Positions 1 through 64,000 of a stretch of 64,000 nucleotides of DNA are shown here, in pieces. The first letter of the stretch is position 1. The number at the start of each line of letters is the position of its first letter. Origin of the DNA: a candidate division FCPU426 bacterium (GTDB lineage: Bacteria > Oederibacteriota > Muellerivitia > Muellerivitales > Muellerivitaceae); the NCBI GenBank assembly GCA_963771075.1, contig CAVYSE010000018.1:96001-160000 (forward strand), written 5' to 3'. A program made the position numbers and the translations under genes. The notes under the pieces are model-generated. The model had not been told where the DNA came from and did not search any database. It saw only the letters and a program-made list of their open reading frames with translations.

Positions 1-396
1 TCCCCTTACGCCCTCACGATCGATGGCACCAACCAGCTGAGCGGTTGGGCCGGAACGGCCACTTATACTGGAAACCAGGGGTTCGTGGACGGCTGCCGCG
101 GGATCTTCGTGGAGAGCTACACGGCCGGCACGGTGGTGGTTGGGACGACGCCCAGTGGCAACAATAACCAAACCTGGATCAATACCAACGGGGCAAGCTT
201 CAGCCAAGTGGGCGGCGGTGGCGGCAGCACCAACGTTTGCACCACCCAGACCGCGGATATCCTGGCCTTCTGGGACGAAACGGGATCGGGTGGTACGATC
301 CAGGCCGGCGACCCCTATGTTCTTTATTCGAGCCAATCCTCCAGCACAACGCCGAACCTCACCATCACGCTGACGGATTCCCAAACCTGGCCCTGA
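1..396 (+). CDS. C-terminal part of a Gly/Thr/Ser-rich, probably extracellular protein (5' end outside window)
   Basis: Frame 1 is open from base 1 to TGA at 394-396; composition resembles the other secreted proteins here; followed by a terminator. Confidence 0.6.
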   Translation, partial: SPYALTIDGTNQLSGWAGTATYTGNQGFVDGCRGIFVESYTAGTVVVGTTPSGNNNQTWINTNGASFSQVGGGGGSTNVCTTQTADILAFWDETGSGGTIQAGDPYVLYSSQSSSTTPNLTITLTDSQTWP

Positions 397-431
397 TTTG
401 ACGGAGGCATTGTAGTCATCTTCCGATGACC

Positions 432-465
432 AAAGCCCGGATGAGAAATCATTCGGGCTTTTTTT
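432..465 (+). terminator. Rho-independent terminator
   Basis: AAAGCCCGGATGA...TCATTCGGGCTTT hairpin followed by a T run. Confidence 0.8.
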
Positions 466-598
466 ATTCTCCCGGGTCCCCTACCTCGAATTTGATCCAG
501 GTCTCACGCTGCGGTGTGTGAGTTTCGCAAATCGAGCAAGGACTTGGGCCCCTAGGGAGCCTTCGCGGCGGGGATGGCCAGCCGGTTTGGGGCCTCTC

Positions 599-844
599 TT
601 AGGCCGGCTTCCGCGCTCTGCGTCCATAGGCTACGAACGCGGCCAGGAGGGCCGGCACCACACTCCAGAGCATGCCTGGAAACCCGGCGTACTGGGTGAA
701 AAGCGCGCAGCCCAACAGCGAGTTGAGGGCCAGGCAGGCGGCCGGGAGAAAACCGCTCATCCAGGCCCCTCGGATCTCTTCATAATGGGAGAACGTGTAG
801 GCCCCCCCGATCAGGTTCCACAAGGCCAGTAAGATTTGAAGCAC
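599..844 (-). pseudogene. DoxX-like membrane protein fragment
   Basis: Hydrophobic ORF; LWVLQILLALW start and AAFVAYGR end resemble DoxX-type proteins, but it is short and lacks a clear start or RBS. Confidence 0.35.
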
Positions 845-919
845 CCATAAATGGGGGTGTTTGAATTAGGTATACTTTTACGGAATTAGGGTTTCACGCC
901 AATCTTAGGAGGCTTATAG

Positions 920-1018
920 ATGAGGAAGTTCATTTATGTTTCCGCGTTGATCCTGGCGGCCGGTTTTACCCGTCTTTGGCCGGTGCAGCAACAATGGGGT
1001 CAAGTCTTCATTTTATAG
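920..1018 (+). pseudogene. Signal-peptide stub of a secreted-protein gene cut by the adjacent inverted-repeat element
   Basis: AGGAGG RBS at 907-912; MRKFIYVSALILAAGFTRLWP reads into the left IR and stops. Confidence 0.4.
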
Positions 1019-1699
1019 TAACTATTCCAACCGCTTCTTCCTGCGCTAATGTTGTAAAATGGGCCATCGCGTATCCATTGTTCACGAGGTGGGCTAAAAG
1101 CACAAACACCTGGATGTGCCCAAATACCAGAAACAGGCAATTAAATTGAAACCGGAAGAGGTACTGGCGAAAGTAGCTAAAATCCATGGGGAAAAGTCGG
1201 GTGAGATATTGAAGGCTGGAAAAAGGGAGTCGGAAGCACGGGACGCGGCCATTTATTTGATGAAACGGAAATCGGGGATGAGTTCAATGGAAATTGGGGA
1301 AAAGATGGGCGTGGGTGCCAGCGCGGTGGGGAATCGGATAGCGATGGTAAAGAAGCGGATGGAGGGAGAGACACGGTTCAAGGCTCGGATAGATAATATA
1401 AAATGAAGACTTGACCCCATTGTTCTTGGGAAGAGGTACTGGCGAAAGTAGCTAAAATCCATGGGGAAAAGTCGGGTGAGATATTGAAGGCTGGAAAAAG
1501 GGAGTCGGAAGCACGGGACGCGGCCATTTATTTGATGAAACGGAAATCGGGGATGAGTTCAATGGAAATTGGGGAAAAGATGGGCGTGGGTGCCAGCGCG
1601 GTGGGGAATCGGATAGCGATGGTAAAGAAGCGGATGGAGGGAGAGACACGGTTCAAGGCTCGGATAGATAATATAAAATGAAGACTTGACCCCATTGTT
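990..1699. mobile_element. Inverted-repeat-bounded transposase remnant (MITE-like) with a duplicated right end
   Basis: Perfect 28-bp IR: AACAATGGGGTCAAGTCTTCATTTTATA (990-1017), with its reverse complement at 1397-1424 and again at 1672-1699; encloses an HTH fragment. Confidence 0.6.
1116..1406 (+). pseudogene. C-terminal DnaA_C-like HTH domain, typical of Y1/REP-associated transposase C-termini; no catalytic domain
   Basis: ARDAAIYLMKRKSGMSSMEIGEKMG pattern; stop codon lies inside the right IR; partial second copy at 1429-1681. Confidence 0.55.
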
Positions 1700-1703
1700 C
1701 TTG
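1154..1703. repeat. Tandem duplication of a 275-bp unit (1154-1428, 1429-1703)
   Basis: Copies look identical by eye; duplicated ORFs in the track are offset by 275. Confidence 0.9.
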
Positions 1704-1816
1704 CTCTATTTGAAAAACCGAAGGCATCCAATCAGCCAGGCGGGTGTCATGCCGGCGTGTTTCTTTTGGAGAGGTGAAGGTTATAATGCCGTAAAATTTA
1801 TTGGGGAAATTGAGCT

Positions 1817-2128
1817 ATGGGTCTTAACCCGAAAATAAAAATTAAGCATAGGAAAATCGAGGATTTCTGCAAGCGGTATCGTATCCGCAAATTGTCTTTC
1901 TTCGGGTCTGCCATCAAGGAAAGTTTCCGACCGGATAGTGATATTGACATTCTCGTTGAGTTTGAGGCGGGCCAAAGCGCCGGGTTTTTGGGTCTTGCCC
2001 ATATGGAAGGTGAATTGTCCCGGATTATGGGGGGGAGACGGATTGATCTAAGGACGCCTGGGGAATTGAGCCGGTATTTTCGGAACGAAGTTGTTGCCTC
2101 GGCCCTGGTTGAATATGCAAAACCCTGA
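1817..2128 (+). CDS. Minimal nucleotidyltransferase antitoxin (MntA-like)
   Basis: FGS-x10-DID motif (FGSAIKESFRPDSDIDILV); overlaps the downstream HEPN gene. Confidence 0.9.
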   Translation: MGLNPKIKIKHRKIEDFCKRYRIRKLSFFGSAIKESFRPDSDIDILVEFEAGQSAGFLGLAHMEGELSRIMGGRRIDLRTPGELSRYFRNEVVASALVEYAKP

Positions 2129-2549
2129 TTTCATCCGCGTTCGGCATATGCTGGATGCCTGTTGCGAAGCACTTGAGTTCGTGAATGGCAAGTCCCGGTC
2201 GGATTTAGATAACGACCGGATGCTGGTTCTTTCTTTGGTTAAAGAAGTGGAAATCATCGGCGAAGCGGCTTCCAAAGTCTCCCCTGAAACTAAATCAAAT
2301 CATCCTGAAATACCGTGGCAGGACATGGCGCTTATGCGTAACCGCTTGATCCATGCTTATTTTAACATTGATTTAGATGTGGTCTGGGAAACGATACAGA
2401 AGGATTTACCTGAGTTGAAAAGGAAGCATCAGGATGTTCGGAATTTTGATAGTCCATCCGCCCACGAACCCCCCGCTGTTTATTTGACGAACCGCAAGCC
2501 CCAAAAGACGAAAAAGTCCAAACCCAAACTTAAATTGAAAAAAGATTGA
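2115..2549 (+). CDS. HepT-like (DUF86) HEPN ribonuclease toxin with C-terminal extension
   Basis: IIGEAA and RNRLIHAY (Rx4HxY) motifs; ATG 2115 overlaps the MNT stop region. Confidence 0.9.
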   Translation: MQNPDFIRVRHMLDACCEALEFVNGKSRSDLDNDRMLVLSLVKEVEIIGEAASKVSPETKSNHPEIPWQDMALMRNRLIHAYFNIDLDVVWETIQKDLPELKRKHQDVRNFDSPSAHEPPAVYLTNRKPQKTKKSKPKLKLKKD

Positions 2550-2555
2550 TTAAGT

Positions 2556-2907
2556 ATGAATAAAGTTCTTGTGCTTAATTATTATTATTGGCCTGATGAC
2601 GTGGCACCTATTCTTATTTGGAATAGGCGCCCCCGAACTTGCGCCCCGACTGGAAGGTCGGGGCGCGGGACCATCATCGGGTTGAAATGATCGGGTGTCC
2701 TTAAAGATGAATAGTGTTCTTGTGCTCAATCACTACTATTGGCCTGATGATGTGGCACCTATTCTTATTTGGAATAGGCGCCCCCAAACTTGCGCCCCGA
2801 CTGGAAGGCCGGGGCGCGGGACCATCATCGGGTTGAAATGATCGGGTGTCCTTAAAGATGAATAGTGTTCTTGTGCTCAATCACTACTATTGGCCCGATG
2901 ATGTGGC
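2556..2907. repeat. 151-bp tandem repeat (2 full copies + 1 partial): glycosyltransferase 5' end plus two hairpins
   Basis: ATGs at 2556, 2707 and 2858 each begin MNxVLVLNxYYWPDDVA; hairpins at 2607-2627 and 2641-2666. Confidence 0.85.
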
Positions 2908-3010
2908 CGGGAAGGCGGCGATGTTCAGGCACTGCCACGAGGTTTACATGAAATATTTCTCGAAAAATTCCGTGATGGACTGGTGGGAAAAGGGATTTAA
3001 AAAACTTTGA
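2858..3010 (+). pseudogene. Internally deleted GT4-type glycosyltransferase remnant (50 aa)
   Basis: N-terminus VLVLNHYYWPDDVA resembles GT4 starts and is joined to a C-terminal-like helix YFSKNSVMDWWEK. Confidence 0.45.
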
Positions 3011-3032
3011 TTCCTGCCCCTTCGGTGCTCAT

Positions 3033-3061
3033 TTGACCAACTAGACCAAGTAGGCTAAGAT
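3033..3061 (+). promoter_or_regulatory. Sigma70-like promoter of the phd-vapC pair with GACCAA direct repeats
   Basis: TTGACC-17 nt-TAAGAT; ATG 6 nt downstream with no RBS (probably leaderless). Confidence 0.55.
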
Positions 3062-3067
3062 TTCCGT

Positions 3068-3346
3068 ATGAAAAACAAATACTCCATCTACGAAGCCAAG
3101 ACCCACTTGAGCGAAATTTTGCGCCAGGTCCGGGACAACAAGTCGGTCATCATTACCGACCGGGGAAAGGAAGTGGCCCGGGTGGTCCCGATGGAAGAGA
3201 AGACCTCCTTCGAGAAAAGAGTCGAGATGTTCGAAAGGTCGGGGGTAATCCAATATGCCCCGAACGCCGACCCTTCCCAGATCCGCCCGATTAAGAAATG
3301 CCCCGGCGCCCTCAAAGAATTTCTTGAGAACCGGAACCGTTTTTGA
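3068..3346 (+). CDS. Phd/YefM-family antitoxin
   Basis: SIYEAKTHLSEILRQV...VIITDRGKEVARVVP. Confidence 0.9.
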   Translation: MKNKYSIYEAKTHLSEILRQVRDNKSVIITDRGKEVARVVPMEEKTSFEKRVEMFERSGVIQYAPNADPSQIRPIKKCPGALKEFLENRNRF

Positions 3347-3846
3347 GATCCGCCTTTCTCGATACCTCCGTCATGGCCGCCATCCTGTTTGAGGAACCCA
3401 GCTCGACTGATTTATTGCGGATTTTATCCGGCCTGGAATCCATTTACGCCTCGGGCCTTTTAGAGGCTGAAATGAGAAGCGCCGCCTTTCGGAAGGGGTT
3501 GGATACTCGGCTGGTGGAAGCGGAACTATTAAAAGTAAAGTGGATTCATCCGGATCGAGCCCTGACCCAGGAGATCAAACAGATTGTCTCCAATGGGATC
3601 CACTTAAGAGGCGCCGATCTTTGGCATCTTGCCTGCGCGCTTTATTTCGCGGGCAACCCGGCGGCCATTCCTTTTATGACCCTCGATGAACCCCAGGCCC
3701 AAGCGGCCCGCCGTTTGGGATTTCAAGTCATGCCGTGGGGGTGGACGATTGAGCCCACACTTTCAGAACCACCGGCTCGCTATAGGGCGAATCCCGCCTC
3801 CAAGAAGCTCCCCAAGAAGAAACCACAACCGCTAAAAGGCCGCTAA
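3343..3846 (+). CDS. PIN-domain (VapC-like) toxin with C-terminal extension
   Basis: FLDTS, LRGADLWHLA and TLD motifs; TTGA overlap with the antitoxin. Confidence 0.88.
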   Translation: MRSAFLDTSVMAAILFEEPSSTDLLRILSGLESIYASGLLEAEMRSAAFRKGLDTRLVEAELLKVKWIHPDRALTQEIKQIVSNGIHLRGADLWHLACALYFAGNPAAIPFMTLDEPQAQAARRLGFQVMPWGWTIEPTLSEPPARYRANPASKKLPKKKPQPLKGR

Positions 3847-3901
3847 AGGTTATGATTGCCAGGATAAACCCTGACTTTAGGATGAACGCGAAAGGTGTGT
3901 T

Positions 3902-4912
3902 ATGAAACGGAAAAAAGCCTTTATCACAGGCGTCACCGGCCAGGACGGTTCCTGGTTGGCGGATTTTCTTTTGGAAAAGGGCTACGAGGTCCACGGCATG
4001 GTGCGCCGGTCCTCTTCCTTTAATACGGCCCGCATCGACCATATTTACCAAGACCCTCACGCCCAGGGGCGGCGATTTTTCCTGCATTTCGGGGACCTTT
4101 CCGATTCCTCGGGCCTTTTCAAACTGCTTTCACAGATCAAGCCGCACGAGATTTATAACCTGGCGGCCCAAAGCCACGTGAGGGTTTCTTTCGACCAGCC
4201 CGAATATACCGGCGAGGTCACCGGGGTCGGGACGATCAAACTGCTGGAAGCCATGCGGGAAGCCTGTCCCAAGGCCCGTTTCTACCAGGCCAGCAGTTCG
4301 GAACTTTACGGCGGACTGGATTGCCCCAAGAAGGGCTACAACGAAACCAGCGCCTTTTATCCCCGAAGCCCCTATGGGGTCGCCAAGCTTTATTCCTTCT
4401 GGGCGGCCAAGAACTACAGGGAAGCCTATGGGATGCACATTTCCAACGGGATTCTCTTTAACCATGAAAGCGAGCGCCGGGGGGAGACCTTCGTGACCCG
4501 CAAGGTCACCCGCGCGGTGGGCCGCATCGTGGTGGGCCTGCAAAAGGACCTCTTCCTGGGCAACCTGAAGGCGAAGCGGGACTGGGGCGACGCCAAGGAA
4601 TTCGTGAGGGCCATGTGGCTGATGCTTCAAAAACCCGAGCCCCATGATTACGTCATCGCCACGGGGGAAACCCATTCCATCGAGGAAATGCTGAAGGTGG
4701 CCTTCGGCTATGTGCGTCTTGACTGGAAAAAACACGTGAAATTCGACCCCCGCTACCTGCGCCCCTCGGAGGTGGACACGCTGTTGGGGGACGCGTCCAA
4801 GGCCCGGAAACAACTGGGTTGGAAGCACGAAACCGGCTTCACGGAGTTGATCGAACGCATGGTGGACCACGACATCGACCTGGCCGGGCGGGAAAAGAAA
4901 GCGGGGGAATAG
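3902..4912 (+). CDS. gmd: GDP-mannose 4,6-dehydratase
   Basis: [31 protein letters not shown] and [15 protein letters not shown] motifs. Confidence 0.97.
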
Positions 4913-4962
4913 AAGAGGAAGCCGCCGTAGCCGTTATAATGGCCCATTCCTGGAGGCGTTTC

Positions 4963-5280
4963 TTGAAACCCGAAGCATCCATCATCGAAAACTTGGCCTC
5001 CCAAATCGTGGAGGCTGTCCACCCGCTGACCATCATCCTTTTCGGCTCCGCGGCCCGTGGGGAAATGGGGCCCGGAAGCGACATCGACCTCATGATCATC
5101 ATGCCGGAGGGGACCGACTGTGGGAAAACCACCCAGCGGCTTTACAACCGCGTGGGCGGGGTCAAGGCGGGCTATGACCTCGTCGTGGCGACGCCGGGTA
5201 TCCTCGAGAAATACAAGGATAACTGCGCCCTGGTTTACAAATGGGCGTTAAAGGAAGGCCAGGTGGTCTATGCCGCCTGA
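4963..5280 (+). CDS. Minimal nucleotidyltransferase antitoxin
   Basis: LFGSAARGEMGPGSDIDL; TTG start chosen from GGAGG at 4952; TATAAT at 4935-4940. Confidence 0.85.
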   Translation: MKPEASIIENLASQIVEAVHPLTIILFGSAARGEMGPGSDIDLMIIMPEGTDCGKTTQRLYNRVGGVKAGYDLVVATPGILEKYKDNCALVYKWALKEGQVVYAA

Positions 5281-5785
5281 GAGGGGCGATTTAAACGACC
5301 CCGGAGTATGGATTGATTTCGCGAAAAGCGACCTTGCCTTGGCGCGGGTGGGCAGGACGCCCGGAGTCCGGTTGGGAGCCCTCTGTTACCATTGCCAGCA
5401 AGCCGCGGAAAAAGCCTTAAAAGCCGTGTTGTTGCGCCACCATGTCGAATTTCCCCCTACCCATAACCTGCGGGATTTATTCAACCTCTTGCCGCCGCCG
5501 GTGTCGGCGCCCAGTGAGGTTAAAGCCGCCTGTGATTTAAGCGGATATGCCATCAAGGGACGCTACCCTTTGGACGTTTCGGACGCCTCCCCTTCCGAGT
5601 ATAAAAAGGCCGTCCAATCGGCCGAGAGGCTGTTGAGGTGGGCTGAAAAAGCCGTCTTGGCTGGGGACGAACCCGGCAGGCTGGACCTTGAGGAGCCCCG
5701 GGCGGACTACTCCGCCCGGAAAATTCCATCGCGGAAAACCTCCCCGAAATCCAGGAAAACGAACAAACGAAAGGCAAAACCGTGA
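5270..5785 (+). CDS. HEPN-domain protein with C-terminal extension
   Basis: [18 protein letters not shown] and RYP motifs; paired with the upstream MNT. Confidence 0.88.
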
Positions 5786-6720
5786 AACTCTTCATCGCCG
5801 GTCATAAGGGCATGGTGGGCTCGGCGCTGGTGCGCCGGTTCCAAAAAGAAAAGGGCGTGGAGCTCATCCTCAGGGATTTCGCCCAGCTCGACCTGACCCA
5901 ACAGGCCCAGGTGCTGGACTTCTACCAAAAGGAAAAACCCGACCAGGTCATCGTGGCCGCGGCCAAGGTGGGGGGGATCCTCGCCAACAGCACCTATCCC
6001 GCGGAGTTTCTTTACCAGAACCTGGCCATCGCCGCCAACTGCGTCGAAGGGGCCTGGAAGGCCGGCGTGAAGCGTCTGCTTTTCCTGGGCAGTTCCTGCA
6101 TTTATCCCAAGCTGGCGCCCCAGCCCATGACCGAAGACTGCCTGCTCACCGGCGCCCTGGAACCCACCAACGAGGCCTATGCCATCGCCAAGATCGCGGG
6201 CCTCAAGCTCTGCCAGTTTTACCGGAAGCAATACGGGGTCCTGTTCCATTCGGCCATGCCCACCAACCTTTACGGGCCGGGGGACAATTACCACCCGCAA
6301 AATTCCCACGTGCTGCCCGCCATGATCCTCAAGTTCCATGAGGCCTGGGAAAAGAGCGCGCCGGTCATGACCCTTTGGGGAACGGGATCGCCCAAACGCG
6401 AGTTCCTGCACGTGGACGACCTGGCCGACGCCTGCGCCTATTTGTTGAAACTCGACAACCCGCCCGACTGGGTGAACGTGGGCACGGGAACGGACATCCT
6501 GATCAAGTCCCTGGCGGGATTGGTGGCGGAAATCACCCATTTTTCCGGGCGCATCGAGTGGGATTCGTCCAAACCCGACGGCACCCCCCGCAAATTGCTG
6601 GATGTTTCCCGCTTGAGCGCCTTGGGATGGAAAGCGTCGATCCCACTGGAAGAGGGGATCAAGTCCACTTACCGGAGCTTTTTGGAAGATATTGCCGCTG
6701 GATCCCTTCGCAAAGCGTGA
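5782..6720 (+). CDS. fcl: GDP-L-fucose synthase
   Basis: [31 protein letters not shown] and [10 protein letters not shown] motifs. Confidence 0.97.
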
Positions 6721-6842
6721 ACCATTCCTGCCGGGTTGGTTAATTGAAGGGGTCCATTTTCCGTTTTTCGTCCCGGCCTGGGGCAAGGCTCAAACCCTAT
6801 CGATCAAGGGAATGTTTCCGGAAAGCCTTTTTCAAACCGGCC

Positions 6843-6889
6843 TTGACGATTCTTATTCATTGAGTAAAATTACTCAATGCATTGAGTAA
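6843..6889 (+). promoter_or_regulatory. Promoter overlapped by three alternating copies of a 10-bp operator half-site
   Basis: TTGACG (6843)-16 nt-TAAAAT (6865); CATTGAGTAA at 6858, TTACTCAATG at 6870, CATTGAGTAA at 6880. Confidence 0.65.
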
Positions 6890-6905
6890 TATGTAAAGGC
6901 GTCCC

Positions 6906-8108
6906 ATGTACCAAAGACCCCAGGCGGAAACCCTCAAAAACCGGTTGGAGGAAAAACGCCGGTTCATCCAGGTTTTGTCCGGCCCCCGGCAGGTGGGCAA
7001 GACCACCTTGGTGGAGCAGGTCATGAAATCAATCCATGCCCCCCATCTTTACGTTTCAGCCGACCAGCCCGCCCTTCGTGACCCCCTTTGGATCCAGAAG
7101 CAGTGGGACCACGCCCGGCTATTGGCGGGGGAAAAGAAAGGGACCGGGGCGGTTTTGATCCTCGATGAGGTACAGAAAGCGGGGGATTGGCCTGAAATCG
7201 TCAAGCGCTTGTGGGATGAGGATACGGCGGACCGCAGGCCCCTCAAGGTGGTCCTCCTGGGTTCCGCGCCGCTTTTGATCCAGAAAGGCCTGACCGAAAG
7301 TCTCGCGGGCAGGTTTGAGACGATTCCGATGACCCATTGGTCCTATGGCGAGATGAAAAAAGCTTTTGGCTGGTCGTTGGATCAGTTTATCTATTATGGC
7401 GGGTACCCCGGCTCCGCTTCCCTCATCAGCGATCCGGAAAGATGGACCCGGTATATCCAAGATTCCATGATTGAGACGACCCTCTCCCGTGACGTCCTAT
7501 TATTAACGAGGGTCGACAAGCCCGCCCTCTTGAGGCGGCTGTTTCAGTTGGGCTGCGAGTATTCAGGCCAGATACTTTCGTACCAGAAAATGGTGGGGCA
7601 ACTGCAGGACGCGGGGAACACCACCACCCTGGCCCATTACGTGGAACTGCTGTCGAAGGTCGGCATGCTGACGGGGCTTTCCAAATACGCCGGCCAGAAA
7701 GTCAGGCAAAGAGGTTCCATCCCGAAATGGCAGGTTTTGAACGCCGCCCTCTTCTCCGTCAGCCAGGATCTCGCCTTCGACGATGCCCGGAAAGATCCGA
7801 AAGCCTGGGGCCGATGGGTGGAATCGGCGGTGGGGGCCCACCTGGTCAACGGTTGTCTTGGAACGGAAATGGAAATATTTTATTGGCGTGAGCGAAACCA
7901 GGAAGTGGACTTCGTCGTAAAGAAAGGAAAGGAATTAACCGCCATCGAGGTGAAAAGCGGTTTGCGTAAACCCTTTTTGCCCGGTCTCGAGGCCTTTGCC
8001 AAGGCTTTTAAGCCTAAACGAACCTTAAGGGTGGGAAGCCGGGGAATACCCTTTGAGGAGTTCCTGGAAAAACCGACGGCTTATTGGGCGGGCCAGCCAA
8101 AGAAATAA
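6906..8108 (+). CDS. AAA+ ATPase (AAA_14/DUF4143 type) with C-terminal PD-(D/E)XK-like domain
   Basis: GPRQVGKT, LDEVQ, ESLAGR, GGYP and EVDFVV...AIEVKS motifs. Confidence 0.9.
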   Translation: MYQRPQAETLKNRLEEKRRFIQVLSGPRQVGKTTLVEQVMKSIHAPHLYVSADQPALRDPLWIQKQWDHARLLAGEKKGTGAVLILDEVQKAGDWPEIVKRLWDEDTADRRPLKVVLLGSAPLLIQKGLTESLAGRFETIPMTHWSYGEMKKAFGWSLDQFIYYGGYPGSASLISDPERWTRYIQDSMIETTLSRDVLLLTRVDKPALLRRLFQLGCEYSGQILSYQKMVGQLQDAGNTTTLAHYVELLSKVGMLTGLSKYAGQKVRQRGSIPKWQVLNAALFSVSQDLAFDDARKDPKAWGRWVESAVGAHLVNGCLGTEMEIFYWRERNQEVDFVVKKGKELTAIEVKSGLRKPFLPGLEAFAKAFKPKRTLRVGSRGIPFEEFLEKPTAYWAGQPKK

Positions 8109-8304
8109 CAGGGCCCTTCCTCGACCTCCCGAAAAGAAATTTTCCTTCCTCCGAGGGGTCAGGCTCCCTTTTCCGTTTTTGGTACCCGGCCCCGGAGGGG
8201 TTACCGGGAGGCTAACCCGGGGAGAAGCGATGGTCCCCAGCCATCGATCCCTTGGATGCGAATGTAATGTACAAAAAATATTACTATATGTACAATGCGT
8301 TGTC

Positions 8305-9465
8305 ATGATTTCAAGGCCCTTTTTTACCGATCTGATTGAGAAGGCGTGGAAGCGCCGGTCCCTGGTCTGGCTCAAGGGCGTCCGCCGGGCCGGGAAGACC
8401 ACGCTCGCCAAAAGCCTGCCGGAGATAAGGTATTTCGATTGCGAATTGCCCCGCACGGCCGATGCCCTGAAAGATCCGGAGGGGTTCTTTGAAGGCTTGA
8501 GGGGAAAAAGGATTGTCTTGGACGAGATACACCGCCTCGCCGATCCCTCCAATGTGCTCAAGGTGGCCACGGACCATTACCCGACGGTGAAGGTCCTCGC
8601 GACGGGGTCCTCGACGCTGGGGGTTTCCGCCAAGTTCAAGGATTCGCTCACGGGACGGAAAACCGAGGTCTTTCTTTCCCCGGTCATCGAGCCGGAACGG
8701 GCCGCCTTCGGGGCCCCTTCCCTGGAGGATCGCCTGCTCAAGGGGGGGCTTCCGGCCTTCCTGCGGCAAGACACCCCCCCGCCCGGCGAATTCGAGGAAT
8801 GGCTGGATTCCTATTTCGCCAGGGACGTGATGGAACTGTTCCGCACGGGAAAACGCGCCTCCTTTTTGCGGTTCGCCAAACTCCTGTTCGCCCGCTCGGG
8901 GGGCATCTTCGACGCCAGCCGTTACGGCCGGGAATGCGAGGCGGACCGCCGCACGATCGCGAATTACCTGGCGATCCTGGAGGAGACCCAGGTCTTCCAC
9001 GTCTTGCGCCCTTACAGCACCCACCGGCCCACGGAAATCGTGTCCGCCCCCAAGGTGTACGGTTTCGACACGGGTTTCGTCTGCCATTACCGTGGCTGGA
9101 CCCAGTTGCGGTCCGACGACATGGGCCTTTTGTGGGAACACTATGTCCTCAACGAGCTTCAGGCCCGCCTGCGGACCCGGCAGGTCCAATATTGGCGAGA
9201 CAAGCAGGAAAGGGAGGTGGACCTGGTCTGGGCCCCGGCGGGCAAGAAAATCACGGCGATCGAGTGCAAATGGTCCGCCGCCAACGCGGAAACTTCCAAC
9301 CTCGAGATATTCGCCGGGCATTATCCCGGGAGCCGGCTGGCCGTGGTCTCGCGCGACGTGGGACACCCTTACCGCCGCAAATCCCACGGCGTTGAGATTG
9401 ATTATTTGGGGTTGGAAAGCCTGGTCCAATTGCTGGCCGGATCAAAAGACGGGAAGGTCGCTTAA
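8305..9465 (+). CDS. Second AAA_14/DUF4143-type ATPase
   Basis: GVRRAGKT, LDEIH, DSLTGR, GGLP and EVDLV...AIECK motifs; start moved to ATG 8305. Confidence 0.88.
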   Translation: MISRPFFTDLIEKAWKRRSLVWLKGVRRAGKTTLAKSLPEIRYFDCELPRTADALKDPEGFFEGLRGKRIVLDEIHRLADPSNVLKVATDHYPTVKVLATGSSTLGVSAKFKDSLTGRKTEVFLSPVIEPERAAFGAPSLEDRLLKGGLPAFLRQDTPPPGEFEEWLDSYFARDVMELFRTGKRASFLRFAKLLFARSGGIFDASRYGRECEADRRTIANYLAILEETQVFHVLRPYSTHRPTEIVSAPKVYGFDTGFVCHYRGWTQLRSDDMGLLWEHYVLNELQARLRTRQVQYWRDKQEREVDLVWAPAGKKITAIECKWSAANAETSNLEIFAGHYPGSRLAVVSRDVGHPYRRKSHGVEIDYLGLESLVQLLAGSKDGKVA

Positions 9466-9532
9466 AATGATTAAAGCGATGGCCTTGCGCCCTGACTTCG
9501 AGAACCGGCGGATAAATAAATTGCGCAACCTC

Positions 9533-10099
9533 ATGAAAAAAATCCTCATCCCCCTTTTTCCCTGCCTCGGGATGGCTTTGATATTCGAACTGTGTTATTT
9601 CATGTCGGTTTACCAGGGTCGGCCCCCCGCGAAACCCCTTTACGATTGCGTGCTGGTCTATGGGGGGTATGTGAATCGCACCCGGATGGGTTTGATGCTG
9701 GCGGATACGCGCCATATCCCGATCTTCCTGTCCGAAGCTTACGGCGGGCCGGAGCAAGTGCAAAAACTTTTCGGAAAAATTTCATCGCCCATCGTGGTGG
9801 ACCACTACGCCCGCACCACCGACCAGAACGCCCGCAACGCCGTGAAGTTCATGGAAGAGGGCGGGTTCCATCACGCGGCGCTGGTGACCAACTGGTACCA
9901 CCAGCCCCGGGCTCTCCTCCTCACCCGGATGTACCTTTTGGGAAAAGAGGTCGAAGTGCAACCCTATTTCTTCGAGAAGGTACCCGTCTTTTGGGAAAAA
10001 GAACCTGATTTTTGGTTTGAGATGGTGAAGATTTGGGGTAGCCTGGCGCGTGTGATGCTGCATTGGGTCCATTACGACAAACCTGTGTTTCATCAATGA
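9533..10099 (+). CDS. YdcF/DUF218-family membrane-anchored protein
   Basis: N-terminal TM helix; VLVYGG, ARTTDQNA and LVTNWYHQPRA motifs. Confidence 0.75.
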   Translation: MKKILIPLFPCLGMALIFELCYFMSVYQGRPPAKPLYDCVLVYGGYVNRTRMGLMLADTRHIPIFLSEAYGGPEQVQKLFGKISSPIVVDHYARTTDQNARNAVKFMEEGGFHHAALVTNWYHQPRALLLTRMYLLGKEVEVQPYFFEKVPVFWEKEPDFWFEMVKIWGSLARVMLHWVHYDKPVFHQ

Positions 10100-10125
10100 A
10101 GAAATAATTCCGGGAGGGATTCACC

Positions 10126-10983
10126 ATGAAAATCGCAGTGATTGGCGCCTCGGGCATGTTGGGCACCCGGATGGTCGAAGTCTTGGAATCCAACGGCCAT
10201 GAGGCCTTGACCGCCGACCTGCCGGTGCTGGATATCACCGACCCCGCCATGCTGGCCCGCTTCTTCGCCACCCAGGATTTCGATGGGCTCATCAACTGCG
10301 CCGCCTTCACCGCCGTGGACGCCTGCGAGGTCCGGGCCCAAAGGCCGACCGTGATGAAAGTGAACGGGGAAGCGGTTGGGAATATGGCCAACCTTTGCCG
10401 GGAAGCACGCCGTTGGATGATCCACATCTCCACCGACTACGTCTTCAACGGCAGGGGCGAACGCCCTTGGAAGGAAGTAGACGCGCCCGACCCGGTGAAC
10501 GCCTACGGAAGGTCGAAGCTGGAAGGCGAGCGACTTTTCCACCTGGCCGGCGACCCGGGATGGATCGTGCGCACCAGCTGGCTTTACGGACCCAAGGGCA
10601 AAAACTTTGTCCGCGCCATGGCGGGCTTGCTGAGAACCAAATCCCAAGTGGAGGTGGTGGACGACCAGACGGGCGGGCCCACCTTCACGGGAGACCTGGC
10701 GAACTTCCTCCTGAAAATGGCCGAGGCCCAACCCCCGATGGGGACTTACCATTACGCCAACGAGGGCCATGTGACTTGGTGCGGTTTCACCCGGGCGATT
10801 AAGGAAGAGTTGGGGCTGACCTCCTGCGAGGTGGTCCCGGTCACCAGCGACCGCTTTCCACGCCCGGCCCGGCGGCCCGCCAACTCCCGGTTCGACCTGT
10901 CCAAGGCCCGGGCCTTCTTCCCGAAGGGGATGCGCCCCTGGCGCGAGGCCTTGAGGGAATACCTGGCAATGGAAAAGCTTTAA
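10126..10983 (+). CDS. rfbD: dTDP-4-dehydrorhamnose reductase
   Basis: GASGMLG, NCAAFTAVD, HISTDYVF, YGRSKLEGE and DQTGGPT motifs. Confidence 0.95.
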   Translation: MKIAVIGASGMLGTRMVEVLESNGHEALTADLPVLDITDPAMLARFFATQDFDGLINCAAFTAVDACEVRAQRPTVMKVNGEAVGNMANLCREARRWMIHISTDYVFNGRGERPWKEVDAPDPVNAYGRSKLEGERLFHLAGDPGWIVRTSWLYGPKGKNFVRAMAGLLRTKSQVEVVDDQTGGPTFTGDLANFLLKMAEAQPPMGTYHYANEGHVTWCGFTRAIKEELGLTSCEVVPVTSDRFPRPARRPANSRFDLSKARAFFPKGMRPWREALREYLAMEKL

Positions 10984-11119
10984 TTAAATCACGAAAGTGG
11001 AATTTCATGAATTCCAGCCTTTTTAGCCCCTTCTAAACCCTGATTGGGGAAAATCTTTATAGTAAACTAAGCCTGTTTCCGCGTGTTTATCCATGAATTC
11101 CCGTTGGGCCTGGAATTGA

Positions 11120-14100
11120 ATGACCTCAATTAATAAAACCCTTCTCGTATTGATCCTTCTTTTCGCGCCCTCCCTTGATTTTGCTTTTTCCCTGAATCAA
11201 GGCGCCGGGTTGGTCATCGGGTTCAAAACTTTCACCCAACGAAACCCGAACGCCTCGGATGCCCTTGCCGATACCCTGGACGCTCCTCAAAAAATCTTCA
11301 GCGATGGGTCCCACCTCTATGTCGCGGATACGGCCAACAACCGGGTTTTGATCTATAACACCCTACCCGCGAGCTTGAATATCCCGGCGGATGAGGTGTT
11401 GGGCCAATGTGACCCCGAATACGGGGGAGGGGGCCAATGAAGGTTTGGCGCCCCCCCAGGCCTATACTTTAAGCTCTCCCGAGGGGGTCTTCAGCGACGG
11501 GGCCCACCTTTTTATCGCGGATACGGGGAACAACCGGGTTTTGATCTACAACACACCGCTTCCCACCACCAACCAATCCGCGGACGTGGAGTTAGGCCAA
11601 ACCAGCTTCACCACCCATACCGCCTCTTCACCCACCTCCTTCACGATGAACCAGCCGATGGGGGTTTATAGCGATGGGACCCGGCTCTATGTGGCCGATT
11701 CGGGCAATAACCGGGTGCTGATGTTTTCCACGATCCCCACCCTGAGCCATACAGCCGCCACTTACGTTTGGGGCCAAACCACGATGAACCTCAAAACGGT
11801 CCCCTCATCCCCTACCAGCTTGACGATGACTTCGCCACGGGATATTTGCGGGTCGGGCACCACCCTCGTGGTCGCGGATTATTTCAACAACCGGGTCCTG
11901 GTTTTTAACACGATCCCCGCGGGAAATACCCCGGCCGCCGACGAGGAGATCGGACAGCCCGACATGCTCTCCAACGGGGCCAATCAAAACGGAAACCCCA
12001 CTTCCATCACCTTGTATAATCCCGCCGCCTTAGGCTTCAGCGCCGGCAATCTTTACGTGGCGGATAAAAATAACAACCGGGTACTCCTTTACAACGGCAT
12101 CCCCTCCGCCAATGGGGCTTCGGCAAACCTGGTGGTGGGCCAGCCCGACATGGGCACGACCCAGGTGAACACCGGCGGCATCGGCCCGGGGAGTTTAAAC
12201 TCACCCCTGGGTGTCTGCGGAGACGCCTCCAATTTGTACGTCAGCGATTCAGGCAACAACCGGCTCCTGATATTCAACGGTATACCCTCCGGCAATAATC
12301 CTTCGGCGAACCTGCCCCTGGGCCAGGGAGACCTTTACAGCGGCCTCATCAACCGGGACGCCGGCAACCCGATGAACAGCCTGTATTTCCCGACGGGAAC
12401 CTACTACGACGGCCACCAACTTTTCCTGGCGGACAACCAGAACAGCCGGATCCTGGTTTACAACTCGATCCCCACCCAAAATGACGTATCGGCGGATTAT
12501 TTCATCGGGGGCCCCGGGGCGGGGGTGACCAACGGGTTGGTCATGGACAACCCGGGAGGCGTCTTCAGCGACGGGGCCACCTTGTTCGTCGCGGATACCG
12601 GTTACAACCGGATCCTGGTCTACAGCCCGATCCCCTCGAACTCCACCGTCGCGCCGAATTTTATCATCGGCCAACCCGATTATTTCACCGGGACCGCCAA
12701 CACGGGGGGCGCCTCGTCCCAATCCCTCAGCACGCCCTACCATGTCTTTGAGGCGGGGGGGAAACTTTTTGTGGCGGATTCGGGCAACAACCGGGTTCTG
12801 ATTTACAACAGCCTGCCGTCGGGTTTTGGCGCTTCCGCGGACGTGGAAATCGGCCAGCCCAACATGACCACCGTCACGGCCAATACGGGAGGGCTGAGCG
12901 CCCAATCCCTGTCCCTTCCCGCGAATGTTTTCTCGGACGGGACCCGGTTGTTCGTCGCCGACGTCGGCAATAACCGGGTATTGATCTTTAACAGCATTCC
13001 CGTGACCCAAAACGCGGCGGCCGATGTCGTGATCGGCCAACCCAATATGACCACCGCCACCGCCAGCGCGCCGGCATCCTTCAGCCTGAGTTCACCCGCA
13101 GGGGTATGGGGGGACGGGACCCGCCTCTTCGTTTCCGATTACGGCAACAACCGGGTTTTGGTCTATAACTCCATCCCGGTTACGAACAATACCCCCGCCG
13201 ACCAGGTGCTGGGCCAGGCCGATTTCGTGAGCGGCGGAGCCAACCGGGGAAGCTGTATCGGGCCCAACACCCTCTATCATCCCTGGGCGGTCGCCCAGGC
13301 GGGAACCCAATTCCTGGTGTCCGATAATACCAATCACCGGGTTTTGATTTTTCAGGATACCCCGATGCCGACCGCCACTCCCACCAACACTTTCGTGTTG
13401 TCGCCGACCCCTTCCTCCACCGGTACCCCGACTTCCACCCCGACATCCACCTTCACTTCCGCGATGACCTCCCTTCCTACCTCCACCCCGGGGCCTGGAA
13501 GCGTGCTTGGAAATTTAGGCGCCGACCAGTTCGTCAGCGCGGTCGCGGTATCGGGCAACACGGTCTATATAGGAGGCGCTTTCCAGAAAATCGGAATCAA
13601 GGTGGGGCAGGGGGCGGCGCTCGACCCGACGAACGGAACACCCCTCCCCAATTCCGCGCCGGTTTCCGGCACCCGGATCAACGCGGTCATAAGCGACGGA
13701 TCGGGCGGCTGGTATATCGGGGGGGATTTCACCTGCGTGCAGGGGATGCCGATCTCCTACCTCGCCCATATCCTCCCCGGCGGGAACCTGGATACGAACT
13801 TTAATCCCCCGGCGCTTTCTTACCCGCTCTATGCCCTCGCCCTTTCGGGAAACACCCTTTATTTTGGAGGGCAATTTTTCTACGTCGGGGCTTCGAGCCG
13901 AAACAACGTGGCCGCGGTCAATGCCACGACGGGAGCCCTCCTCCCCTGGAACCCGGGAACGAACGGGACGGTCAACGCCCTGGCGGTTTCGGGCAGTACG
14001 GTTTACATCGGGGGAAGCTTCACCCAGGTGGCGTCGACCACCCGTAATTACGGCGGCGCGGTGGACGCTTCCTCGGGCGCCCTTCTTTCATGGAACCCCA

Positions 14101-17100
14101 ACCTCAATTCCTACATCGCCGCCATCGCGGTGGGGGCGGGTTCCGTCTATATCGGGGGAAGTTTCACGACGATCAACGGGGGAACCGCCCAAAATTACAT
14201 CGCGGCCGTGGACCCGGCCACGGGCGCGCCGCAGGCCTTTAACCCGAACCCCAATGGGACGGTGTACGGCCTTTTGATCTCAGGCACGACCCTCTACGCG
14301 GGCGGCAGTTTTAACCTGGTCGGGGCTACGAACCGGAATTACCTTGCCTCCTGGGACACGGGAACGGGAACCCTTCAGGCCTGGAACCCCAATTGCAATG
14401 GGCAGGTCCAATCCCTGGATGTTTCCGGGTCGTCGATCTATGTGGCGGGAGGGTTCGCGACGATCGGGGGCGCGGCCCGCGCGAACCTGGCGGCGGTCGA
14501 CGCGACCAGCGGAGCGGTTTTGGCCTGGAATCCCAACTCGAATTCAACGGCCTACGCGGTGGCGGTTTCAGGCGGGAACGTCTATGTGGGCGGGGGATTC
14601 ACCCTCATGGGGGCGGTGACCCGAAACCACGTGGCGGCCATCGATATCCCCTCGGGAACGCTTTTGAGCTGGAACCCCGACGCGGATGAGCAGGTTACCG
14701 CCCTGGCCGTTTCCGGCAGCACGGTTTATATCGGCGGTTTTTTCATCCATATCAATGGCACGGTCGCCCGCAATTATTTGGCCTCGGTCGATACCCTTTC
14801 CGGTTCCGCCCGGCCCTTTAATCCCAACCTCAATTACAATCCTTACTCGCTGATCGTTTCGGGGACGACCCTCTATGTCGCGGGTAATTTTTCCCTTTGC
14901 GGGTCCACCACCCGCAACAACCTGGCCGCGGTGGACTCCACGTCGGGTTCCCTTCTCTCGTGGAACCCCAACGCGAACAATATCGTTTACGGTCTCGCCC
15001 AGTCGGGCTCGACGATCTACGCCGGGGGCAATTTTACGGCGATGAACGGGGGTACGACCCGCAATTACCTCGCGGCAGTGGACGGCACCACCGGCAACTT
15101 ACTGCCTTGGAACCCGAACCCCAATTCTTACGTGAACGTTTTGACCGCTTCCGGGAACCGGGTCTACGCGGGCGGATGGTTCACCACGATGAATGGAGGC
15201 ACCCCCCAAAGTTACCTCGCGGCCTTGGACGGGACGACGGGGACGGACCTGGCCTGGAATCCCAACCCCAACAACGCGGTGGATGCCCTGGCCCTTTCCG
15301 GCGGGGTCCTGTACACGGGCGGTGTTTTTACAGCGATCGGGGGCGCATCCAGGAGCATGATGGCCGCCTTGGACGCGGCCTCTGGAACAGCGCTTTCATG
15401 GACCGCGAACACGAACATTCAGGTATCCTCGATTGCCCTTTCGCCGGGAAATGTATTCATGGGCGGGGATTTCACGGCTTTTGGATGTTTGCCCGCCTAT
15501 TATTACGGCCAGATCGGGGCCGCTCCCACGGCCACCATAACTTCCACCGTTACCTCAACGTCCACGCCCACCGCCACTTCCACCTCCACGCCCACACCTA
15601 GCCCGACTTACTCACCTACCCAAACACCGACTATTACATCCACTTGGACACCCACGACGACTGCCACGATCACCCCCGACCCTTCCGATACGGTCTCCTC
15701 CACCTCCACTATCACCTTAACACCCACGGTTACCGATACTTACACCAACACCATTACCAATAGCCCGACCATTACGGAAACCCCGACCGTCACCTTAACA
15801 CCCACTTCCACGGATACTTACACGAGCACGATTACCCTGTCCCCGACTGGAACCGTAACACCTACGATTTCCGATACACCCACTAACACCAACACCATTA
15901 CGAATAGCCCGACAATCACGGATACCCCGACCGGTACGAACACGGTCACCACCAGCCCGACCTATACGAATACGGTTACGAACAGCTCGACTATTACCGA
16001 CACTCCAACCAACACCAATACGATCACTTTGACACCCACGATTTCCGATACACCCACGCAAACAAACACTATTACGAATAGCCCAACGATCACGGATACG
16101 CCGACTGGCACGAATACGATCACCAGCAGCCCGACCTATACAGATACGGTGACCAATACCCCGACCATTACCGACACTCCAACCAACACCAATACGATCA
16201 CTTTGACACCCACGATTTCCGATACGCTAACCCAAACCAACACGATTACGAATAGCCCGACGATCACGGATACCCCGACCAACACGAACACGATCACCAG
16301 CAGCCCGACCTATACAGATACGGTGACCAATACCCCGACCATTACCGACAGTCCTACCAACACCAATACGATCACATTGACACCCACGATTTCCGATACG
16401 CCAACCCAAACCAACACGATTACGAATAGCCCGACGATCACGGATACACCGACCGGTACGAACACGGTCACCACCAGCCCGACCTATACGAATACGGTCA
16501 CGAACAGCCCGACCATCACCGACACTCCAACCAACACCAATACGATCACCCTGTCCCCGACTGGGACCTTGACACCCACTATTTCTAATACACCTACCCA
16601 AACCAACACGATTACGAATAGCCCGACGATCACGGATACCCCGACCAATACGAATACGATCACCAGCACCCCGACCTATACCGATACAGTCACGAACAGC
16701 CCGACCATTACCGACACTCCCACCAGCACCAATACGATCACCCTGTCCCCGACTGGGACCTTGACACCCACTATTTCTGATACACCTACCCAAACCAACA
16801 CGATTACGAATAGCCCAACGATCACGGATACCCCGACCAACACGAACACGATCACCAGCACCCCGACCTATACCGATACAGTCACGAACAGCCCGACCAA
16901 TACCGACACTCCAACCAACACCAATACGATCACCCTGTCCCCGACTGGGACCTTGACACCCACTATTTCTGATACACCAACTACCACCAACACCATTACG
17001 AATAGCCCAACGATCACGGATACCCCGACCAATACGAATACGATCACCAGCACCCCGACCTATACGGACACGGTGACTAATACTCCGACCATTACCGACA

Positions 17101-18209
17101 GCCCCACAAGCACCAATACGATCACCCTGTCCCCGACTGGGACCTTGACACCCACTATTTCTGATACACCAACTACCACCAACACCATTACGAATAGCCC
17201 AACGATCACGGATACCCCGACCAATACGAATACGATCACCAGCACCCCGACCTATACGGACACGGTGACTAATACTCCGACCATTACCGACAGCCCCACA
17301 AGCACCAATACGATCACCCTGTCCCCGACTGGGACCCTGACACCCACGATTTCCGATACGCCTACCCAAACCAACACCATTACCAATAGCCCGATAATCA
17401 CGGATACACCGACCCCTTCCTTCTCCCCGACCGGTACTTCCTCGCAAACGCCGGTTTTCACGGACACGATTACCCTGACCCCGAGCTATACCTGGACTAA
17501 TACCCCCATCAATACCGTTACCTATACCGTTACGGCAACGGAAACCCCCACTTCCAGCCTAACCACCACACCTTCCAGTACCGAAACCCCAACGCCTAGC
17601 CTCACCAGCACGCCTACCCCCACTCCCCCCAACACCCCCACAGATAGCCTCACCCCCACGATGACATTCACCGGGACATTCACGCCCACAAGCACCCCGA
17701 CGGCCTCTTTGACCTCCACTGCCACGCCATCCGAAACCGGAACCCTCACCTTGTCTCCCACCGAGACTTGGACCCCTTCGGATACCCTCACGCCAACCGA
17801 ATCGCCCACGGTCACTATCACCGCAACCTTTACCCCCTCCCCCACATTGACCCTCACCCCCACGATCACCCAATCTCCCACCGTGACCCTTTCCCCCACC
17901 CCGACGCCGACCTTGGGCACCGGTTCCTACCTTTATTTGAGCGCGAACCGTTTCAATGTGTTATCCGACCCGCCCCTGCGCGTGGATTGCGGGACCTTGA
18001 ACGGCGGCGACCTCCAATTGCGGGTTTACAACGCGGTCGGAGCCACCATCCGGCATCTTTATTCGGGAAACCAGCCATCCGGGGGCTTCAGCCTTTATTG
18101 GGACGGCCTGGACGATAACGGGCAGGCGGCCTCGACCGGTTTGTACCTCGTCGCCCTGATCGAAACCTCGCAGACTCAGATCAAAAAAGTCGTGGTGGTG
18201 AAACAGTGA
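11120..18209 (+). CDS. Giant secreted protein: NHL-like repeats, WNPN-type beta-repeats, long Thr/Pro/Ser stalk and FlgD-like C-terminal sorting domain; frameshift near 11410-11435
   Basis: Signal peptide in the 11120 ORF; repeated LFVADxGNNRVLIYN; the 11391 frame continues the same repeat; ends WDGLDDNG...GLYLV...KKVVVVKQ. Confidence 0.85.
15520..17915 (+). repeat. Thr/Pro-rich coding tandem repeats, with a 192-bp (64-aa) period over about 16400-17410
   Basis: Antisense shadow ORFs recur at 16484, 16676, 16868, 17060 and 17252. Confidence 0.85.
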
Positions 18210-20095
18210 GGAAACGAACCCTCCTCGCGCTTTTCCTTCTCTTTCTCATCCCCTGGAAGGGAACCCGGGCGGCGAATTCGCTCACGAGCGGGGCCGATTT
18301 CCTGTTGATGACCACCGGCGCCCGTCCGGACGGCATGGGACAGGCCTTCAGCGCCGTGGCGGACGATATCAACACCCTTACGTTCAACCCCGCGGGCCTG
18401 GGAAATATCAGGCTTCCCGAGGTCGGCTACGGCCACGAAAGTTTTTTCTCGGACATTAGTTATGATTTTTTGGGCGCGGCGGTACCGGCCGGCGAGCTGG
18501 GTGTTTTGGGTTTGGGCTACCTGGGCATGGGAACCCCGCCTTTCAACAGCACCGCCGACCCCGCCGCCGCAACCTCCTCCGTGATGGACCAGGCCTTTAT
18601 CGGGGCGTGGGGCAAGTCCTTTTACGACTTCCATGTGGGCGCGGCCCTTAAATACATCCAGGAAAAGGTGGACACGATCCAGGGAACGGGTTTCGCGGTG
18701 GACCTGGGCGCGCGTTTCCGGATCCTGCCCCAATTGACCCTGGCGGGCGCGGTTTTGAACCTCGGGTCGGGTATCCAATTTTCCTCGCTGGAACCCCTTC
18801 CGCTGGTGGCGAACACCGGGGTGGCTTGGAACGCCTATGAAGACCCGAACCACAGCCTGACCTTGGCGGGGGACGGTTCCTTTGAGGTGAACTCCAACCT
18901 CCAGCATTACAGCGTGGGCGCGGAGTATTGGTTCAAGGACATGGTGGCGTTGAGGGCCGGATACCTGGCGAATTCCCAGGATGAGGGATTTTCAGTCGGC
19001 GCGGGATTTAAGTACCAGTTTTTCCAGTTGGATTACGCCTTCGAGCCCTACAACCAACTCGGATCGGTCCACCGCTTTTCGGGTTTGTTGCGCTGGGACG
19101 GGCCTTGGGTCGCGGGCGGGGAACCCAACGCCCCGAAATATGTAACCGCCCGCCCGGGTCCGAGGGGGCTTGAAATCCGGTGGGATAAAGCGTTTGGCCC
19201 GGTCCATGCCTATGAGGTCCATATCCAGCCCTTGGATGGAAGGGAGGAGATGGTCAGCCCGGCGGTGATCAACCCGGTTTTCCTGTTCAAGGATTGGGAC
19301 CCCAAAACCCTTTATAAGATCACGGTTCGTTCCGTCGGGGAGGGGGGAGCCCACAGTTATCCCTCCAAGGAAACCTATTTCCTCTCCAAGGAAAGCGCAA
19401 ACCCCAGTCCCGCCGAGGCGGTTGAAAGCGATCGGCGGGGGAACCAGGTTTCCGTCGCCATCGGGTTGCAGGGCCAAGTGGACGGTATCGGATTACGCTT
19501 AACTTGGAATGCCCTGAATGGAAGCGATATGACCGGCTATTCCCTCTACCGCCAGTCTCCCTCGGGACAGGTGGAGAAGGTCAGCCAGGCGCTGAAAAAA
19601 AGGACCACCCTCTGGGTGATGGATGCCTCGGGTCTTTACGGCTGGACCTGGCTCGTGACAGGTGTTTACCGGGACGGACGGGAAAGGGTTTTGGGCGCCT
19701 ACCTCTGGTACCCTTCCGAGGAGGAATCGGACCGTTTGGCGGGTAAAAACCAATTACGGCTTTACGCCAGCCCCCAGCCCCATCGAAGGGTCTACCTGGA
19801 TTGGGACAAGGACCCGGAGGCCGCGGGTTATTCCCTATTGGTCAGCCGGGCCGGTGACGGCGTTTATGAGCTGTATCAAGAACTGGGCCGCGCCCATGCC
19901 AGCGGGTTGTTCACCGTGGGAGGGAAGCAGAACCCCTATTATTTCGTGGTGGGGTCCAAAAAGGGGGAGGGACAGTGGGCGAATCATACCAATGAAGCCA
20001 AGGCGGAGTTGTTCAACGAAATGCCCGAGATCAATCGAAATTCCTCCCCGGACCTGTTCGGGGGCCGGGAAGCTACGCCACTGGATGATTATTAA
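18206..20095 (+). CDS. PorV/PorQ-family outer-membrane beta-barrel with C-terminal FN3-like domains
   Basis: Signal peptide; FLLMTTGARPDGMGQAFSAVADD...NPAGL; DYAF...LGSVHRFS; GTGA overlap with the upstream cargo gene. Confidence 0.8.
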   Translation: MRKRTLLALFLLFLIPWKGTRAANSLTSGADFLLMTTGARPDGMGQAFSAVADDINTLTFNPAGLGNIRLPEVGYGHESFFSDISYDFLGAAVPAGELGVLGLGYLGMGTPPFNSTADPAAATSSVMDQAFIGAWGKSFYDFHVGAALKYIQEKVDTIQGTGFAVDLGARFRILPQLTLAGAVLNLGSGIQFSSLEPLPLVANTGVAWNAYEDPNHSLTLAGDGSFEVNSNLQHYSVGAEYWFKDMVALRAGYLANSQDEGFSVGAGFKYQFFQLDYAFEPYNQLGSVHRFSGLLRWDGPWVAGGEPNAPKYVTARPGPRGLEIRWDKAFGPVHAYEVHIQPLDGREEMVSPAVINPVFLFKDWDPKTLYKITVRSVGEGGAHSYPSKETYFLSKESANPSPAEAVESDRRGNQVSVAIGLQGQVDGIGLRLTWNALNGSDMTGYSLYRQSPSGQVEKVSQALKKRTTLWVMDASGLYGWTWLVTGVYRDGRERVLGAYLWYPSEEESDRLAGKNQLRLYASPQPHRRVYLDWDKDPEAAGYSLLVSRAGDGVYELYQELGRAHASGLFTVGGKQNPYYFVVGSKKGEGQWANHTNEAKAELFNEMPEINRNSSPDLFGGREATPLDDY

Positions 20096-20231
20096 AAGCA
20101 AATCCCACAAACCCATCCCCTGAAAAATGCGCCGATGGCGAAGAACCCTTTCTGTGGTTAAAATGTGGCGCTTCCTTAATGAGCCGCCCTCGAACCGAGC
20201 CGGCAAAGTGAAAACTCTTCAAAGGGTTCCA

Positions 20232-21056
20232 TTGAAAAACACGCCCCGAAATTTCGAAGCCCGGGTCCTGGTCAACGAGCCGGCCGGGAACTATTTCCGA
20301 ATGATCTTCCAGGACCAGGGGGTCCTCCGGAAGGCCCTTCCAGGCCAATTCATCAATGTCCGCGTCTCGAAGGGACTGAACCCCCTTCTTCGCCGGCCCT
20401 TTTCCATCGCCCGGGTCCTGCCCGCTCCCAAAGGAAAGACCCGCGTCGAGATCCTTTACGCCCGCATGAGGGAAGGCACCCGGTTGTTGTCCCTCAAGAA
20501 ACCCGGAGAGACCATCGATGTGCTGGGCCCCCTGGGAAAGCCCTTCCCCTTTTTGGACCGGAAACACCCCGTTTTGATCGTGAGCGGGGGCATCGGGGTG
20601 GCGCCCCTGGTTTTCCTGGCCGAAGTCCTGAAACAAAAGAAAGTTCCCATGACCGTCTTTTTGGGGGCCCGGTCCGCGGGCGACTTGATTGACCTGGATG
20701 TATTCAAAAAGCTCAAGGTCCCTCTTTATATATCCACCGATGACGGATCCAAGGGCCAAAAGGGTTTCGTGACCCAATTGCTGGACGACTACCTGGACAA
20801 GGGCGAGATCCCCAAGGGCACCGTGATCTACGCCTGCGGGCCCCGGCCCATGTTCAAGGCGGTATCCATGGTGGGGGCGAAATTCGAGGTGCCGACCTAT
20901 CTATCCTGGGAAGAACACATGGGATGCGGCTTAGGGATCTGCCTGACCTGCGTCTGCCCGGTCAAGCGGGAGGATGGGACCATTCAAATGGTGCGGAGCT
21001 GTTACGAGGGCCCGGTTTTTGACGCGACGAAAGTGGAATGGGGGAAGCTGGGATGA
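20232..21056 (+). CDS. pyrK: Dihydroorotate dehydrogenase electron-transfer subunit
   Basis: PGQF, LRRPFS, GPLG, GGIGVAP, ACGP and MGCGLGICLTC motifs; start uncertain (20208 or 20232). Confidence 0.92.
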   Translation: MKNTPRNFEARVLVNEPAGNYFRMIFQDQGVLRKALPGQFINVRVSKGLNPLLRRPFSIARVLPAPKGKTRVEILYARMREGTRLLSLKKPGETIDVLGPLGKPFPFLDRKHPVLIVSGGIGVAPLVFLAEVLKQKKVPMTVFLGARSAGDLIDLDVFKKLKVPLYISTDDGSKGQKGFVTQLLDDYLDKGEIPKGTVIYACGPRPMFKAVSMVGAKFEVPTYLSWEEHMGCGLGICLTCVCPVKREDGTIQMVRSCYEGPVFDATKVEWGKLG

Positions 21057-21092
21057 AAAACAATATATCCGGGGAATAGAAGGGAGCGGGTC

Positions 21093-21443
21093 ATGAAAAC
21101 TCAACACCGTCGCGCGCCTTCCTCGGAAGGGTTCTCCGACTACGAGGAACGCATCAAGGAACTAAAGAGGAAAAAGCCGGAGATATATAAGGCCCTCAAG
21201 AGCCCCGATCCGCTCGCCTGTTTGGCGTGGAACGTCATCGAACTTCGGGGCGATAAGGGATGGAGCCAGCAGGAATTGTCCCATCGGGCCGGGGTGGCCA
21301 AAAGGGTGATTGCTTATATTGAAGCCTACGAATCCTTCACGGAAAGCTACAATGCCTCCGTGAAACTCTTGATCAAAATCAGCCGGGCCCTGGGGGTTTC
21401 CTTTTCCAGGCTTTTCCAAGAAGTGGACTTGACGAAGGTATAA
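21093..21443 (+). CDS. XRE-family HTH protein (HigA-like orphan)
   Basis: LRGDKGWSQQELSHRAGV...KISRALGV. Confidence 0.8.
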   Translation: MKTQHRRAPSSEGFSDYEERIKELKRKKPEIYKALKSPDPLACLAWNVIELRGDKGWSQQELSHRAGVAKRVIAYIEAYESFTESYNASVKLLIKISRALGVSFSRLFQEVDLTKV

Positions 21444-21476
21444 GCGCCAACTCGGAAAGAAACGATCGAATCAATC

Positions 21477-22433
21477 ATGAAAAAGAAAAAACCTGCAAAA
21501 CTCAAGCCGACGGCTAAGGCTCCCGACATGGGCGTCACCATCGGCAAGCTCAAGATGGTCAATCCCGTCATGGTGGCTTCGGGTTGTTTCGGCTATGGCG
21601 AGGAAATTTCCAAGTTCTATCCCTTGAAGCGATTGGGCGCCATTATGGTGAAGGGAACGACCCTGGAACCCCGGCAGGGCAACCTGTTGCCCCGCATGGC
21701 GGAAACCCCCTCGGGCATGTTGAATTCCATCGGATTGCAAAACGTCGGGGTGGAAGCCTTCCTGAAAGAAAAGATGCCCTTTTTGCGGAAGGCCGGCGTA
21801 CCGGTGGTGGTGAATATCAACGGCCGGACCATCGAGGAATACGCCGAACTGGCGGCCCGGTTGGACGGGCAACCCGGCATCGGCGCACTGGAAGTGAATA
21901 TCTCCTGTCCCAATGTGAAGGAGGGAGGGATCGAGTTCGGTTCCAACCCCGAAATGGCCGCGCGGGTAGTCACGGCGGTGCGAAAAGCCACCACCCACAC
22001 CCTGATCACCAAGCTTTCCCCCAACGTTACCAGCGTGAAGGTGATCGCCCGAGCCTGCGTGGAGGCCGGTTCGGACGCCCTCTCGGCCATCAATACGCTG
22101 GTGGGCATGGCCATCGACGCCAAGACTCGCAAGCCCCTGCTCCGTCAAGTGACCGGCGGCCTGTCCGGACCGGCCGTCAAGCCCATTGGCCTCCGGGTGG
22201 TTTACCAGATCCGGCAGGAAGTGAAAGTTCCTATCGTGGGCATGGGGGGCATCGTGACGGGAGAGGACGCGGCGGAATATATGCTGGCCGGCGCCTCGGC
22301 GGTGGCGGTGGGGACCGCCAATTATTTGGAGCCGAGGGCGGCGTTGAACGTGGTGGAGGGCCTGGAAAAATACATGGTGGAACAAAAAATCCGGAATGTT
22401 TCCTCTTTGGTCGGAGGGCTGATTGTTCCTTAA
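21477..22433 (+). CDS. pyrD: Dihydroorotate dehydrogenase B, catalytic subunit
   Basis: NPVMVASG, NSIGLQN, EVNISCPN, KLSPN and GGLSG motifs. Confidence 0.95.
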   Translation: MKKKKPAKLKPTAKAPDMGVTIGKLKMVNPVMVASGCFGYGEEISKFYPLKRLGAIMVKGTTLEPRQGNLLPRMAETPSGMLNSIGLQNVGVEAFLKEKMPFLRKAGVPVVVNINGRTIEEYAELAARLDGQPGIGALEVNISCPNVKEGGIEFGSNPEMAARVVTAVRKATTHTLITKLSPNVTSVKVIARACVEAGSDALSAINTLVGMAIDAKTRKPLLRQVTGGLSGPAVKPIGLRVVYQIRQEVKVPIVGMGGIVTGEDAAEYMLAGASAVAVGTANYLEPRAALNVVEGLEKYMVEQKIRNVSSLVGGLIVP

Positions 22434-22905
22434 ACCATTACTCCCGGCTCTCATTCTCTTTTCGTCTTTTTTGTTTGTGGGGTGTGTGCCCATCCGGCAA
22501 TTGGTGGAGCGCGGGAACCACGAGGCGTCTTCCTCCCATGCGGCGACCCTTGAATTGGATCGGGTCGAAAAACCCATCGGGAAAGACGATTGGAAAAACG
22601 AGATGGAAGGAATCGCTTCCTGGTACGGGGAGGATTTCAACGGCCACCTGACCGCCAACGGCGAGGTCTACGACATGTACGCCTTCACGGCCGCGCACAA
22701 AACCCTTCCCTTGGGAACGGTGGTCAAGGTCACCGACGAGGAAAACGGGATGACCACCCAGGTGCGGATCAATGACCGCGGGCCTTACGTGACCGGCCGG
22801 ATCATCGACCTATCCCGCACCGCCGCGCGGGCGCTGGGAATGCGCGGGGAGGGAACCGCCCGGGTAAAATTGGAAATCGTGAGCTGGCCGAAGAATCAGG
22901 ACTAA
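22423..22905 (+). CDS. rlpA: RlpA-family septal ring lytic transglycosylase lipoprotein
   Basis: Lipobox FVGC; GIASWYG, TAAHKTLP, INDRGP and IIDLS motifs. Confidence 0.9.
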   Translation: MFLKPLLPALILFSSFLFVGCVPIRQLVERGNHEASSSHAATLELDRVEKPIGKDDWKNEMEGIASWYGEDFNGHLTANGEVYDMYAFTAAHKTLPLGTVVKVTDEENGMTTQVRINDRGPYVTGRIIDLSRTAARALGMRGEGTARVKLEIVSWPKNQD

Positions 22906-23072
22906 GTCAGCGCAAGGTTTTCCTTGCGTTTCTTGATTTCCCTTTCGATTTCCAGCAGGCAACTCACGCAAAAATACCACCCGTCCTTATTCACCAGATT
23001 TTTTCCCACGGTCCCCTTTTTTTTACAAAAATCGCATTCTTGAAAAAGACTTTCCTGGGTTTGGGTCGGCAT
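22902..23072 (-). CDS. Small CxxC-x18-CxxC zinc-finger protein (56 aa, not in ORF track)
   Basis: Manual translation MPTQTQESLFQECDFCKKKGTVGKNLVNKDGWYFCVSCLLEIEREIKKRKENLALT; AGGAGGTG RBS just upstream. Confidence 0.7.
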   Translation of the reverse strand: MPTQTQESLFQECDFCKKKGTVGKNLVNKDGWYFCVSCLLEIEREIKKRKENLALT

Positions 23073-23206
23073 AAAACACCTCCTGCGCTTGATACGAATA
23101 GGTTAGGGAAGGAGGATTAAATAACTGTAACGAATCCCAAAATGATTAGTTACAATGGCGTCGGTTCGGGAAAAATCGCCCACTTTTTTGCGTCCACAGG
23201 CTGAAA

Positions 23207-24034
23207 GTGATGACTATGACAACCTTCTCGGAAAAATTGAAAGCCGCGACCCAGCGCACGAAAGCCTGCCTTTGCGTGGGGCTGGACGTGGACCTGGCCA
23301 AGATGCCCAAGGGCCTTTCCCGCGACTCCGAGGGGATCCTGCGATTCTGCCGATCCATCGTGGAGGCCACCCGCGACCTGGCGGTGGCCTATAAACCCAA
23401 CCTGGCTTTTTTTGAGTCCCTGGGGCCGCGGGGTTTCGAGATCCTCGAACTCATCCGCCAGTCCGTCCCTTACGACTGCCTGTTCGTCGCCGACGCCAAG
23501 CGGGGAGATATCGGTAACACCTCCCAGGCCTATGCCCGGGCTTTTTACGGGCTTTTGAAATCCGACGCGGTGACCCTTTCCCCCTATATGGGGAAGGATT
23601 CCATCGATCCCTTCCTCGAATATCCCGGCACCTGTTCCTTTGTCCTTTGCCTGACTTCCAATCCCTCCGCGGCGGATTTCCAGCTGCAAACCTTGCAAGG
23701 CGGGGAGAAGCTTTATGAGAGGGTGGCCAAGACCGCCGTGGGCTGGGGAAAGGATAAAAAAGGCGAGATCGGCCTGGTCGTGGGCGCCACCCAGGCCCAA
23801 TACGTCAAGGAACTGAGGGCGATCGCCCCCGATACCGTTTTTCTGGTTCCGGGGGTGGGAACCCAGGGCGGGGACCTGCAGTCGGTATTGAAAGAAGGAC
23901 GATCCAAGGATGGATACGGGGTCCTGATCAACGTTTCCCGGCAGATGCTTTACGCCTCCGCCGAGAATGATTACGCCGACGCGGCCCGGGAACAGGCGCA
24001 AAAGCTGGTGAACGAGATGAAGGCGTACTTCTAG
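23207..24034 (+). CDS. pyrF: Orotidine-5'-phosphate decarboxylase
   Basis: LCVGLD, YKPNLAFFE, DAKRGDIGNT, LVVGAT and LVPGVGTQGG motifs. Confidence 0.96.
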   Translation: MMTMTTFSEKLKAATQRTKACLCVGLDVDLAKMPKGLSRDSEGILRFCRSIVEATRDLAVAYKPNLAFFESLGPRGFEILELIRQSVPYDCLFVADAKRGDIGNTSQAYARAFYGLLKSDAVTLSPYMGKDSIDPFLEYPGTCSFVLCLTSNPSAADFQLQTLQGGEKLYERVAKTAVGWGKDKKGEIGLVVGATQAQYVKELRAIAPDTVFLVPGVGTQGGDLQSVLKEGRSKDGYGVLINVSRQMLYASAENDYADAAREQAQKLVNEMKAYF

Positions 24035-24038
24035 GATT

Positions 24039-24518
24039 ATCGCCAAGACACGAAGACACGAAGGAAATCCAAATGGATTTTGTTCAAACGGACAAAGCCA
24101 TGATGAAAATAGACGATGATACGGAAAGAATCGCCAAGGAAATTGTCGATTCGGCTTATCAAGTCCACAATCTTTTAGGCCCTGGCCTCTTAGAGAGTGC
24201 TTACGAAGTATGTCTGGCTCACGAATTAGAACTTAGGGGCTTAAAAATTGAACGCCAGGTGGAAGTGCCTTTTGAGTATAAAGGAATTCGTATAGACGCA
24301 GGATTTGTTGGTGGAAAAGCGAGTTATCGTGGAAGTTAAGGCGATGGAGGGTTTGCTTCCCGTTCACCGATATCAGTTGATCACTTATTTAAAGCTTTCA
24401 AAACACAATCTGGGTTTTCTTGTAAACTTTAATGAATCTGTCATCAAGAATGGACTAAAACGAATTATTCTTTCAAAGTAATGATTCATCGTTTTTCGCG
24501 TCTTGGCGTCTTCGCGAT
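24039..24518. mobile_element. Octamer-IR cassette 1, carrying a GxxExxY pseudogene
   Basis: Arms 24039-24062 and 24495-24518, 20/24 complementary; between pyrF and pyrE. Confidence 0.7.
24073..24481 (+). pseudogene. GxxExxY-family (PDDEXK_3) protein, frameshifted near 24305
   Basis: LGPGLLESAY motif; second frame continues [12 protein letters not shown]...YLKLS...GFLVNF to TAA at 24481. Confidence 0.88.
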
Positions 24519-24542
24519 TAAACTTTGAAGTTCGGGGGGAAA

Positions 24543-25124
24543 ATGACGAACGACGAAGTCCTGAAAATATTCGAGGAAACACACGCCCTCTTGAAGGGGC
24601 ATTTCCGCCTTTCCTCGGGCCGCCACAGCGACCGGTATTTACAATGCGCCCTGGTGTTGCAATATCCCTGGCAGGCGGAGAAGCTAGGGCAAGCCCTCGC
24701 GGAAAAAGTCAAGGAATTGAAGCCCCAGGCGGTTCTTTCGCCCGCCATGGGCGGGCTTTTCGTGGGGCATGAACTGGCCCGCGCGCTCAAGGTCCGGTCG
24801 ATCTTCACCGAACGCAACAAGGAAACCGACGCCATGGAACTCAAAAGGGGTTTTACCGTGGAAAAGGGCGAGAGGATCTTCACCGTCGAGGATATATTCA
24901 CGACCGGGAAATCCGTCAAGGAATCCTACCAGGTGGTCCGCAATATGGGCGCCGAGGTGGTAGGCGTGGGATGCCTGATCGACCGCAGCGGCGGCGAAAT
25001 TGCCTTTGACGTGCCGGTCCGTTCGCTGGCGTCCTTGAAGGTGGAAAGCTGGGAAGAGAAGGATTGCGCCCTTTGCAAACAGGGGATGCCGGTGGTGAAA
25101 CCCGGTTCCCGGTCCAAATTCTAA
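24543..25124 (+). CDS. pyrE: Orotate phosphoribosyltransferase
   Basis: GHFRLSSGRHS, VEDIFTTGKS and KPGSR motifs. Confidence 0.96.
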   Translation: MTNDEVLKIFEETHALLKGHFRLSSGRHSDRYLQCALVLQYPWQAEKLGQALAEKVKELKPQAVLSPAMGGLFVGHELARALKVRSIFTERNKETDAMELKRGFTVEKGERIFTVEDIFTTGKSVKESYQVVRNMGAEVVGVGCLIDRSGGEIAFDVPVRSLASLKVESWEEKDCALCKQGMPVVKPGSRSKF

Positions 25125-25149
25125 GGAAAACGTCAACTTCAAGGATTAG

Positions 25150-25278
25150 CGCCAAGACACGAAGAAGAGTAGGCATAAAATGAACGGGGTTAACCAATTA
25201 GGAGTGTAAAAGGAATAAGTCTTTGACTTTAGTGTTCGCACGAAGAACTTGTTTTCTTGGGGCCTTCGTGTCTTGGCG
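25150..25278. repeat. Octamer-IR cassette 2 (empty)
   Basis: Perfect 15-bp IR CGCCAAGACACGAAG (25150-25164) / CTTCGTGTCTTGGCG (25264-25278); AT-rich interior. Confidence 0.8.
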
Positions 25279-25311
25279 ATGGATTTGAAGTTAATCGATA
25301 ATGAGGTTTGA

Positions 25312-25596
25312 ATGCCCGAAAAGAAACCCCAACCTAAGACCGATTCCTCTCCCGCCGACCGAAACACGGTCCGGGAATATATCCAGGCGAACCTGCTGGT
25401 ATGGGGTTTCCTGGTATTGCTGGGAATCATCGCCTTCTTCTTCGTGTGCGGGGGAGTTTGGGATGACGTGTCCGAGGGGACCCTGGAATTCCTTTTCGTG
25501 ATCATGGGCGGCGGCTTTACCCTGGTATCCGCCTTGGACTATCTTTACGACCGGAATTTCCGCGCCCAAGCCGCCAACGAGGAGGAACATTCTTGA
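25312..25596 (+). CDS. Small two-TM membrane protein
   Basis: Two hydrophobic segments; GAGG RBS; overlaps the next gene. Confidence 0.7.
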   Translation: MPEKKPQPKTDSSPADRNTVREYIQANLLVWGFLVLLGIIAFFFVCGGVWDDVSEGTLEFLFVIMGGGFTLVSALDYLYDRNFRAQAANEEEHS

Positions 25597-26654
25597 ACTC
25601 TTTCTTGAATAAAAGGATTGCGCTGTTTCTGGCCTGGACCCTCCTGTTTTCCCCCGGGATGACCGCCCTTTCCTTCGCCCAGGCGGCGAATGCCACGGGG
25701 GCGAATGCCATGGCGGCGAACACACCTTTGGCATCGTCGGCCAACGCGGCCGCGACCCCTTCGCCGGCCGACCCCGACGAGCTTTCCACGATCCAGCACC
25801 TGGCCCAAGCCGGTTATTTAGGCGATCAAAAGGCCAAATACCTTTCTGAAAACTTGACCGAGGACCAGATTACGGACGCGTTATTGGCCATTTATGAACA
25901 GCTTTCCGCCGTGGATTCCAAGACCCTATCCCCTGGAAACAAACAATATACGCTGGATGATTTGCAGGCCCTCCAGGCGCTGGTCAAGGATAAGGCGGAG
26001 GATATCCGTGCCCGGAAGGTTTCCTCCTGGCGTTTTGATAACAAGATCCAGAAGATGATCGCGGCCCTCGGCGGAACCGCCCCTGCCCCGGCCAGTACGG
26101 CCGCGCCCCCGCCCACCGCGACTGTCCTTCCCGCAGCGCCCACCGCGACCCCTACCCCGGTCGTCACGCCCGGCCCTTCACGGCAGGAGTTCGAAAGTTT
26201 GAAATCCAACCTCCAGGATTTGGACCGGAAAACCCTGGACATCCAAAAGAGCTATGACCTGAAAGCCGATGAAATCGCCAAAAGCAACGATGAAATGAAG
26301 AAATCCAACGCGGAGGTCCGGGAACAGCTGGACCTGGTGAAAAACCTCATCGACCGGGTCCAGGAAGACCTTCAAAAGACGGAAAACCGCCTGGAGCAGG
26401 TGAGCCAAAAGGCGGAGGAAAAGAACATCACGGACACGGAGCTGGAGCAGGAATTAACGGTCATGCACAAGGATATGAGGGATAATGTGCAGGATGTGAG
26501 CGTACTCAAGCAGGAAGTGGCGAAGTTGGATAAGAGCGGCGAGGTCAAGAGCGAGAACGTGCTGGACCAGGTCCTTGACTCGAAATGGCTCGCGGGCGGG
26601 GCCCTGGTGGTCGGGTTGGCCGCCTTGGTGGTGGGTTTAAGCAACCATAAGTAA
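25593..26654 (+). CDS. Exported coiled-coil protein with a C-terminal hydrophobic anchor
   Basis: Signal peptide, Pro/Ala/Thr linker, long heptad region, C-terminal WLAGGALVVGLAALVVGLS. Confidence 0.75.
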   Translation: MNSFLNKRIALFLAWTLLFSPGMTALSFAQAANATGANAMAANTPLASSANAAATPSPADPDELSTIQHLAQAGYLGDQKAKYLSENLTEDQITDALLAIYEQLSAVDSKTLSPGNKQYTLDDLQALQALVKDKAEDIRARKVSSWRFDNKIQKMIAALGGTAPAPASTAAPPPTATVLPAAPTATPTPVVTPGPSRQEFESLKSNLQDLDRKTLDIQKSYDLKADEIAKSNDEMKKSNAEVREQLDLVKNLIDRVQEDLQKTENRLEQVSQKAEEKNITDTELEQELTVMHKDMRDNVQDVSVLKQEVAKLDKSGEVKSENVLDQVLDSKWLAGGALVVGLAALVVGLSNHK

Positions 26655-26729
26655 ACCGGGGGTTGTTCTGGAACCGCCGGTAAGGTGGGGCGGGTAAATT
26701 TAAAAGAGTTTTGAATAAAGGAGCGGACC

Positions 26730-27380
26730 ATGTTCTTAGGACATTATGGGGTCGGGATGGCGGCGAAAAAGATCGCCCCAAAAACTTCCCTGGGCATTCT
26801 CCTGGCGGCGGCCCAGTGGCTGGACATTCTCTGGCCGCTTTTCCTGATCCTGGGCATCGAGCATGTACGCATCACGCCTAATTGGACCAAGCTCAGCCCG
26901 TTGGAGTTTTACGACTTTCCCATGTCCCACAGCCTCCTGATGGTCGGCTTTTGGGCCTTGCTATGGTGGCTGGTTTCCACGGCCCTTAAGATGAACTGGA
27001 AAGTCTCGCTGATCCTTCCGGGCCTGGTCGTGAGCCATTGGGTCTTGGACCTGCTGGTCCACCGCCCGGACCTTCCGCTGACGCCGCGAAGCAGCACGGT
27101 GATGGGATTGGGATTGTGGAACTATCCCATCTGGACCATCAACCTCGAGTTCATCCTATTGATCGTCGGATTCGCCCTCTATATCGGCTGCACGGAGGCA
27201 AAAGATAGGATCGGTTCCATCGGTCCTTGGGTCTTGACCGGCTTTCTCGTGGCCGTCTATGTGGCCAGCCTGGTGTCCCCGCCGCCGCCCTCATCGGATT
27301 TCGTCGCCTGGATGGCCCTTTCCCTATGGGCGCTTTACCCCATCGCCCATTGGATCGACCGGCACCGTAAGCCTGCCTGA
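26730..27380 (+). CDS. Membrane-bound metal-dependent hydrolase-like protein
   Basis: MFLGH, SHSL and SHWVLDLLVHRPDLP motifs; multiple TM helices. Confidence 0.75.
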   Translation: MFLGHYGVGMAAKKIAPKTSLGILLAAAQWLDILWPLFLILGIEHVRITPNWTKLSPLEFYDFPMSHSLLMVGFWALLWWLVSTALKMNWKVSLILPGLVVSHWVLDLLVHRPDLPLTPRSSTVMGLGLWNYPIWTINLEFILLIVGFALYIGCTEAKDRIGSIGPWVLTGFLVAVYVASLVSPPPPSSDFVAWMALSLWALYPIAHWIDRHRKPA

Positions 27381-27382
27381 AC

Positions 27383-27823
27383 ATGAAGCCCATTACGGTC
27401 CGGAAGGCCAACGATTCGGACGAAAGCGCCCTGGCGCTGGTATACCGGGCCGTCTTTTCCTCCCCCCCCTACCAGGAACCCTGGACCGACCACGCGGCAC
27501 GGTTACGGGTGCGCCAGCTTCTCCAGGCCATCGACGGCATGGGTTGGGTCGTGACCCTTTACGGCCAGCCTGTAGGTTTTGCCTTCATTCAAATGAAAGA
27601 GGGATACAACGGCAGCTACGTGGAACTTTTAGAAACCGCGGTGCACCCCTATCTTCAGGGCCAAGGAATGGGGAGCCTCCTGATGGGGGAAGTCCTGAAG
27701 TTCAAAAGGTCCAAGAAATTGAAAACCCTCTATGGGGTTTGTTTGAATCCAAAACTCGGAACCTTTTTCAAGAAATGCGGGTTTAAACTTTCAAAACGGG
27801 CAAGACTTTGGTCCAAACTTTGA
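27383..27823 (+). CDS. GNAT-family acetyltransferase
   Basis: AVHPYLQGQGMGSLLM motif A; FFKKCGF. Confidence 0.88.
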   Translation: MKPITVRKANDSDESALALVYRAVFSSPPYQEPWTDHAARLRVRQLLQAIDGMGWVVTLYGQPVGFAFIQMKEGYNGSYVELLETAVHPYLQGQGMGSLLMGEVLKFKRSKKLKTLYGVCLNPKLGTFFKKCGFKLSKRARLWSKL

Positions 27824-27985
27824 TGTTCGATGTGAAAATTGACACTTTTGAATTAAATCGATAGAAATTTAACGTTTAAACCCTTTTAAATAGCTAAAAA
27901 CGTATCAAGACCCCCCGAAAACTTAGTTTTTGATGGTATGGAAAATGCTTTTCCTAAATGAAACGATTCTTTTCAAGGGGATAGC

Positions 27986-28129
27986 ATGGCTCGGGTTTGG
28001 ATCCTACTTATGGGTTTGGTCTTAATGACTTTGGCTTTTGCTTGCGCTTCGCGAAGCCTGCAATCGCCGGTGAATCCCGAACAGGGCCTCACCCTCGTTC
28101 CCACCGCGACCTTGACGCCGACACAATAA
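27986..28129 (+). CDS. Small lipoprotein with a Pro/Thr tail (47 aa, not in ORF track)
   Basis: MARVWILLMGLVLMTLAFAC lipoprotein signal then ASRSLQSPVNPEQGLTLVPTATLTPTQ; AAGGGGA RBS. Confidence 0.6.
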   Translation: MARVWILLMGLVLMTLAFACASRSLQSPVNPEQGLTLVPTATLTPTQ

Positions 28130-28150
28130 GACACTGATTCAAGCTGGCCT

Positions 28151-29837
28151 TCATTCAATCCTCAAACCTGCCGCTTTAACCTCCAACGTCAAACTTCTTT
28201 CTTTCGTGAGCGTCACCATTCCCATGGGTGCCCCGGGGATGCGCCTCACATTTTTCTTTTCGGTGTAACTCACGGTCACCTTTTCCCCGGCCTTGGCCTT
28301 GCTGCGCGTGGCCGCGGCCTGGGCCGCCATATGGATGAGTTCAAGGGTGGGTACGGCCCCGCGCTGGAGGCGGCGGAGCAAAACATGGGAACCGGGCAAA
28401 TCCCGCACATGGAACCAGAGGTCCTCCGGCTGGGCCAGTTGGAAGGTAACGTAATCATTGGCGGCGGCGGAAGTGCCCGCGCAAAGCTCGAATTCCTTTC
28501 CGATTTTTTCCCGGAAAATATTGGGGGTCGGCACCTTTTCAATCCTGGGCTTGGCGGTTTTGAGCCTGACGGCCTTCTCGACCGGGAAGAGTTCCTGGTG
28601 GGCCTTCTTAATCTCCCGGGGGTCTTTGAGGGCGGGCAGGCTCCGCTGGGCCGATTTCAACTGCTCGATCCGGGTCTTGACCTCGTTTTCCCTTTTTTCA
28701 ACCTGGGCCAGTCCCCTCGATCCCTTTTGGGCCTTCTTGAAATAACGCTGGGCGTTCAGGAGGGGAGTGGCTTCCGGGTCGAGGGGAACGCGTTGAAGCT
28801 CGGGGTTTCCCCGGATCACGTCCTCCAAGACCGTCTCGGACTGGTGGATCTTGATCTTGTGAAGCTGGGCCATGATCAGTCTCGCCCCACCATTGGTATT
28901 GGTCGGACCGTTCGGCTTCGGCCGGTCTTTCTTCAGCTTTTCCATGATCCGTTTCTCATGCTTGAGCGCCTTGGCGATCTCGCTTTCCAAGGTGGTTTTT
29001 TGGGAAAGCCAATGGCGGTGCTGGTTGTCCAATTGGAACAACCGGGAGAGGGCCTGATAGGCGGTGGGGAAGGTTTCCCTTTCCTTGGCCGTGGGAATGG
29101 ACTCGTGGAAGAGGCGCAGGACCGGGGGCGGGCCCAGGAACAGGATGAAATCATGCCAAGGGCCCCTCCAGCGCAAGCTTTTTCACCCGGTCCCATTCGG
29201 TAAAGGCGCCGTCGCTAAAGCTTTCCAGGTAGACCGGAAAGCTCAGGGTCGGTGCCCCGCAAATCGGTTTTCAGCCAAGGTCCGAGGGGCGGACGGCCCG
29301 CCATGGGCCCAGAGAGCTTGGAGGGACGATGGGTCCAAATCCCAAAGGTTGGGCTTGTCCCCGGGCTGGGGGGCGGGGGAATAGGGGACCTGGGGAAGCA
29401 CCGGCCTTTCCGAGTCGTTGCGGTAACGCAGGGCGCTGATGATCCCGCCGTCGCCGCCGATCAGGATCAAATTCGGATACTTGGGGAGCCCCTCGAAGAT
29501 CAGCTTGAACGGACCGTCGTGGGTCTTCAAAAGAATCTGGATCACCCTTTGGCCGGGTTCCTGGACCACGTCCAGGACCTGGGCGTAATCCAGGTTCTTG
29601 CGCAGGGACCTGCAAAAATTGGGAGGCTTGTCCAGGGCGGGAGGTTTTTGATCGGTCAGGAAGAGGATCGGCTTCAGGGCCATCAGGGCCGTGACCAGGT
29701 AATAGGTTCTGCCGGTCGGGGTGGTAAAGGGACAACTCCACATGGTCGGGGGAGGACTGGGAGACGTGGGAGACCCTTGAACCGGGTAATAGGGATTTCA
29801 GTTCCCGGGCCAGCAGGGTGGCGAGTAGGGGTGTCAG
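28151..29837 (-). CDS. NFACT/Rqc2 (RqcH, FbpA-like) ribosome quality-control protein, broken by several frameshifts
   Basis: FCRSLRKNL, NLIL, NAQRYFKKAQK and DLWFHVRDLPGSHV motifs spread over several frames; start is approximate. Confidence 0.8.
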
Positions 29838-29969
29838 GTTTGGGTCCTCAAGGTTGGCATTGGGTTGAATTTTACCATTTTGTTTGAAGGGTAGGGCCCT
29901 TGTTTGGGGGGGCCGGGGGGAATAAACTGAGGAAGATACAGGGTGATCGCAAGGCTCAAGGGGACGCGG

Positions 29970-31650
29970 ATGGATCAGCCATGGCTATCTTCTTATGACC
30001 GGGGAGTGCCAAAAACCCTTGAATACCCGGAATGCACCCTTCCGGACCTGCTCCAACAAACCGCCGAAAAGTACCCCCGCCATTCCGCGATCCATTATTT
30101 CGGTTCGACCCTCACCTACCGGGAACTCAACCAAAAAGTCGACCAATTCGCCAATCTTTTGATCCGGGAGGGCGTCCAACCCGGCGACCGGGTGGCCCTT
30201 TACCTGCCCAACTGCCCGCCTTGTGTCATCGCCTTTTTCGGGGCCATGCGGGCCGGGGCGGTGGTGACGCAATTGAACCCCCTCTACTCCAAAACCGAGA
30301 CCGTCCACCAGCTGAAAGATTCGGGGGCGAGGGTGGTGGTGTCGCTGGACCGGTTCGTGCCCATCCTCGATTCGATCATTGAGGAATGCGGCCTTCGAAA
30401 AATTTGGCTGACCCGCATCAACGATTATTTCGCCAAACCCCTGAAGTGGTTTTATCCCCTGCGCGCGATGGCGCAAAAGTCCTGGGTGCGTTGGCCGGAT
30501 AAGGCCATTTACCGAAGTTTCGTGAAGGACCTGGATTCGGCTCTCGGCGCCAGTCCATGCCCTGTCCCTGGCGAAGATGGACGACACGGCCATCCTGCAA
30601 TATACCGGCGGAACCACCGGGGTTTCCAAGGGCGTGATCCTGACCCAGCGGAACCTGGTGGCCAACGCTTACCAGTGCAAGTTGTGGTTCCCGGGCATTC
30701 CCGACGGGAGCGCGGTCTTTTTGATCGCGGTGCCGATTTTCCATTGCTACGGCTTGACCGCGGGCATGAACTTCGCGCTTTTCAAAGCCTCGCCCATGGT
30801 GCTCCTGCCCAAGTTCGACGTAACGCAGGTGCTGGAGGCCATCCAAAAATACAAGGTGGCGGTTTTCCCGGGTGTGCAGGCCATGTACAACGCCATCAAC
30901 CAGCATCCCCGGACCTCCCATTACGACCTTCGAAGCATCGTGGCCTGCCTTTCCGGCGCCGGGCCCCTGCACCTGGAGGTCCAGAAGAAATTCGAGGAGC
31001 TGACGGGCGGGCGTGTCTCGGAAGGCTACGGGCTGACCGAGGCATCCCCCGTCACGCATTGCAACCCCATTTTTGGAAAACGCAAGATCGGGTGCATCGG
31101 CGTGCCCTTTCCGGGTACGGATTGCAAGATCGTGGACTTGGAGACGGGCAAGAAGACCCTGGGCGCGGGGGAGGTCGGCGAGATTATCGTCAAAGGCCCG
31201 CAGGTCATGCAGGGCTACTGGAACCACCCGGAAGAAACCGCCAAGGTATTGAAGGACGGATGGCTTTATACGGGGGACATCGGGACCATGGACGCCGACG
31301 GGTTCTTTTCCGTCGTGGACCGCAAGAAGGATATGGTCAAGGTCGGGGGTGAAAGTGTATTCCCGCGCGAGGTGGAGGAAGTTTTATTCCAGCACCCCAA
31401 AGTCCTGGATTGCGTGGTGGCGGGCGTGCCGGACGCGGCCATGGTGCACAAGGTGAAGGCCTACATCGTTTTGAAACCGGGCCAATCGGCCGATCCCCAG
31501 GACATCATCGATTTTTGCAAGGGGCAAATGGCGAAATACAAGGTCCCCAAGGACGTGGAGTTCAGGGAGTCTTTGCCCAAGAACATGATCGGGAAGATGC
31601 TGAGGCGGTTGCTGGTGGAAGAAGAAAAGGAAAAACTAAAGAAGATTTAA
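29970..31650 (+). CDS. fadD: Long-chain fatty-acid-CoA ligase, frameshift near 30540-30576
   Basis: PWLSSYD N-terminus; LQYTGGTTGVSKG, EGYGLTE, WLYTGD and GKMLRR motifs. Confidence 0.88.
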
Positions 31651-31692
31651 CCGCCAAGACGCAAAGACGCCAAGGGAACCTTTGGAGGATTT

Positions 31693-32082
31693 ATGGTAGA
31701 GAATTTTCCATATTGTTTATCGGGGGTTGATGATTCGTTATTTGAAGGAAAGATTAAGAATTTTGCCTCGGGTGATAGGTTGCGCTTCAAAAGTATTGTT
31801 ATTTATCGAGATAAGAATTGTATTTATGTGACTACCGAGGGAAATACGACTCCTGAGAATGCAATCGACGAAACGAAAGCAATTTTTGATGTTGCTCAAA
31901 AACAATTGGAAGAAATAACAAATCGGAGCTTTGACTTCAAAAAGTTGATAGATGGTGTTTCAGTTGAGTTTTTACTGTTTGGCCCAATAGGTAATTTTCT
32001 TGCCATTATGAAAGACGGTGAGATGGATTTTGATATAGGCCGATATTTGCAAATGGCGAACCGGGAAAGTTTCGGGAGATGA
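31693..32082 (+). CDS. AT-rich hypothetical protein (cassette cargo)
   Basis: GGAGG RBS; 129 aa; composition differs from the flanking genes. Confidence 0.7.
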   Translation: MVENFPYCLSGVDDSLFEGKIKNFASGDRLRFKSIVIYRDKNCIYVTTEGNTTPENAIDETKAIFDVAQKQLEEITNRSFDFKKLIDGVSVEFLLFGPIGNFLAIMKDGEMDFDIGRYLQMANRESFGR

Positions 32083-32124
32083 AATAATTTAGTAGTTCTT
32101 GGCGGCTTGGCGGTGAAAAAAGAT

Positions 32125-32313
32125 TTAGGGGGCTAATATCAAATTCGCCATTTTTTCCCTGACCTCGATGTGGGAGAGGGTTTGGCGGGTATCGGCCTGT
32201 TGAAGACCCTTTTCGATTTTCGCCAGGAACAACAATCGCTCCATGGCGTCTTCAATGGAAGCGTTTTTCGGAAGGGCTTGAACAGCTTTGAGTGTTTTTT
32301 GTTTCGCGGTCAT
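32125..32313 (-). CDS. Small antitoxin-like protein (62 aa) without an adjacent toxin
   Basis: MTAKQKTLKAVQALPKNASIEDAMERLLFLAKIEKGLQQAD resembles small antitoxins found upstream of RelE/ParE toxins. Confidence 0.6.
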   Translation of the reverse strand: MTAKQKTLKAVQALPKNASIEDAMERLLFLAKIEKGLQQADTRQTLSHIEVREKMANLILAP

Positions 32314-32400
32314 AAAAGAAGAATAACAGCATTGATGGGCTGGTTCAATATTTCGGTTTTCTTCGCGTCTTCGCGGTAAAAAAGCCTTTAGGGGGCGAAC

Positions 32401-33591
32401 ATGAAAGAAGTGGTCATCGTGGACGGGGTCCGGACGCCCATGGGCGTTTTGGGCGGGGCCTTGAAAGACGTTCCGGCGCAGGACCTGGCCGTCGCGGTCA
32501 TCAGGGAGATCGTGAAGCGTAACAACCTGAAAGGCAGCGAGGTCGAGGAAGTGATCCTGGGCTGCGTGGGGCACTCCTCGGACGCCTTAAACGTGGCCCG
32601 GGTCTCGGCGTTGATAGCGGGACTTCCCAAAGAGACGACCGGTTATACGGTCCAGCGCAACTGCTCCTCAGGGATGCAGGCGGTCGTTAACGCCTTCCAG
32701 AATATCCAATGCGGGGACGCGGATGTGCATATCGCGGGCGGGACCGAGTCCATGAGCCGGGCGCCCTACCTCAACCGGGATATGCGCTTTGGCAAGCGGA
32801 TGCGGGATTCCATCATGGTGGACAGCCTGACGGAAGGCCTGACCGACGCGGTATGCCACCTCATCATGGGCCAGACGGCAGAGGTTTTGGCCGAGGAATT
32901 CCAGATTTCACGTAAGGAACAGGACGAATACGCCGTCCAAAGCCATAAAAAGGCTTTCCGGGCCCAGCGGGAAAACAAGTTCAAGGAAGAGATCGTGCCG
33001 GTCATGGTGCCGAAAAAGGTGCTGGGAAAGCCCGTGACCCCCGAGCCGGTCAACCAGGATGAAGGCATCAACGCCGCGCTGAATGAGCAAAGCCTGGCCA
33101 CCTACCCCACTATCTTCAAGGAGAACGGAACCGTGACCCCCGGCAATTCCTGCGGTATCAACGACGGAGCCTGCGCCTTGCTGGTGATGAGCAGGGAAAA
33201 GGCCGACGCCTTGGGTTATCAACCCCTGGGTTATATCCGTTCTTACGCCTTCGCGGGGGTTGAGCCGGAGAGGATGGGCATCGGGCCGGCTCTTGCTATC
33301 CCCAAGGCCTTGAAAAAAGGCGGGTTGGAAATGAAGGACATGGGTTTGATCGAGATCAATGAGGCTTTCTCGGCCCAGATCCTGGCGGTGGACCGGATGC
33401 TCAAAATGAACCGGGAAATCTTGAACGTGAACGGCGGTGCCATCGCCATCGGGCATCCGGTAGGAATGACCGGCGCCCGGTTGATCTTGACGGCATTAAG
33501 GGAAATGGCCCGCCGTAACGTTAACTTATCCGTTATTTCCATGTGCGTGGGCGGAGGCATTGGAGGAGCGATGGTGTTTGAAAGGAAATAA
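32401..33591 (+). CDS. Acetyl-CoA acyltransferase (thiolase)
   Basis: QRNCSSGMQA, EINEAF, GGAIAIGHPVG and MCVGGG motifs. Confidence 0.95.
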   Translation: MKEVVIVDGVRTPMGVLGGALKDVPAQDLAVAVIREIVKRNNLKGSEVEEVILGCVGHSSDALNVARVSALIAGLPKETTGYTVQRNCSSGMQAVVNAFQNIQCGDADVHIAGGTESMSRAPYLNRDMRFGKRMRDSIMVDSLTEGLTDAVCHLIMGQTAEVLAEEFQISRKEQDEYAVQSHKKAFRAQRENKFKEEIVPVMVPKKVLGKPVTPEPVNQDEGINAALNEQSLATYPTIFKENGTVTPGNSCGINDGACALLVMSREKADALGYQPLGYIRSYAFAGVEPERMGIGPALAIPKALKKGGLEMKDMGLIEINEAFSAQILAVDRMLKMNREILNVNGGAIAIGHPVGMTGARLILTALREMARRNVNLSVISMCVGGGIGGAMVFERK

Positions 33592-33593
33592 TC

Positions 33594-33660
33594 TAGTCGA
33601 CCGTTCGCAGTCGGCAGTCGACGGTTTAACTGTGAGCTGTCGATGGTCGACCGTGGACTA
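33594..33660. repeat. 7-nt-period imperfect palindrome A
   Basis: AGTCGAC/AGTCGGC-type units; 33-nt arms with 21 Watson-Crick plus 6 G-U pairs. Confidence 0.65.
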
Positions 33661-33694
33661 ATAACCTGTTAATCGTGTGATGGGGGAGGAAGAA

Positions 33695-34906
33695 ATGTTT
33701 ATCTACAAGGCGGGAGTTGTCGGTGCGGGCGCCATGGGGGCGGGGATCGCCCAGGTTATATCCTTCTCTGGACTTCCGGTTGTTTTGAAAGACACGGACG
33801 AAGCTCGTGTGAAAAAGGGGCTCGATACCGTCCGCAAGATCTACCAGGGCCGGGTGGATAAGGGCAAGATGGCCCCCTCGGAGATGGAACAAAAGGTGCC
33901 GCTGGTTCAGGGAACCACTTCCTGGGACGATTTCAAGGATTGCGACATCGTCATTGAGGCGGTATTCGAGAACATGCAGGCCAAGCAGGATGTTTTCCGG
34001 GAAATGGAAAAGGCCCTGCCCGAAACCGCCATTATGGCCACCAACACCTCCGCCCTTTCCATCACCCAGATCGCTTCGTCCGTGAAAAGGTCCGAAAAGG
34101 TCATCGGCCTTCACTTCTTCAACCCGGCCGGGGCCATGAAACTGGTGGAGGTGATTCCGGGCCTGCAAACATCCCACGACACGGTGGATGACACGGTGGC
34201 CTTTTCCGAATCGCTCCGTAAGTTTCCCGTCAGGGTCAAGGAATGCGCGGGGTTTCTCGTGAACCGGCTCTTACTGCCTTTCCTCAACGAATCCGCCTTT
34301 GCCCTGCAGGAAGGCTCCGCTAGCGCGGAAGATATCGACGCGGCCCTCCTGGCCTTCGGCATGCCCATGGGCCCCATCGCCTTGATGGACCTGTTGGGGT
34401 TGGAGGTTTGCGCGGATGTGGCGACGATCCTCTATGATTCCTTCGGCCCCCGCATGAAGGTGGCGGAAATCCTCTATGAAATGAAAAAGGCGGGCCGGTT
34501 CGGGGTTAAAAACGGGATGGGCTTTTATTCTTACGACGAGGCCAAAAAGGCCGATTTGAAATCCCTTGTGGAGGCGATCCAGCAAAAAACAGGGATCCAG
34601 GGAACACCCTTCAGCCTGGAAAGGCTCTTGTTCCAAATGATCAACGAGGCCGCCTACTGCCTGGAAGAAAACGTGGCCTCCCCCGGGGATATCGACCTGG
34701 CTATGATGGCTGGCACGGGATTTCCGCAGGACAAGGGCGGGCCTTTGCACCTGGCGGACGCGCTGGGCGTGGACGTAGTATTGGCTAAGCTGAACGATTT
34801 CTCAAAGCAACTGGGCCCCCGGTTTTGGCCCGCCCCCATCTTGAAACGAATGGTTTCTGCGAATTACTTGGGACAAAAGGCGAAAAAAGGATTTTTCAAC
34901 TACTAA
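33695..34906 (+). CDS. 3-hydroxyacyl-CoA dehydrogenase with duplicated C-terminal domain
   Basis: VVGAGAMGAGIA, EAVFE, TNTS, GLHFFNP and GFLVNR motifs. Confidence 0.93.
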   Translation: MFIYKAGVVGAGAMGAGIAQVISFSGLPVVLKDTDEARVKKGLDTVRKIYQGRVDKGKMAPSEMEQKVPLVQGTTSWDDFKDCDIVIEAVFENMQAKQDVFREMEKALPETAIMATNTSALSITQIASSVKRSEKVIGLHFFNPAGAMKLVEVIPGLQTSHDTVDDTVAFSESLRKFPVRVKECAGFLVNRLLLPFLNESAFALQEGSASAEDIDAALLAFGMPMGPIALMDLLGLEVCADVATILYDSFGPRMKVAEILYEMKKAGRFGVKNGMGFYSYDEAKKADLKSLVEAIQQKTGIQGTPFSLERLLFQMINEAAYCLEENVASPGDIDLAMMAGTGFPQDKGGPLHLADALGVDVVLAKLNDFSKQLGPRFWPAPILKRMVSANYLGQKAKKGFFNY

Positions 34907-34914
34907 CCAAACAA

Positions 34915-34976
34915 CAGCCATTAGCTCTTGGACATTAGCTTTTAGCTAACGGCCAACCGCTGAGGGCTAACAGCTG
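34915..34976. repeat. 7-nt-period imperfect palindrome B
   Basis: CAGCCAT TAGCTCT TGGACAT TAGCTTT then AGCTAAC GGCCAAC CGCTGAG GGCTAAC AGCTG. Confidence 0.65.
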
Positions 34977-34999
34977 AGGCCGGCGACCAAGGAGGAGAA

Positions 35000-35779
35000 A
35001 TGGGACAGTTCGTAAACACTTCTATTGAGGCAAAAGTAGCGACGGTGAGGATCAACAATCCGCCCGTGAACGTGCTTACTCAGGCGGTCATGAAAGAACT
35101 GGAAGGCGTCTTCGATGAGCTGGCTGGGAACAAAGAGGTGAAATGCATCGTCTTAACTGGCACGGGCCAAACCTTCATCGCCGGGGCTGACATCAAGCAC
35201 ATGGCCACGATCCGTACCCCCGAGGACGGCAAGAAAGCGGCCGGTGAGGGCCAGCGGCTATTCATGAAAATCGAGCGCATGGAAAAGCCGGTCATCGCGG
35301 CCATCAATGGGGTCTGTTTGGGAGGAGGAACCGAACTGGCCCTGGCCTGCCATATCCGATTCTGTTCCGACCGCGCCCGTTTGGGACAACCCGAGACTAA
35401 GCTGGGTATTATCCCCGGTTTCGGTGGAACCCAAAGGCTAACCCGTTTGGTGGGACGGGCCAAGGCGTTAGAATGGATCTTGACCGGGGATAATATCGCC
35501 CCAAAGGACGCCGAAGACGCGGGGTTGGTCAATCACGTGATTCCCGACGCCGAGTTGCTCCGCCAGGTCCAGGGTTTCGCGAAGAAGGTGGCCATGCAGC
35601 CCATGAGCGCCCTGAAACAGGTTTTAATCGCGGTGCGGGACGGGTTGCAGGAGCCCAACCTGGATCAGGCGATGAAAATAGAATTGGAATCCTTCGGAAA
35701 GTGCTGTGAATCCCCTGACATGGGGGAGGGTATTGCTTCCTTCATCGAGAAACGCCAACCAAAGTTCACGGATCAATGA
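35000..35779 (+). CDS. Enoyl-CoA hydratase
   Basis: FIAGADI, GGGTELALACH and GQPETKLGIIPGFGGTQRL motifs. Confidence 0.94.
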   Translation: MGQFVNTSIEAKVATVRINNPPVNVLTQAVMKELEGVFDELAGNKEVKCIVLTGTGQTFIAGADIKHMATIRTPEDGKKAAGEGQRLFMKIERMEKPVIAAINGVCLGGGTELALACHIRFCSDRARLGQPETKLGIIPGFGGTQRLTRLVGRAKALEWILTGDNIAPKDAEDAGLVNHVIPDAELLRQVQGFAKKVAMQPMSALKQVLIAVRDGLQEPNLDQAMKIELESFGKCCESPDMGEGIASFIEKRQPKFTDQ

Positions 35780-35792
35780 CAAAAATTTTTTT

Positions 35793-35895
35793 ACCGCGAA
35801 GTCGCGAAGAAAAGCTAAACACCCAGATTGGAACCCCAAGATGAATTTGATAAGTATTGAACGACATTTTGAGGTATTTTTCGCGTCTTCGCGAT
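35793..35895. repeat. Octamer-IR cassette 4 (empty)
   Basis: ACCGCGAAGTCGCGAA / TTCGCGTCTTCGCGAT, 14/16 complementary. Confidence 0.78.
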
Positions 35896-35950
35896 GGGAT
35901 AGGTTTTTGTTAGACCTTTTTAAGATGGGGAGAGAAAACGAAGGGAACCC

Positions 35951-36820
35951 TTGAAGAAGAAAATAAAAAAACACAACAAGCCCTTTCACACGCTGGAGCA
36001 ACTTCGGGAAGCCCGGCAAGAAAACCAGTTTAAGGTCGGTGTCGCCCTTTGCGGCGGGGTGGCTTACGGGATCATGCAGATCGGCATCTTGAAAGCCCTG
36101 GAGGAAGCGGGCATCCCGGTGGATTGCCTGGCAGGCACCAGCGCGGGGTCCATCATCGCGGCGGGTTACGCCTCGGGGCTACCTATCCAGCATATTGAGG
36201 AGATCGGCATCCACACCCATTGGGGCGAGTTGTTTTCCCTGAAAATGTCCCGCATGGGACTGGTTTCCTCCGGACCCATCGAGGATTACATCCGCAAGTA
36301 CTTCAAGGTCGCGACTTTCGAGGAGCTCAAGAAACCCCTGGCGGTGGTGGCCACCGATATCTGTTCCGGCGAGGAAGTGGTGTTCACCCATGGGCCCCTG
36401 GACAAGGCGGTGCGGGCTTCCTGCTCGATTCCCGGAATTTACACCCCGGTGGAAATGGCGGGACGGCAGTTGGTGGACGGCGGGATGGCGGAAAATGTTC
36501 CGGTCCTGGCCCTGAAAAGCCTGGGAGCGGATATCGTGATCGCCTGCAATGTCTTCGGCCACCCCCAGGTTTTCCCCAAGGCGACCAACGTTTTCCAGAT
36601 CCTCATGCGGGTCTGGTATTTCTTCGTGTCGGAGGAAGTCTCCTGGCGGGAATCGGCCGATATTATCATTGAGCCCGACCTGCGAAAATTCGATTTGTTC
36701 AGCTTTGATAAGGGGAAGACCCTGATCGAAAAGGGCCGTCAAGAAGCCAAAAAGCATATTCCCAAACTGCAACAAACCATGCAGCGCCGTTTTTTCCTGA
36801 GGCCTGAAATCTACCGATAG
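35951..36820 (+). CDS. Patatin-like phospholipase
   Basis: GTSAG nucleophile elbow, ASCSIPG and LVDGG motifs. Confidence 0.92.
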   Translation: MKKKIKKHNKPFHTLEQLREARQENQFKVGVALCGGVAYGIMQIGILKALEEAGIPVDCLAGTSAGSIIAAGYASGLPIQHIEEIGIHTHWGELFSLKMSRMGLVSSGPIEDYIRKYFKVATFEELKKPLAVVATDICSGEEVVFTHGPLDKAVRASCSIPGIYTPVEMAGRQLVDGGMAENVPVLALKSLGADIVIACNVFGHPQVFPKATNVFQILMRVWYFFVSEEVSWRESADIIIEPDLRKFDLFSFDKGKTLIEKGRQEAKKHIPKLQQTMQRRFFLRPEIYR

Positions 36821-36837
36821 ACAAACTCCATCAAAAT

Positions 36838-36973
36838 TTTCCACCCCGAAGGGCCGAAGTTAAATCAATGTTAAGCCCGATTTAAGGTATTTCTTCCCGT
36901 GGTTGCCCCAAAGGGTGAGTTTTTTCAATTTGTTATGACCCTTAATGCCATCCTCGTGTCTTCGCGGTGGAAA
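36838..36973. repeat. Octamer-IR cassette 5 (empty, degenerate left arm)
   Basis: TTTCCACCCCGAAGGGCCGAAG / CCTCGTGTCTTCGCGGTGGAAA. Confidence 0.6.
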
Positions 36974-37009
36974 TCCTTGTTTTTCCTTATCCTTTGACGG
37001 TTCGCTCCC

Positions 37010-37038
37010 TTGACTCCCTTGGGGCCCGTGCTTATATT
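37010..37038 (+). promoter_or_regulatory. Sigma70-type promoter of groESL
   Basis: TTGACT-17 nt-TATATT directly upstream of CIRCE. Confidence 0.7.
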
Positions 37039-37047
37039 AACGCCCTC

Positions 37048-37074
37048 TTAGCACTCGTTCTAATTGAGTGCTAA
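37048..37074 (+). promoter_or_regulatory. CIRCE element (HrcA operator)
   Basis: Exact consensus TTAGCACTC-N9-GAGTGCTAA upstream of groES. Confidence 0.97.
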
Positions 37075-37163
37075 ATCGACTCATTCGGTTTTTAACAACA
37101 AGTTTCATGTCCCGCGGGCCCCGTTCTAAAGGGCCCGGGATTCAAATCACAGGAGGTTGGTTG

Positions 37164-37454
37164 ATGAAATTCCGTCCTTTGTATGACCGCATCATGGTGG
37201 AACGCGTGGAAGAGGAAGAAAAGACCAAAACCGGGATCATCATTCCCGACGCGGCTCGTGAGAAGCAGCAGCGCGGAAAGGTGATTTCCGTGGGTAAGGG
37301 CCGAGTCACTGAGAAGGGTGAAATTATTCCCCTGATCGTGAAAGAGGGGGACGTGGTCCTCTTCGAGAAATACGGCGGCGAGGACCTCAAGATCGACGGC
37401 AAAGAATACGTCGTATTGAAGGAAGAGGGTGTCATCGGGATCGTGGAAGGCTGA
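37164..37454 (+). CDS. groES: Co-chaperonin GroES
   Basis: MKFRPLYDRIMV...GIIIPD; AGGAGG RBS. Confidence 0.97.
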   Translation: MKFRPLYDRIMVERVEEEEKTKTGIIIPDAAREKQQRGKVISVGKGRVTEKGEIIPLIVKEGDVVLFEKYGGEDLKIDGKEYVVLKEEGVIGIVEG

Positions 37455-37494
37455 TTTTTAGCAGGTTCAACATTCACTTTTTAACATTCGATAA

Positions 37495-39153
<1,659 letters not shown>

Positions 39154-39156
39154 AAG

Positions 39157-39191
39157 CAGTCCGCAGTCGACAGCTAACGGTCGACGGCTAG
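39157..39191. repeat. 7-nt tandem array C
   Basis: CAGTCCG CAGTCGA CAGCTAA CGGTCGA CGGCTAG just after the groEL stop. Confidence 0.65.
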
Positions 39192-39207
39192 AAGCAAAGG
39201 CTAAATC

Positions 39208-39240
39208 AAAAGCCCTCGGCGAAGACGCCGGGGGCTTTTT
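39208..39240 (+). terminator. Rho-independent terminator of groESL
   Basis: AAAAGCCCTCGGCG-AAGA-CGCCGGGGGCTTTTT. Confidence 0.88.
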
Positions 39241-39326
39241 GCTTTATGGAGCCCAGAGGTGGCGTTGACACTACCCGGTTCCATCCCTATTATTAAGTTC
39301 ACTTAGAGAGAAAAAGGGGAAAAACA

Positions 39327-39632
39327 ATGCCGAATTACGACTATGCCTGCGATAAATGCGGGAAATTTGAGGTTTGGCAATCCATAAAGGATAATGCCCT
39401 AACCGCCTGCCCGACCTGCGGGTCCAAGGTGGAAAGGCTGATCTCGGCCAATGTGGGTTTTATCCTGAAGGGATCAGGGTTCTACCAGAATGAATACAAG
39501 AATAAACCGGCGGCACCGGTGATGGATAAGAAACAACCCGCTCCGGCTGTTGAAACCACCCCCCCGGCTTCTTGCGCGGCGGGAGATGCCTGTTGCGGCG
39601 GGGTTTGCAGCACGGCTTCATCGGATAATTGA
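39327..39632 (+). CDS. FmdB-family zinc-ribbon protein
   Basis: MPNYDYACDKCG...CPTCG...KGSGFY. Confidence 0.9.
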   Translation: MPNYDYACDKCGKFEVWQSIKDNALTACPTCGSKVERLISANVGFILKGSGFYQNEYKNKPAAPVMDKKQPAPAVETTPPASCAAGDACCGGVCSTASSDN

Positions 39633-39661
39633 TTATTTAATATAACTTCGGGAGTCTAAGC

Positions 39662-39847
39662 ATGGCACCAGGATGGATCATCGGGATCGTAGTGGGTTAC
39701 GTTTTTTTCAACCTGGGATTATGGAAGTCCGATTCCACACCCAAACCCCAGGACACCCTTTGGGCCATGGCCATGCTGGGGGGAACCCTGCTGATGTTCG
39801 TTTCCGTGCTGTTGTGGGCCGTTCCCAATTTCTTTACCGCTCCCTGA
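39662..39847 (+). CDS. Small membrane protein
   Basis: Two hydrophobic segments; GGAG RBS. Confidence 0.6.
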   Translation: MAPGWIIGIVVGYVFFNLGLWKSDSTPKPQDTLWAMAMLGGTLLMFVSVLLWAVPNFFTAP

Positions 39848-39863
39848 ACCCTCGAGGAAACCC

Positions 39864-40193
39864 TTGAAAGAACTCATCAGCGAACAACAGGCCGACTGGA
39901 TCATCCTGGGTTTATCGGTCGCCATCGCGCTGGGTGGTTTGGTGTTCGGCTTCCTCTTCTCCAAAACCAAAAAGGGCGCTGAAAAAAAGGCCCATTGGGC
40001 CCAGGCCTTGCTGGTGACCCTCATCGGGTTGACCGTCTGGGGCTTTTGGAACCTTTACAATTCCATCGAGAATTACTACGGCCTGGATTCCCTGAAGGCC
40101 TTGGGCATCAATTTTTGTATCGCGGTCGGTTTGGGCCTTTTGTTTTTAGCCCTATTCTGGTTTGTCCCTTCCTGGGCCTCGAAATCCAAGTAG
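39864..40193 (+). CDS. Three-TM membrane protein
   Basis: Three hydrophobic segments; GAGG RBS. Confidence 0.65.
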   Translation: MKELISEQQADWIILGLSVAIALGGLVFGFLFSKTKKGAEKKAHWAQALLVTLIGLTVWGFWNLYNSIENYYGLDSLKALGINFCIAVGLGLLFLALFWFVPSWASKSK

Positions 40194-40337
40194 TTTTCAC
40201 CGCGAAGAAAGACTTAAACCATCTATGTTTCAACACCAAGACACCCGGCCTTTTGAAACACAATCATTGGGTAATGGCCCGGAAACCAAACCATTAACCC
40301 GGCTATTCCCGATGCCCTCGCGCTTTCACGGTGAAAA
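40194..40337. repeat. Octamer-IR cassette 6 (empty, decayed)
   Basis: TTTTCACCGCGAA / TTCACGGTGAAAA (12/13); starts at the base after the TAG stop. Confidence 0.65.
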
Positions 40338-40398
40338 ATGCGTCTTGTTTGGGACTTTTCACCAAAACTGCCACCGGGCAGAGTGCGTCTAAACGATC

Positions 40399-41289
40399 AT
40401 GAAATCCCCAAGTTCTTCCGATCCCCTTTCCGTATTAAGAGAAGTTAAAAGGCTCGAACTCGTCACCCGCGGGGCGGTGGACACCCTCTTGAAAGGTTCT
40501 TACAAGAGCACCTTCCGGGGCCAGGGTCTTGAATTCCACCAGGTGCGGGAATACGACCCCCAGGACGATTACCGTTCCATCGATTGGAACGTGACCGCCC
40601 GGCTGAACGCCCCCTACGTCAAGACCTTCATTGAGGAAAGGGAACTGCAGGTCATACTGGCGGTGGACCTTTCCGCGTCCCTCTGGTACGGCACAGGGCC
40701 TTCCAGCAAACGCGAGACCGCCCTGCGGCTTTGCGCCCTTTTGGCTTTTGCCGCCGTCCAGCACCAGGACCGGGTCGGGCTTCTCGTCTTCACGGACCGA
40801 GTTGAGTATTACGTGCCTCCCAAAAGGGGCAAGGCCGCTACCTTAGGCCTGCTGCGGACCCTCATTACCTTCAAGCCGAAGGGGAAAAAAACCCTCTTTC
40901 GTCCAGCCCTTCAAATGCTCACCAAAGTCCTGCGCCGCCGTAGCGTTCTTTTTTGGATCTCCGACTTTACCGAACCCATTCCCATGGAGGAGGCCAGCTT
41001 CCTCGCCAAGAGGCACGACATGGTCGCCGCGGTTTTGAAAGACCCCGTCGAAGCGGGTTTCAAGCTGCCCGCGAGGGTGGCGGTGCGGGATCCCGAGACC
41101 GGCAAGGTGGGTTTTCTATCGCCCGGGTCCATGAAGGCCTACCAAATGGCCGATGAGTTCCGGGAAAAACAGCTGAGGGCCTTGACCGCCAAGGGGGTGG
41201 ACCGGCTTAACCTGACCGCCGGGGCCGGGGTCGTGACCGCCTTGAAGGGTTTCTTCAAGACCCGCATGGAACGCATGGGCAGGCGCTGA
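40399..41289 (+). CDS. DUF58 (MoxR-associated) protein
   Basis: GQGLEFHQVREY, IDWNVTAR, VDLSAS and WISDF motifs. Confidence 0.92.
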   Translation: MKSPSSSDPLSVLREVKRLELVTRGAVDTLLKGSYKSTFRGQGLEFHQVREYDPQDDYRSIDWNVTARLNAPYVKTFIEERELQVILAVDLSASLWYGTGPSSKRETALRLCALLAFAAVQHQDRVGLLVFTDRVEYYVPPKRGKAATLGLLRTLITFKPKGKKTLFRPALQMLTKVLRRRSVLFWISDFTEPIPMEEASFLAKRHDMVAAVLKDPVEAGFKLPARVAVRDPETGKVGFLSPGSMKAYQMADEFREKQLRALTAKGVDRLNLTAGAGVVTALKGFFKTRMERMGRR

Positions 41290-42386
41290 TGATCCCCGGG
41301 AACTTCCATTTCGCCGACCCCCAATGGCTATACCTGGCCTTCGCGCTTCCCCTGGTGCCCCTGGCTTTTTACCTTTCCGCCCGGCTTAAGCCTTCCACCC
41401 TTTACCTTGGAAACCCCCGGCTCGTCGCGGCCGCGCCCAGCTTCTGGTCCGGGGTTTGGTTTCCCTGGCTCCTGCGGCTGTTGGTTCTTCTGCTTTGCAT
41501 CGTGGCCGCCGCCAAGCCCCAGGCCGGCCAAAAAAAAGTGGAGCAGAAAAAACAAGTGACCGACCTTTTCGTGGCCTTCGACGTTTCCGGCTCCATGCTC
41601 ACGGCCGATCTGAAACCCAACCGGGTTACCGCCGCCAAGAAGCTTCTTTCGGAGTTCCTGGACAAGGTTCAGGATGTGCGGGTGGGACTGACCGTTTTCG
41701 CCAGCATCAGTTTTACCCAGTGCCCCCTGACCACCGACATGGCCATCGTTAAAAAACTACTGGCCAACGTGGATGTCTATTCGGTCAAGCTGGATGGGAC
41801 CGCCATCGGGGACGCGCTCGTCTCAAGCTTGAATCGGATGCAACAAGGCATTGGAAAGATAGGCGGCGACGAAGAAACCAAACCCACACTGATTGGAAAA
41901 TTACTGGCCGAACCCACTCCAAGCGGCGAAGCCGCGCCCAAGGACACCCAGGCGATCCTTCTTCTCACGGACGGGGGCAACAACGCCGGGATCGTGGACC
42001 CCCTTCAAGCGGCCCGGATCCTAGCCTCCAAGGGCGTGAAGGTTTACGCCATCGGGGTGGGTGGAAATGGTTCAGCCAACCTGTTTTACCAGGGACGGAC
42101 TTACGCCCAAACCGATCAATATGGAAACCCGCTTCACGACGAAGGGGTGGACAAGGTGCTTTTAGGTGAAATCGCACGCATTACGGGGGGAAGGGTTTAT
42201 TTTGCCCAGAACAACCAAGCCCTCGAGAGCGTCTTAAAAGACATAGCCCAGCTTCAAAAAAGAGAGGTTTCCACCGTAACCAGCTGGCAATACGAGGAAC
42301 TGGGTTTTTGGTTCCTATTGGCCGCTTTTGCCCTATTGCTCCTGGACTTGGTTTTGGAAACCACCCTATTGAGGACCTTGCCATGA
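41289..42386 (+). CDS. BatA-like vWA-domain membrane protein
   Basis: FADPQWL, DVSGSM MIDAS, PLTTD, GTAIGDA and LLTDG motifs. Confidence 0.9.
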   Translation: MIPGNFHFADPQWLYLAFALPLVPLAFYLSARLKPSTLYLGNPRLVAAAPSFWSGVWFPWLLRLLVLLLCIVAAAKPQAGQKKVEQKKQVTDLFVAFDVSGSMLTADLKPNRVTAAKKLLSEFLDKVQDVRVGLTVFASISFTQCPLTTDMAIVKKLLANVDVYSVKLDGTAIGDALVSSLNRMQQGIGKIGGDEETKPTLIGKLLAEPTPSGEAAPKDTQAILLLTDGGNNAGIVDPLQAARILASKGVKVYAIGVGGNGSANLFYQGRTYAQTDQYGNPLHDEGVDKVLLGEIARITGGRVYFAQNNQALESVLKDIAQLQKREVSTVTSWQYEELGFWFLLAAFALLLLDLVLETTLLRTLP

Positions 42387-43387
42387 CAGGATTGAATATC
42401 GATTTTGGCAACCCCAACGCTTTGTTTCCGCTCTTAACAGTCCTTCTTTTGATGCTGGCTTGGGGAGCCTGGACCCTTTGGAAGGATCGCCGGGACCTGG
42501 ATTATTTGGGTGAGCAAAACCTGGTCTGGTCCCCGCTGAGGGTTTGGGCCCGCCGGGCCGTGAAGGGAACCTTGGCCTTGGTCGCGCTTGTCTTTTTGTT
42601 TTTGGGAGCCGCCCAGCTTCAGGGCAAACCGGTTCCCGAAGAACTGAATATGAGCGGTGTGGACGTCATGATCGTACTGGATGTCTCGAAAAGCATGTTG
42701 TCCCAAGACATCCTTCCGAACCGGCTCACGGCCGCCAAGCGGGCACTTTTCAATTGGATTTCCAACCGGCAGGGGGACCGGGTAGGCCTAGTCATCTTCG
42801 CCGGGGAATCCCTGGTTCAAGTGCCGCTGACCATGGATTTAAACGCCGTCCAGTTGGTCTTGGTCAAGGCGGATCCGGACGAGGTGGACAGGGGAGGAAC
42901 GGATATTGGCGAGGGAATCCAGACCGCCCTGGATTCACTGGATAAAGAGGAAGATAAAAAAAGAGGGAAGGCCATTCTGCTGATGACCGACGGGGAGATA
43001 ACGGAGGGTTCTGCCATCCTACCGAAGGTTCTTGAGCGGGCTGCGCAAATGAAGGTTCCAATCGTAACGGTAGGCATGGGCACCCCCCAGGGAAGGCCGA
43101 TCCCGGACGGAACGGCCTTTTGGGGCGAGATGACTTATAAGAGAGACGCTGGAGGGTCGGTTCACATCAGTCGGCTGGATGAGACGACGCTTCGCCATAT
43201 TGCCGACTCGACCTGGGGTGAATATATCCCGGGCGATACCGAACAGAACCTCAAGTCGATCAATTCGACGCTGGATAAGCTTCAAAAAACACTGATGAAG
43301 GGCGAGGGCGGCATGAAGAGGGAAGAACTTTCCCCCCGGATGGCCCTGGGGGCCGCCTTTTCGCTTTTCCTGGCTTCGGTGTTATGA
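42383..43387 (+). CDS. BatB-like vWA-domain membrane protein
   Basis: LDVSKSM, DRVGLVIFAG, GTDIG and MTDGE motifs; ATGA overlap. Confidence 0.9.
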   Translation: MTGLNIDFGNPNALFPLLTVLLLMLAWGAWTLWKDRRDLDYLGEQNLVWSPLRVWARRAVKGTLALVALVFLFLGAAQLQGKPVPEELNMSGVDVMIVLDVSKSMLSQDILPNRLTAAKRALFNWISNRQGDRVGLVIFAGESLVQVPLTMDLNAVQLVLVKADPDEVDRGGTDIGEGIQTALDSLDKEEDKKRGKAILLMTDGEITEGSAILPKVLERAAQMKVPIVTVGMGTPQGRPIPDGTAFWGEMTYKRDAGGSVHISRLDETTLRHIADSTWGEYIPGDTEQNLKSINSTLDKLQKTLMKGEGGMKREELSPRMALGAAFSLFLASVL

Positions 43388-44463
43388 AGATGGGCATGGA
43401 ACCTATGGAAACAAATCAAAATCCAACGCAAAACCACAAAGAGCCAACGAAAGGCGTAATCTTTTTGGGGAAACCAAACACGAATAAAACCCGATTGCTA
43501 TGCCCGGAAAAATCACTATTTTCCCAGTGGCTTGCAGTTTTATTGCTGGCGATTTTGCCGGGGATGAGCCATGCCTTCAGCCTATCGCCGGGCCGGGACG
43601 CCTATGAGGGCAAGGACTACCTGCAGGCCGAAAAGATTTTCGGGGAAGAGGCCCAGAAGAATAAAAATGATTGGGCCGCCGCCTATGGATGGGGAAACGC
43701 CTTGTACCAGGAAGGGAAATATTCAGAGGCCCAAAAGGCATATGAACAGTCCTTGGAGCATAAACCTGACATGGAATCGGGCTGGTACAACCTGGGCAAC
43801 AGCTATTTTCAGCAACAAAGGTATAAAGACGCCATTGAGGCATACAAAAAGACTCTTCAGCTGGACCCTAAAGACAGCGACGCAAAACATAACCTGGAAT
43901 TGGCGGAAAAACTGATGAAGGAGAGTCCCAAATCGGACAAGAGCGACGAAAAACGCAAGGAAGAACAACAAACTCCCAGCCCGACCCCCACCCAACCTCC
44001 AGGCCAACAAAACAACCAGCAGGGCGGGAAGTCCGATCAACAGCAAAACGACTCAAACTCAAAGAATCCAAACAATTCCCAAAACCCTTCAAATCAAAAG
44101 AACCAAAATCAAAATCAGGGGCAACAGCAAAAGCCGGCCGCTTCCAAACAACAACAAAACCAACAGCAGGCCGAACAACAACGCCAGCAGCAGGCTGCCC
44201 AACAACGCCAGGCGGACCAGCAAAGGGCCGAGGAGGCGAAGAAACAGATGGGCATGTCTGATGAGCAGGTGAAGCAGTTGATGTCCCAGCTTCAAAATCG
44301 GGAAGCCCAGGCCCAGCGTTTTTATTCGCCCCATCCGGACCGGGACAGCAAAAAAGCGCAGGATAACTTCTGGAATTTTCTTCCCAGGGAAAATAGCGAG
44401 TTCATGAAGCGTTTTTTTGGACAGCCATCCAACGATAAAAACCAGCCTGCGGAGGATTGGTGA
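43384..44463 (+). CDS. BatC-like TPR protein with a Gln/Asn-rich tail
   Basis: YNLGNSYF...AIEAYKKTL...DAKHNLE; ends EDW. Confidence 0.85.
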   Translation: MKMGMEPMETNQNPTQNHKEPTKGVIFLGKPNTNKTRLLCPEKSLFSQWLAVLLLAILPGMSHAFSLSPGRDAYEGKDYLQAEKIFGEEAQKNKNDWAAAYGWGNALYQEGKYSEAQKAYEQSLEHKPDMESGWYNLGNSYFQQQRYKDAIEAYKKTLQLDPKDSDAKHNLELAEKLMKESPKSDKSDEKRKEEQQTPSPTPTQPPGQQNNQQGGKSDQQQNDSNSKNPNNSQNPSNQKNQNQNQGQQQKPAASKQQQNQQQAEQQRQQQAAQQRQADQQRAEEAKKQMGMSDEQVKQLMSQLQNREAQAQRFYSPHPDRDSKKAQDNFWNFLPRENSEFMKRFFGQPSNDKNQPAEDW

Positions 44464-44564
44464 GCCGGTGGCCATTTTGCCTGCCGTTCGGGTTAGAATA
44501 CGCGGGCTCGAGGGGCTGGCGGCATTGACGAAAGCGGAAGTCAAGAACATAAGGAAGGGAAAGC

Positions 44565-45560
44565 ATGAAACCGATTGAAACGAGAAAAAACAGGCCTTGG
44601 ACCCTCTGGGTCCTGGCCTTTCTACTGGCCGCTCCCCTGGCATCCCAAACGAATAACAGCGGGGAAGAAGTGGGCCTGCGAATGGACGTGGATAAAAGGC
44701 AGGTGGAGGTGGGCGATACACTTTCCCTCACGATCGAATTCAAGCAATTGATGGTGGGAGGAAGCAATGTATCCGCCCAGCCTAATTTCCCGACCCCGGA
44801 GCTTTTTCAGGAAGGCAGTAGCTTTAATTCCACGCAAGTCACCATCGTGAACCAAAAGACGGCCCAGACGACCACGACCCACATGAACCTGGTGGCGGTT
44901 AAACCCGGAAGCGAAACCTTGGGGCCCGCCAGCGTCATTTTTCAGGACCCTTCCGGGAAAAGGCAGGAGATCCGATCCAATGTGATCAACGTGACGGTCA
45001 CCGAAAAAAAGCCGTTTTCCCTTTTTGGAGGGTCCAAACCGACTTCCCTGCCGGCGGTGAACCCGGCTCCGGCCCAGGCTCCCGCGGATGAGGGCTTAAG
45101 GGACCTGAAACCATTGTTGCCGGATCCCATCCTCTTCTTGTTGAAGCTGTTAATTTGGATCGCCATTCTCGTCTTAGTTGGAGTCTTGGTTTGGAGGATC
45201 ACGAAACCCAAAAAATCCGCCGTTAAAGGTCCCCCCCCCATCGGGGAGGAAAAGCGCTTGAGGGATATCTGGAAAAAACTTTCCGACGAGGACCTTTCCG
45301 CGGAGATTTTCTGCCGGTCCCTGTCTTCCCTGGTCCGCGAGTGCCTCCAATACCATTTTGAGTTCGACGCGGTGGATCTTACGACAGAGGAAATATTCCG
45401 GGAATTGAAGAAACATGAATTAACCTCCAAGGAGATGGAGGCCGTTGAAAAGTGCCTGAAGGCCTGCGACCGGGTGCTTTACGCCGATGGGAACCTGACG
45501 GGAAGGGACGCCCTGCGTGCCCTTGCCTCGAACCTGCTGCCGAAGGTGTCAAACAATTGA
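44565..45560 (+). CDS. BatD-like protein
   Basis: Signal peptide, VDKRQVEVGD Ig-like domain, TM helix, LTTEEI. Confidence 0.75.
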   Translation: MKPIETRKNRPWTLWVLAFLLAAPLASQTNNSGEEVGLRMDVDKRQVEVGDTLSLTIEFKQLMVGGSNVSAQPNFPTPELFQEGSSFNSTQVTIVNQKTAQTTTTHMNLVAVKPGSETLGPASVIFQDPSGKRQEIRSNVINVTVTEKKPFSLFGGSKPTSLPAVNPAPAQAPADEGLRDLKPLLPDPILFLLKLLIWIAILVLVGVLVWRITKPKKSAVKGPPPIGEEKRLRDIWKKLSDEDLSAEIFCRSLSSLVRECLQYHFEFDAVDLTTEEIFRELKKHELTSKEMEAVEKCLKACDRVLYADGNLTGRDALRALASNLLPKVSNN

Positions 45561-46000
45561 ACCGCGAAGACGCGAAGGTAAACCCGGTAAAGAAATTCGG
45601 GAAAGATGATATATCGATCGAGAAGAATGATATCGCCAGAACGGTTGTTGACGCAGCTTTCGCGGTGCATCGGGAAATGGGCCCCGGATTGTTGGAAAGT
45701 ATTTACGAGTCATGCTTGGTTAAAGAGCTGCAAAAACGGAATGTTGGATTCGAACGGCAAAAATGTATTCCAATTCACTATGCCGGTGAATTATTAGATG
45801 AAAAGTTTCGATTGGATTTGTTGGTTGAAGAAAAAATAATTGTTGAAATAAAAGCTGTAGAAGAACTATTGCCTATTCATGAGGCGCAGGTTTTGACTTA
45901 TCTCAAACTTATAGGGTGCGAGATTGGTTTTTTAATCAATTTTAACGTCCGTTTCATCAAGGATGGCATCCGGCGGATTGTTTTGTCAAAAAAACACTAA
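45557..46000 (+). CDS. GxxExxY-family (PDDEXK_3) putative nuclease
   Basis: MGPGLLESIY, RLDLLVE...IVEIKA, QVLTYLK and GFLINF motifs; probable TTG start overlaps the upstream TGA. Confidence 0.9.
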   Translation: MNREDAKVNPVKKFGKDDISIEKNDIARTVVDAAFAVHREMGPGLLESIYESCLVKELQKRNVGFERQKCIPIHYAGELLDEKFRLDLLVEEKIIVEIKAVEELLPIHEAQVLTYLKLIGCEIGFLINFNVRFIKDGIRRIVLSKKH

Positions 46001-46025
46001 AAGACGTTCTTCGCGTCTTCGCGGT
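45561..46025. mobile_element. Octamer-IR cassette 7, carrying an intact GxxExxY gene
   Basis: Perfect 17-bp IR ACCGCGAAGACGCGAAG (45561-45577) / CTTCGCGTCTTCGCGGT (46009-46025). Confidence 0.78.
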
Positions 46026-46052
46026 GAAAATCTCGACTTAAGGGAGCAAGAA

Positions 46053-47042
46053 ATGCCTACGCAAAATGAAGAATTAACTCAAGAAGGCCAGCGCCTCAGC
46101 GAACAGTTTCTGAAAGCGAAGGATGAGGTGCAAAAGGTTATTGTGGGCCAGGGCGATTTGATCGATCGTCTCCTTTTGGGACTGCTGACCCGCGGGCACC
46201 TGCTCTTGGAGGGCTTGCCGGGACTGGCGAAGACCCTTGCGGTAAAGACGCTTGCGGAGGCATTGGGCGTCAGTTTCAGCCGAATCCAGTTTACCCCCGA
46301 CCTTTTGCCCGCCGACCTGCTGGGAACCAGGATATATAACCCTGGCAAGGGTGACTTCAAAACCCAGAAGGGCCCCGTTTTTGCCAACCTGGTGTTGGCC
46401 GATGAGATCAACCGGGCCCCCGCGAAGGTGCAGTCCGCCCTACTGGAAGCCATGCAGGAACACCAGGTCACCATTGGGCCCGATACATTCAAGTTGGAGG
46501 AGCCCTTTTTTGTCATGGCGACCCAGAACCCGATCGAACATGAGGGCACCTACCCCCTTCCGGAGGCCCAGGTGGACCGCTTTTTGATGAAGATTTTCGT
46601 GGGGTATCCCAGCTTCGAGGAGGAAAAGCAAATTATCGATCGGATGACCCAGGGACAAAGTATAAAGACCTCAGAGATACTTTCCGCCCAGGCCATTCTC
46701 AAGGCCCAGCGCCAGGTAGACGGCATCTACGTGGGGGAAGCCTTGAAGGATTACATCGTTCACCTGGTGTCAGCCACCCGGCGGCCGAAAGATTACCAAT
46801 TGGCTTCCCTCCAACCCCTTATCGAGTACGGGGCCAGCCCCCGCGCCTCGATGGGCTTGACGGTCGCGGCGAAAGCCAGGGCCTTTTTGAACGGCCGGGG
46901 CTATGCCACGCCCGATGACGTGAAGGCACTGGCGGGTAACGTTATCCGCCACCGCTTGATCCTTACCTATGAGGCTGAAGCGCAAAACTTGACCACCGAC
47001 CAGGTCATCTCGCAAATCCTCGCCAAAGTACCTGTGCCGTGA
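46053..47042 (+). CDS. MoxR-family AAA+ ATPase
   Basis: EGLPGLAKT, RIQFTPDLLPAD, DEINRAP and ATQNPIE motifs. Confidence 0.96.
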   Translation: MPTQNEELTQEGQRLSEQFLKAKDEVQKVIVGQGDLIDRLLLGLLTRGHLLLEGLPGLAKTLAVKTLAEALGVSFSRIQFTPDLLPADLLGTRIYNPGKGDFKTQKGPVFANLVLADEINRAPAKVQSALLEAMQEHQVTIGPDTFKLEEPFFVMATQNPIEHEGTYPLPEAQVDRFLMKIFVGYPSFEEEKQIIDRMTQGQSIKTSEILSAQAILKAQRQVDGIYVGEALKDYIVHLVSATRRPKDYQLASLQPLIEYGASPRASMGLTVAAKARAFLNGRGYATPDDVKALAGNVIRHRLILTYEAEAQNLTTDQVISQILAKVPVP

Positions 47043-48043
47043 GCTTCCAGGCCCGAAACTCCAAAAGCGGTCTCTCGGGGAGAGGAGGTTATGGGGCCAT
47101 TGTTTTAATCCTATTGGGGTTAGGGTTCGGGGCGGGATGCGGTCAAAAACCACATTACACCGCGCTCTCCCTTCCACTGCCTCCTACCGAAGATTCGGGG
47201 GTGCAAAACGGGGAATATATTCAAACCCAATACGGTTTCGCTTTCCCGGTCCCCCCCAAATGGATGTCCCTGGGCCTTTCGGAGGAACAGGAAATGGATG
47301 TAGTCGCCTGTTTTGCCGATCCTACCAAAACACTCGTGACCCGGTTTTCGGTCCAACTCGTTCCTTCGGACCAGACTTTTTCCCCCAAGGACTGGTCCGC
47401 CTCGGTCGAGAAAGATCTAAAGGCGAAACAATTCCAAATCGAGACGAAAGACTCCCGGGAGGAATGGAAAACGGCGGGCAGTGAAAGGTGGATCTCCCAG
47501 GCCTTTCATGTATTGGACGTGAGGCAAAAAGAATGGTTGGATAACGAATGGGTACTCAATCGGGGCGACCTGCTTTTGCAGGTACATGCCACCCTGCCCG
47601 AAGAGAAGGCCTCGGCGGATGAGGGAAAAAAATTATTGAAGGCCCTGGAAGGGGCGCTTACCCGTATCCATTGGTACATGCCCATCGGACCCAGGGGAAT
47701 ATCACCCGAACGGTACGAGTTGCAGGCCTTTACGGAAGGTTTTCAACTGGCATTGGAATCGGGCTCCCTGCCAAAGACCTATCTCTTTTTTGACGACCTT
47801 TACCCGGGCCGGGCCGAATGGGCATCCTGGTACCAGCAAGCCTTGGGAGGCAAGGATCCGAAGTCCCTGAACTTGAAGGCGGCTTTGGAGGGACTTGTGA
47901 TCAACGGGGAAAACGCAACCGCTTCTTTTTCACTATCCATGAACAATCCCGCGGCGGGAAAACCGGTAAAGTTGGAGAGAAGTTTCAAGCTTTCGAAGAA
48001 GGAACGAAGCTGGAAGATCACGGAACCGGTGGGGAAAAAATAA
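47039..48043 (+). CDS. Hypothetical lipoprotein
   Basis: Hydrophobic stretch ending GAGC; GTGA overlap with moxR. Confidence 0.65.
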   Translation: MSFQARNSKSGLSGRGGYGAIVLILLGLGFGAGCGQKPHYTALSLPLPPTEDSGVQNGEYIQTQYGFAFPVPPKWMSLGLSEEQEMDVVACFADPTKTLVTRFSVQLVPSDQTFSPKDWSASVEKDLKAKQFQIETKDSREEWKTAGSERWISQAFHVLDVRQKEWLDNEWVLNRGDLLLQVHATLPEEKASADEGKKLLKALEGALTRIHWYMPIGPRGISPERYELQAFTEGFQLALESGSLPKTYLFFDDLYPGRAEWASWYQQALGGKDPKSLNLKAALEGLVINGENATASFSLSMNNPAAGKPVKLERSFKLSKKERSWKITEPVGKK

Positions 48044-48325
48044 GGGGACATCTAAAAATTCACACGGAGAAACACGGGCATTTCAATTAACCTTATAGTG
48101 AATGAAGCATGGTTCTGTTTTCTTTGGTCCTTTGGGAGGAAGAACCTGAGACAGGATTTTTAGTTGATTTTGACAACCTCAAAGGCAATTATTCGGGATG
48201 CCCTTAAATAACCCTTGTTATAGGCCTCTAATTCGATTTGAAGGTTAAACCACCCAGCGTTAAACTTTCTTTAAAATGTTCCAATTGAGGAGAGTTTTTT
48301 GGGCCATCAATTTTTATCGAATCGG

Positions 48326-51300
48326 ATGGGCAAAAAAAACTATTCCTTATTTATTTCCGCCCTGTTGGCGATACCCCTCTCTTTTTTTCCAAGCGACCTT
48401 CATTCCCAAACCTATATCGGTAACCAGAGCGTCGTGGACAGCACTTATTTTAATGGTGTTCAATCCTCCCTGTTGCCAGCGATTTCCTACCGCTTTACGA
48501 TTCCCGGAACCAACACGCTTCCGGTGACCGCGATCTATTTGAACGCGGCTTCCAACTATACAAGTGCTTCTTCCTCGGGTAATTATGTCATCAGCGTACA
48601 AAACGATTCCTCCGGGTTTCCCGGAGCGACCACGATCGTGGGTCCGGTGACGGTCACTTTTCCGCCGAGCGGTGGTCCCGTTTCATTTGATTGGTATGAA
48701 ATAGATGTTCCTCAAGCATCCGTCTCCGGCGGAACGGTTTACCAATTGGTGGTTGACGGGTCGGGCATTACAACGAATAAATTCATGGATTTCACATCGG
48801 GTTCGCTTCCGGACCTTAAGATCATACCCTTGAATCAGGTCCCGGACCCCAATTGCGACTCCGTGACATTCAGCGGAAGTGTTTGGAATTCCCAAGCGGA
48901 AATGCCTGTTTTTGTTCTCCAATTTAACAGTAACGCCACCCCCGATTTTGGAAACCCCTATGACAATTACGATCCCGCGAATTACGCGGATGCTACCGAC
49001 TCGACGGGTCAAGTTTTTAATACGGGAGGCTCGAATTTATTTGTGGACCGGTTAGGGGTATATGCCAATCGCTTGACGAACCCGGCGGATAATCTTTATG
49101 GTTCCGTTTACGACCTCACAGCCCATGTGACGGTGGGAGCCGTCACGATATTGGAGTCAAACGTGAATACCTTCAACGCGTGGGCGGAGGCAAATTTCAG
49201 CCCCCCCCTTTCCCTCAATGGCGCACACAATTACGAGGTGTTGCTTACGTCTCCCGGGTCCGCCTCCGCCACCGATTTTTATTATTTCCCGGCGCCTTTT
49301 CACGGAGGTACTTTTGACGACCTGACCTATGGAAGCACCCAGTCTTATGCCGAGTACAACTCTAACTATCCGACTCCTATCATGACCCCTGAGCCCTTCG
49401 AGGACCTGGGGTTCAGGTTCAGAGTGTTTATGACATTGACTCCCTCGGTTACTCCAACGCTAACCCCAACCCCGACTTTAACATCAACTTCGACTCCTAC
49501 AACCACGCCTACCGTAACGGCAACCCCCACCGTGACTTACGCCCCCTTTAACGGTTCCATCTTCTATTTCACGAATGGTGATTCCACCAACCCGGGGCCT
49601 CCGGTCCAGGTCTTCAGCAATTCGGCCCCGGCTTCCCTCGTGACCGTTAATATTTCCTCGGCGGGCAACAGTACCGCCTCCCCGTTGGGCGCTTGGGTCT
49701 CGGAGCCGCTTAATGGGCCGACCATCCCCGCCGGAAATTGGGATTTCGCCTTATATGGGTACGCGGATACCGCCGGTGCTAACGTTTATTACGACGTGAA
49801 AGTTTATGATTATTCTCTTTCCGGGCCCACCACCACCCTTTTATTTGAAAGTGTATCCCCCATCCAAATTTCCACTTCTCCCAACACTTTGGTGGAATGG
49901 TTTGCCAGCCAACCAAGCTATACCTTGGGCGTGCGGGACAAGATCTTTGTGCAGGTTTCGGTCAATAATACCTCCGCCACCACCTCGAACGCTTTTTTCC
50001 AATATGGGGGTAACCCCGATTATTCGCGTATCACGGCACCGGGGTATGGCACGGGCGCCGCGGACAAGTTTGGAAATCGGTCGATCATCGGGGGACCTGT
50101 AACCTTCGGGCTGGATGCGAACGCTAAACGGGTCGGGATGCGGTTCACGGCGAATACCACCGGCTCCATTTCGGCGGTTCAGGTCTATATGTACAGTTTG
50201 TTGGGAGTTCCGGGTTATAAGGTCTCCCTCCAGGGGGACTCCGCTGGCATTCCCGACGGATACCTGACATCCCCCACCAGTTTCACCCCGATTTCGGGAT
50301 GGAACAATATCAGCCTTTCTACCTCCGTCCCCGTCACGGCGGGGGGAACTTATAACCTGGTAGTGGAATGGGATGGCCTATCCGTTCTTTCCTCGAACAA
50401 CGCGATCCTTTTGAGCGGAACCTCCCCGGATCATGGATATATCCCCGTAAGCCAAACCTTTAGCGGGGTTTTGGGAACCGTGCAGGACATGGGCTTGGGC
50501 GGGGGGTGGAGTCCCTTGAGCGTCATGCCGGTTTTCCTGGTTGATTTAAACGGCGCATGGTTTGGGAACCCCTTGGTAAACTCGGGCGGCAGTAGCATCG
50601 TGGGGACCAATTACCTAGCCCAACGGTTCAGGGTATTAAGTACGCCCCTGACCATCGCCTCGGTGGCGGCTTTTGTCCAAGAAGTAGGGGGCACCCCGCC
50701 ATTGGACAGTTTGTACTGGGAAATACGGGACACTACCACCAATACCGTTCAACCCGGCGGATCCGGAACCTTGGCGACCAATAACCAAGTCACCACGACA
50801 GCCAATTGGATCGGCGGGGCGATACCCACCCTGATCCTCGCGCCCGGAACCTATCGGTTAGTTCTCAAGAGCCCCCAGTCCTCAGGCGGGAACTATTATT
50901 TTTGGCCGGCCCAGGGCCCTATGTCGACTGTCTCTCCTTATACCGATACAACCTATGATGGGGTCAATTCCTACTCTGAAATTTCCAGCGATGGAGGAAA
51001 CACCTTCGGCACTATCTCGCCTTCGCTCAATTACGATTTCGGTTTTGATTTCGTTCCCGGAACCAGCACCCTGGCTACTTACACTCCGAGCGTGACTCCC
51101 ACAAGCACCGCCACCCAAACGCCCTCGATTACCAGCACCCCGACGCCGACCCTCACCAATACCATTACGCTCAGCCCCACCATTACGAATACCTTCACGA
51201 TCACTCCGACCCTGTCCAATACGACCACGCTCACGCCGACCATTACCCTTTCTCCCACCATCACCCTGTCGCCGACTGTTACTTTGACACCGACAATAAC

Positions 51301-52129
51301 GCTGACTCGGACGATTACGAATACTTACACCAATACCATCACTCTCACACCCACGATTACGCTCACTCGGACGATAACAAATACCTATACCCCCACCCCT
51401 ACCCTGACCCCGACCATTACGAGCACCCTTTCACTCACGCCGACGATTACCACCACTTTTACGCTCACCCCGACGGTCACGAATACATTCACCCACACTC
51501 CATCGCTTACGCCAACCGTAACAAATACCGAAACTTACACGATAACGCTTACCCCAACCGTCACAACCACCTTTACGAGTACCATCACACTTACTCCCAC
51601 CGTGACGAATACCATTACCAGTACCATCACTCCTACTCCAACCAATACCAGCTCAATGACCATTACCCCCACCCTTACGAATACCCCGACTGAATCCTTC
51701 ACCCCAACCTTGACGAGTACCTCCACCCAAACAGCCACCCTTACCTTTAGCCCCACCGTCACCCACTCCCCGACCATCACGAACACGCCGACCCTAACGC
51801 TTTCTCCGACCCCAACAGGAAGTCCCACCAATACACCAACTCCGAATATGGCGATGTACCTGTCGGATAATTATTTCAACCCGGCGGCGGGCGCAACCCT
51901 GGGGATCGACGTTCTCATTACGCAAAGCGGGGAAGTGAAGATCATGGTTTATAACCTGTTGGGAGAAGAGGTGGTCAAGCTGGTAGACCAGAATCTCAAT
52001 GTAGGAAGTTACCATTTCACCTGGGACGGGCGTAATCGTTCGCAAGATCTGGTTGGGAATGGTGTTTATTTGGTGCTAATAGAACAGGCTTCCGGGAATT
52101 TCATCCGAAAAGTCATCGTCTTGAAATAA
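48326..52129 (+). CDS. Large secreted protein with repeated beta-domains, Thr/Pro stalk and FlgD-like C-terminal sorting domain
   Basis: Signal peptide; two related modules (MPVF...FGNP...TYxxxxSYxE); TP repeats at about 51070-51845; ends WDGRNRSQDLVGNGVY...RKVIVLK. Confidence 0.85.
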   Translation: MGKKNYSLFISALLAIPLSFFPSDLHSQTYIGNQSVVDSTYFNGVQSSLLPAISYRFTIPGTNTLPVTAIYLNAASNYTSASSSGNYVISVQNDSSGFPGATTIVGPVTVTFPPSGGPVSFDWYEIDVPQASVSGGTVYQLVVDGSGITTNKFMDFTSGSLPDLKIIPLNQVPDPNCDSVTFSGSVWNSQAEMPVFVLQFNSNATPDFGNPYDNYDPANYADATDSTGQVFNTGGSNLFVDRLGVYANRLTNPADNLYGSVYDLTAHVTVGAVTILESNVNTFNAWAEANFSPPLSLNGAHNYEVLLTSPGSASATDFYYFPAPFHGGTFDDLTYGSTQSYAEYNSNYPTPIMTPEPFEDLGFRFRVFMTLTPSVTPTLTPTPTLTSTSTPTTTPTVTATPTVTYAPFNGSIFYFTNGDSTNPGPPVQVFSNSAPASLVTVNISSAGNSTASPLGAWVSEPLNGPTIPAGNWDFALYGYADTAGANVYYDVKVYDYSLSGPTTTLLFESVSPIQISTSPNTLVEWFASQPSYTLGVRDKIFVQVSVNNTSATTSNAFFQYGGNPDYSRITAPGYGTGAADKFGNRSIIGGPVTFGLDANAKRVGMRFTANTTGSISAVQVYMYSLLGVPGYKVSLQGDSAGIPDGYLTSPTSFTPISGWNNISLSTSVPVTAGGTYNLVVEWDGLSVLSSNNAILLSGTSPDHGYIPVSQTFSGVLGTVQDMGLGGGWSPLSVMPVFLVDLNGAWFGNPLVNSGGSSIVGTNYLAQRFRVLSTPLTIASVAAFVQEVGGTPPLDSLYWEIRDTTTNTVQPGGSGTLATNNQVTTTANWIGGAIPTLILAPGTYRLVLKSPQSSGGNYYFWPAQGPMSTVSPYTDTTYDGVNSYSEISSDGGNTFGTISPSLNYDFGFDFVPGTSTLATYTPSVTPTSTATQTPSITSTPTPTLTNTITLSPTITNTFTITPTLSNTTTLTPTITLSPTITLSPTVTLTPTITLTRTITNTYTNTITLTPTITLTRTITNTYTPTPTLTPTITSTLSLTPTITTTFTLTPTVTNTFTHTPSLTPTVTNTETYTITLTPTVTTTFTSTITLTPTVTNTITSTITPTPTNTSSMTITPTLTNTPTESFTPTLTSTSTQTATLTFSPTVTHSPTITNTPTLTLSPTPTGSPTNTPTPNMAMYLSDNYFNPAAGATLGIDVLITQSGEVKIMVYNLLGEEVVKLVDQNLNVGSYHFTWDGRNRSQDLVGNGVYLVLIEQASGNFIRKVIVLK

Positions 52130-52229
52130 TGCCGGGTTTGAAGACCCATTTCAGGGTTTTTCTTTTTCAGGGTTCCATCCTGCTCCAATGGCTATAATCC
52201 TTTTAATTTCCATCGTGTCAGGGGGTTTT

Positions 52230-53102
52230 ATGCGCAGTATGACGGGTTTTGGCCGGGGTACAGGGCAGGGCAAGACGGTACAGGTAGTGGCAGAGATCAA
52301 GACCGTAAATCACAAATACCATGACCTTTCCTTGAAGGTGCCCCTCTCCTATCAATTTCTCGAACCCGAAATGAGGGAACTTATCCTTGCCTCCGTGACC
52401 CGCGGTAAGGTTGATTTTTTCCTGAAAGACTTGTCTCCCAACCGTTCCCGAACGGTTGAGGTCAATGAACCCCTTTTAACCCAATATCTTCAGGCGGCCC
52501 AGAAGGCGGCCAAAAAACATAAATTGAAGGGGGACCTTTCCGTGGAAGCCTTGCTGAGGCTGCCGGATGTCTTGAGCGTCACAGAATCAGACCGGCAGGA
52601 AGCCGACCAGAAGAAAGCGGCGTTGGAATCGGTCGGGGAAGCGCTGAAAGCTTTGGAAAAAATGAGACTCGCTGAAGGATCTAGACTGTCCAAGGATATT
52701 CTGGAAAGGGCCAAGGATATCTCCGCGACCATCCAATTGCTGCGGGCCCGGCATAAGATCCTTGTCGCGGATAAAATCAAGCTTTTCAAGGAAAAGATCG
52801 CTGAATTCCTTCCCGAACCCCTCGTGGATCAGACCCGGGTTGCAACCGAGGAAGCGGTTCTGCTTCAACGCTTTGACATCTCAGAGGAAATGACCCGTTT
52901 GGAAAGCCACTTGACCGCCCTGCAGGAAACGCTGAAGGAAAAAGGGAGTGTGGGGCGCAAATTGGATTTTCTAATCCAGGAAATGAACCGGGAAACTAAC
53001 ACCATCGGCTCCAAATCCGCCGACGCCAAAATGGCCCAGGGGGTCGTGCGGTTGAAGGAATTGTTGGAACAGATCCGGGAACAGATCCAAAACATCGAGT
53101 AG
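52230..53102 (+). CDS. yicC: YicC/YloC-family endoribonuclease
   Basis: MRSMTGFG, GRKLDFLIQEMNRETNTIGSK and EQIREQIQNIE motifs. Confidence 0.95.
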   Translation: MRSMTGFGRGTGQGKTVQVVAEIKTVNHKYHDLSLKVPLSYQFLEPEMRELILASVTRGKVDFFLKDLSPNRSRTVEVNEPLLTQYLQAAQKAAKKHKLKGDLSVEALLRLPDVLSVTESDRQEADQKKAALESVGEALKALEKMRLAEGSRLSKDILERAKDISATIQLLRARHKILVADKIKLFKEKIAEFLPEPLVDQTRVATEEAVLLQRFDISEEMTRLESHLTALQETLKEKGSVGRKLDFLIQEMNRETNTIGSKSADAKMAQGVVRLKELLEQIREQIQNIE

Positions 53103-53250
53103 AAGCTGCTTGCGCAGTTCATGAAAAATTGGGCCCAACAAACTTTTGGAAATGCGTTTGGGCTTTTTATCAAACTTTAATAAGGTCTTGTAATAATACG
53201 GAATAGAAAGTTTGGCTTTGTGAAATTTGTGTTCTTTGGGGTGAAGGTTC

Positions 53251-53847
53251 ATGGTTAAAAAAGGACTCGTGATTGTTCTTTCCGCGCCCTCGGGTGGCGG
53301 GAAGACCACCCTGGCGGAGCGTCTTCTCAAACAGGAAAAAAATCTCATCCGTTCGATTTCGTGCACCACCCGAAAACCCAGGCCAGGCGAGAAAAGCGGA
53401 AAAGCCTATTTTTTTGTATCCGAAAAGAGGTTCCGGTCCGAGATGAAAAAAAACGGATTCCTGGAATGGGCGAAGGTCCACGGCCACTATTACGGAACTC
53501 CCAAACGATGGGTCGGCCAACAACTCCGAAGAGGCAAGGATGTCCTATTCGTCATTGATGTCCAGGGAGGGGCTGCGCTTAAACGCCAGGATGCGGGGGC
53601 TCTGTTGATCTTTGTGAATCCTCCCACCTTGAGGGCTCTACGGGACCGGTTGCTCAAACGCGGCGACAACAGCCCCCGAGACCTGGCCCTTCGGTTGAAA
53701 AACGCCAAAAGTGAAATAAAACAAGGCCGCCAATATGATTACCGGGTTGTGAATGACCAAATTCCACGAGCCGTAAGGGAAATCAGGGGTATTTTGCGGC
53801 TTGTTCGACAGGCGAGGGCCAGAGTTTGGACGCTAGGGGCTGATTGA
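53251..53847 (+). CDS. gmk: Guanylate kinase
   Basis: SAPSGGGKTT, TTRKPRPGE, YYGT and IDVQG motifs. Confidence 0.96.
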   Translation: MVKKGLVIVLSAPSGGGKTTLAERLLKQEKNLIRSISCTTRKPRPGEKSGKAYFFVSEKRFRSEMKKNGFLEWAKVHGHYYGTPKRWVGQQLRRGKDVLFVIDVQGGAALKRQDAGALLIFVNPPTLRALRDRLLKRGDNSPRDLALRLKNAKSEIKQGRQYDYRVVNDQIPRAVREIRGILRLVRQARARVWTLGAD

Positions 53848-53948
53848 TTACCTGGAAAGACGGGCCCTTTTTATACATTTTTCGCCCTTTTTCAGTATAA
53901 TTCCATCCCTTGGCGGCAATGGAGCCGCCTTAAAACGCTGGAGGTCGC

Positions 53949-54191
53949 ATGGCAATCACGACGGATGACAAGCTTAATTCGACTTTTGTGAATCCCGAAA
54001 ACAAGTACCTTTCGGTTTTGGCCGCCTCGAAAAGAGCCCGCCAATTGCTGGACAAGGCCGAGAAGCACAACCTGACCGTGGACACGGAAAAAGTCATTTT
54101 GCAGGCCTTAATGGAGTTCCGCGAGGGAAAGGTGCAATTCACCTTCTCCGACGCGCCCGTTAAAAAGAAGAAAGATAAAGAAAAGGATTAA
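53949..54191 (+). CDS. rpoZ: RNA polymerase omega subunit
   Basis: NKYLSVLAASKRARQL; located between gmk and coaBC. Confidence 0.88.
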   Translation: MAITTDDKLNSTFVNPENKYLSVLAASKRARQLLDKAEKHNLTVDTEKVILQALMEFREGKVQFTFSDAPVKKKKDKEKD

Positions 54192-54242
54192 AAGCGGCTT
54201 CCCCGGCCAGTGGTTGGCTAGCGGTTGCCGGCTGAAACGAGG

Positions 54243-55499
54243 ATGACCCAAGCCATCCGAAAACCCAGGGTACTCCTTGGCGTCACAGGTAGTGTGGCCG
54301 CCTACAAGGCCGTGGAACTCATCCAAGCCTTAAAAGTATTCGCGGAAGTCCGAGTGGTAGCCACCGAAGCGGGAGGGAAGCTGGTGCCCCTCTCAGCCTT
54401 AAAAAAAGCGTCCGGTTTCCCGGTTTGGAAAAGTTTGTTCGCCGGCTCAACGCCCATTCCTCCCGGCACCCCCAGCGGATCCCATCCCCGCGCCACGGTT
54501 CCCCACATTGAATACGCCAAACAGGCGGATTTGATCCTCATTGCCCCCGCCACGGCCAATTGCATGGCGAAGCTTTCGTTGGGAATAGCGGATGACCTTC
54601 TCACTTCGTTGTGCCTATACGCGGAATGCCCCCTTTGGCTCGCGCCAGCCATGAACGTCAATATGTGGAACCATCCCGCCACGAGGAAAAATCACCATAT
54701 CCTTTTGGGAAGAGGCGTTCGATTCCTTGGACCGGATAGGGGTTTCCTGGCTTGCGGCGACGTGGGGGAAGGGCGGTTCGCGGAACCCCTTGAAATCGCG
54801 TCACAGGTGGAAAGTTATTTCAAAAAAAACAAAACCTGGAGGGGTTTAAGGGTGGTGGTGACCGCCGGGCCCACCCAGGAAGCCCTTGATCCGGTGAGGG
54901 TTTTGACGAATCATTCCAGCGGGAAGATGGGGTACGCCCTGGCCCAGGCCGCCCTGAACCGGGGAGCGGAAGTGACCCTGCTGCATGGTCCGGTCTCCCT
55001 GGCCCCCCTGACAAGGGCGAAGATGGTCCCGGTGACCACCGCCCTGGAATTGCGTGCCGAGGTTTTAAAAGCCTTGCCGCACACAGACCTTCTCATTATG
55101 GCGGCGGCCGTAGCGGATTACCGTCCGGCCCAACCATCCCGGAACAAGATTAAAAAATCAAAATCCAGGTTGAGTCTCCGTTTGGTAAAAAATCCGGATA
55201 TCTTGGGGGAGGTATTAAAGCGCCGGGGTCCACGACAGGTGATCGTGGGGTTCGCCGCCGAAACCGACCATTTGCGCTCGAAAGCCGAAAAAAAGTGGAA
55301 TCATAAGCCCTGTGATATCCTGGCGGCCAACCGTGTGGGCAAGGGTCGCGTTTTCGGGACCGATCAAAATGAGTTGTTGGTTTTTTCAAGATTGTCCTCC
55401 AAGCCCACTCCGATAGGGCCCGCTACCAAAGCCACCATCGCCGAGAAGTTGTTGGAATTAACCGAGCCGTTATTAAAATCTGTTCATTTAAAAGGCTGA
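54243..55499 (+). CDS. coaBC: Phosphopantothenoylcysteine decarboxylase/ligase
   Basis: GVTGSVAAYK, APAMN, TAGPTQE, SSGKMG, AAVADY and GFAAET motifs. Confidence 0.96.
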   Translation: MTQAIRKPRVLLGVTGSVAAYKAVELIQALKVFAEVRVVATEAGGKLVPLSALKKASGFPVWKSLFAGSTPIPPGTPSGSHPRATVPHIEYAKQADLILIAPATANCMAKLSLGIADDLLTSLCLYAECPLWLAPAMNVNMWNHPATRKNHHILLGRGVRFLGPDRGFLACGDVGEGRFAEPLEIASQVESYFKKNKTWRGLRVVVTAGPTQEALDPVRVLTNHSSGKMGYALAQAALNRGAEVTLLHGPVSLAPLTRAKMVPVTTALELRAEVLKALPHTDLLIMAAAVADYRPAQPSRNKIKKSKSRLSLRLVKNPDILGEVLKRRGPRQVIVGFAAETDHLRSKAEKKWNHKPCDILAANRVGKGRVFGTDQNELLVFSRLSSKPTPIGPATKATIAEKLLELTEPLLKSVHLKG

Positions 55500-55501
55500 A
55501 T

Positions 55502-57175
55502 ATGAAAATTTGGATTTATCTCATCGCGTTCCTTTTGACGAGTTTGACCTACGGACAAAATGGACAAGTTCCAACCACCCAGGGAAAACCGCTTTTCGTA
55601 CCCGGCGAAGTCCTGGTCCGTCTCAAGGAGAATACGGCAGGTGCGGATAAAGCCCGCCTATTGGGGGCAAAAGCCCATGCCGCCCCATCGGAACTCAAGG
55701 GGGTCTACCGTCTTGAATTGGAGGCGGGGGAAGATGTCCAAGCCCGCGTGGAAGAATTAAAAAAAGATCCGGCGGTGGACCTGGTCCAACCCAATTATTG
55801 CTATTACGCCTCATCCGCTCCCGCCTCCTGCAGCCCGAACGTCCTTAATTTCGCTACGCCAGAATATTGGCCCTTGACGATCATTCAAGCTCCCCAAGCA
55901 TGGGCGACGATCAACGGAAGCTGCTCGCCCCTTTTACTAGGCGCCGGTGTGACCGTGGCGGTGTTGGATACGGGAGTTTCGGTGACCCATCCAGGTTTGA
56001 CGGGAGTCAGCGTTTCAGGGTCAGTGACGAACAGTGTTTCCGGGGGTATCAATACCGCCGATGATTACGGCCATGGAACCTACGTCGCGGGTATCCTGGC
56101 CGGTCAATGGAACGCCAATGGGATGGCGGGATTGGCTCCCGGCATTACCCTCATGCCGATCAAGGTATTGGACCATTGCGGTAAGGGTAATTCGGACGAG
56201 ATCGCCGCGGGAACAATCTTTGCGGTGAACCATGGGGCTCGAGTCCTTAATTTTTCACTCGGCGGTCCGGGTCAAGACGACCTGGAACAGGAAGCCATTG
56301 ACCAGGCCCTTTCCGCCGGTTGCGTGGTGGTGGCGGCGTCGGGAAACGAATCAAACCTGCCGGGTACCCTTGCCCCACTGAATTACCCGGCGGCCTATCC
56401 CGGTGTGCTTTCCGTGGGAGCCAGTGACGAAAACGACCATGTGGCACCCTATTCGAACGGCGGCACTGGGTTAGAAATGGTGGCCCCCGGTGGAACCTAT
56501 TCGGGATTACCTGCACCTAGCCCGAGTAATTTTTCCTTATTCGCATCCCAGTTGATTTTCAGCACGATTCTTGACCCGAGCGCTCCTCTCTGCGCGCCCG
56601 TGACCCAATCCGATTTTATACTAGACCCGGCAAATCCCTTGTATGGCGTAGCGGCCGGCACCTCCGCCGCCACTCCTTTTGTTTCCGCTACCGCAGCTTT
56701 GTTGTTTTCGGTTCATCCCGACATGACGAATAACCAGGTAGTCAATGCCATCGTCAATAACACTGAAAGTCTCAATGGGAATACCGGATGGGACGCTGAA
56801 ACCGGCTATGGCCGCTTGAATGTCTACCAAGCCCTTCTCAACGCCCAAAACTCAACTGGGAAAATCACGCCTTTTCTCAAAACCTTCAACTATCCCAACC
56901 CCTTTTATCCTGACATGACGCCCTCCATCACCATCACGGTGCCCCTGGCTTCGTCCCAGATGGTTGAATTGACCATCAGGGATTCGGGTGGAAAATTGGT
57001 TTTTCACGAAATCACCCCGGCCCTTCCGCAATTTAAATCCTTCGGTATCACTTGGGACGGGCGGAACTCCACGGGCCAATTGGTCACGACTGGAATATAT
57101 TTTTATACCGTGACTGCGGGCGGGGTGACGGGCCACAATAAGATCGTCGTGGTACGCGGAAGCACGAGCCCATGA
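55502..57175 (+). CDS. Secreted S8 subtilase with FlgD-like C-terminal sorting domain
   Basis: Catalytic motifs VAVLDTG, HGTYVAG and GTSAATP; YPNPF...WDGRNSTG...GIYFY...KIVVVR. Confidence 0.92.
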   Translation: MKIWIYLIAFLLTSLTYGQNGQVPTTQGKPLFVPGEVLVRLKENTAGADKARLLGAKAHAAPSELKGVYRLELEAGEDVQARVEELKKDPAVDLVQPNYCYYASSAPASCSPNVLNFATPEYWPLTIIQAPQAWATINGSCSPLLLGAGVTVAVLDTGVSVTHPGLTGVSVSGSVTNSVSGGINTADDYGHGTYVAGILAGQWNANGMAGLAPGITLMPIKVLDHCGKGNSDEIAAGTIFAVNHGARVLNFSLGGPGQDDLEQEAIDQALSAGCVVVAASGNESNLPGTLAPLNYPAAYPGVLSVGASDENDHVAPYSNGGTGLEMVAPGGTYSGLPAPSPSNFSLFASQLIFSTILDPSAPLCAPVTQSDFILDPANPLYGVAAGTSAATPFVSATAALLFSVHPDMTNNQVVNAIVNNTESLNGNTGWDAETGYGRLNVYQALLNAQNSTGKITPFLKTFNYPNPFYPDMTPSITITVPLASSQMVELTIRDSGGKLVFHEITPALPQFKSFGITWDGRNSTGQLVTTGIYFYTVTAGGVTGHNKIVVVRGSTSP

Positions 57176-58167
57176 AAAAGCTTCTTCCGGGTTGGTTTCT
57201 AATGTTTTTATTTGCATTTAGGTGTTTTTTACCCTCCGGTGCCTTTGCCTCGGGGGGCCAACGCCCAAATGCCTATACCGAATATGGCGTAGGGGGGGCG
57301 CCGGAAGCCATGGCCGGGGCCGCGGTCGGGTTAAGGAACGATCCGTCTTGCGGTTTTTGGAACCCGGCGGGTTTAACCGCCGTCAAGAATATTCAAATCG
57401 AGGCGCAGAACAGCTTCCTATCCCTCAATCAATCCCTTGATTACTACTCTTTCAGCGCAAACCTCCAAGACTCGGTCTATTGCGGGTTGTCCCTATTGGC
57501 CTATAGCGCCGGAAATGACTTGGAGGTCCGAAATGGAAATTCCATGAACCCAGACAGCATCCTGAGCGACGCGGAATACACCGGTCTCCTATCAGGCGCA
57601 TTCCGTTTGAGCCCCCATTGGGCGGGGGGCTTCAATTTGAAACTTCTCCTGAATAATCTGGGAAACGTTCAAAGTGCGAATGGAACTGGTTTTGGCTTTG
57701 ACACGGGGCTTCAGTACCGGGTCGATAACGACACGACCATTGGGCTGGTGGTCCAGGATCCCTATACGGTTTTCACCTATCAAGATTCTTTCTCGACCGT
57801 GATTCCCACAACATTCCGGTGGGGGATGAACCGGCGGGAAGAGTCTTTGCGGGGAAACTGGGCCTTTGACCTGGAATGGAGCCAAGACCTGGGTTTCCAA
57901 CCGCGCCTTGGGGCCGAATGGTTTCCCTTTGAGGTGCTCGCCTTGCGGGCTGGAGTTTGGGCGGGAGGCTTGAATTCAGGTGATAACGGAGTCGGCCCGA
58001 CCCTCAATTTGACTTGCGGTCTCGGGATTTTAATACCGCTTCGAAAATCTTTTGTCCCTCGGCAATCTGGCGTGGATCAAATTATCATCGATTATTCATT
58101 GATTCCCGATCCCCAACAGCCGGGAGCGGTCTTGAATCAAATCGCGGCATCGGGCAAATTTATGTAA
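57172..58167 (+). CDS. PorV/PorQ-like outer-membrane beta-barrel protein
   Basis: GVGGAPEAMAGAAVG...FWNPAGL; GFGFDTG; ATGA overlap with the S8 gene. Confidence 0.72.
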   Translation: MKKLLPGWFLMFLFAFRCFLPSGAFASGGQRPNAYTEYGVGGAPEAMAGAAVGLRNDPSCGFWNPAGLTAVKNIQIEAQNSFLSLNQSLDYYSFSANLQDSVYCGLSLLAYSAGNDLEVRNGNSMNPDSILSDAEYTGLLSGAFRLSPHWAGGFNLKLLLNNLGNVQSANGTGFGFDTGLQYRVDNDTTIGLVVQDPYTVFTYQDSFSTVIPTTFRWGMNRREESLRGNWAFDLEWSQDLGFQPRLGAEWFPFEVLALRAGVWAGGLNSGDNGVGPTLNLTCGLGILIPLRKSFVPRQSGVDQIIIDYSLIPDPQQPGAVLNQIAASGKFM

Positions 58168-58216
58168 TCCGATGGTTCTCGGCCGGACATTTTTAATAAT
58201 GAATTGGAAAAAAGTC

Positions 58217-59041
58217 ATGTCTCAACCAAATTCGTTAAAACAACAATTGGAAACCTGCCGGAGACTAGGCATCCGGTATTTGTCCATGCCCAAAGAGAAC
58301 CCTTCCTCCGGAGGCGTCGGGCAATCAGACCGGACGCCCCTGGATCAAGAAGGCCTCAAAAACCACCCAGCGGTAAAGGCTATCCCGAAACCTGAATTAA
58401 ATGCCCCCTCTTCCCCGACAAGGCGTTCTTTGAAAATGCTTTCCCGGGATTCATGGATGACCCTGAACCAGGACAGCGTGGAGGGGATGGAACTAACCGC
58501 GTACGAAGCGGATATCCACGATTGTCAAAACTGCGCCCTTGGTGCGACCCGAACCCGGTTCGTTTTCGGGAGCGGCAACCCAAAAGCGGAGGTGATGTTT
58601 GTGGGGGAGGCTCCAGGGGCGGATGAGGATGCCCAGGGTTTACCCTTTGTCGGACGAGCTGGACAACTTTTGACCAAGATTATCGAGTCCACTAAAACCT
58701 GGAAAAGGGAGGAGGTATTCATTTGCAATGTGTTGAAATGCCGGCCTCCGGGAAACCGCACTCCCTTGCCGGAGGAAGTCGAGCACTGCAGGCCTTACCT
58801 TGAGGAACAGGTCCGCATCATCAAGCCCAAACTGATTATGGCGCTGGGGGCCAGCGCCGCCCAGGCGCTTTTGTCCACCAAAGAGCCGGTTGGAAAACTT
58901 CGTAACCGATGGCATGATTATTCGGGTATTCCACTCAGGGTCACTTACCATCCTGCTGCTTTATTAAGGTTTGAGGGATATAAGAAGGATGTTTGGGCTG
59001 ATATGAAGGAATTTTCAACGAAATACGGGTTAATTAAATGA
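58217..59041 (+). CDS. Family-4 uracil-DNA glycosylase
   Basis: [22 protein letters not shown] and TYHPAA motifs; Fe-S cysteines; start approximate. Confidence 0.93.
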
Positions 59042-59136
59042 AAATAAGAGCTTCAAGGGGAATTATTGTTTGCCGTTAAACCTGTATAATCCGGTGAAAA
59101 TAAATTCCCCATTCTTCTAATGAACGGTAAGTCTCA

Positions 59137-62100
59137 ATGATGTGCAATAAATGGAAATTTAAATCTGCTTTGGCATTAATATTCGTGTTCATTGTCACGC
59201 CCTCTGTTTTCGCGGATTGCCTTGTTTCGGATCAATTTAACAATGAAATCCTTCCGGCTTGGACAGCGCTCGATATTGGTACCGCCTCACTTGGTGTTAC
59301 CTCTGTCGGTTCAGTCCTAACCATGACCAGCAATGACCCCGGTATGCCCGGCGGCGGGGGAACCACTTCGGATTCATTTTATTATCTTTATCAATCTTCC
59401 ACTGGTGATCCGGAGGTTACACTCCAAATCGATTCGATGCCGGCCGCCACCGGGGGCCGATTGGGGATCATGTTCCGAAATGGTATCCCGCCCGGGGATG
59501 TTTTCGCCTATGTTTTTGCCGCGACGACCGGGGCGGGCACGGGAAGTTTTAATACCATGTATAGGAATCCCGCGAATACCGGCAACCAAACATTAGGTAC
59601 AGCGGCTGGGAATTGGACAACCGCGACTCTTCCGGTTTATGTACGGATGTCGAAGGCGGGCACGAATTTTGACGCTTATTTCTCGAACGACGGGAATACC
59701 TGGACGAGGTTTGCCAACATTGGCGTTGCAGGATTTACCGCATCTCCCTATTTGGTGGGCATAGCCCTGGCTTCAGCGAATAATGTAGCGCCGGGCGACA
59801 CAGGTTCGGTCGAAGATTTTAGCGTCATATCGGGTTACTGTACCCAAACCAACACACCGACTTTTTCCAGTACGACTACCCCGACCCAGACCCCCACACT
59901 CACGCCGACGATCACGAATACCGTGACCCTGACTCCGACGGTGACCTTGACACCGACTGAGAGCTACACGATCACGCTTACGCCGACGATCACCGATACC
60001 GTGACCTTGACGCCAACGATCACGAATACGGAAACCCTGACTCCGACCATCACGCCGACCTTCACGGCTACACCCACGGTAACGATGACCTATACGGTGA
60101 CCCAGACGCCGCCGGTACTCAATATAGTTCGTGTGACGCCACCCGTGGATGCGACGGTGATACCGGGAAGCCAGGGAGTGTCGGTGGTTCAAGTGAAAGT
60201 CAGCAACAACGATGGGGAGGGAGTGAACCTCAATTACGTGGTATTGCAGGCGACAGGGACGGGGGATTCGTTGCCGGTTAACGTCACGGCGGTGAATTTG
60301 TACAAGGGCTCAACCTTGTTGGCAAGTTCGACCTATTCGGGGACGTCGCCGAACGAATATGTCACCCTGGGAGGATTCCCGTTGGATGGGATAGGGGCGG
60401 GGTTATCGCAGAATTACATGATTACGTATGATTTCGCGGGTGGAGCGGGGTTGGGGACCTATGGGATGAACGTGGTTGGAGCGGGGGGGGTGGGACAAAG
60501 TACGGGACAACTGGTCCAGTTAACGGGGGTGCCGTTTGCGGGGGCAACGATCATGGTGGCGGCGGCGACTCCCACACCAACCTTTACGGCGACGAGCAGT
60601 TTCACCTCTACATCGACCTGGACGGGTACCTCGACGCCGACGATCACCCTGACTCCGACGGTGACCCTGACGCCGACCCCGAGCTACACGATCACGCTTA
60701 CCCCAACGATCACGAACACGGTGACCCTAACTCCGACGGTGACCTTGACGCCGACTGAGAGCTACACGATCACACTCACGCCGACGATCACGAATACCGT
60801 GACCCTGACCCCGACGGTGACTTTGACACCGACTGAGAGCTACACGATCACGCTTACGCCGACGATCACCGATACCGTGACCTTGACGCCAACGATCACG
60901 AATACGGAAACCCTGACTCCGACCATCACGCCAACCTTCACGGCTACACCCACGGTAACGATGACCTATACGGTGACCCAGACGCCGCCGGTACTCAATA
61001 TAGTTCGTGTGACGCCACCCGTGGATGCGACGGTGATACCGGGAAGCCAGGGAGTGTCGGTGGTTCAAGTGAAAGTCAGCAACAACGATGGGGAGGGAGT
61101 GAACCTCAATTACGTGGTATTGCAGGCGACAGGGACGGGGGAATCGTTGCCGGTTAACGTCACGGCGGTGAATTTGTACAAGGGCTCAACCTTGTTGGCA
61201 AGTTCGACCTATTCGGGGACGTCGCCGAACGAATATGTCACCCTGGGAGGATTCCCGTTGGATGGGATAGGGGCGGGGTTATCGCAGAATTACATGATTA
61301 CGTATGATTTCGCGGGTGGAGCGGGGTTGGGGACCTATGGGATGAACGTGGTTGGAGCGGGGGGGGTGGGACAAAGTACGGGACAACTGGTCCAGTTAAC
61401 GGGGGTGCCGTTTGCGGGGGCAACGATCATGGTGGCGGCGGCGACTCCCACACCAACCTTTACGGCGACGAGCAGTTTCACCTCTACATCGACCTGGACG
61501 GGTACCTCGACGCCGACGATCACCCTGACTCCGACGGTGACCCTGACGCCGACCCCGAGCTACACGATCACGCTTACCCCAACGATCACGAACACGGTGA
61601 CCCTAACTCCGACGGTGACCTTGACGCCGACTGAGAGCTACACGATCACACTCACGCCGACGATCACGAATACCGTGACCCTGACCCCGACGGTGACCTT
61701 GACACCGACTGAGAGCTACACGATCACACTTACGCCGACGATCACCGATACCGTGACCTTGACGCCAACGATCACGAATACGGAAACCCTGACTCCGACC
61801 ATCACGCCAACCTTCACGGCTACACCCACGGTAACGATGACCTATACGGTGACCCAGACGCCGCCGGTACTCAATATAGTTCGTGTGACGCCACCCGTGG
61901 ATACGACGGTGATACCGGGAAGCCAGGGAGTGTCGGTGGTTCAAGTGAAAGTCAGCAACAACGATGGGGAGGGAGTGAACCTCAGTTACGTGATATTGCA
62001 GGCGACAGGGACGGGGGAATCGTTGCCGGTTAACGTCACGGCGGTGAATTTGTACAAGGGCTCAACCTTGTTGGCAAGTTCGACCTATTCGGGGACGTCG

Positions 62101-64000
62101 CCGAACGAATATGTCACCCTGGGAGGATTCCCGTTGGATGGGATAGGGGCGGGGTTATCGCAGAATTACATGATTACGTATGATTTCGCGGGTGGAGCGG
62201 GGTTGGGGACCTATGGGATGAACGTGGTTGGAGCGGGGGGGGTGGGACAAAGTACGGGACAACTGGTCCAGTTAACGGGGGTGCCGTTTGCGGGGGCAAC
62301 GATCATGGTGGCGGCGGCGACTCCCACACCAACCTTTACGGCGACGAGCAGTTTCACCTCTACATCGACCTGGACGGGTACCTCGACGCCGACGATCACC
62401 CTGACTCCGACGGTGACCCTGACGCCGACCCCGAGCTACACGATCACGCTTACCCCAACGATCACGAACACGGTGACCCTAACTCCGACGGTGACCTTGA
62501 CGCCGACTGAGAGCTACACGATCACACTCACGCCGACGATCACGAATACCGTGACCCTGACTCCAACAGTGACCTTGACGCCGACTGAGAGCTACACGAT
62601 CACACTTACGCCGACGATCACCGATACCGTGACCTTGACGCCAACGATCACGAATACGGAAACCCTGACTCCGACCATCACGCCAACCTTCACGGCTACA
62701 CCCACGGTAACGATGACCTATACGGTGACCCAGACGCCGCCGGTACTCAATATAGTTCGTGTGACGCCACCCGTGGATACGACGGTGATACCGGGAAGCC
62801 AGGGAGTGTCGGTGGTTCAAGTGAAAGTCAGCAACAACGATGGGGAGGGAGTAAACCTCAGTTACGTGATATTGCAGGCGACAGGGACGGGGGAATCGTT
62901 GCCGGTTAACGTCACGGCGGTGAATTTGTACAAGGGATCAACCTTGTTGGCAAGTTCGACCTATTCGGGGACGTCGCCGAACGAATATGTCACCCTGGGA
63001 GGATTCCCGTTGGATGGGATAGGGGCGGGGTTATCGCAGAATTACATGATTACGTATGATTTCGCGGGTGGAGCGGGGTTGGGGACCTATGGGATGAACG
63101 TGGTTGGAGCGGGGGGGGTGGGACAAAGTACGGGACAACTGGTCCAGTTAACGGGGGTGCCGTTTGCGGGGGCAACGATCATGGTGGCGGCGGCGACTCC
63201 CACACCAACCTTTACGGCGACGAGCAGTTTCACCTCTACATCGACCTGGACGGGAACACCGACACCGACCATCACCCTGACACCGACGATCACCAATACC
63301 GTGACCTTAACCCCAACGATCACGAATACGGTGACCCTGACTCCGACAATCACGAACACGGTGACCCTGACTCCAACAGTGACCCTGACACCGACGATCA
63401 CCAATACCGTGACCTTAACCCCGACAATCACCAACACGGTGACCTTGACGCCGACAATCACGAATACAGTGACGAATACGCCGACCTTTACGCCGACCGT
63501 GACAAGCACTTGGACCTCGACCACGACTCCGACGGTGACTCCGACGGTGGGGCTGGCCTTGTCGTGGAACAATCTGCCCTCGCCGCAGAACTATTTGTTT
63601 AACCAGATAAACGTATCGAGTCTGCAGTTCGTATTGACGTCGACGGCGCAGGAGAATGTGCTGGTGAAACAGCTGGTGTTCACGGGCGGCGGGAGCGTGG
63701 GCTGGACCGGGGATGTGGTGGCGGGGAGCGTGAGGTTGTACCAGGACAATTCACCGGGTTCCAATGGGTTGTATAACGCCGCCGATACGCTGTTGCTGGG
63801 AAGCCAAACCTTTGACTCAACGGGAGCGGTGACATTCACGAGCCTGTCGGGATTGACAAGCCTGGCGTCGGGAGCGCCGCAAACCTTCCTGCTGGTGTTT
63901 GACCTGAACATGGGGGGATTGGCGAGCAAGACTTTTGACAACGGGCTGGCCTTGGGAGGGATCACGGCGAACGGCCAGACGACGGGGCAGGGGGCGATCC
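59137..64000 (+). CDS. Giant secreted protein (>1620 aa, runs off the window): ConA-like N-terminal domain, then repeated beta-domain + Thr/Pro linker modules
   Basis: Frame 1 reads MMCNKWKFKSALALIFVFIVTPSVFA (signal peptide) and no stop was found; absent from the ORF track, consistent with no stop codon in the window. Confidence 0.88.
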   Translation, partial: MMCNKWKFKSALALIFVFIVTPSVFADCLVSDQFNNEILPAWTALDIGTASLGVTSVGSVLTMTSNDPGMPGGGGTTSDSFYYLYQSSTGDPEVTLQIDSMPAATGGRLGIMFRNGIPPGDVFAYVFAATTGAGTGSFNTMYRNPANTGNQTLGTAAGNWTTATLPVYVRMSKAGTNFDAYFSNDGNTWTRFANIGVAGFTASPYLVGIALASANNVAPGDTGSVEDFSVISGYCTQTNTPTFSSTTTPTQTPTLTPTITNTVTLTPTVTLTPTESYTITLTPTITDTVTLTPTITNTETLTPTITPTFTATPTVTMTYTVTQTPPVLNIVRVTPPVDATVIPGSQGVSVVQVKVSNNDGEGVNLNYVVLQATGTGDSLPVNVTAVNLYKGSTLLASSTYSGTSPNEYVTLGGFPLDGIGAGLSQNYMITYDFAGGAGLGTYGMNVVGAGGVGQSTGQLVQLTGVPFAGATIMVAAATPTPTFTATSSFTSTSTWTGTSTPTITLTPTVTLTPTPSYTITLTPTITNTVTLTPTVTLTPTESYTITLTPTITNTVTLTPTVTLTPTESYTITLTPTITDTVTLTPTITNTETLTPTITPTFTATPTVTMTYTVTQTPPVLNIVRVTPPVDATVIPGSQGVSVVQVKVSNNDGEGVNLNYVVLQATGTGESLPVNVTAVNLYKGSTLLASSTYSGTSPNEYVTLGGFPLDGIGAGLSQNYMITYDFAGGAGLGTYGMNVVGAGGVGQSTGQLVQLTGVPFAGATIMVAAATPTPTFTATSSFTSTSTWTGTSTPTITLTPTVTLTPTPSYTITLTPTITNTVTLTPTVTLTPTESYTITLTPTITNTVTLTPTVTLTPTESYTITLTPTITDTVTLTPTITNTETLTPTITPTFTATPTVTMTYTVTQTPPVLNIVRVTPPVDTTVIPGSQGVSVVQVKVSNNDGEGVNLSYVILQATGTGESLPVNVTAVNLYKGSTLLASSTYSGTSPNEYVTLGGFPLDGIGAGLSQNYMITYDFAGGAGLGTYGMNVVGAGGVGQSTGQLVQLTGVPFAGATIMVAAATPTPTFTATSSFTSTSTWTGTSTPTITLTPTVTLTPTPSYTITLTPTITNTVTLTPTVTLTPTESYTITLTPTITNTVTLTPTVTLTPTESYTITLTPTITDTVTLTPTITNTETLTPTITPTFTATPTVTMTYTVTQTPPVLNIVRVTPPVDTTVIPGSQGVSVVQVKVSNNDGEGVNLSYVILQATGTGESLPVNVTAVNLYKGSTLLASSTYSGTSPNEYVTLGGFPLDGIGAGLSQNYMITYDFAGGAGLGTYGMNVVGAGGVGQSTGQLVQLTGVPFAGATIMVAAATPTPTFTATSSFTSTSTWTGTPTPTITLTPTITNTVTLTPTITNTVTLTPTITNTVTLTPTVTLTPTITNTVTLTPTITNTVTLTPTITNTVTNTPTFTPTVTSTWTSTTTPTVTPTVGLALSWNNLPSPQNYLFNQINVSSLQFVLTSTAQENVLVKQLVFTGGGSVGWTGDVVAGSVRLYQDNSPGSNGLYNAADTLLLGSQTFDSTGAVTFTSLSGLTSLASGAPQTFLLVFDLNMGGLASKTFDNGLALGGITANGQTTGQGAI
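59895..63254 (+). repeat. Near-identical 876-bp (292-aa) tandem repeat, about 3.8 copies
   Basis: Shadow ORFs recur at 60459, 61335, 62211 and 63087; only a few substitutions between copies. Confidence 0.93.

Follow-up and report, generated by a model that had tools for sequence, protein, structure and literature searches.

What are the inverted arms that recur at gene ends in this genome, and why do some of them enclose a gene of the GxxExxY family? The question arises from a window of 64,000 nucleotides (the whole stretch of DNA analyzed), in which the original prediction placed seven octamer-armed elements. We lean, with modest confidence, towards a repeat system of two parts, namely a gene for a small Cas4-like nuclease that lies within inverted arms, and dozens of gene-less arm pairs that would spread via host repair. 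No description of the family was found in the literature searched.

All seven stretches were located (Table 1). Their arms are inverted runs of CRCVAAG-type units, and the interiors between them are AT-rich (GC 0.41–0.47, against 0.55 for the window). Arm-to-arm scores were 12.5–17 for elements 1–4 and 7. Those of elements 5 (11.5) and 6 (10.5) fall inside the control range (mean 9.5; 22 of 200 controls at 12 or more), and these two are degenerate family members. The extent first given for element 3 was wrong: an inner right arm at 32097–32118 closes a pair that holds a 129-aa ORF alone, and the original element is this cassette plus a toxin-antitoxin remnant. In genome G008, a homolog of the antitoxin-like gene (72% identical) adjoins a ParE toxin gene, which is absent in the window, and a CGCGAAG-type right arm stands at the matching place before thiolase. 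The 129-aa ORF had no Pfam, NCBIfam or PADLOC match above cut-off, a protein search returned only itself, and its best Atlas match was 0.76.

Table 1. Arm-bearing elements and associated genes, in window coordinates
Feature	Coordinates	Strand	Description
Element 1	24039..24518		Inverted CGCCAAG/CACGAAG arm pair, pyrF-pyrE junction
Broken GxxExxY (PF13366) gene of element 1	24073..24481	+	Frame break near 24300; Ala27 matches AAG arms
Element 2	25150..25278		Gene-less arm pair 3' of pyrE
Element 3 proper	31646..32118		CGCCAAG arm pair, start inside fadD stop codon; 473-nt cassette
129-aa orphan ORF	31693..32082	+	Sole non-GxxExxY cargo within an arm pair in the genome
Antitoxin-like remnant	32125..32313	-	Outside element 3 arm pair
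Unpaired right arm	32358..32377		CGCGAAG-type, before thiolase RBS
Element 4	35793..35895		Gene-less arm pair, enoyl-CoA hydratase / patatin junction
Element 5	36838..36973		Degenerate gene-less pair before groES promoter
Element 6	40194..40337		Degenerate gene-less pair
Element 7	45561..46025		CGCGAAG arm pair, batD-moxR junction
Intact GxxExxY gene (TIGR04256/PF13366)	45557..46000	+	Only intact copy of elements 1 and 7

Two further statements about the window needed amendment. Elements 1 and 7 each contain a GxxExxY gene as predicted, but the copy in element 1 is broken. Comparison with the G001 ortholog shows about 11 nt missing between two GATTT repeats, and with them the predicted catalytic Asp; the break is more likely real, a longer deletion between short repeats. 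The claim that no host ORF is disrupted was too strong: the ORF upstream of element 6 is shorter at its end by six codons than its counterpart in each of the three congeners, and those fadD alleles that have a left arm at the stop codon run one residue further than empty alleles. The outer CGGTGA of the element 6 right arm equals the last codon plus stop of the G002 and G003 ORF. Short-read contigs (four DNA runs, 23500–43400) reveal that the window sequence contains single-base indel errors at 29158–30569, so the split in fadD is probably an assembly error; none of the joints listed from these contigs, which drop rare variants, lay at an arm, and none of the pieces listed spanned the break in the element 1 gene.

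The genome scan confirmed that the arms form a dispersed family. The 4.39-Mb genome has 105 strict two-unit octamer arrays, whereas three simulations under an order-4 Markov model gave 2, 0 and 2; of the 105, 98 lay outside predicted genes. A partner was present in the inward direction for 126 of the 259 relaxed arms and in the outward direction for 12. From a catalogue of 81 pairs we obtained 59 inward-facing sites by collapsing overlaps and nested duplicates, removing nine rows of an amplified MITE-wrapped subfamily and dropping spans of 800 nt or more. Arm pairs at these sites have a modal length of 85–130 nt and mostly unique interiors. Sites nearer a stop than a start codon did not significantly outnumber the reverse (31:18, p = 0.085). 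GxxExxY genes lie inside three of the 59 sites and another credible ORF inside one, a count that speaks against the variable cargo first proposed and lends little weight to gene capture. With relatives too diverged for fixing boundaries, outer 4-mers were directly identical at 5 of 49 sites, where shuffling gave a mean of 2.0 and a 95th percentile of 4; inverse identity was seen at 7 of 49, against a shuffled mean of 5.3. A 106-nt perfect inverted repeat at locus L223, near a contig end, was left out of the analysis.

The protein encoded in element 7 belongs clearly to TIGR04256/PF13366 (148 bits against a cut-off of 22, and 151 against 35). Its gene likely starts at a TTG overlapping the batD stop, and therefore the left arm of element 7 would be translated. 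Conserved residues are E47, D87, E97-x-K99 and Q111-x3-Y115; among 120 homologs D87, K99, E47 and Y115 are invariant and E97 is present in at least 90%. This is the E...D...ExK...QxxxY arrangement of Cas4/RecB-type nucleases. Sequence search found no solved structure, and an Atlas search gave no usable match outside PF13366. The predicted structure (pLDDT 89.7) has the Cas4 protein SSO0001 as its top Foldseek match (E 5e-4, Z 7.7), a score that ties with other PD-(D/E)XK nucleases (best Z 7.7–8.0, rmsd 2.7–3.2 over 93–98 residues). These matches and the invariance of D87 and K99 agree with the fold originally assigned, and we predict a PD-(D/E)XK nuclease with an acidic-acidic-Lys active site. 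The family is very large (7,989 of 8,000 scored candidates were matches), and the PD-(D/E)XK review (PMC3424549), in its available portion, enters it as function unknown.

Gene and arms go together well beyond this genome, across many bacterial phyla. GxxExxY loci were enclosed by arms in 92 of 108, 36 of 40 and 68 of 88 cases in three locus sets, compared with 5 of 200 shifted controls, which bears out the expected enrichment of arms around these genes. At least 80 arm matches were found in 22 of 23 genomes with a GPGLLE-type gene and in one of 18 without, although related genomes are not independent. Two genomes that gave no GxxExxY match count against our reading: in G036, which is 100% complete, there are 66 arm matches in young-looking pairs, and in G022, at 82% completeness, there are 168.

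The link extends to the sequence of the units. On 75 genes we found that residue 27 follows the unit type (Ala or Gly in 32 of 37 genes with AAG arms, Thr or Ser in 38 of 38 with GAG arms), with a mutual information of 0.86 against a shuffled maximum of 0.41. The rule held on new loci of the family set (14 of 14 and 4 of 4), and a further new set had Ala or Gly in 16 of 20 genes with AAG arms and 0 of 32 with GAG arms. Pooled, the 74 GAG-arm genes comprise 55 Thr and 19 Ser with no Ala or Gly, and the 69 AAG-arm genes 51 Ala, 9 Gly, 6 Ser and 3 others with no Thr; the occurrence of Ser27 with both unit types counts against our reading. Several genomes, including that of the window, hold both types, and each gene matches its own arms. 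In the trees, the window gene has an ortholog in G045 that falls inside the AAG clade (SH-aLRT 97–98), yet has Thr27 and GAG units throughout both arms; it switched both residue and unit. Since residue 27 tracks the arm sequence, recognition of the arms by the protein is likely, as is a role in spreading them, and Ala27 of the window gene (codon 45635–45637) is a candidate specificity residue. The covariation may mostly reflect shared ancestry, because well-supported branches provide only three independent pairs (about two agree, none opposes, one shows no residue change; p = 0.5), and both GxxExxY trees are quick trees of about 123 columns with many open forks.

In the two-part system we favour, arms of three 8–9-nt units enclose the nuclease gene, whose product likely shows sequence-specific binding to the units and likely cleaves there. 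Arm pairs at gene ends would then likely be copied, rewritten and slowly spread by host repair or gene conversion, not by cut-and-paste. A bolder version, which we find doubtful, is that GxxExxY proteins are a large, untapped family of Cas4-like sequence-specific nucleases of about 130 aa in which one helix residue largely sets the target unit, and that, via host repair alone, they maintain and rewrite the arms around them and seed further pairs at stop codons. The code in that version would be Ala/Gly for CRCNAAG and Thr/Ser for CRCNGAG.

The history of the gene bears on a first alternative, that the nuclease is a domesticated host tool that recognises the arms and serves the cell, for instance by cutting arm-bearing ssDNA in recombination or DNA uptake, with arm spread as a by-product. 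Between G000 and G001 the intact gene has dN 0.156 and dS 1.71 (dN/dS about 0.09; synonymous sites are saturated between genera), so it appears to be an old resident under purifying selection, as a host tool would be. GxxExxY genes are also seldom carried by mobile elements (5 of 72,556 plasmid records; 5 viral loci), and SsnA offers a precedent in the available text of PMC11893778. However, only 5 of 29 family genomes, distributed among four clades, keep gene and arms at the moxR site, and two of the three GxxExxY copies in the genome are broken. We regard this alternative as unlikely; in its biochemistry it overlaps the two-part system. The moxR-site genes form a site-specific clade (five taxa, too few for testing congruence), and related proteins span many phyla.

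Junctions turn over between relatives. Aligned as suggested, the pyrF-pyrE, fadD-thiolase and batD-moxR junctions revealed both filled and empty alleles, and orthologous junctions are variously filled, gene-less or empty, with different arm types; the moxR junction of G002 and the pyrF junction of G012 were not parsable. For instance, the pyrF-pyrE junction of 16 resolved genomes is gene-filled in three, has gene-less arms in four, is short in six and holds other repeats in three. The place of element 3 is taken in G001 by a gene-less CGCCAAG pair; the element 2 junction has a different arm pair in G001 and none in G002 and G003; element 5 is absent in the three congeners; and intergenic arm pairs occur in 6 of 27 enoyl-CoA hydratase-patatin junctions. 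Such patchy presence can reflect ancestral insertion and loss, gain and loss being unpolarised here.

Of the gene-carrying and gene-less mobile family originally proposed, the dispersed forms and the tie to GxxExxY stand, but ongoing autonomous mobility finds weak support, because the intact gene is old and the three genome copies are 49–65% identical over the pieces compared. Whole elements were not found as near-identical dispersed copies: few pairs share interiors, and multi-copy ones lie inside other outer repeats. In this genome, the arm-pair copies amplified recently (90–97% identical) lie inside a second inverted repeat of IS-like type. They were therefore probably moved by another enzyme, which counts against our reading. 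At four DDE loci examined among 18 matches listed, none matched the outer MITE-like ends; a first, stricter end pattern gave no pairs. Repair-like traces include small palindromes inserted into units with CACAG duplication and one interior collapsed to a perfect palindrome. In aggregate, homogenisation of arms gave no signal: left arms matched their own right arm about as well as the best orthologous arm (21.99 versus 21.93; 12 higher, 6 ties and 9 lower of 27), a further point against our reading.

These observations also bear on a second alternative, in which the arms are binding sites co-evolving with the protein, other enzymes or general repair spread them, and GxxExxY is a passenger in palindrome-collecting junctions. 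It would accommodate G036 with its arms and no gene, the arm pairs carried as passengers within MITE-like ends, the unrelated palindrome types that the same junctions hold in relatives, and a PF05635 four-helix-bundle gene (not a known nuclease) that has a like layout in this genome with heptamer units. Because arm abundance follows gene presence and the catalytic residues are invariant, we consider it quite improbable.

A third alternative extends the original prediction of an mRNA loop like an intervening sequence: paired arms would loop the insert out of the transcript or lead to its excision, on the model of 23S rRNA. Most sites (52 of 59) lie between same-strand genes, and predicted folds pair both element ends, with 12–20 nt paired among the first 30 and z from −1.5 to −5.7 (−1.8 for element 5 and −4.6 for element 6). 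Selection on an RNA stem should strongly favour G-U, but coding-strand arm mismatches comprise 158 G-U versus 134 A-C (p = 0.18), plus 151 transversion mismatches in the 81-pair set, so this reading is unsupported. Sites are split among junction types much as junctions themselves are (p = 0.19 for all; p = 0.046 for those of at least 60 nt), and the nearest protein folds are DNA nucleases; we hold the RNA reading to be very unlikely. An Rfam search of the window gave no match. That the arms are ordinary intrinsic terminators or mRNA-stabilising stems is scarcely credible: they fold stably and begin a median of 19.5 nt past the stop codon, but at least five T within 9 nt after the stem occur in only 5 of 40, 3 of 59 sites are in convergent junctions, and the arms stand up to 480 nt apart and are tied to one gene family.

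A gene between long inverted arms is also the plan of ORF-bearing 23S rRNA intervening sequences. In this genome the PF05635 gene follows the same plan within an operon junction, whereas the arms family lies outside rRNA (all seven elements between protein-coding genes), has no G-U bias and encodes another protein. IS-derived MITEs likewise combine terminal inverted repeats with gene-carrying and gene-less forms; the arms family differs in having no DDE transposase, mostly unique interiors and no clear target duplication. With Cas4/RecB-type PD-(D/E)XK nucleases (SSO0001, 4ic1), GxxExxY shares the predicted core fold and the motif arrangement named above. It differs from Cas4 in its length (about 130 aa), in lacking the conserved cysteine cluster (a single conserved Cys in the alignment), in an extra N-terminal helix that carries residue 27, and in having no cas genes or array at the window locus; PADLOC Cas4 matched only at E 0.012–0.015 over about 40 residues.

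The closest parallels are in life history. REPIN-RAYT systems, as far as the available text of PMC3116915 and bioRxiv 10.1101/2021.07.10.451892 describes them, have extragenic repeats of about 100 nt with two inverted conserved ends and a variable spacer, a description that fits the 59 sites. Their enzyme genes are few, old, site-stable and rare on plasmids; a genome can hold several enzyme types, each with its own repeat, and repeats can outlast the gene, as appears to be so in the arms family. By the same accounts their enzyme is an HUH/Y1 transposase, whereas the gene at arm-enclosed loci is PF13366, a PD-(D/E)XK enzyme without known strand-transfer chemistry; the REPIN arm is a short palindrome, whereas ours is a run of direct 8–9-nt tandem units without such a core; and our gene sits within one arm pair in operon junctions. 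In Ssn with its NTS/SRM repeats, according to the available part of PMC11893778, the cognate repeat likewise flanks the gene of a small single-domain nuclease, gene-less copies are many, and the specificities of enzyme and repeat are paired. There the fold is GIY-YIG rather than Cas4-like, the SRM is a self-contained hairpin of 20–50 nt rather than arms pairing only with each other, and nuclease activity is demonstrated rather than predicted from fold and residues. For function-unknown PF13366, the arms offer a candidate substrate at nearly all loci, and through residue 27 specificity could be tested with a single mutation. The two-part system, if confirmed, would explain a common intergenic repeat class in many uncultured lineages and put very small site-specific nucleases on offer. 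It would combine a REPIN-RAYT-like and NTS-ssnA-NTS-like life history with an unrelated enzyme, so that the REPIN/Ssn pattern would reach a third superfamily of nucleases; in the bolder version, its chemistry would be the third, besides those of RAYT and Ssn, by which hairpin repeats propagate themselves.

All seven inverted-arm elements of the original prediction are present in the window as first described; the arm pairs of elements 5 and 6 are degenerate. The 4.39-Mb genome holding the window has 105 matches to the strict two-unit pattern, versus 2, 0 and 2 in three simulations, and 98 of the 105 lie outside predicted genes. Of 259 relaxed arms, 126 are paired inward and 12 outward. Removal of the 9 rows of a MITE-wrapped subfamily, of overlaps and of long spans left 59 sites. 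Same-strand genes flank 52 of these sites, convergent genes 3 and divergent genes 4, and the median distance from stop codon to arm pair is 19.5 nt. The interiors have 35% GC and are for the most part unique. Arms consist of CRCNAAG units (AAG type, e.g. CGCCAAG) at 51 sites and of CRCNGAG units (GAG type, e.g. CACAGAG) at 8.

The arm-pair family is real and closely linked to GxxExxY genes. We scored the inverted repeat between the 260-nt flanks on either side of GxxExxY genes (PF13366), using a threshold of at least 14. Of 114 loci, 1 had no hit and 5 had too short a flank; among the other 108, drawn from relatives and over ten phyla, 92 reached this score, versus 5 of 200 shifted controls. 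Arms also enclose 36 of 40 further family loci, and 68 of 88 in a set drawn from metagenomes, the family and viruses (97 given). At least 80 arm matches were found in 22 of 23 genomes with a GPGLLE-type gene versus 1 of 18 without it, the grouping being by eye and the kin non-independent. The exceptions are two relatives, G022 (82% complete) and G036 (100% complete); G036 has 66 arm matches, yet family and alignment searches found no GxxExxY gene. In G036 (L370, L371) the matches form tandem arrays and pairs that share interiors. Plasmids and viruses seldom carry the gene: it is in 5 of 72,556 plasmid records and at 5 loci on viral contigs. More GxxExxY subfamilies have their own arm units (loci L250, L252, L253, L254; L233-L235): CGCRAAT with a KYGYLE motif; ATGATGAATGGGAT.

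Three PF13366 loci occur in the genome holding the window. The gene is intact in element 7, broken and without the predicted catalytic Asp in element 1, and broken within CACAGAG arms on contig C5. Variable cargo had also been proposed. The 473-nt arm pair of element 3 does enclose an orphan ORF, and the antitoxin-like remnant lies beyond the pair, followed by an unpaired right arm; foreign cargo is therefore limited to one case in 59 sites. A homolog of this remnant in a relative (G008) adjoins a ParE toxin. The fadD frameshift near this element is probably an assembly error.

The same junctions vary among relatives. At pyrF-pyrE (element 1), the 16 resolved junctions comprise 3 with gene and arms, 4 with gene-less arms of AAG and GAG types, 6 short ones and 3 with other repeats. 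Among 29 genomes, batD-moxR (element 7) has gene and arms in 5, minimal hairpins in 4 and other or nested arms in 2. The minimal hairpins (L071, L074, L076, L077) resemble the two outer arm ends only, and may be deletion scars or targets. Arm units of several types occur at 11 of 21 fadD-thiolase junctions (element 3), where in 9 of the 10 cases with a left arm its start and the first stop-codon base are 3-4 nt apart, and intergenic arm pairs at 6 of 27 hydratase-patatin junctions (element 4). One fadD-thiolase junction (L183, in G045) spans 1.2 kb, with two nested left arms, two other palindrome types and a putative secreted-protein gene, a fragment of which recurs in G008. Elements 5 and 6 are missing from all three congeners. 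Host ORFs had been thought undisturbed, which needs correcting: with element 6, the upstream ORF is six codons shorter. Junction contents turn over, with gain and loss not polarised. The five moxR-site genes form a single clade (SH-aLRT 97-98), with dN 0.156 and dS 1.71 between the window gene and that of congener G001 and saturation between genera. Judged from this clade, these values and the patchy junctions, the moxR-site gene has long been resident at its site under purifying selection, and is frequently lost.

The structure model of the window protein is confident (pLDDT 89.7). Its top Foldseek match is Cas4 SSO0001 (E 5e-4), and a wider structure search gave a tie among PD-(D/E)XK nucleases (Z 7.7-8.0). 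E47, D87, K99 and Y115 are invariant across 120 homologs. A single column tracks the arm unit, residue 27, in helix 1 of the predicted model. In the discovery set, 32 of 37 AAG-arm genes have A/G at this position and all 38 GAG-arm genes have T/S; additional family loci follow the rule throughout (14/14 and 4/4), and in metagenome, family and viral loci A/G occurs in 16 of 20 AAG-arm versus 0 of 32 GAG-arm genes. Pooled over 143 intact genes, GAG arms go with T55 and S19, and AAG arms with A51, G9, S6, Q1, C1 and F1, so that Ser is ambiguous. Copies in the genome holding the window match their own arms (Thr with GAG on C5, Ala with AAG in both window copies), and the G045 ortholog of the window gene combines Thr27 with GAG units on both sides. 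Against a code, the tree needs the arm unit to switch 11 times and the residue 10 times, yet places only 3 phylogenetically independent pairs on well-supported branches (p = 0.5). The putative residue-27/arm-unit code is a strong lead rather than a demonstration.

Several other repeats were recorded (see table). In a recently amplified family (150-345 nt, 90-97% identical), a CACAGAG-type arm pair is surrounded by another inverted repeat, which is IS-like and apparently accompanied by 4-bp duplications (TTAG/TTAA). The genome's sole PF05635 four-helix-bundle gene (L276) lies within inverted heptamer-unit arms directly after a stop codon, and relatives have gene-less heptamer repeats like these at the same junctions. 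Tiny palindromes lie within arm units, also at L033, L173, L242 and L008, some duplicating the unit start; one element has collapsed to a perfect palindrome.

Positions of features in the genome holding the window
Feature	Position	Strand
Intact GxxExxY gene, element 7	window 45557-46000	+
Single-base indel errors versus short-read contigs	window 29158-30569	
150-345-nt family, among others	C3:250898-251062; C28:26512-26676; C11:126644-126877	
Outer ends of that family around a CGCCAAG pair	C10:29013; C24:137117; C23:96063	
PF05635 gene (L276)	C23:79787	
Tiny palindromes within arm units	C3:250904; C18:53238	
Single arms inside copies of a 1.5-2.5-kb multi-copy locus	C3:2688; C9:929; C13:1104; C21:1926; C27:30685; C1:180618; C3:103628	

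The most economical reading, to which we give slightly better than even chances, is that nuclease and repeats form a pair that acts on DNA. The GxxExxY protein would bind its own arm units and then cut; host repair or gene conversion would rewrite the arms and now and then seed new pairs, tolerated at gene ends only. Insertions into arm units and collapsed palindromes are compatible with repair at the arms. Because the youngest copies in this genome probably moved inside other MITE-like ends, G036 has arms without the gene, arm homogenisation tested in aggregate was null and the PF05635 gene has the same layout within arms, two rivals keep some weight. That the nuclease serves the cell is unlikely, and slightly less probable still is that GxxExxY is a passenger, the arms being spread by other enzymes or general repair. 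Pairing of the arms in mRNA, like an intervening sequence, had been suggested and is not borne out: coding-strand mismatches in paired arms are G-U 94 versus A-C 78 in the genome catalogue and 64 versus 56 in metagenome, family and viral loci, giving no sign of RNA-stem selection (pooled p = 0.18). A T-rich tract follows the right arm in only 5 of 40 cases.

For the nuclease-repeat pair, the arms are a directly testable candidate substrate and residue 27 a directly testable candidate specificity residue. In the openly accessible literature, we found no mention of TIGR04256 and no paper evidently on a GxxExxY family with inverted arms. The function of PDDEXK_3 is given as 'Unknown' in a PD-(D/E)XK review (PMC3424549), and one paper mentions a GxxExxY gene adjoining a reverse transcriptase. 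In its proposed way of working the pair resembles REPIN-RAYT (PMC3116915; 10.1101/2021.07.10.451892) and NTS-ssnA-NTS, the Ssn nuclease gene between its repeats (PMC11893778), but its enzyme family and arm structure place it in neither.
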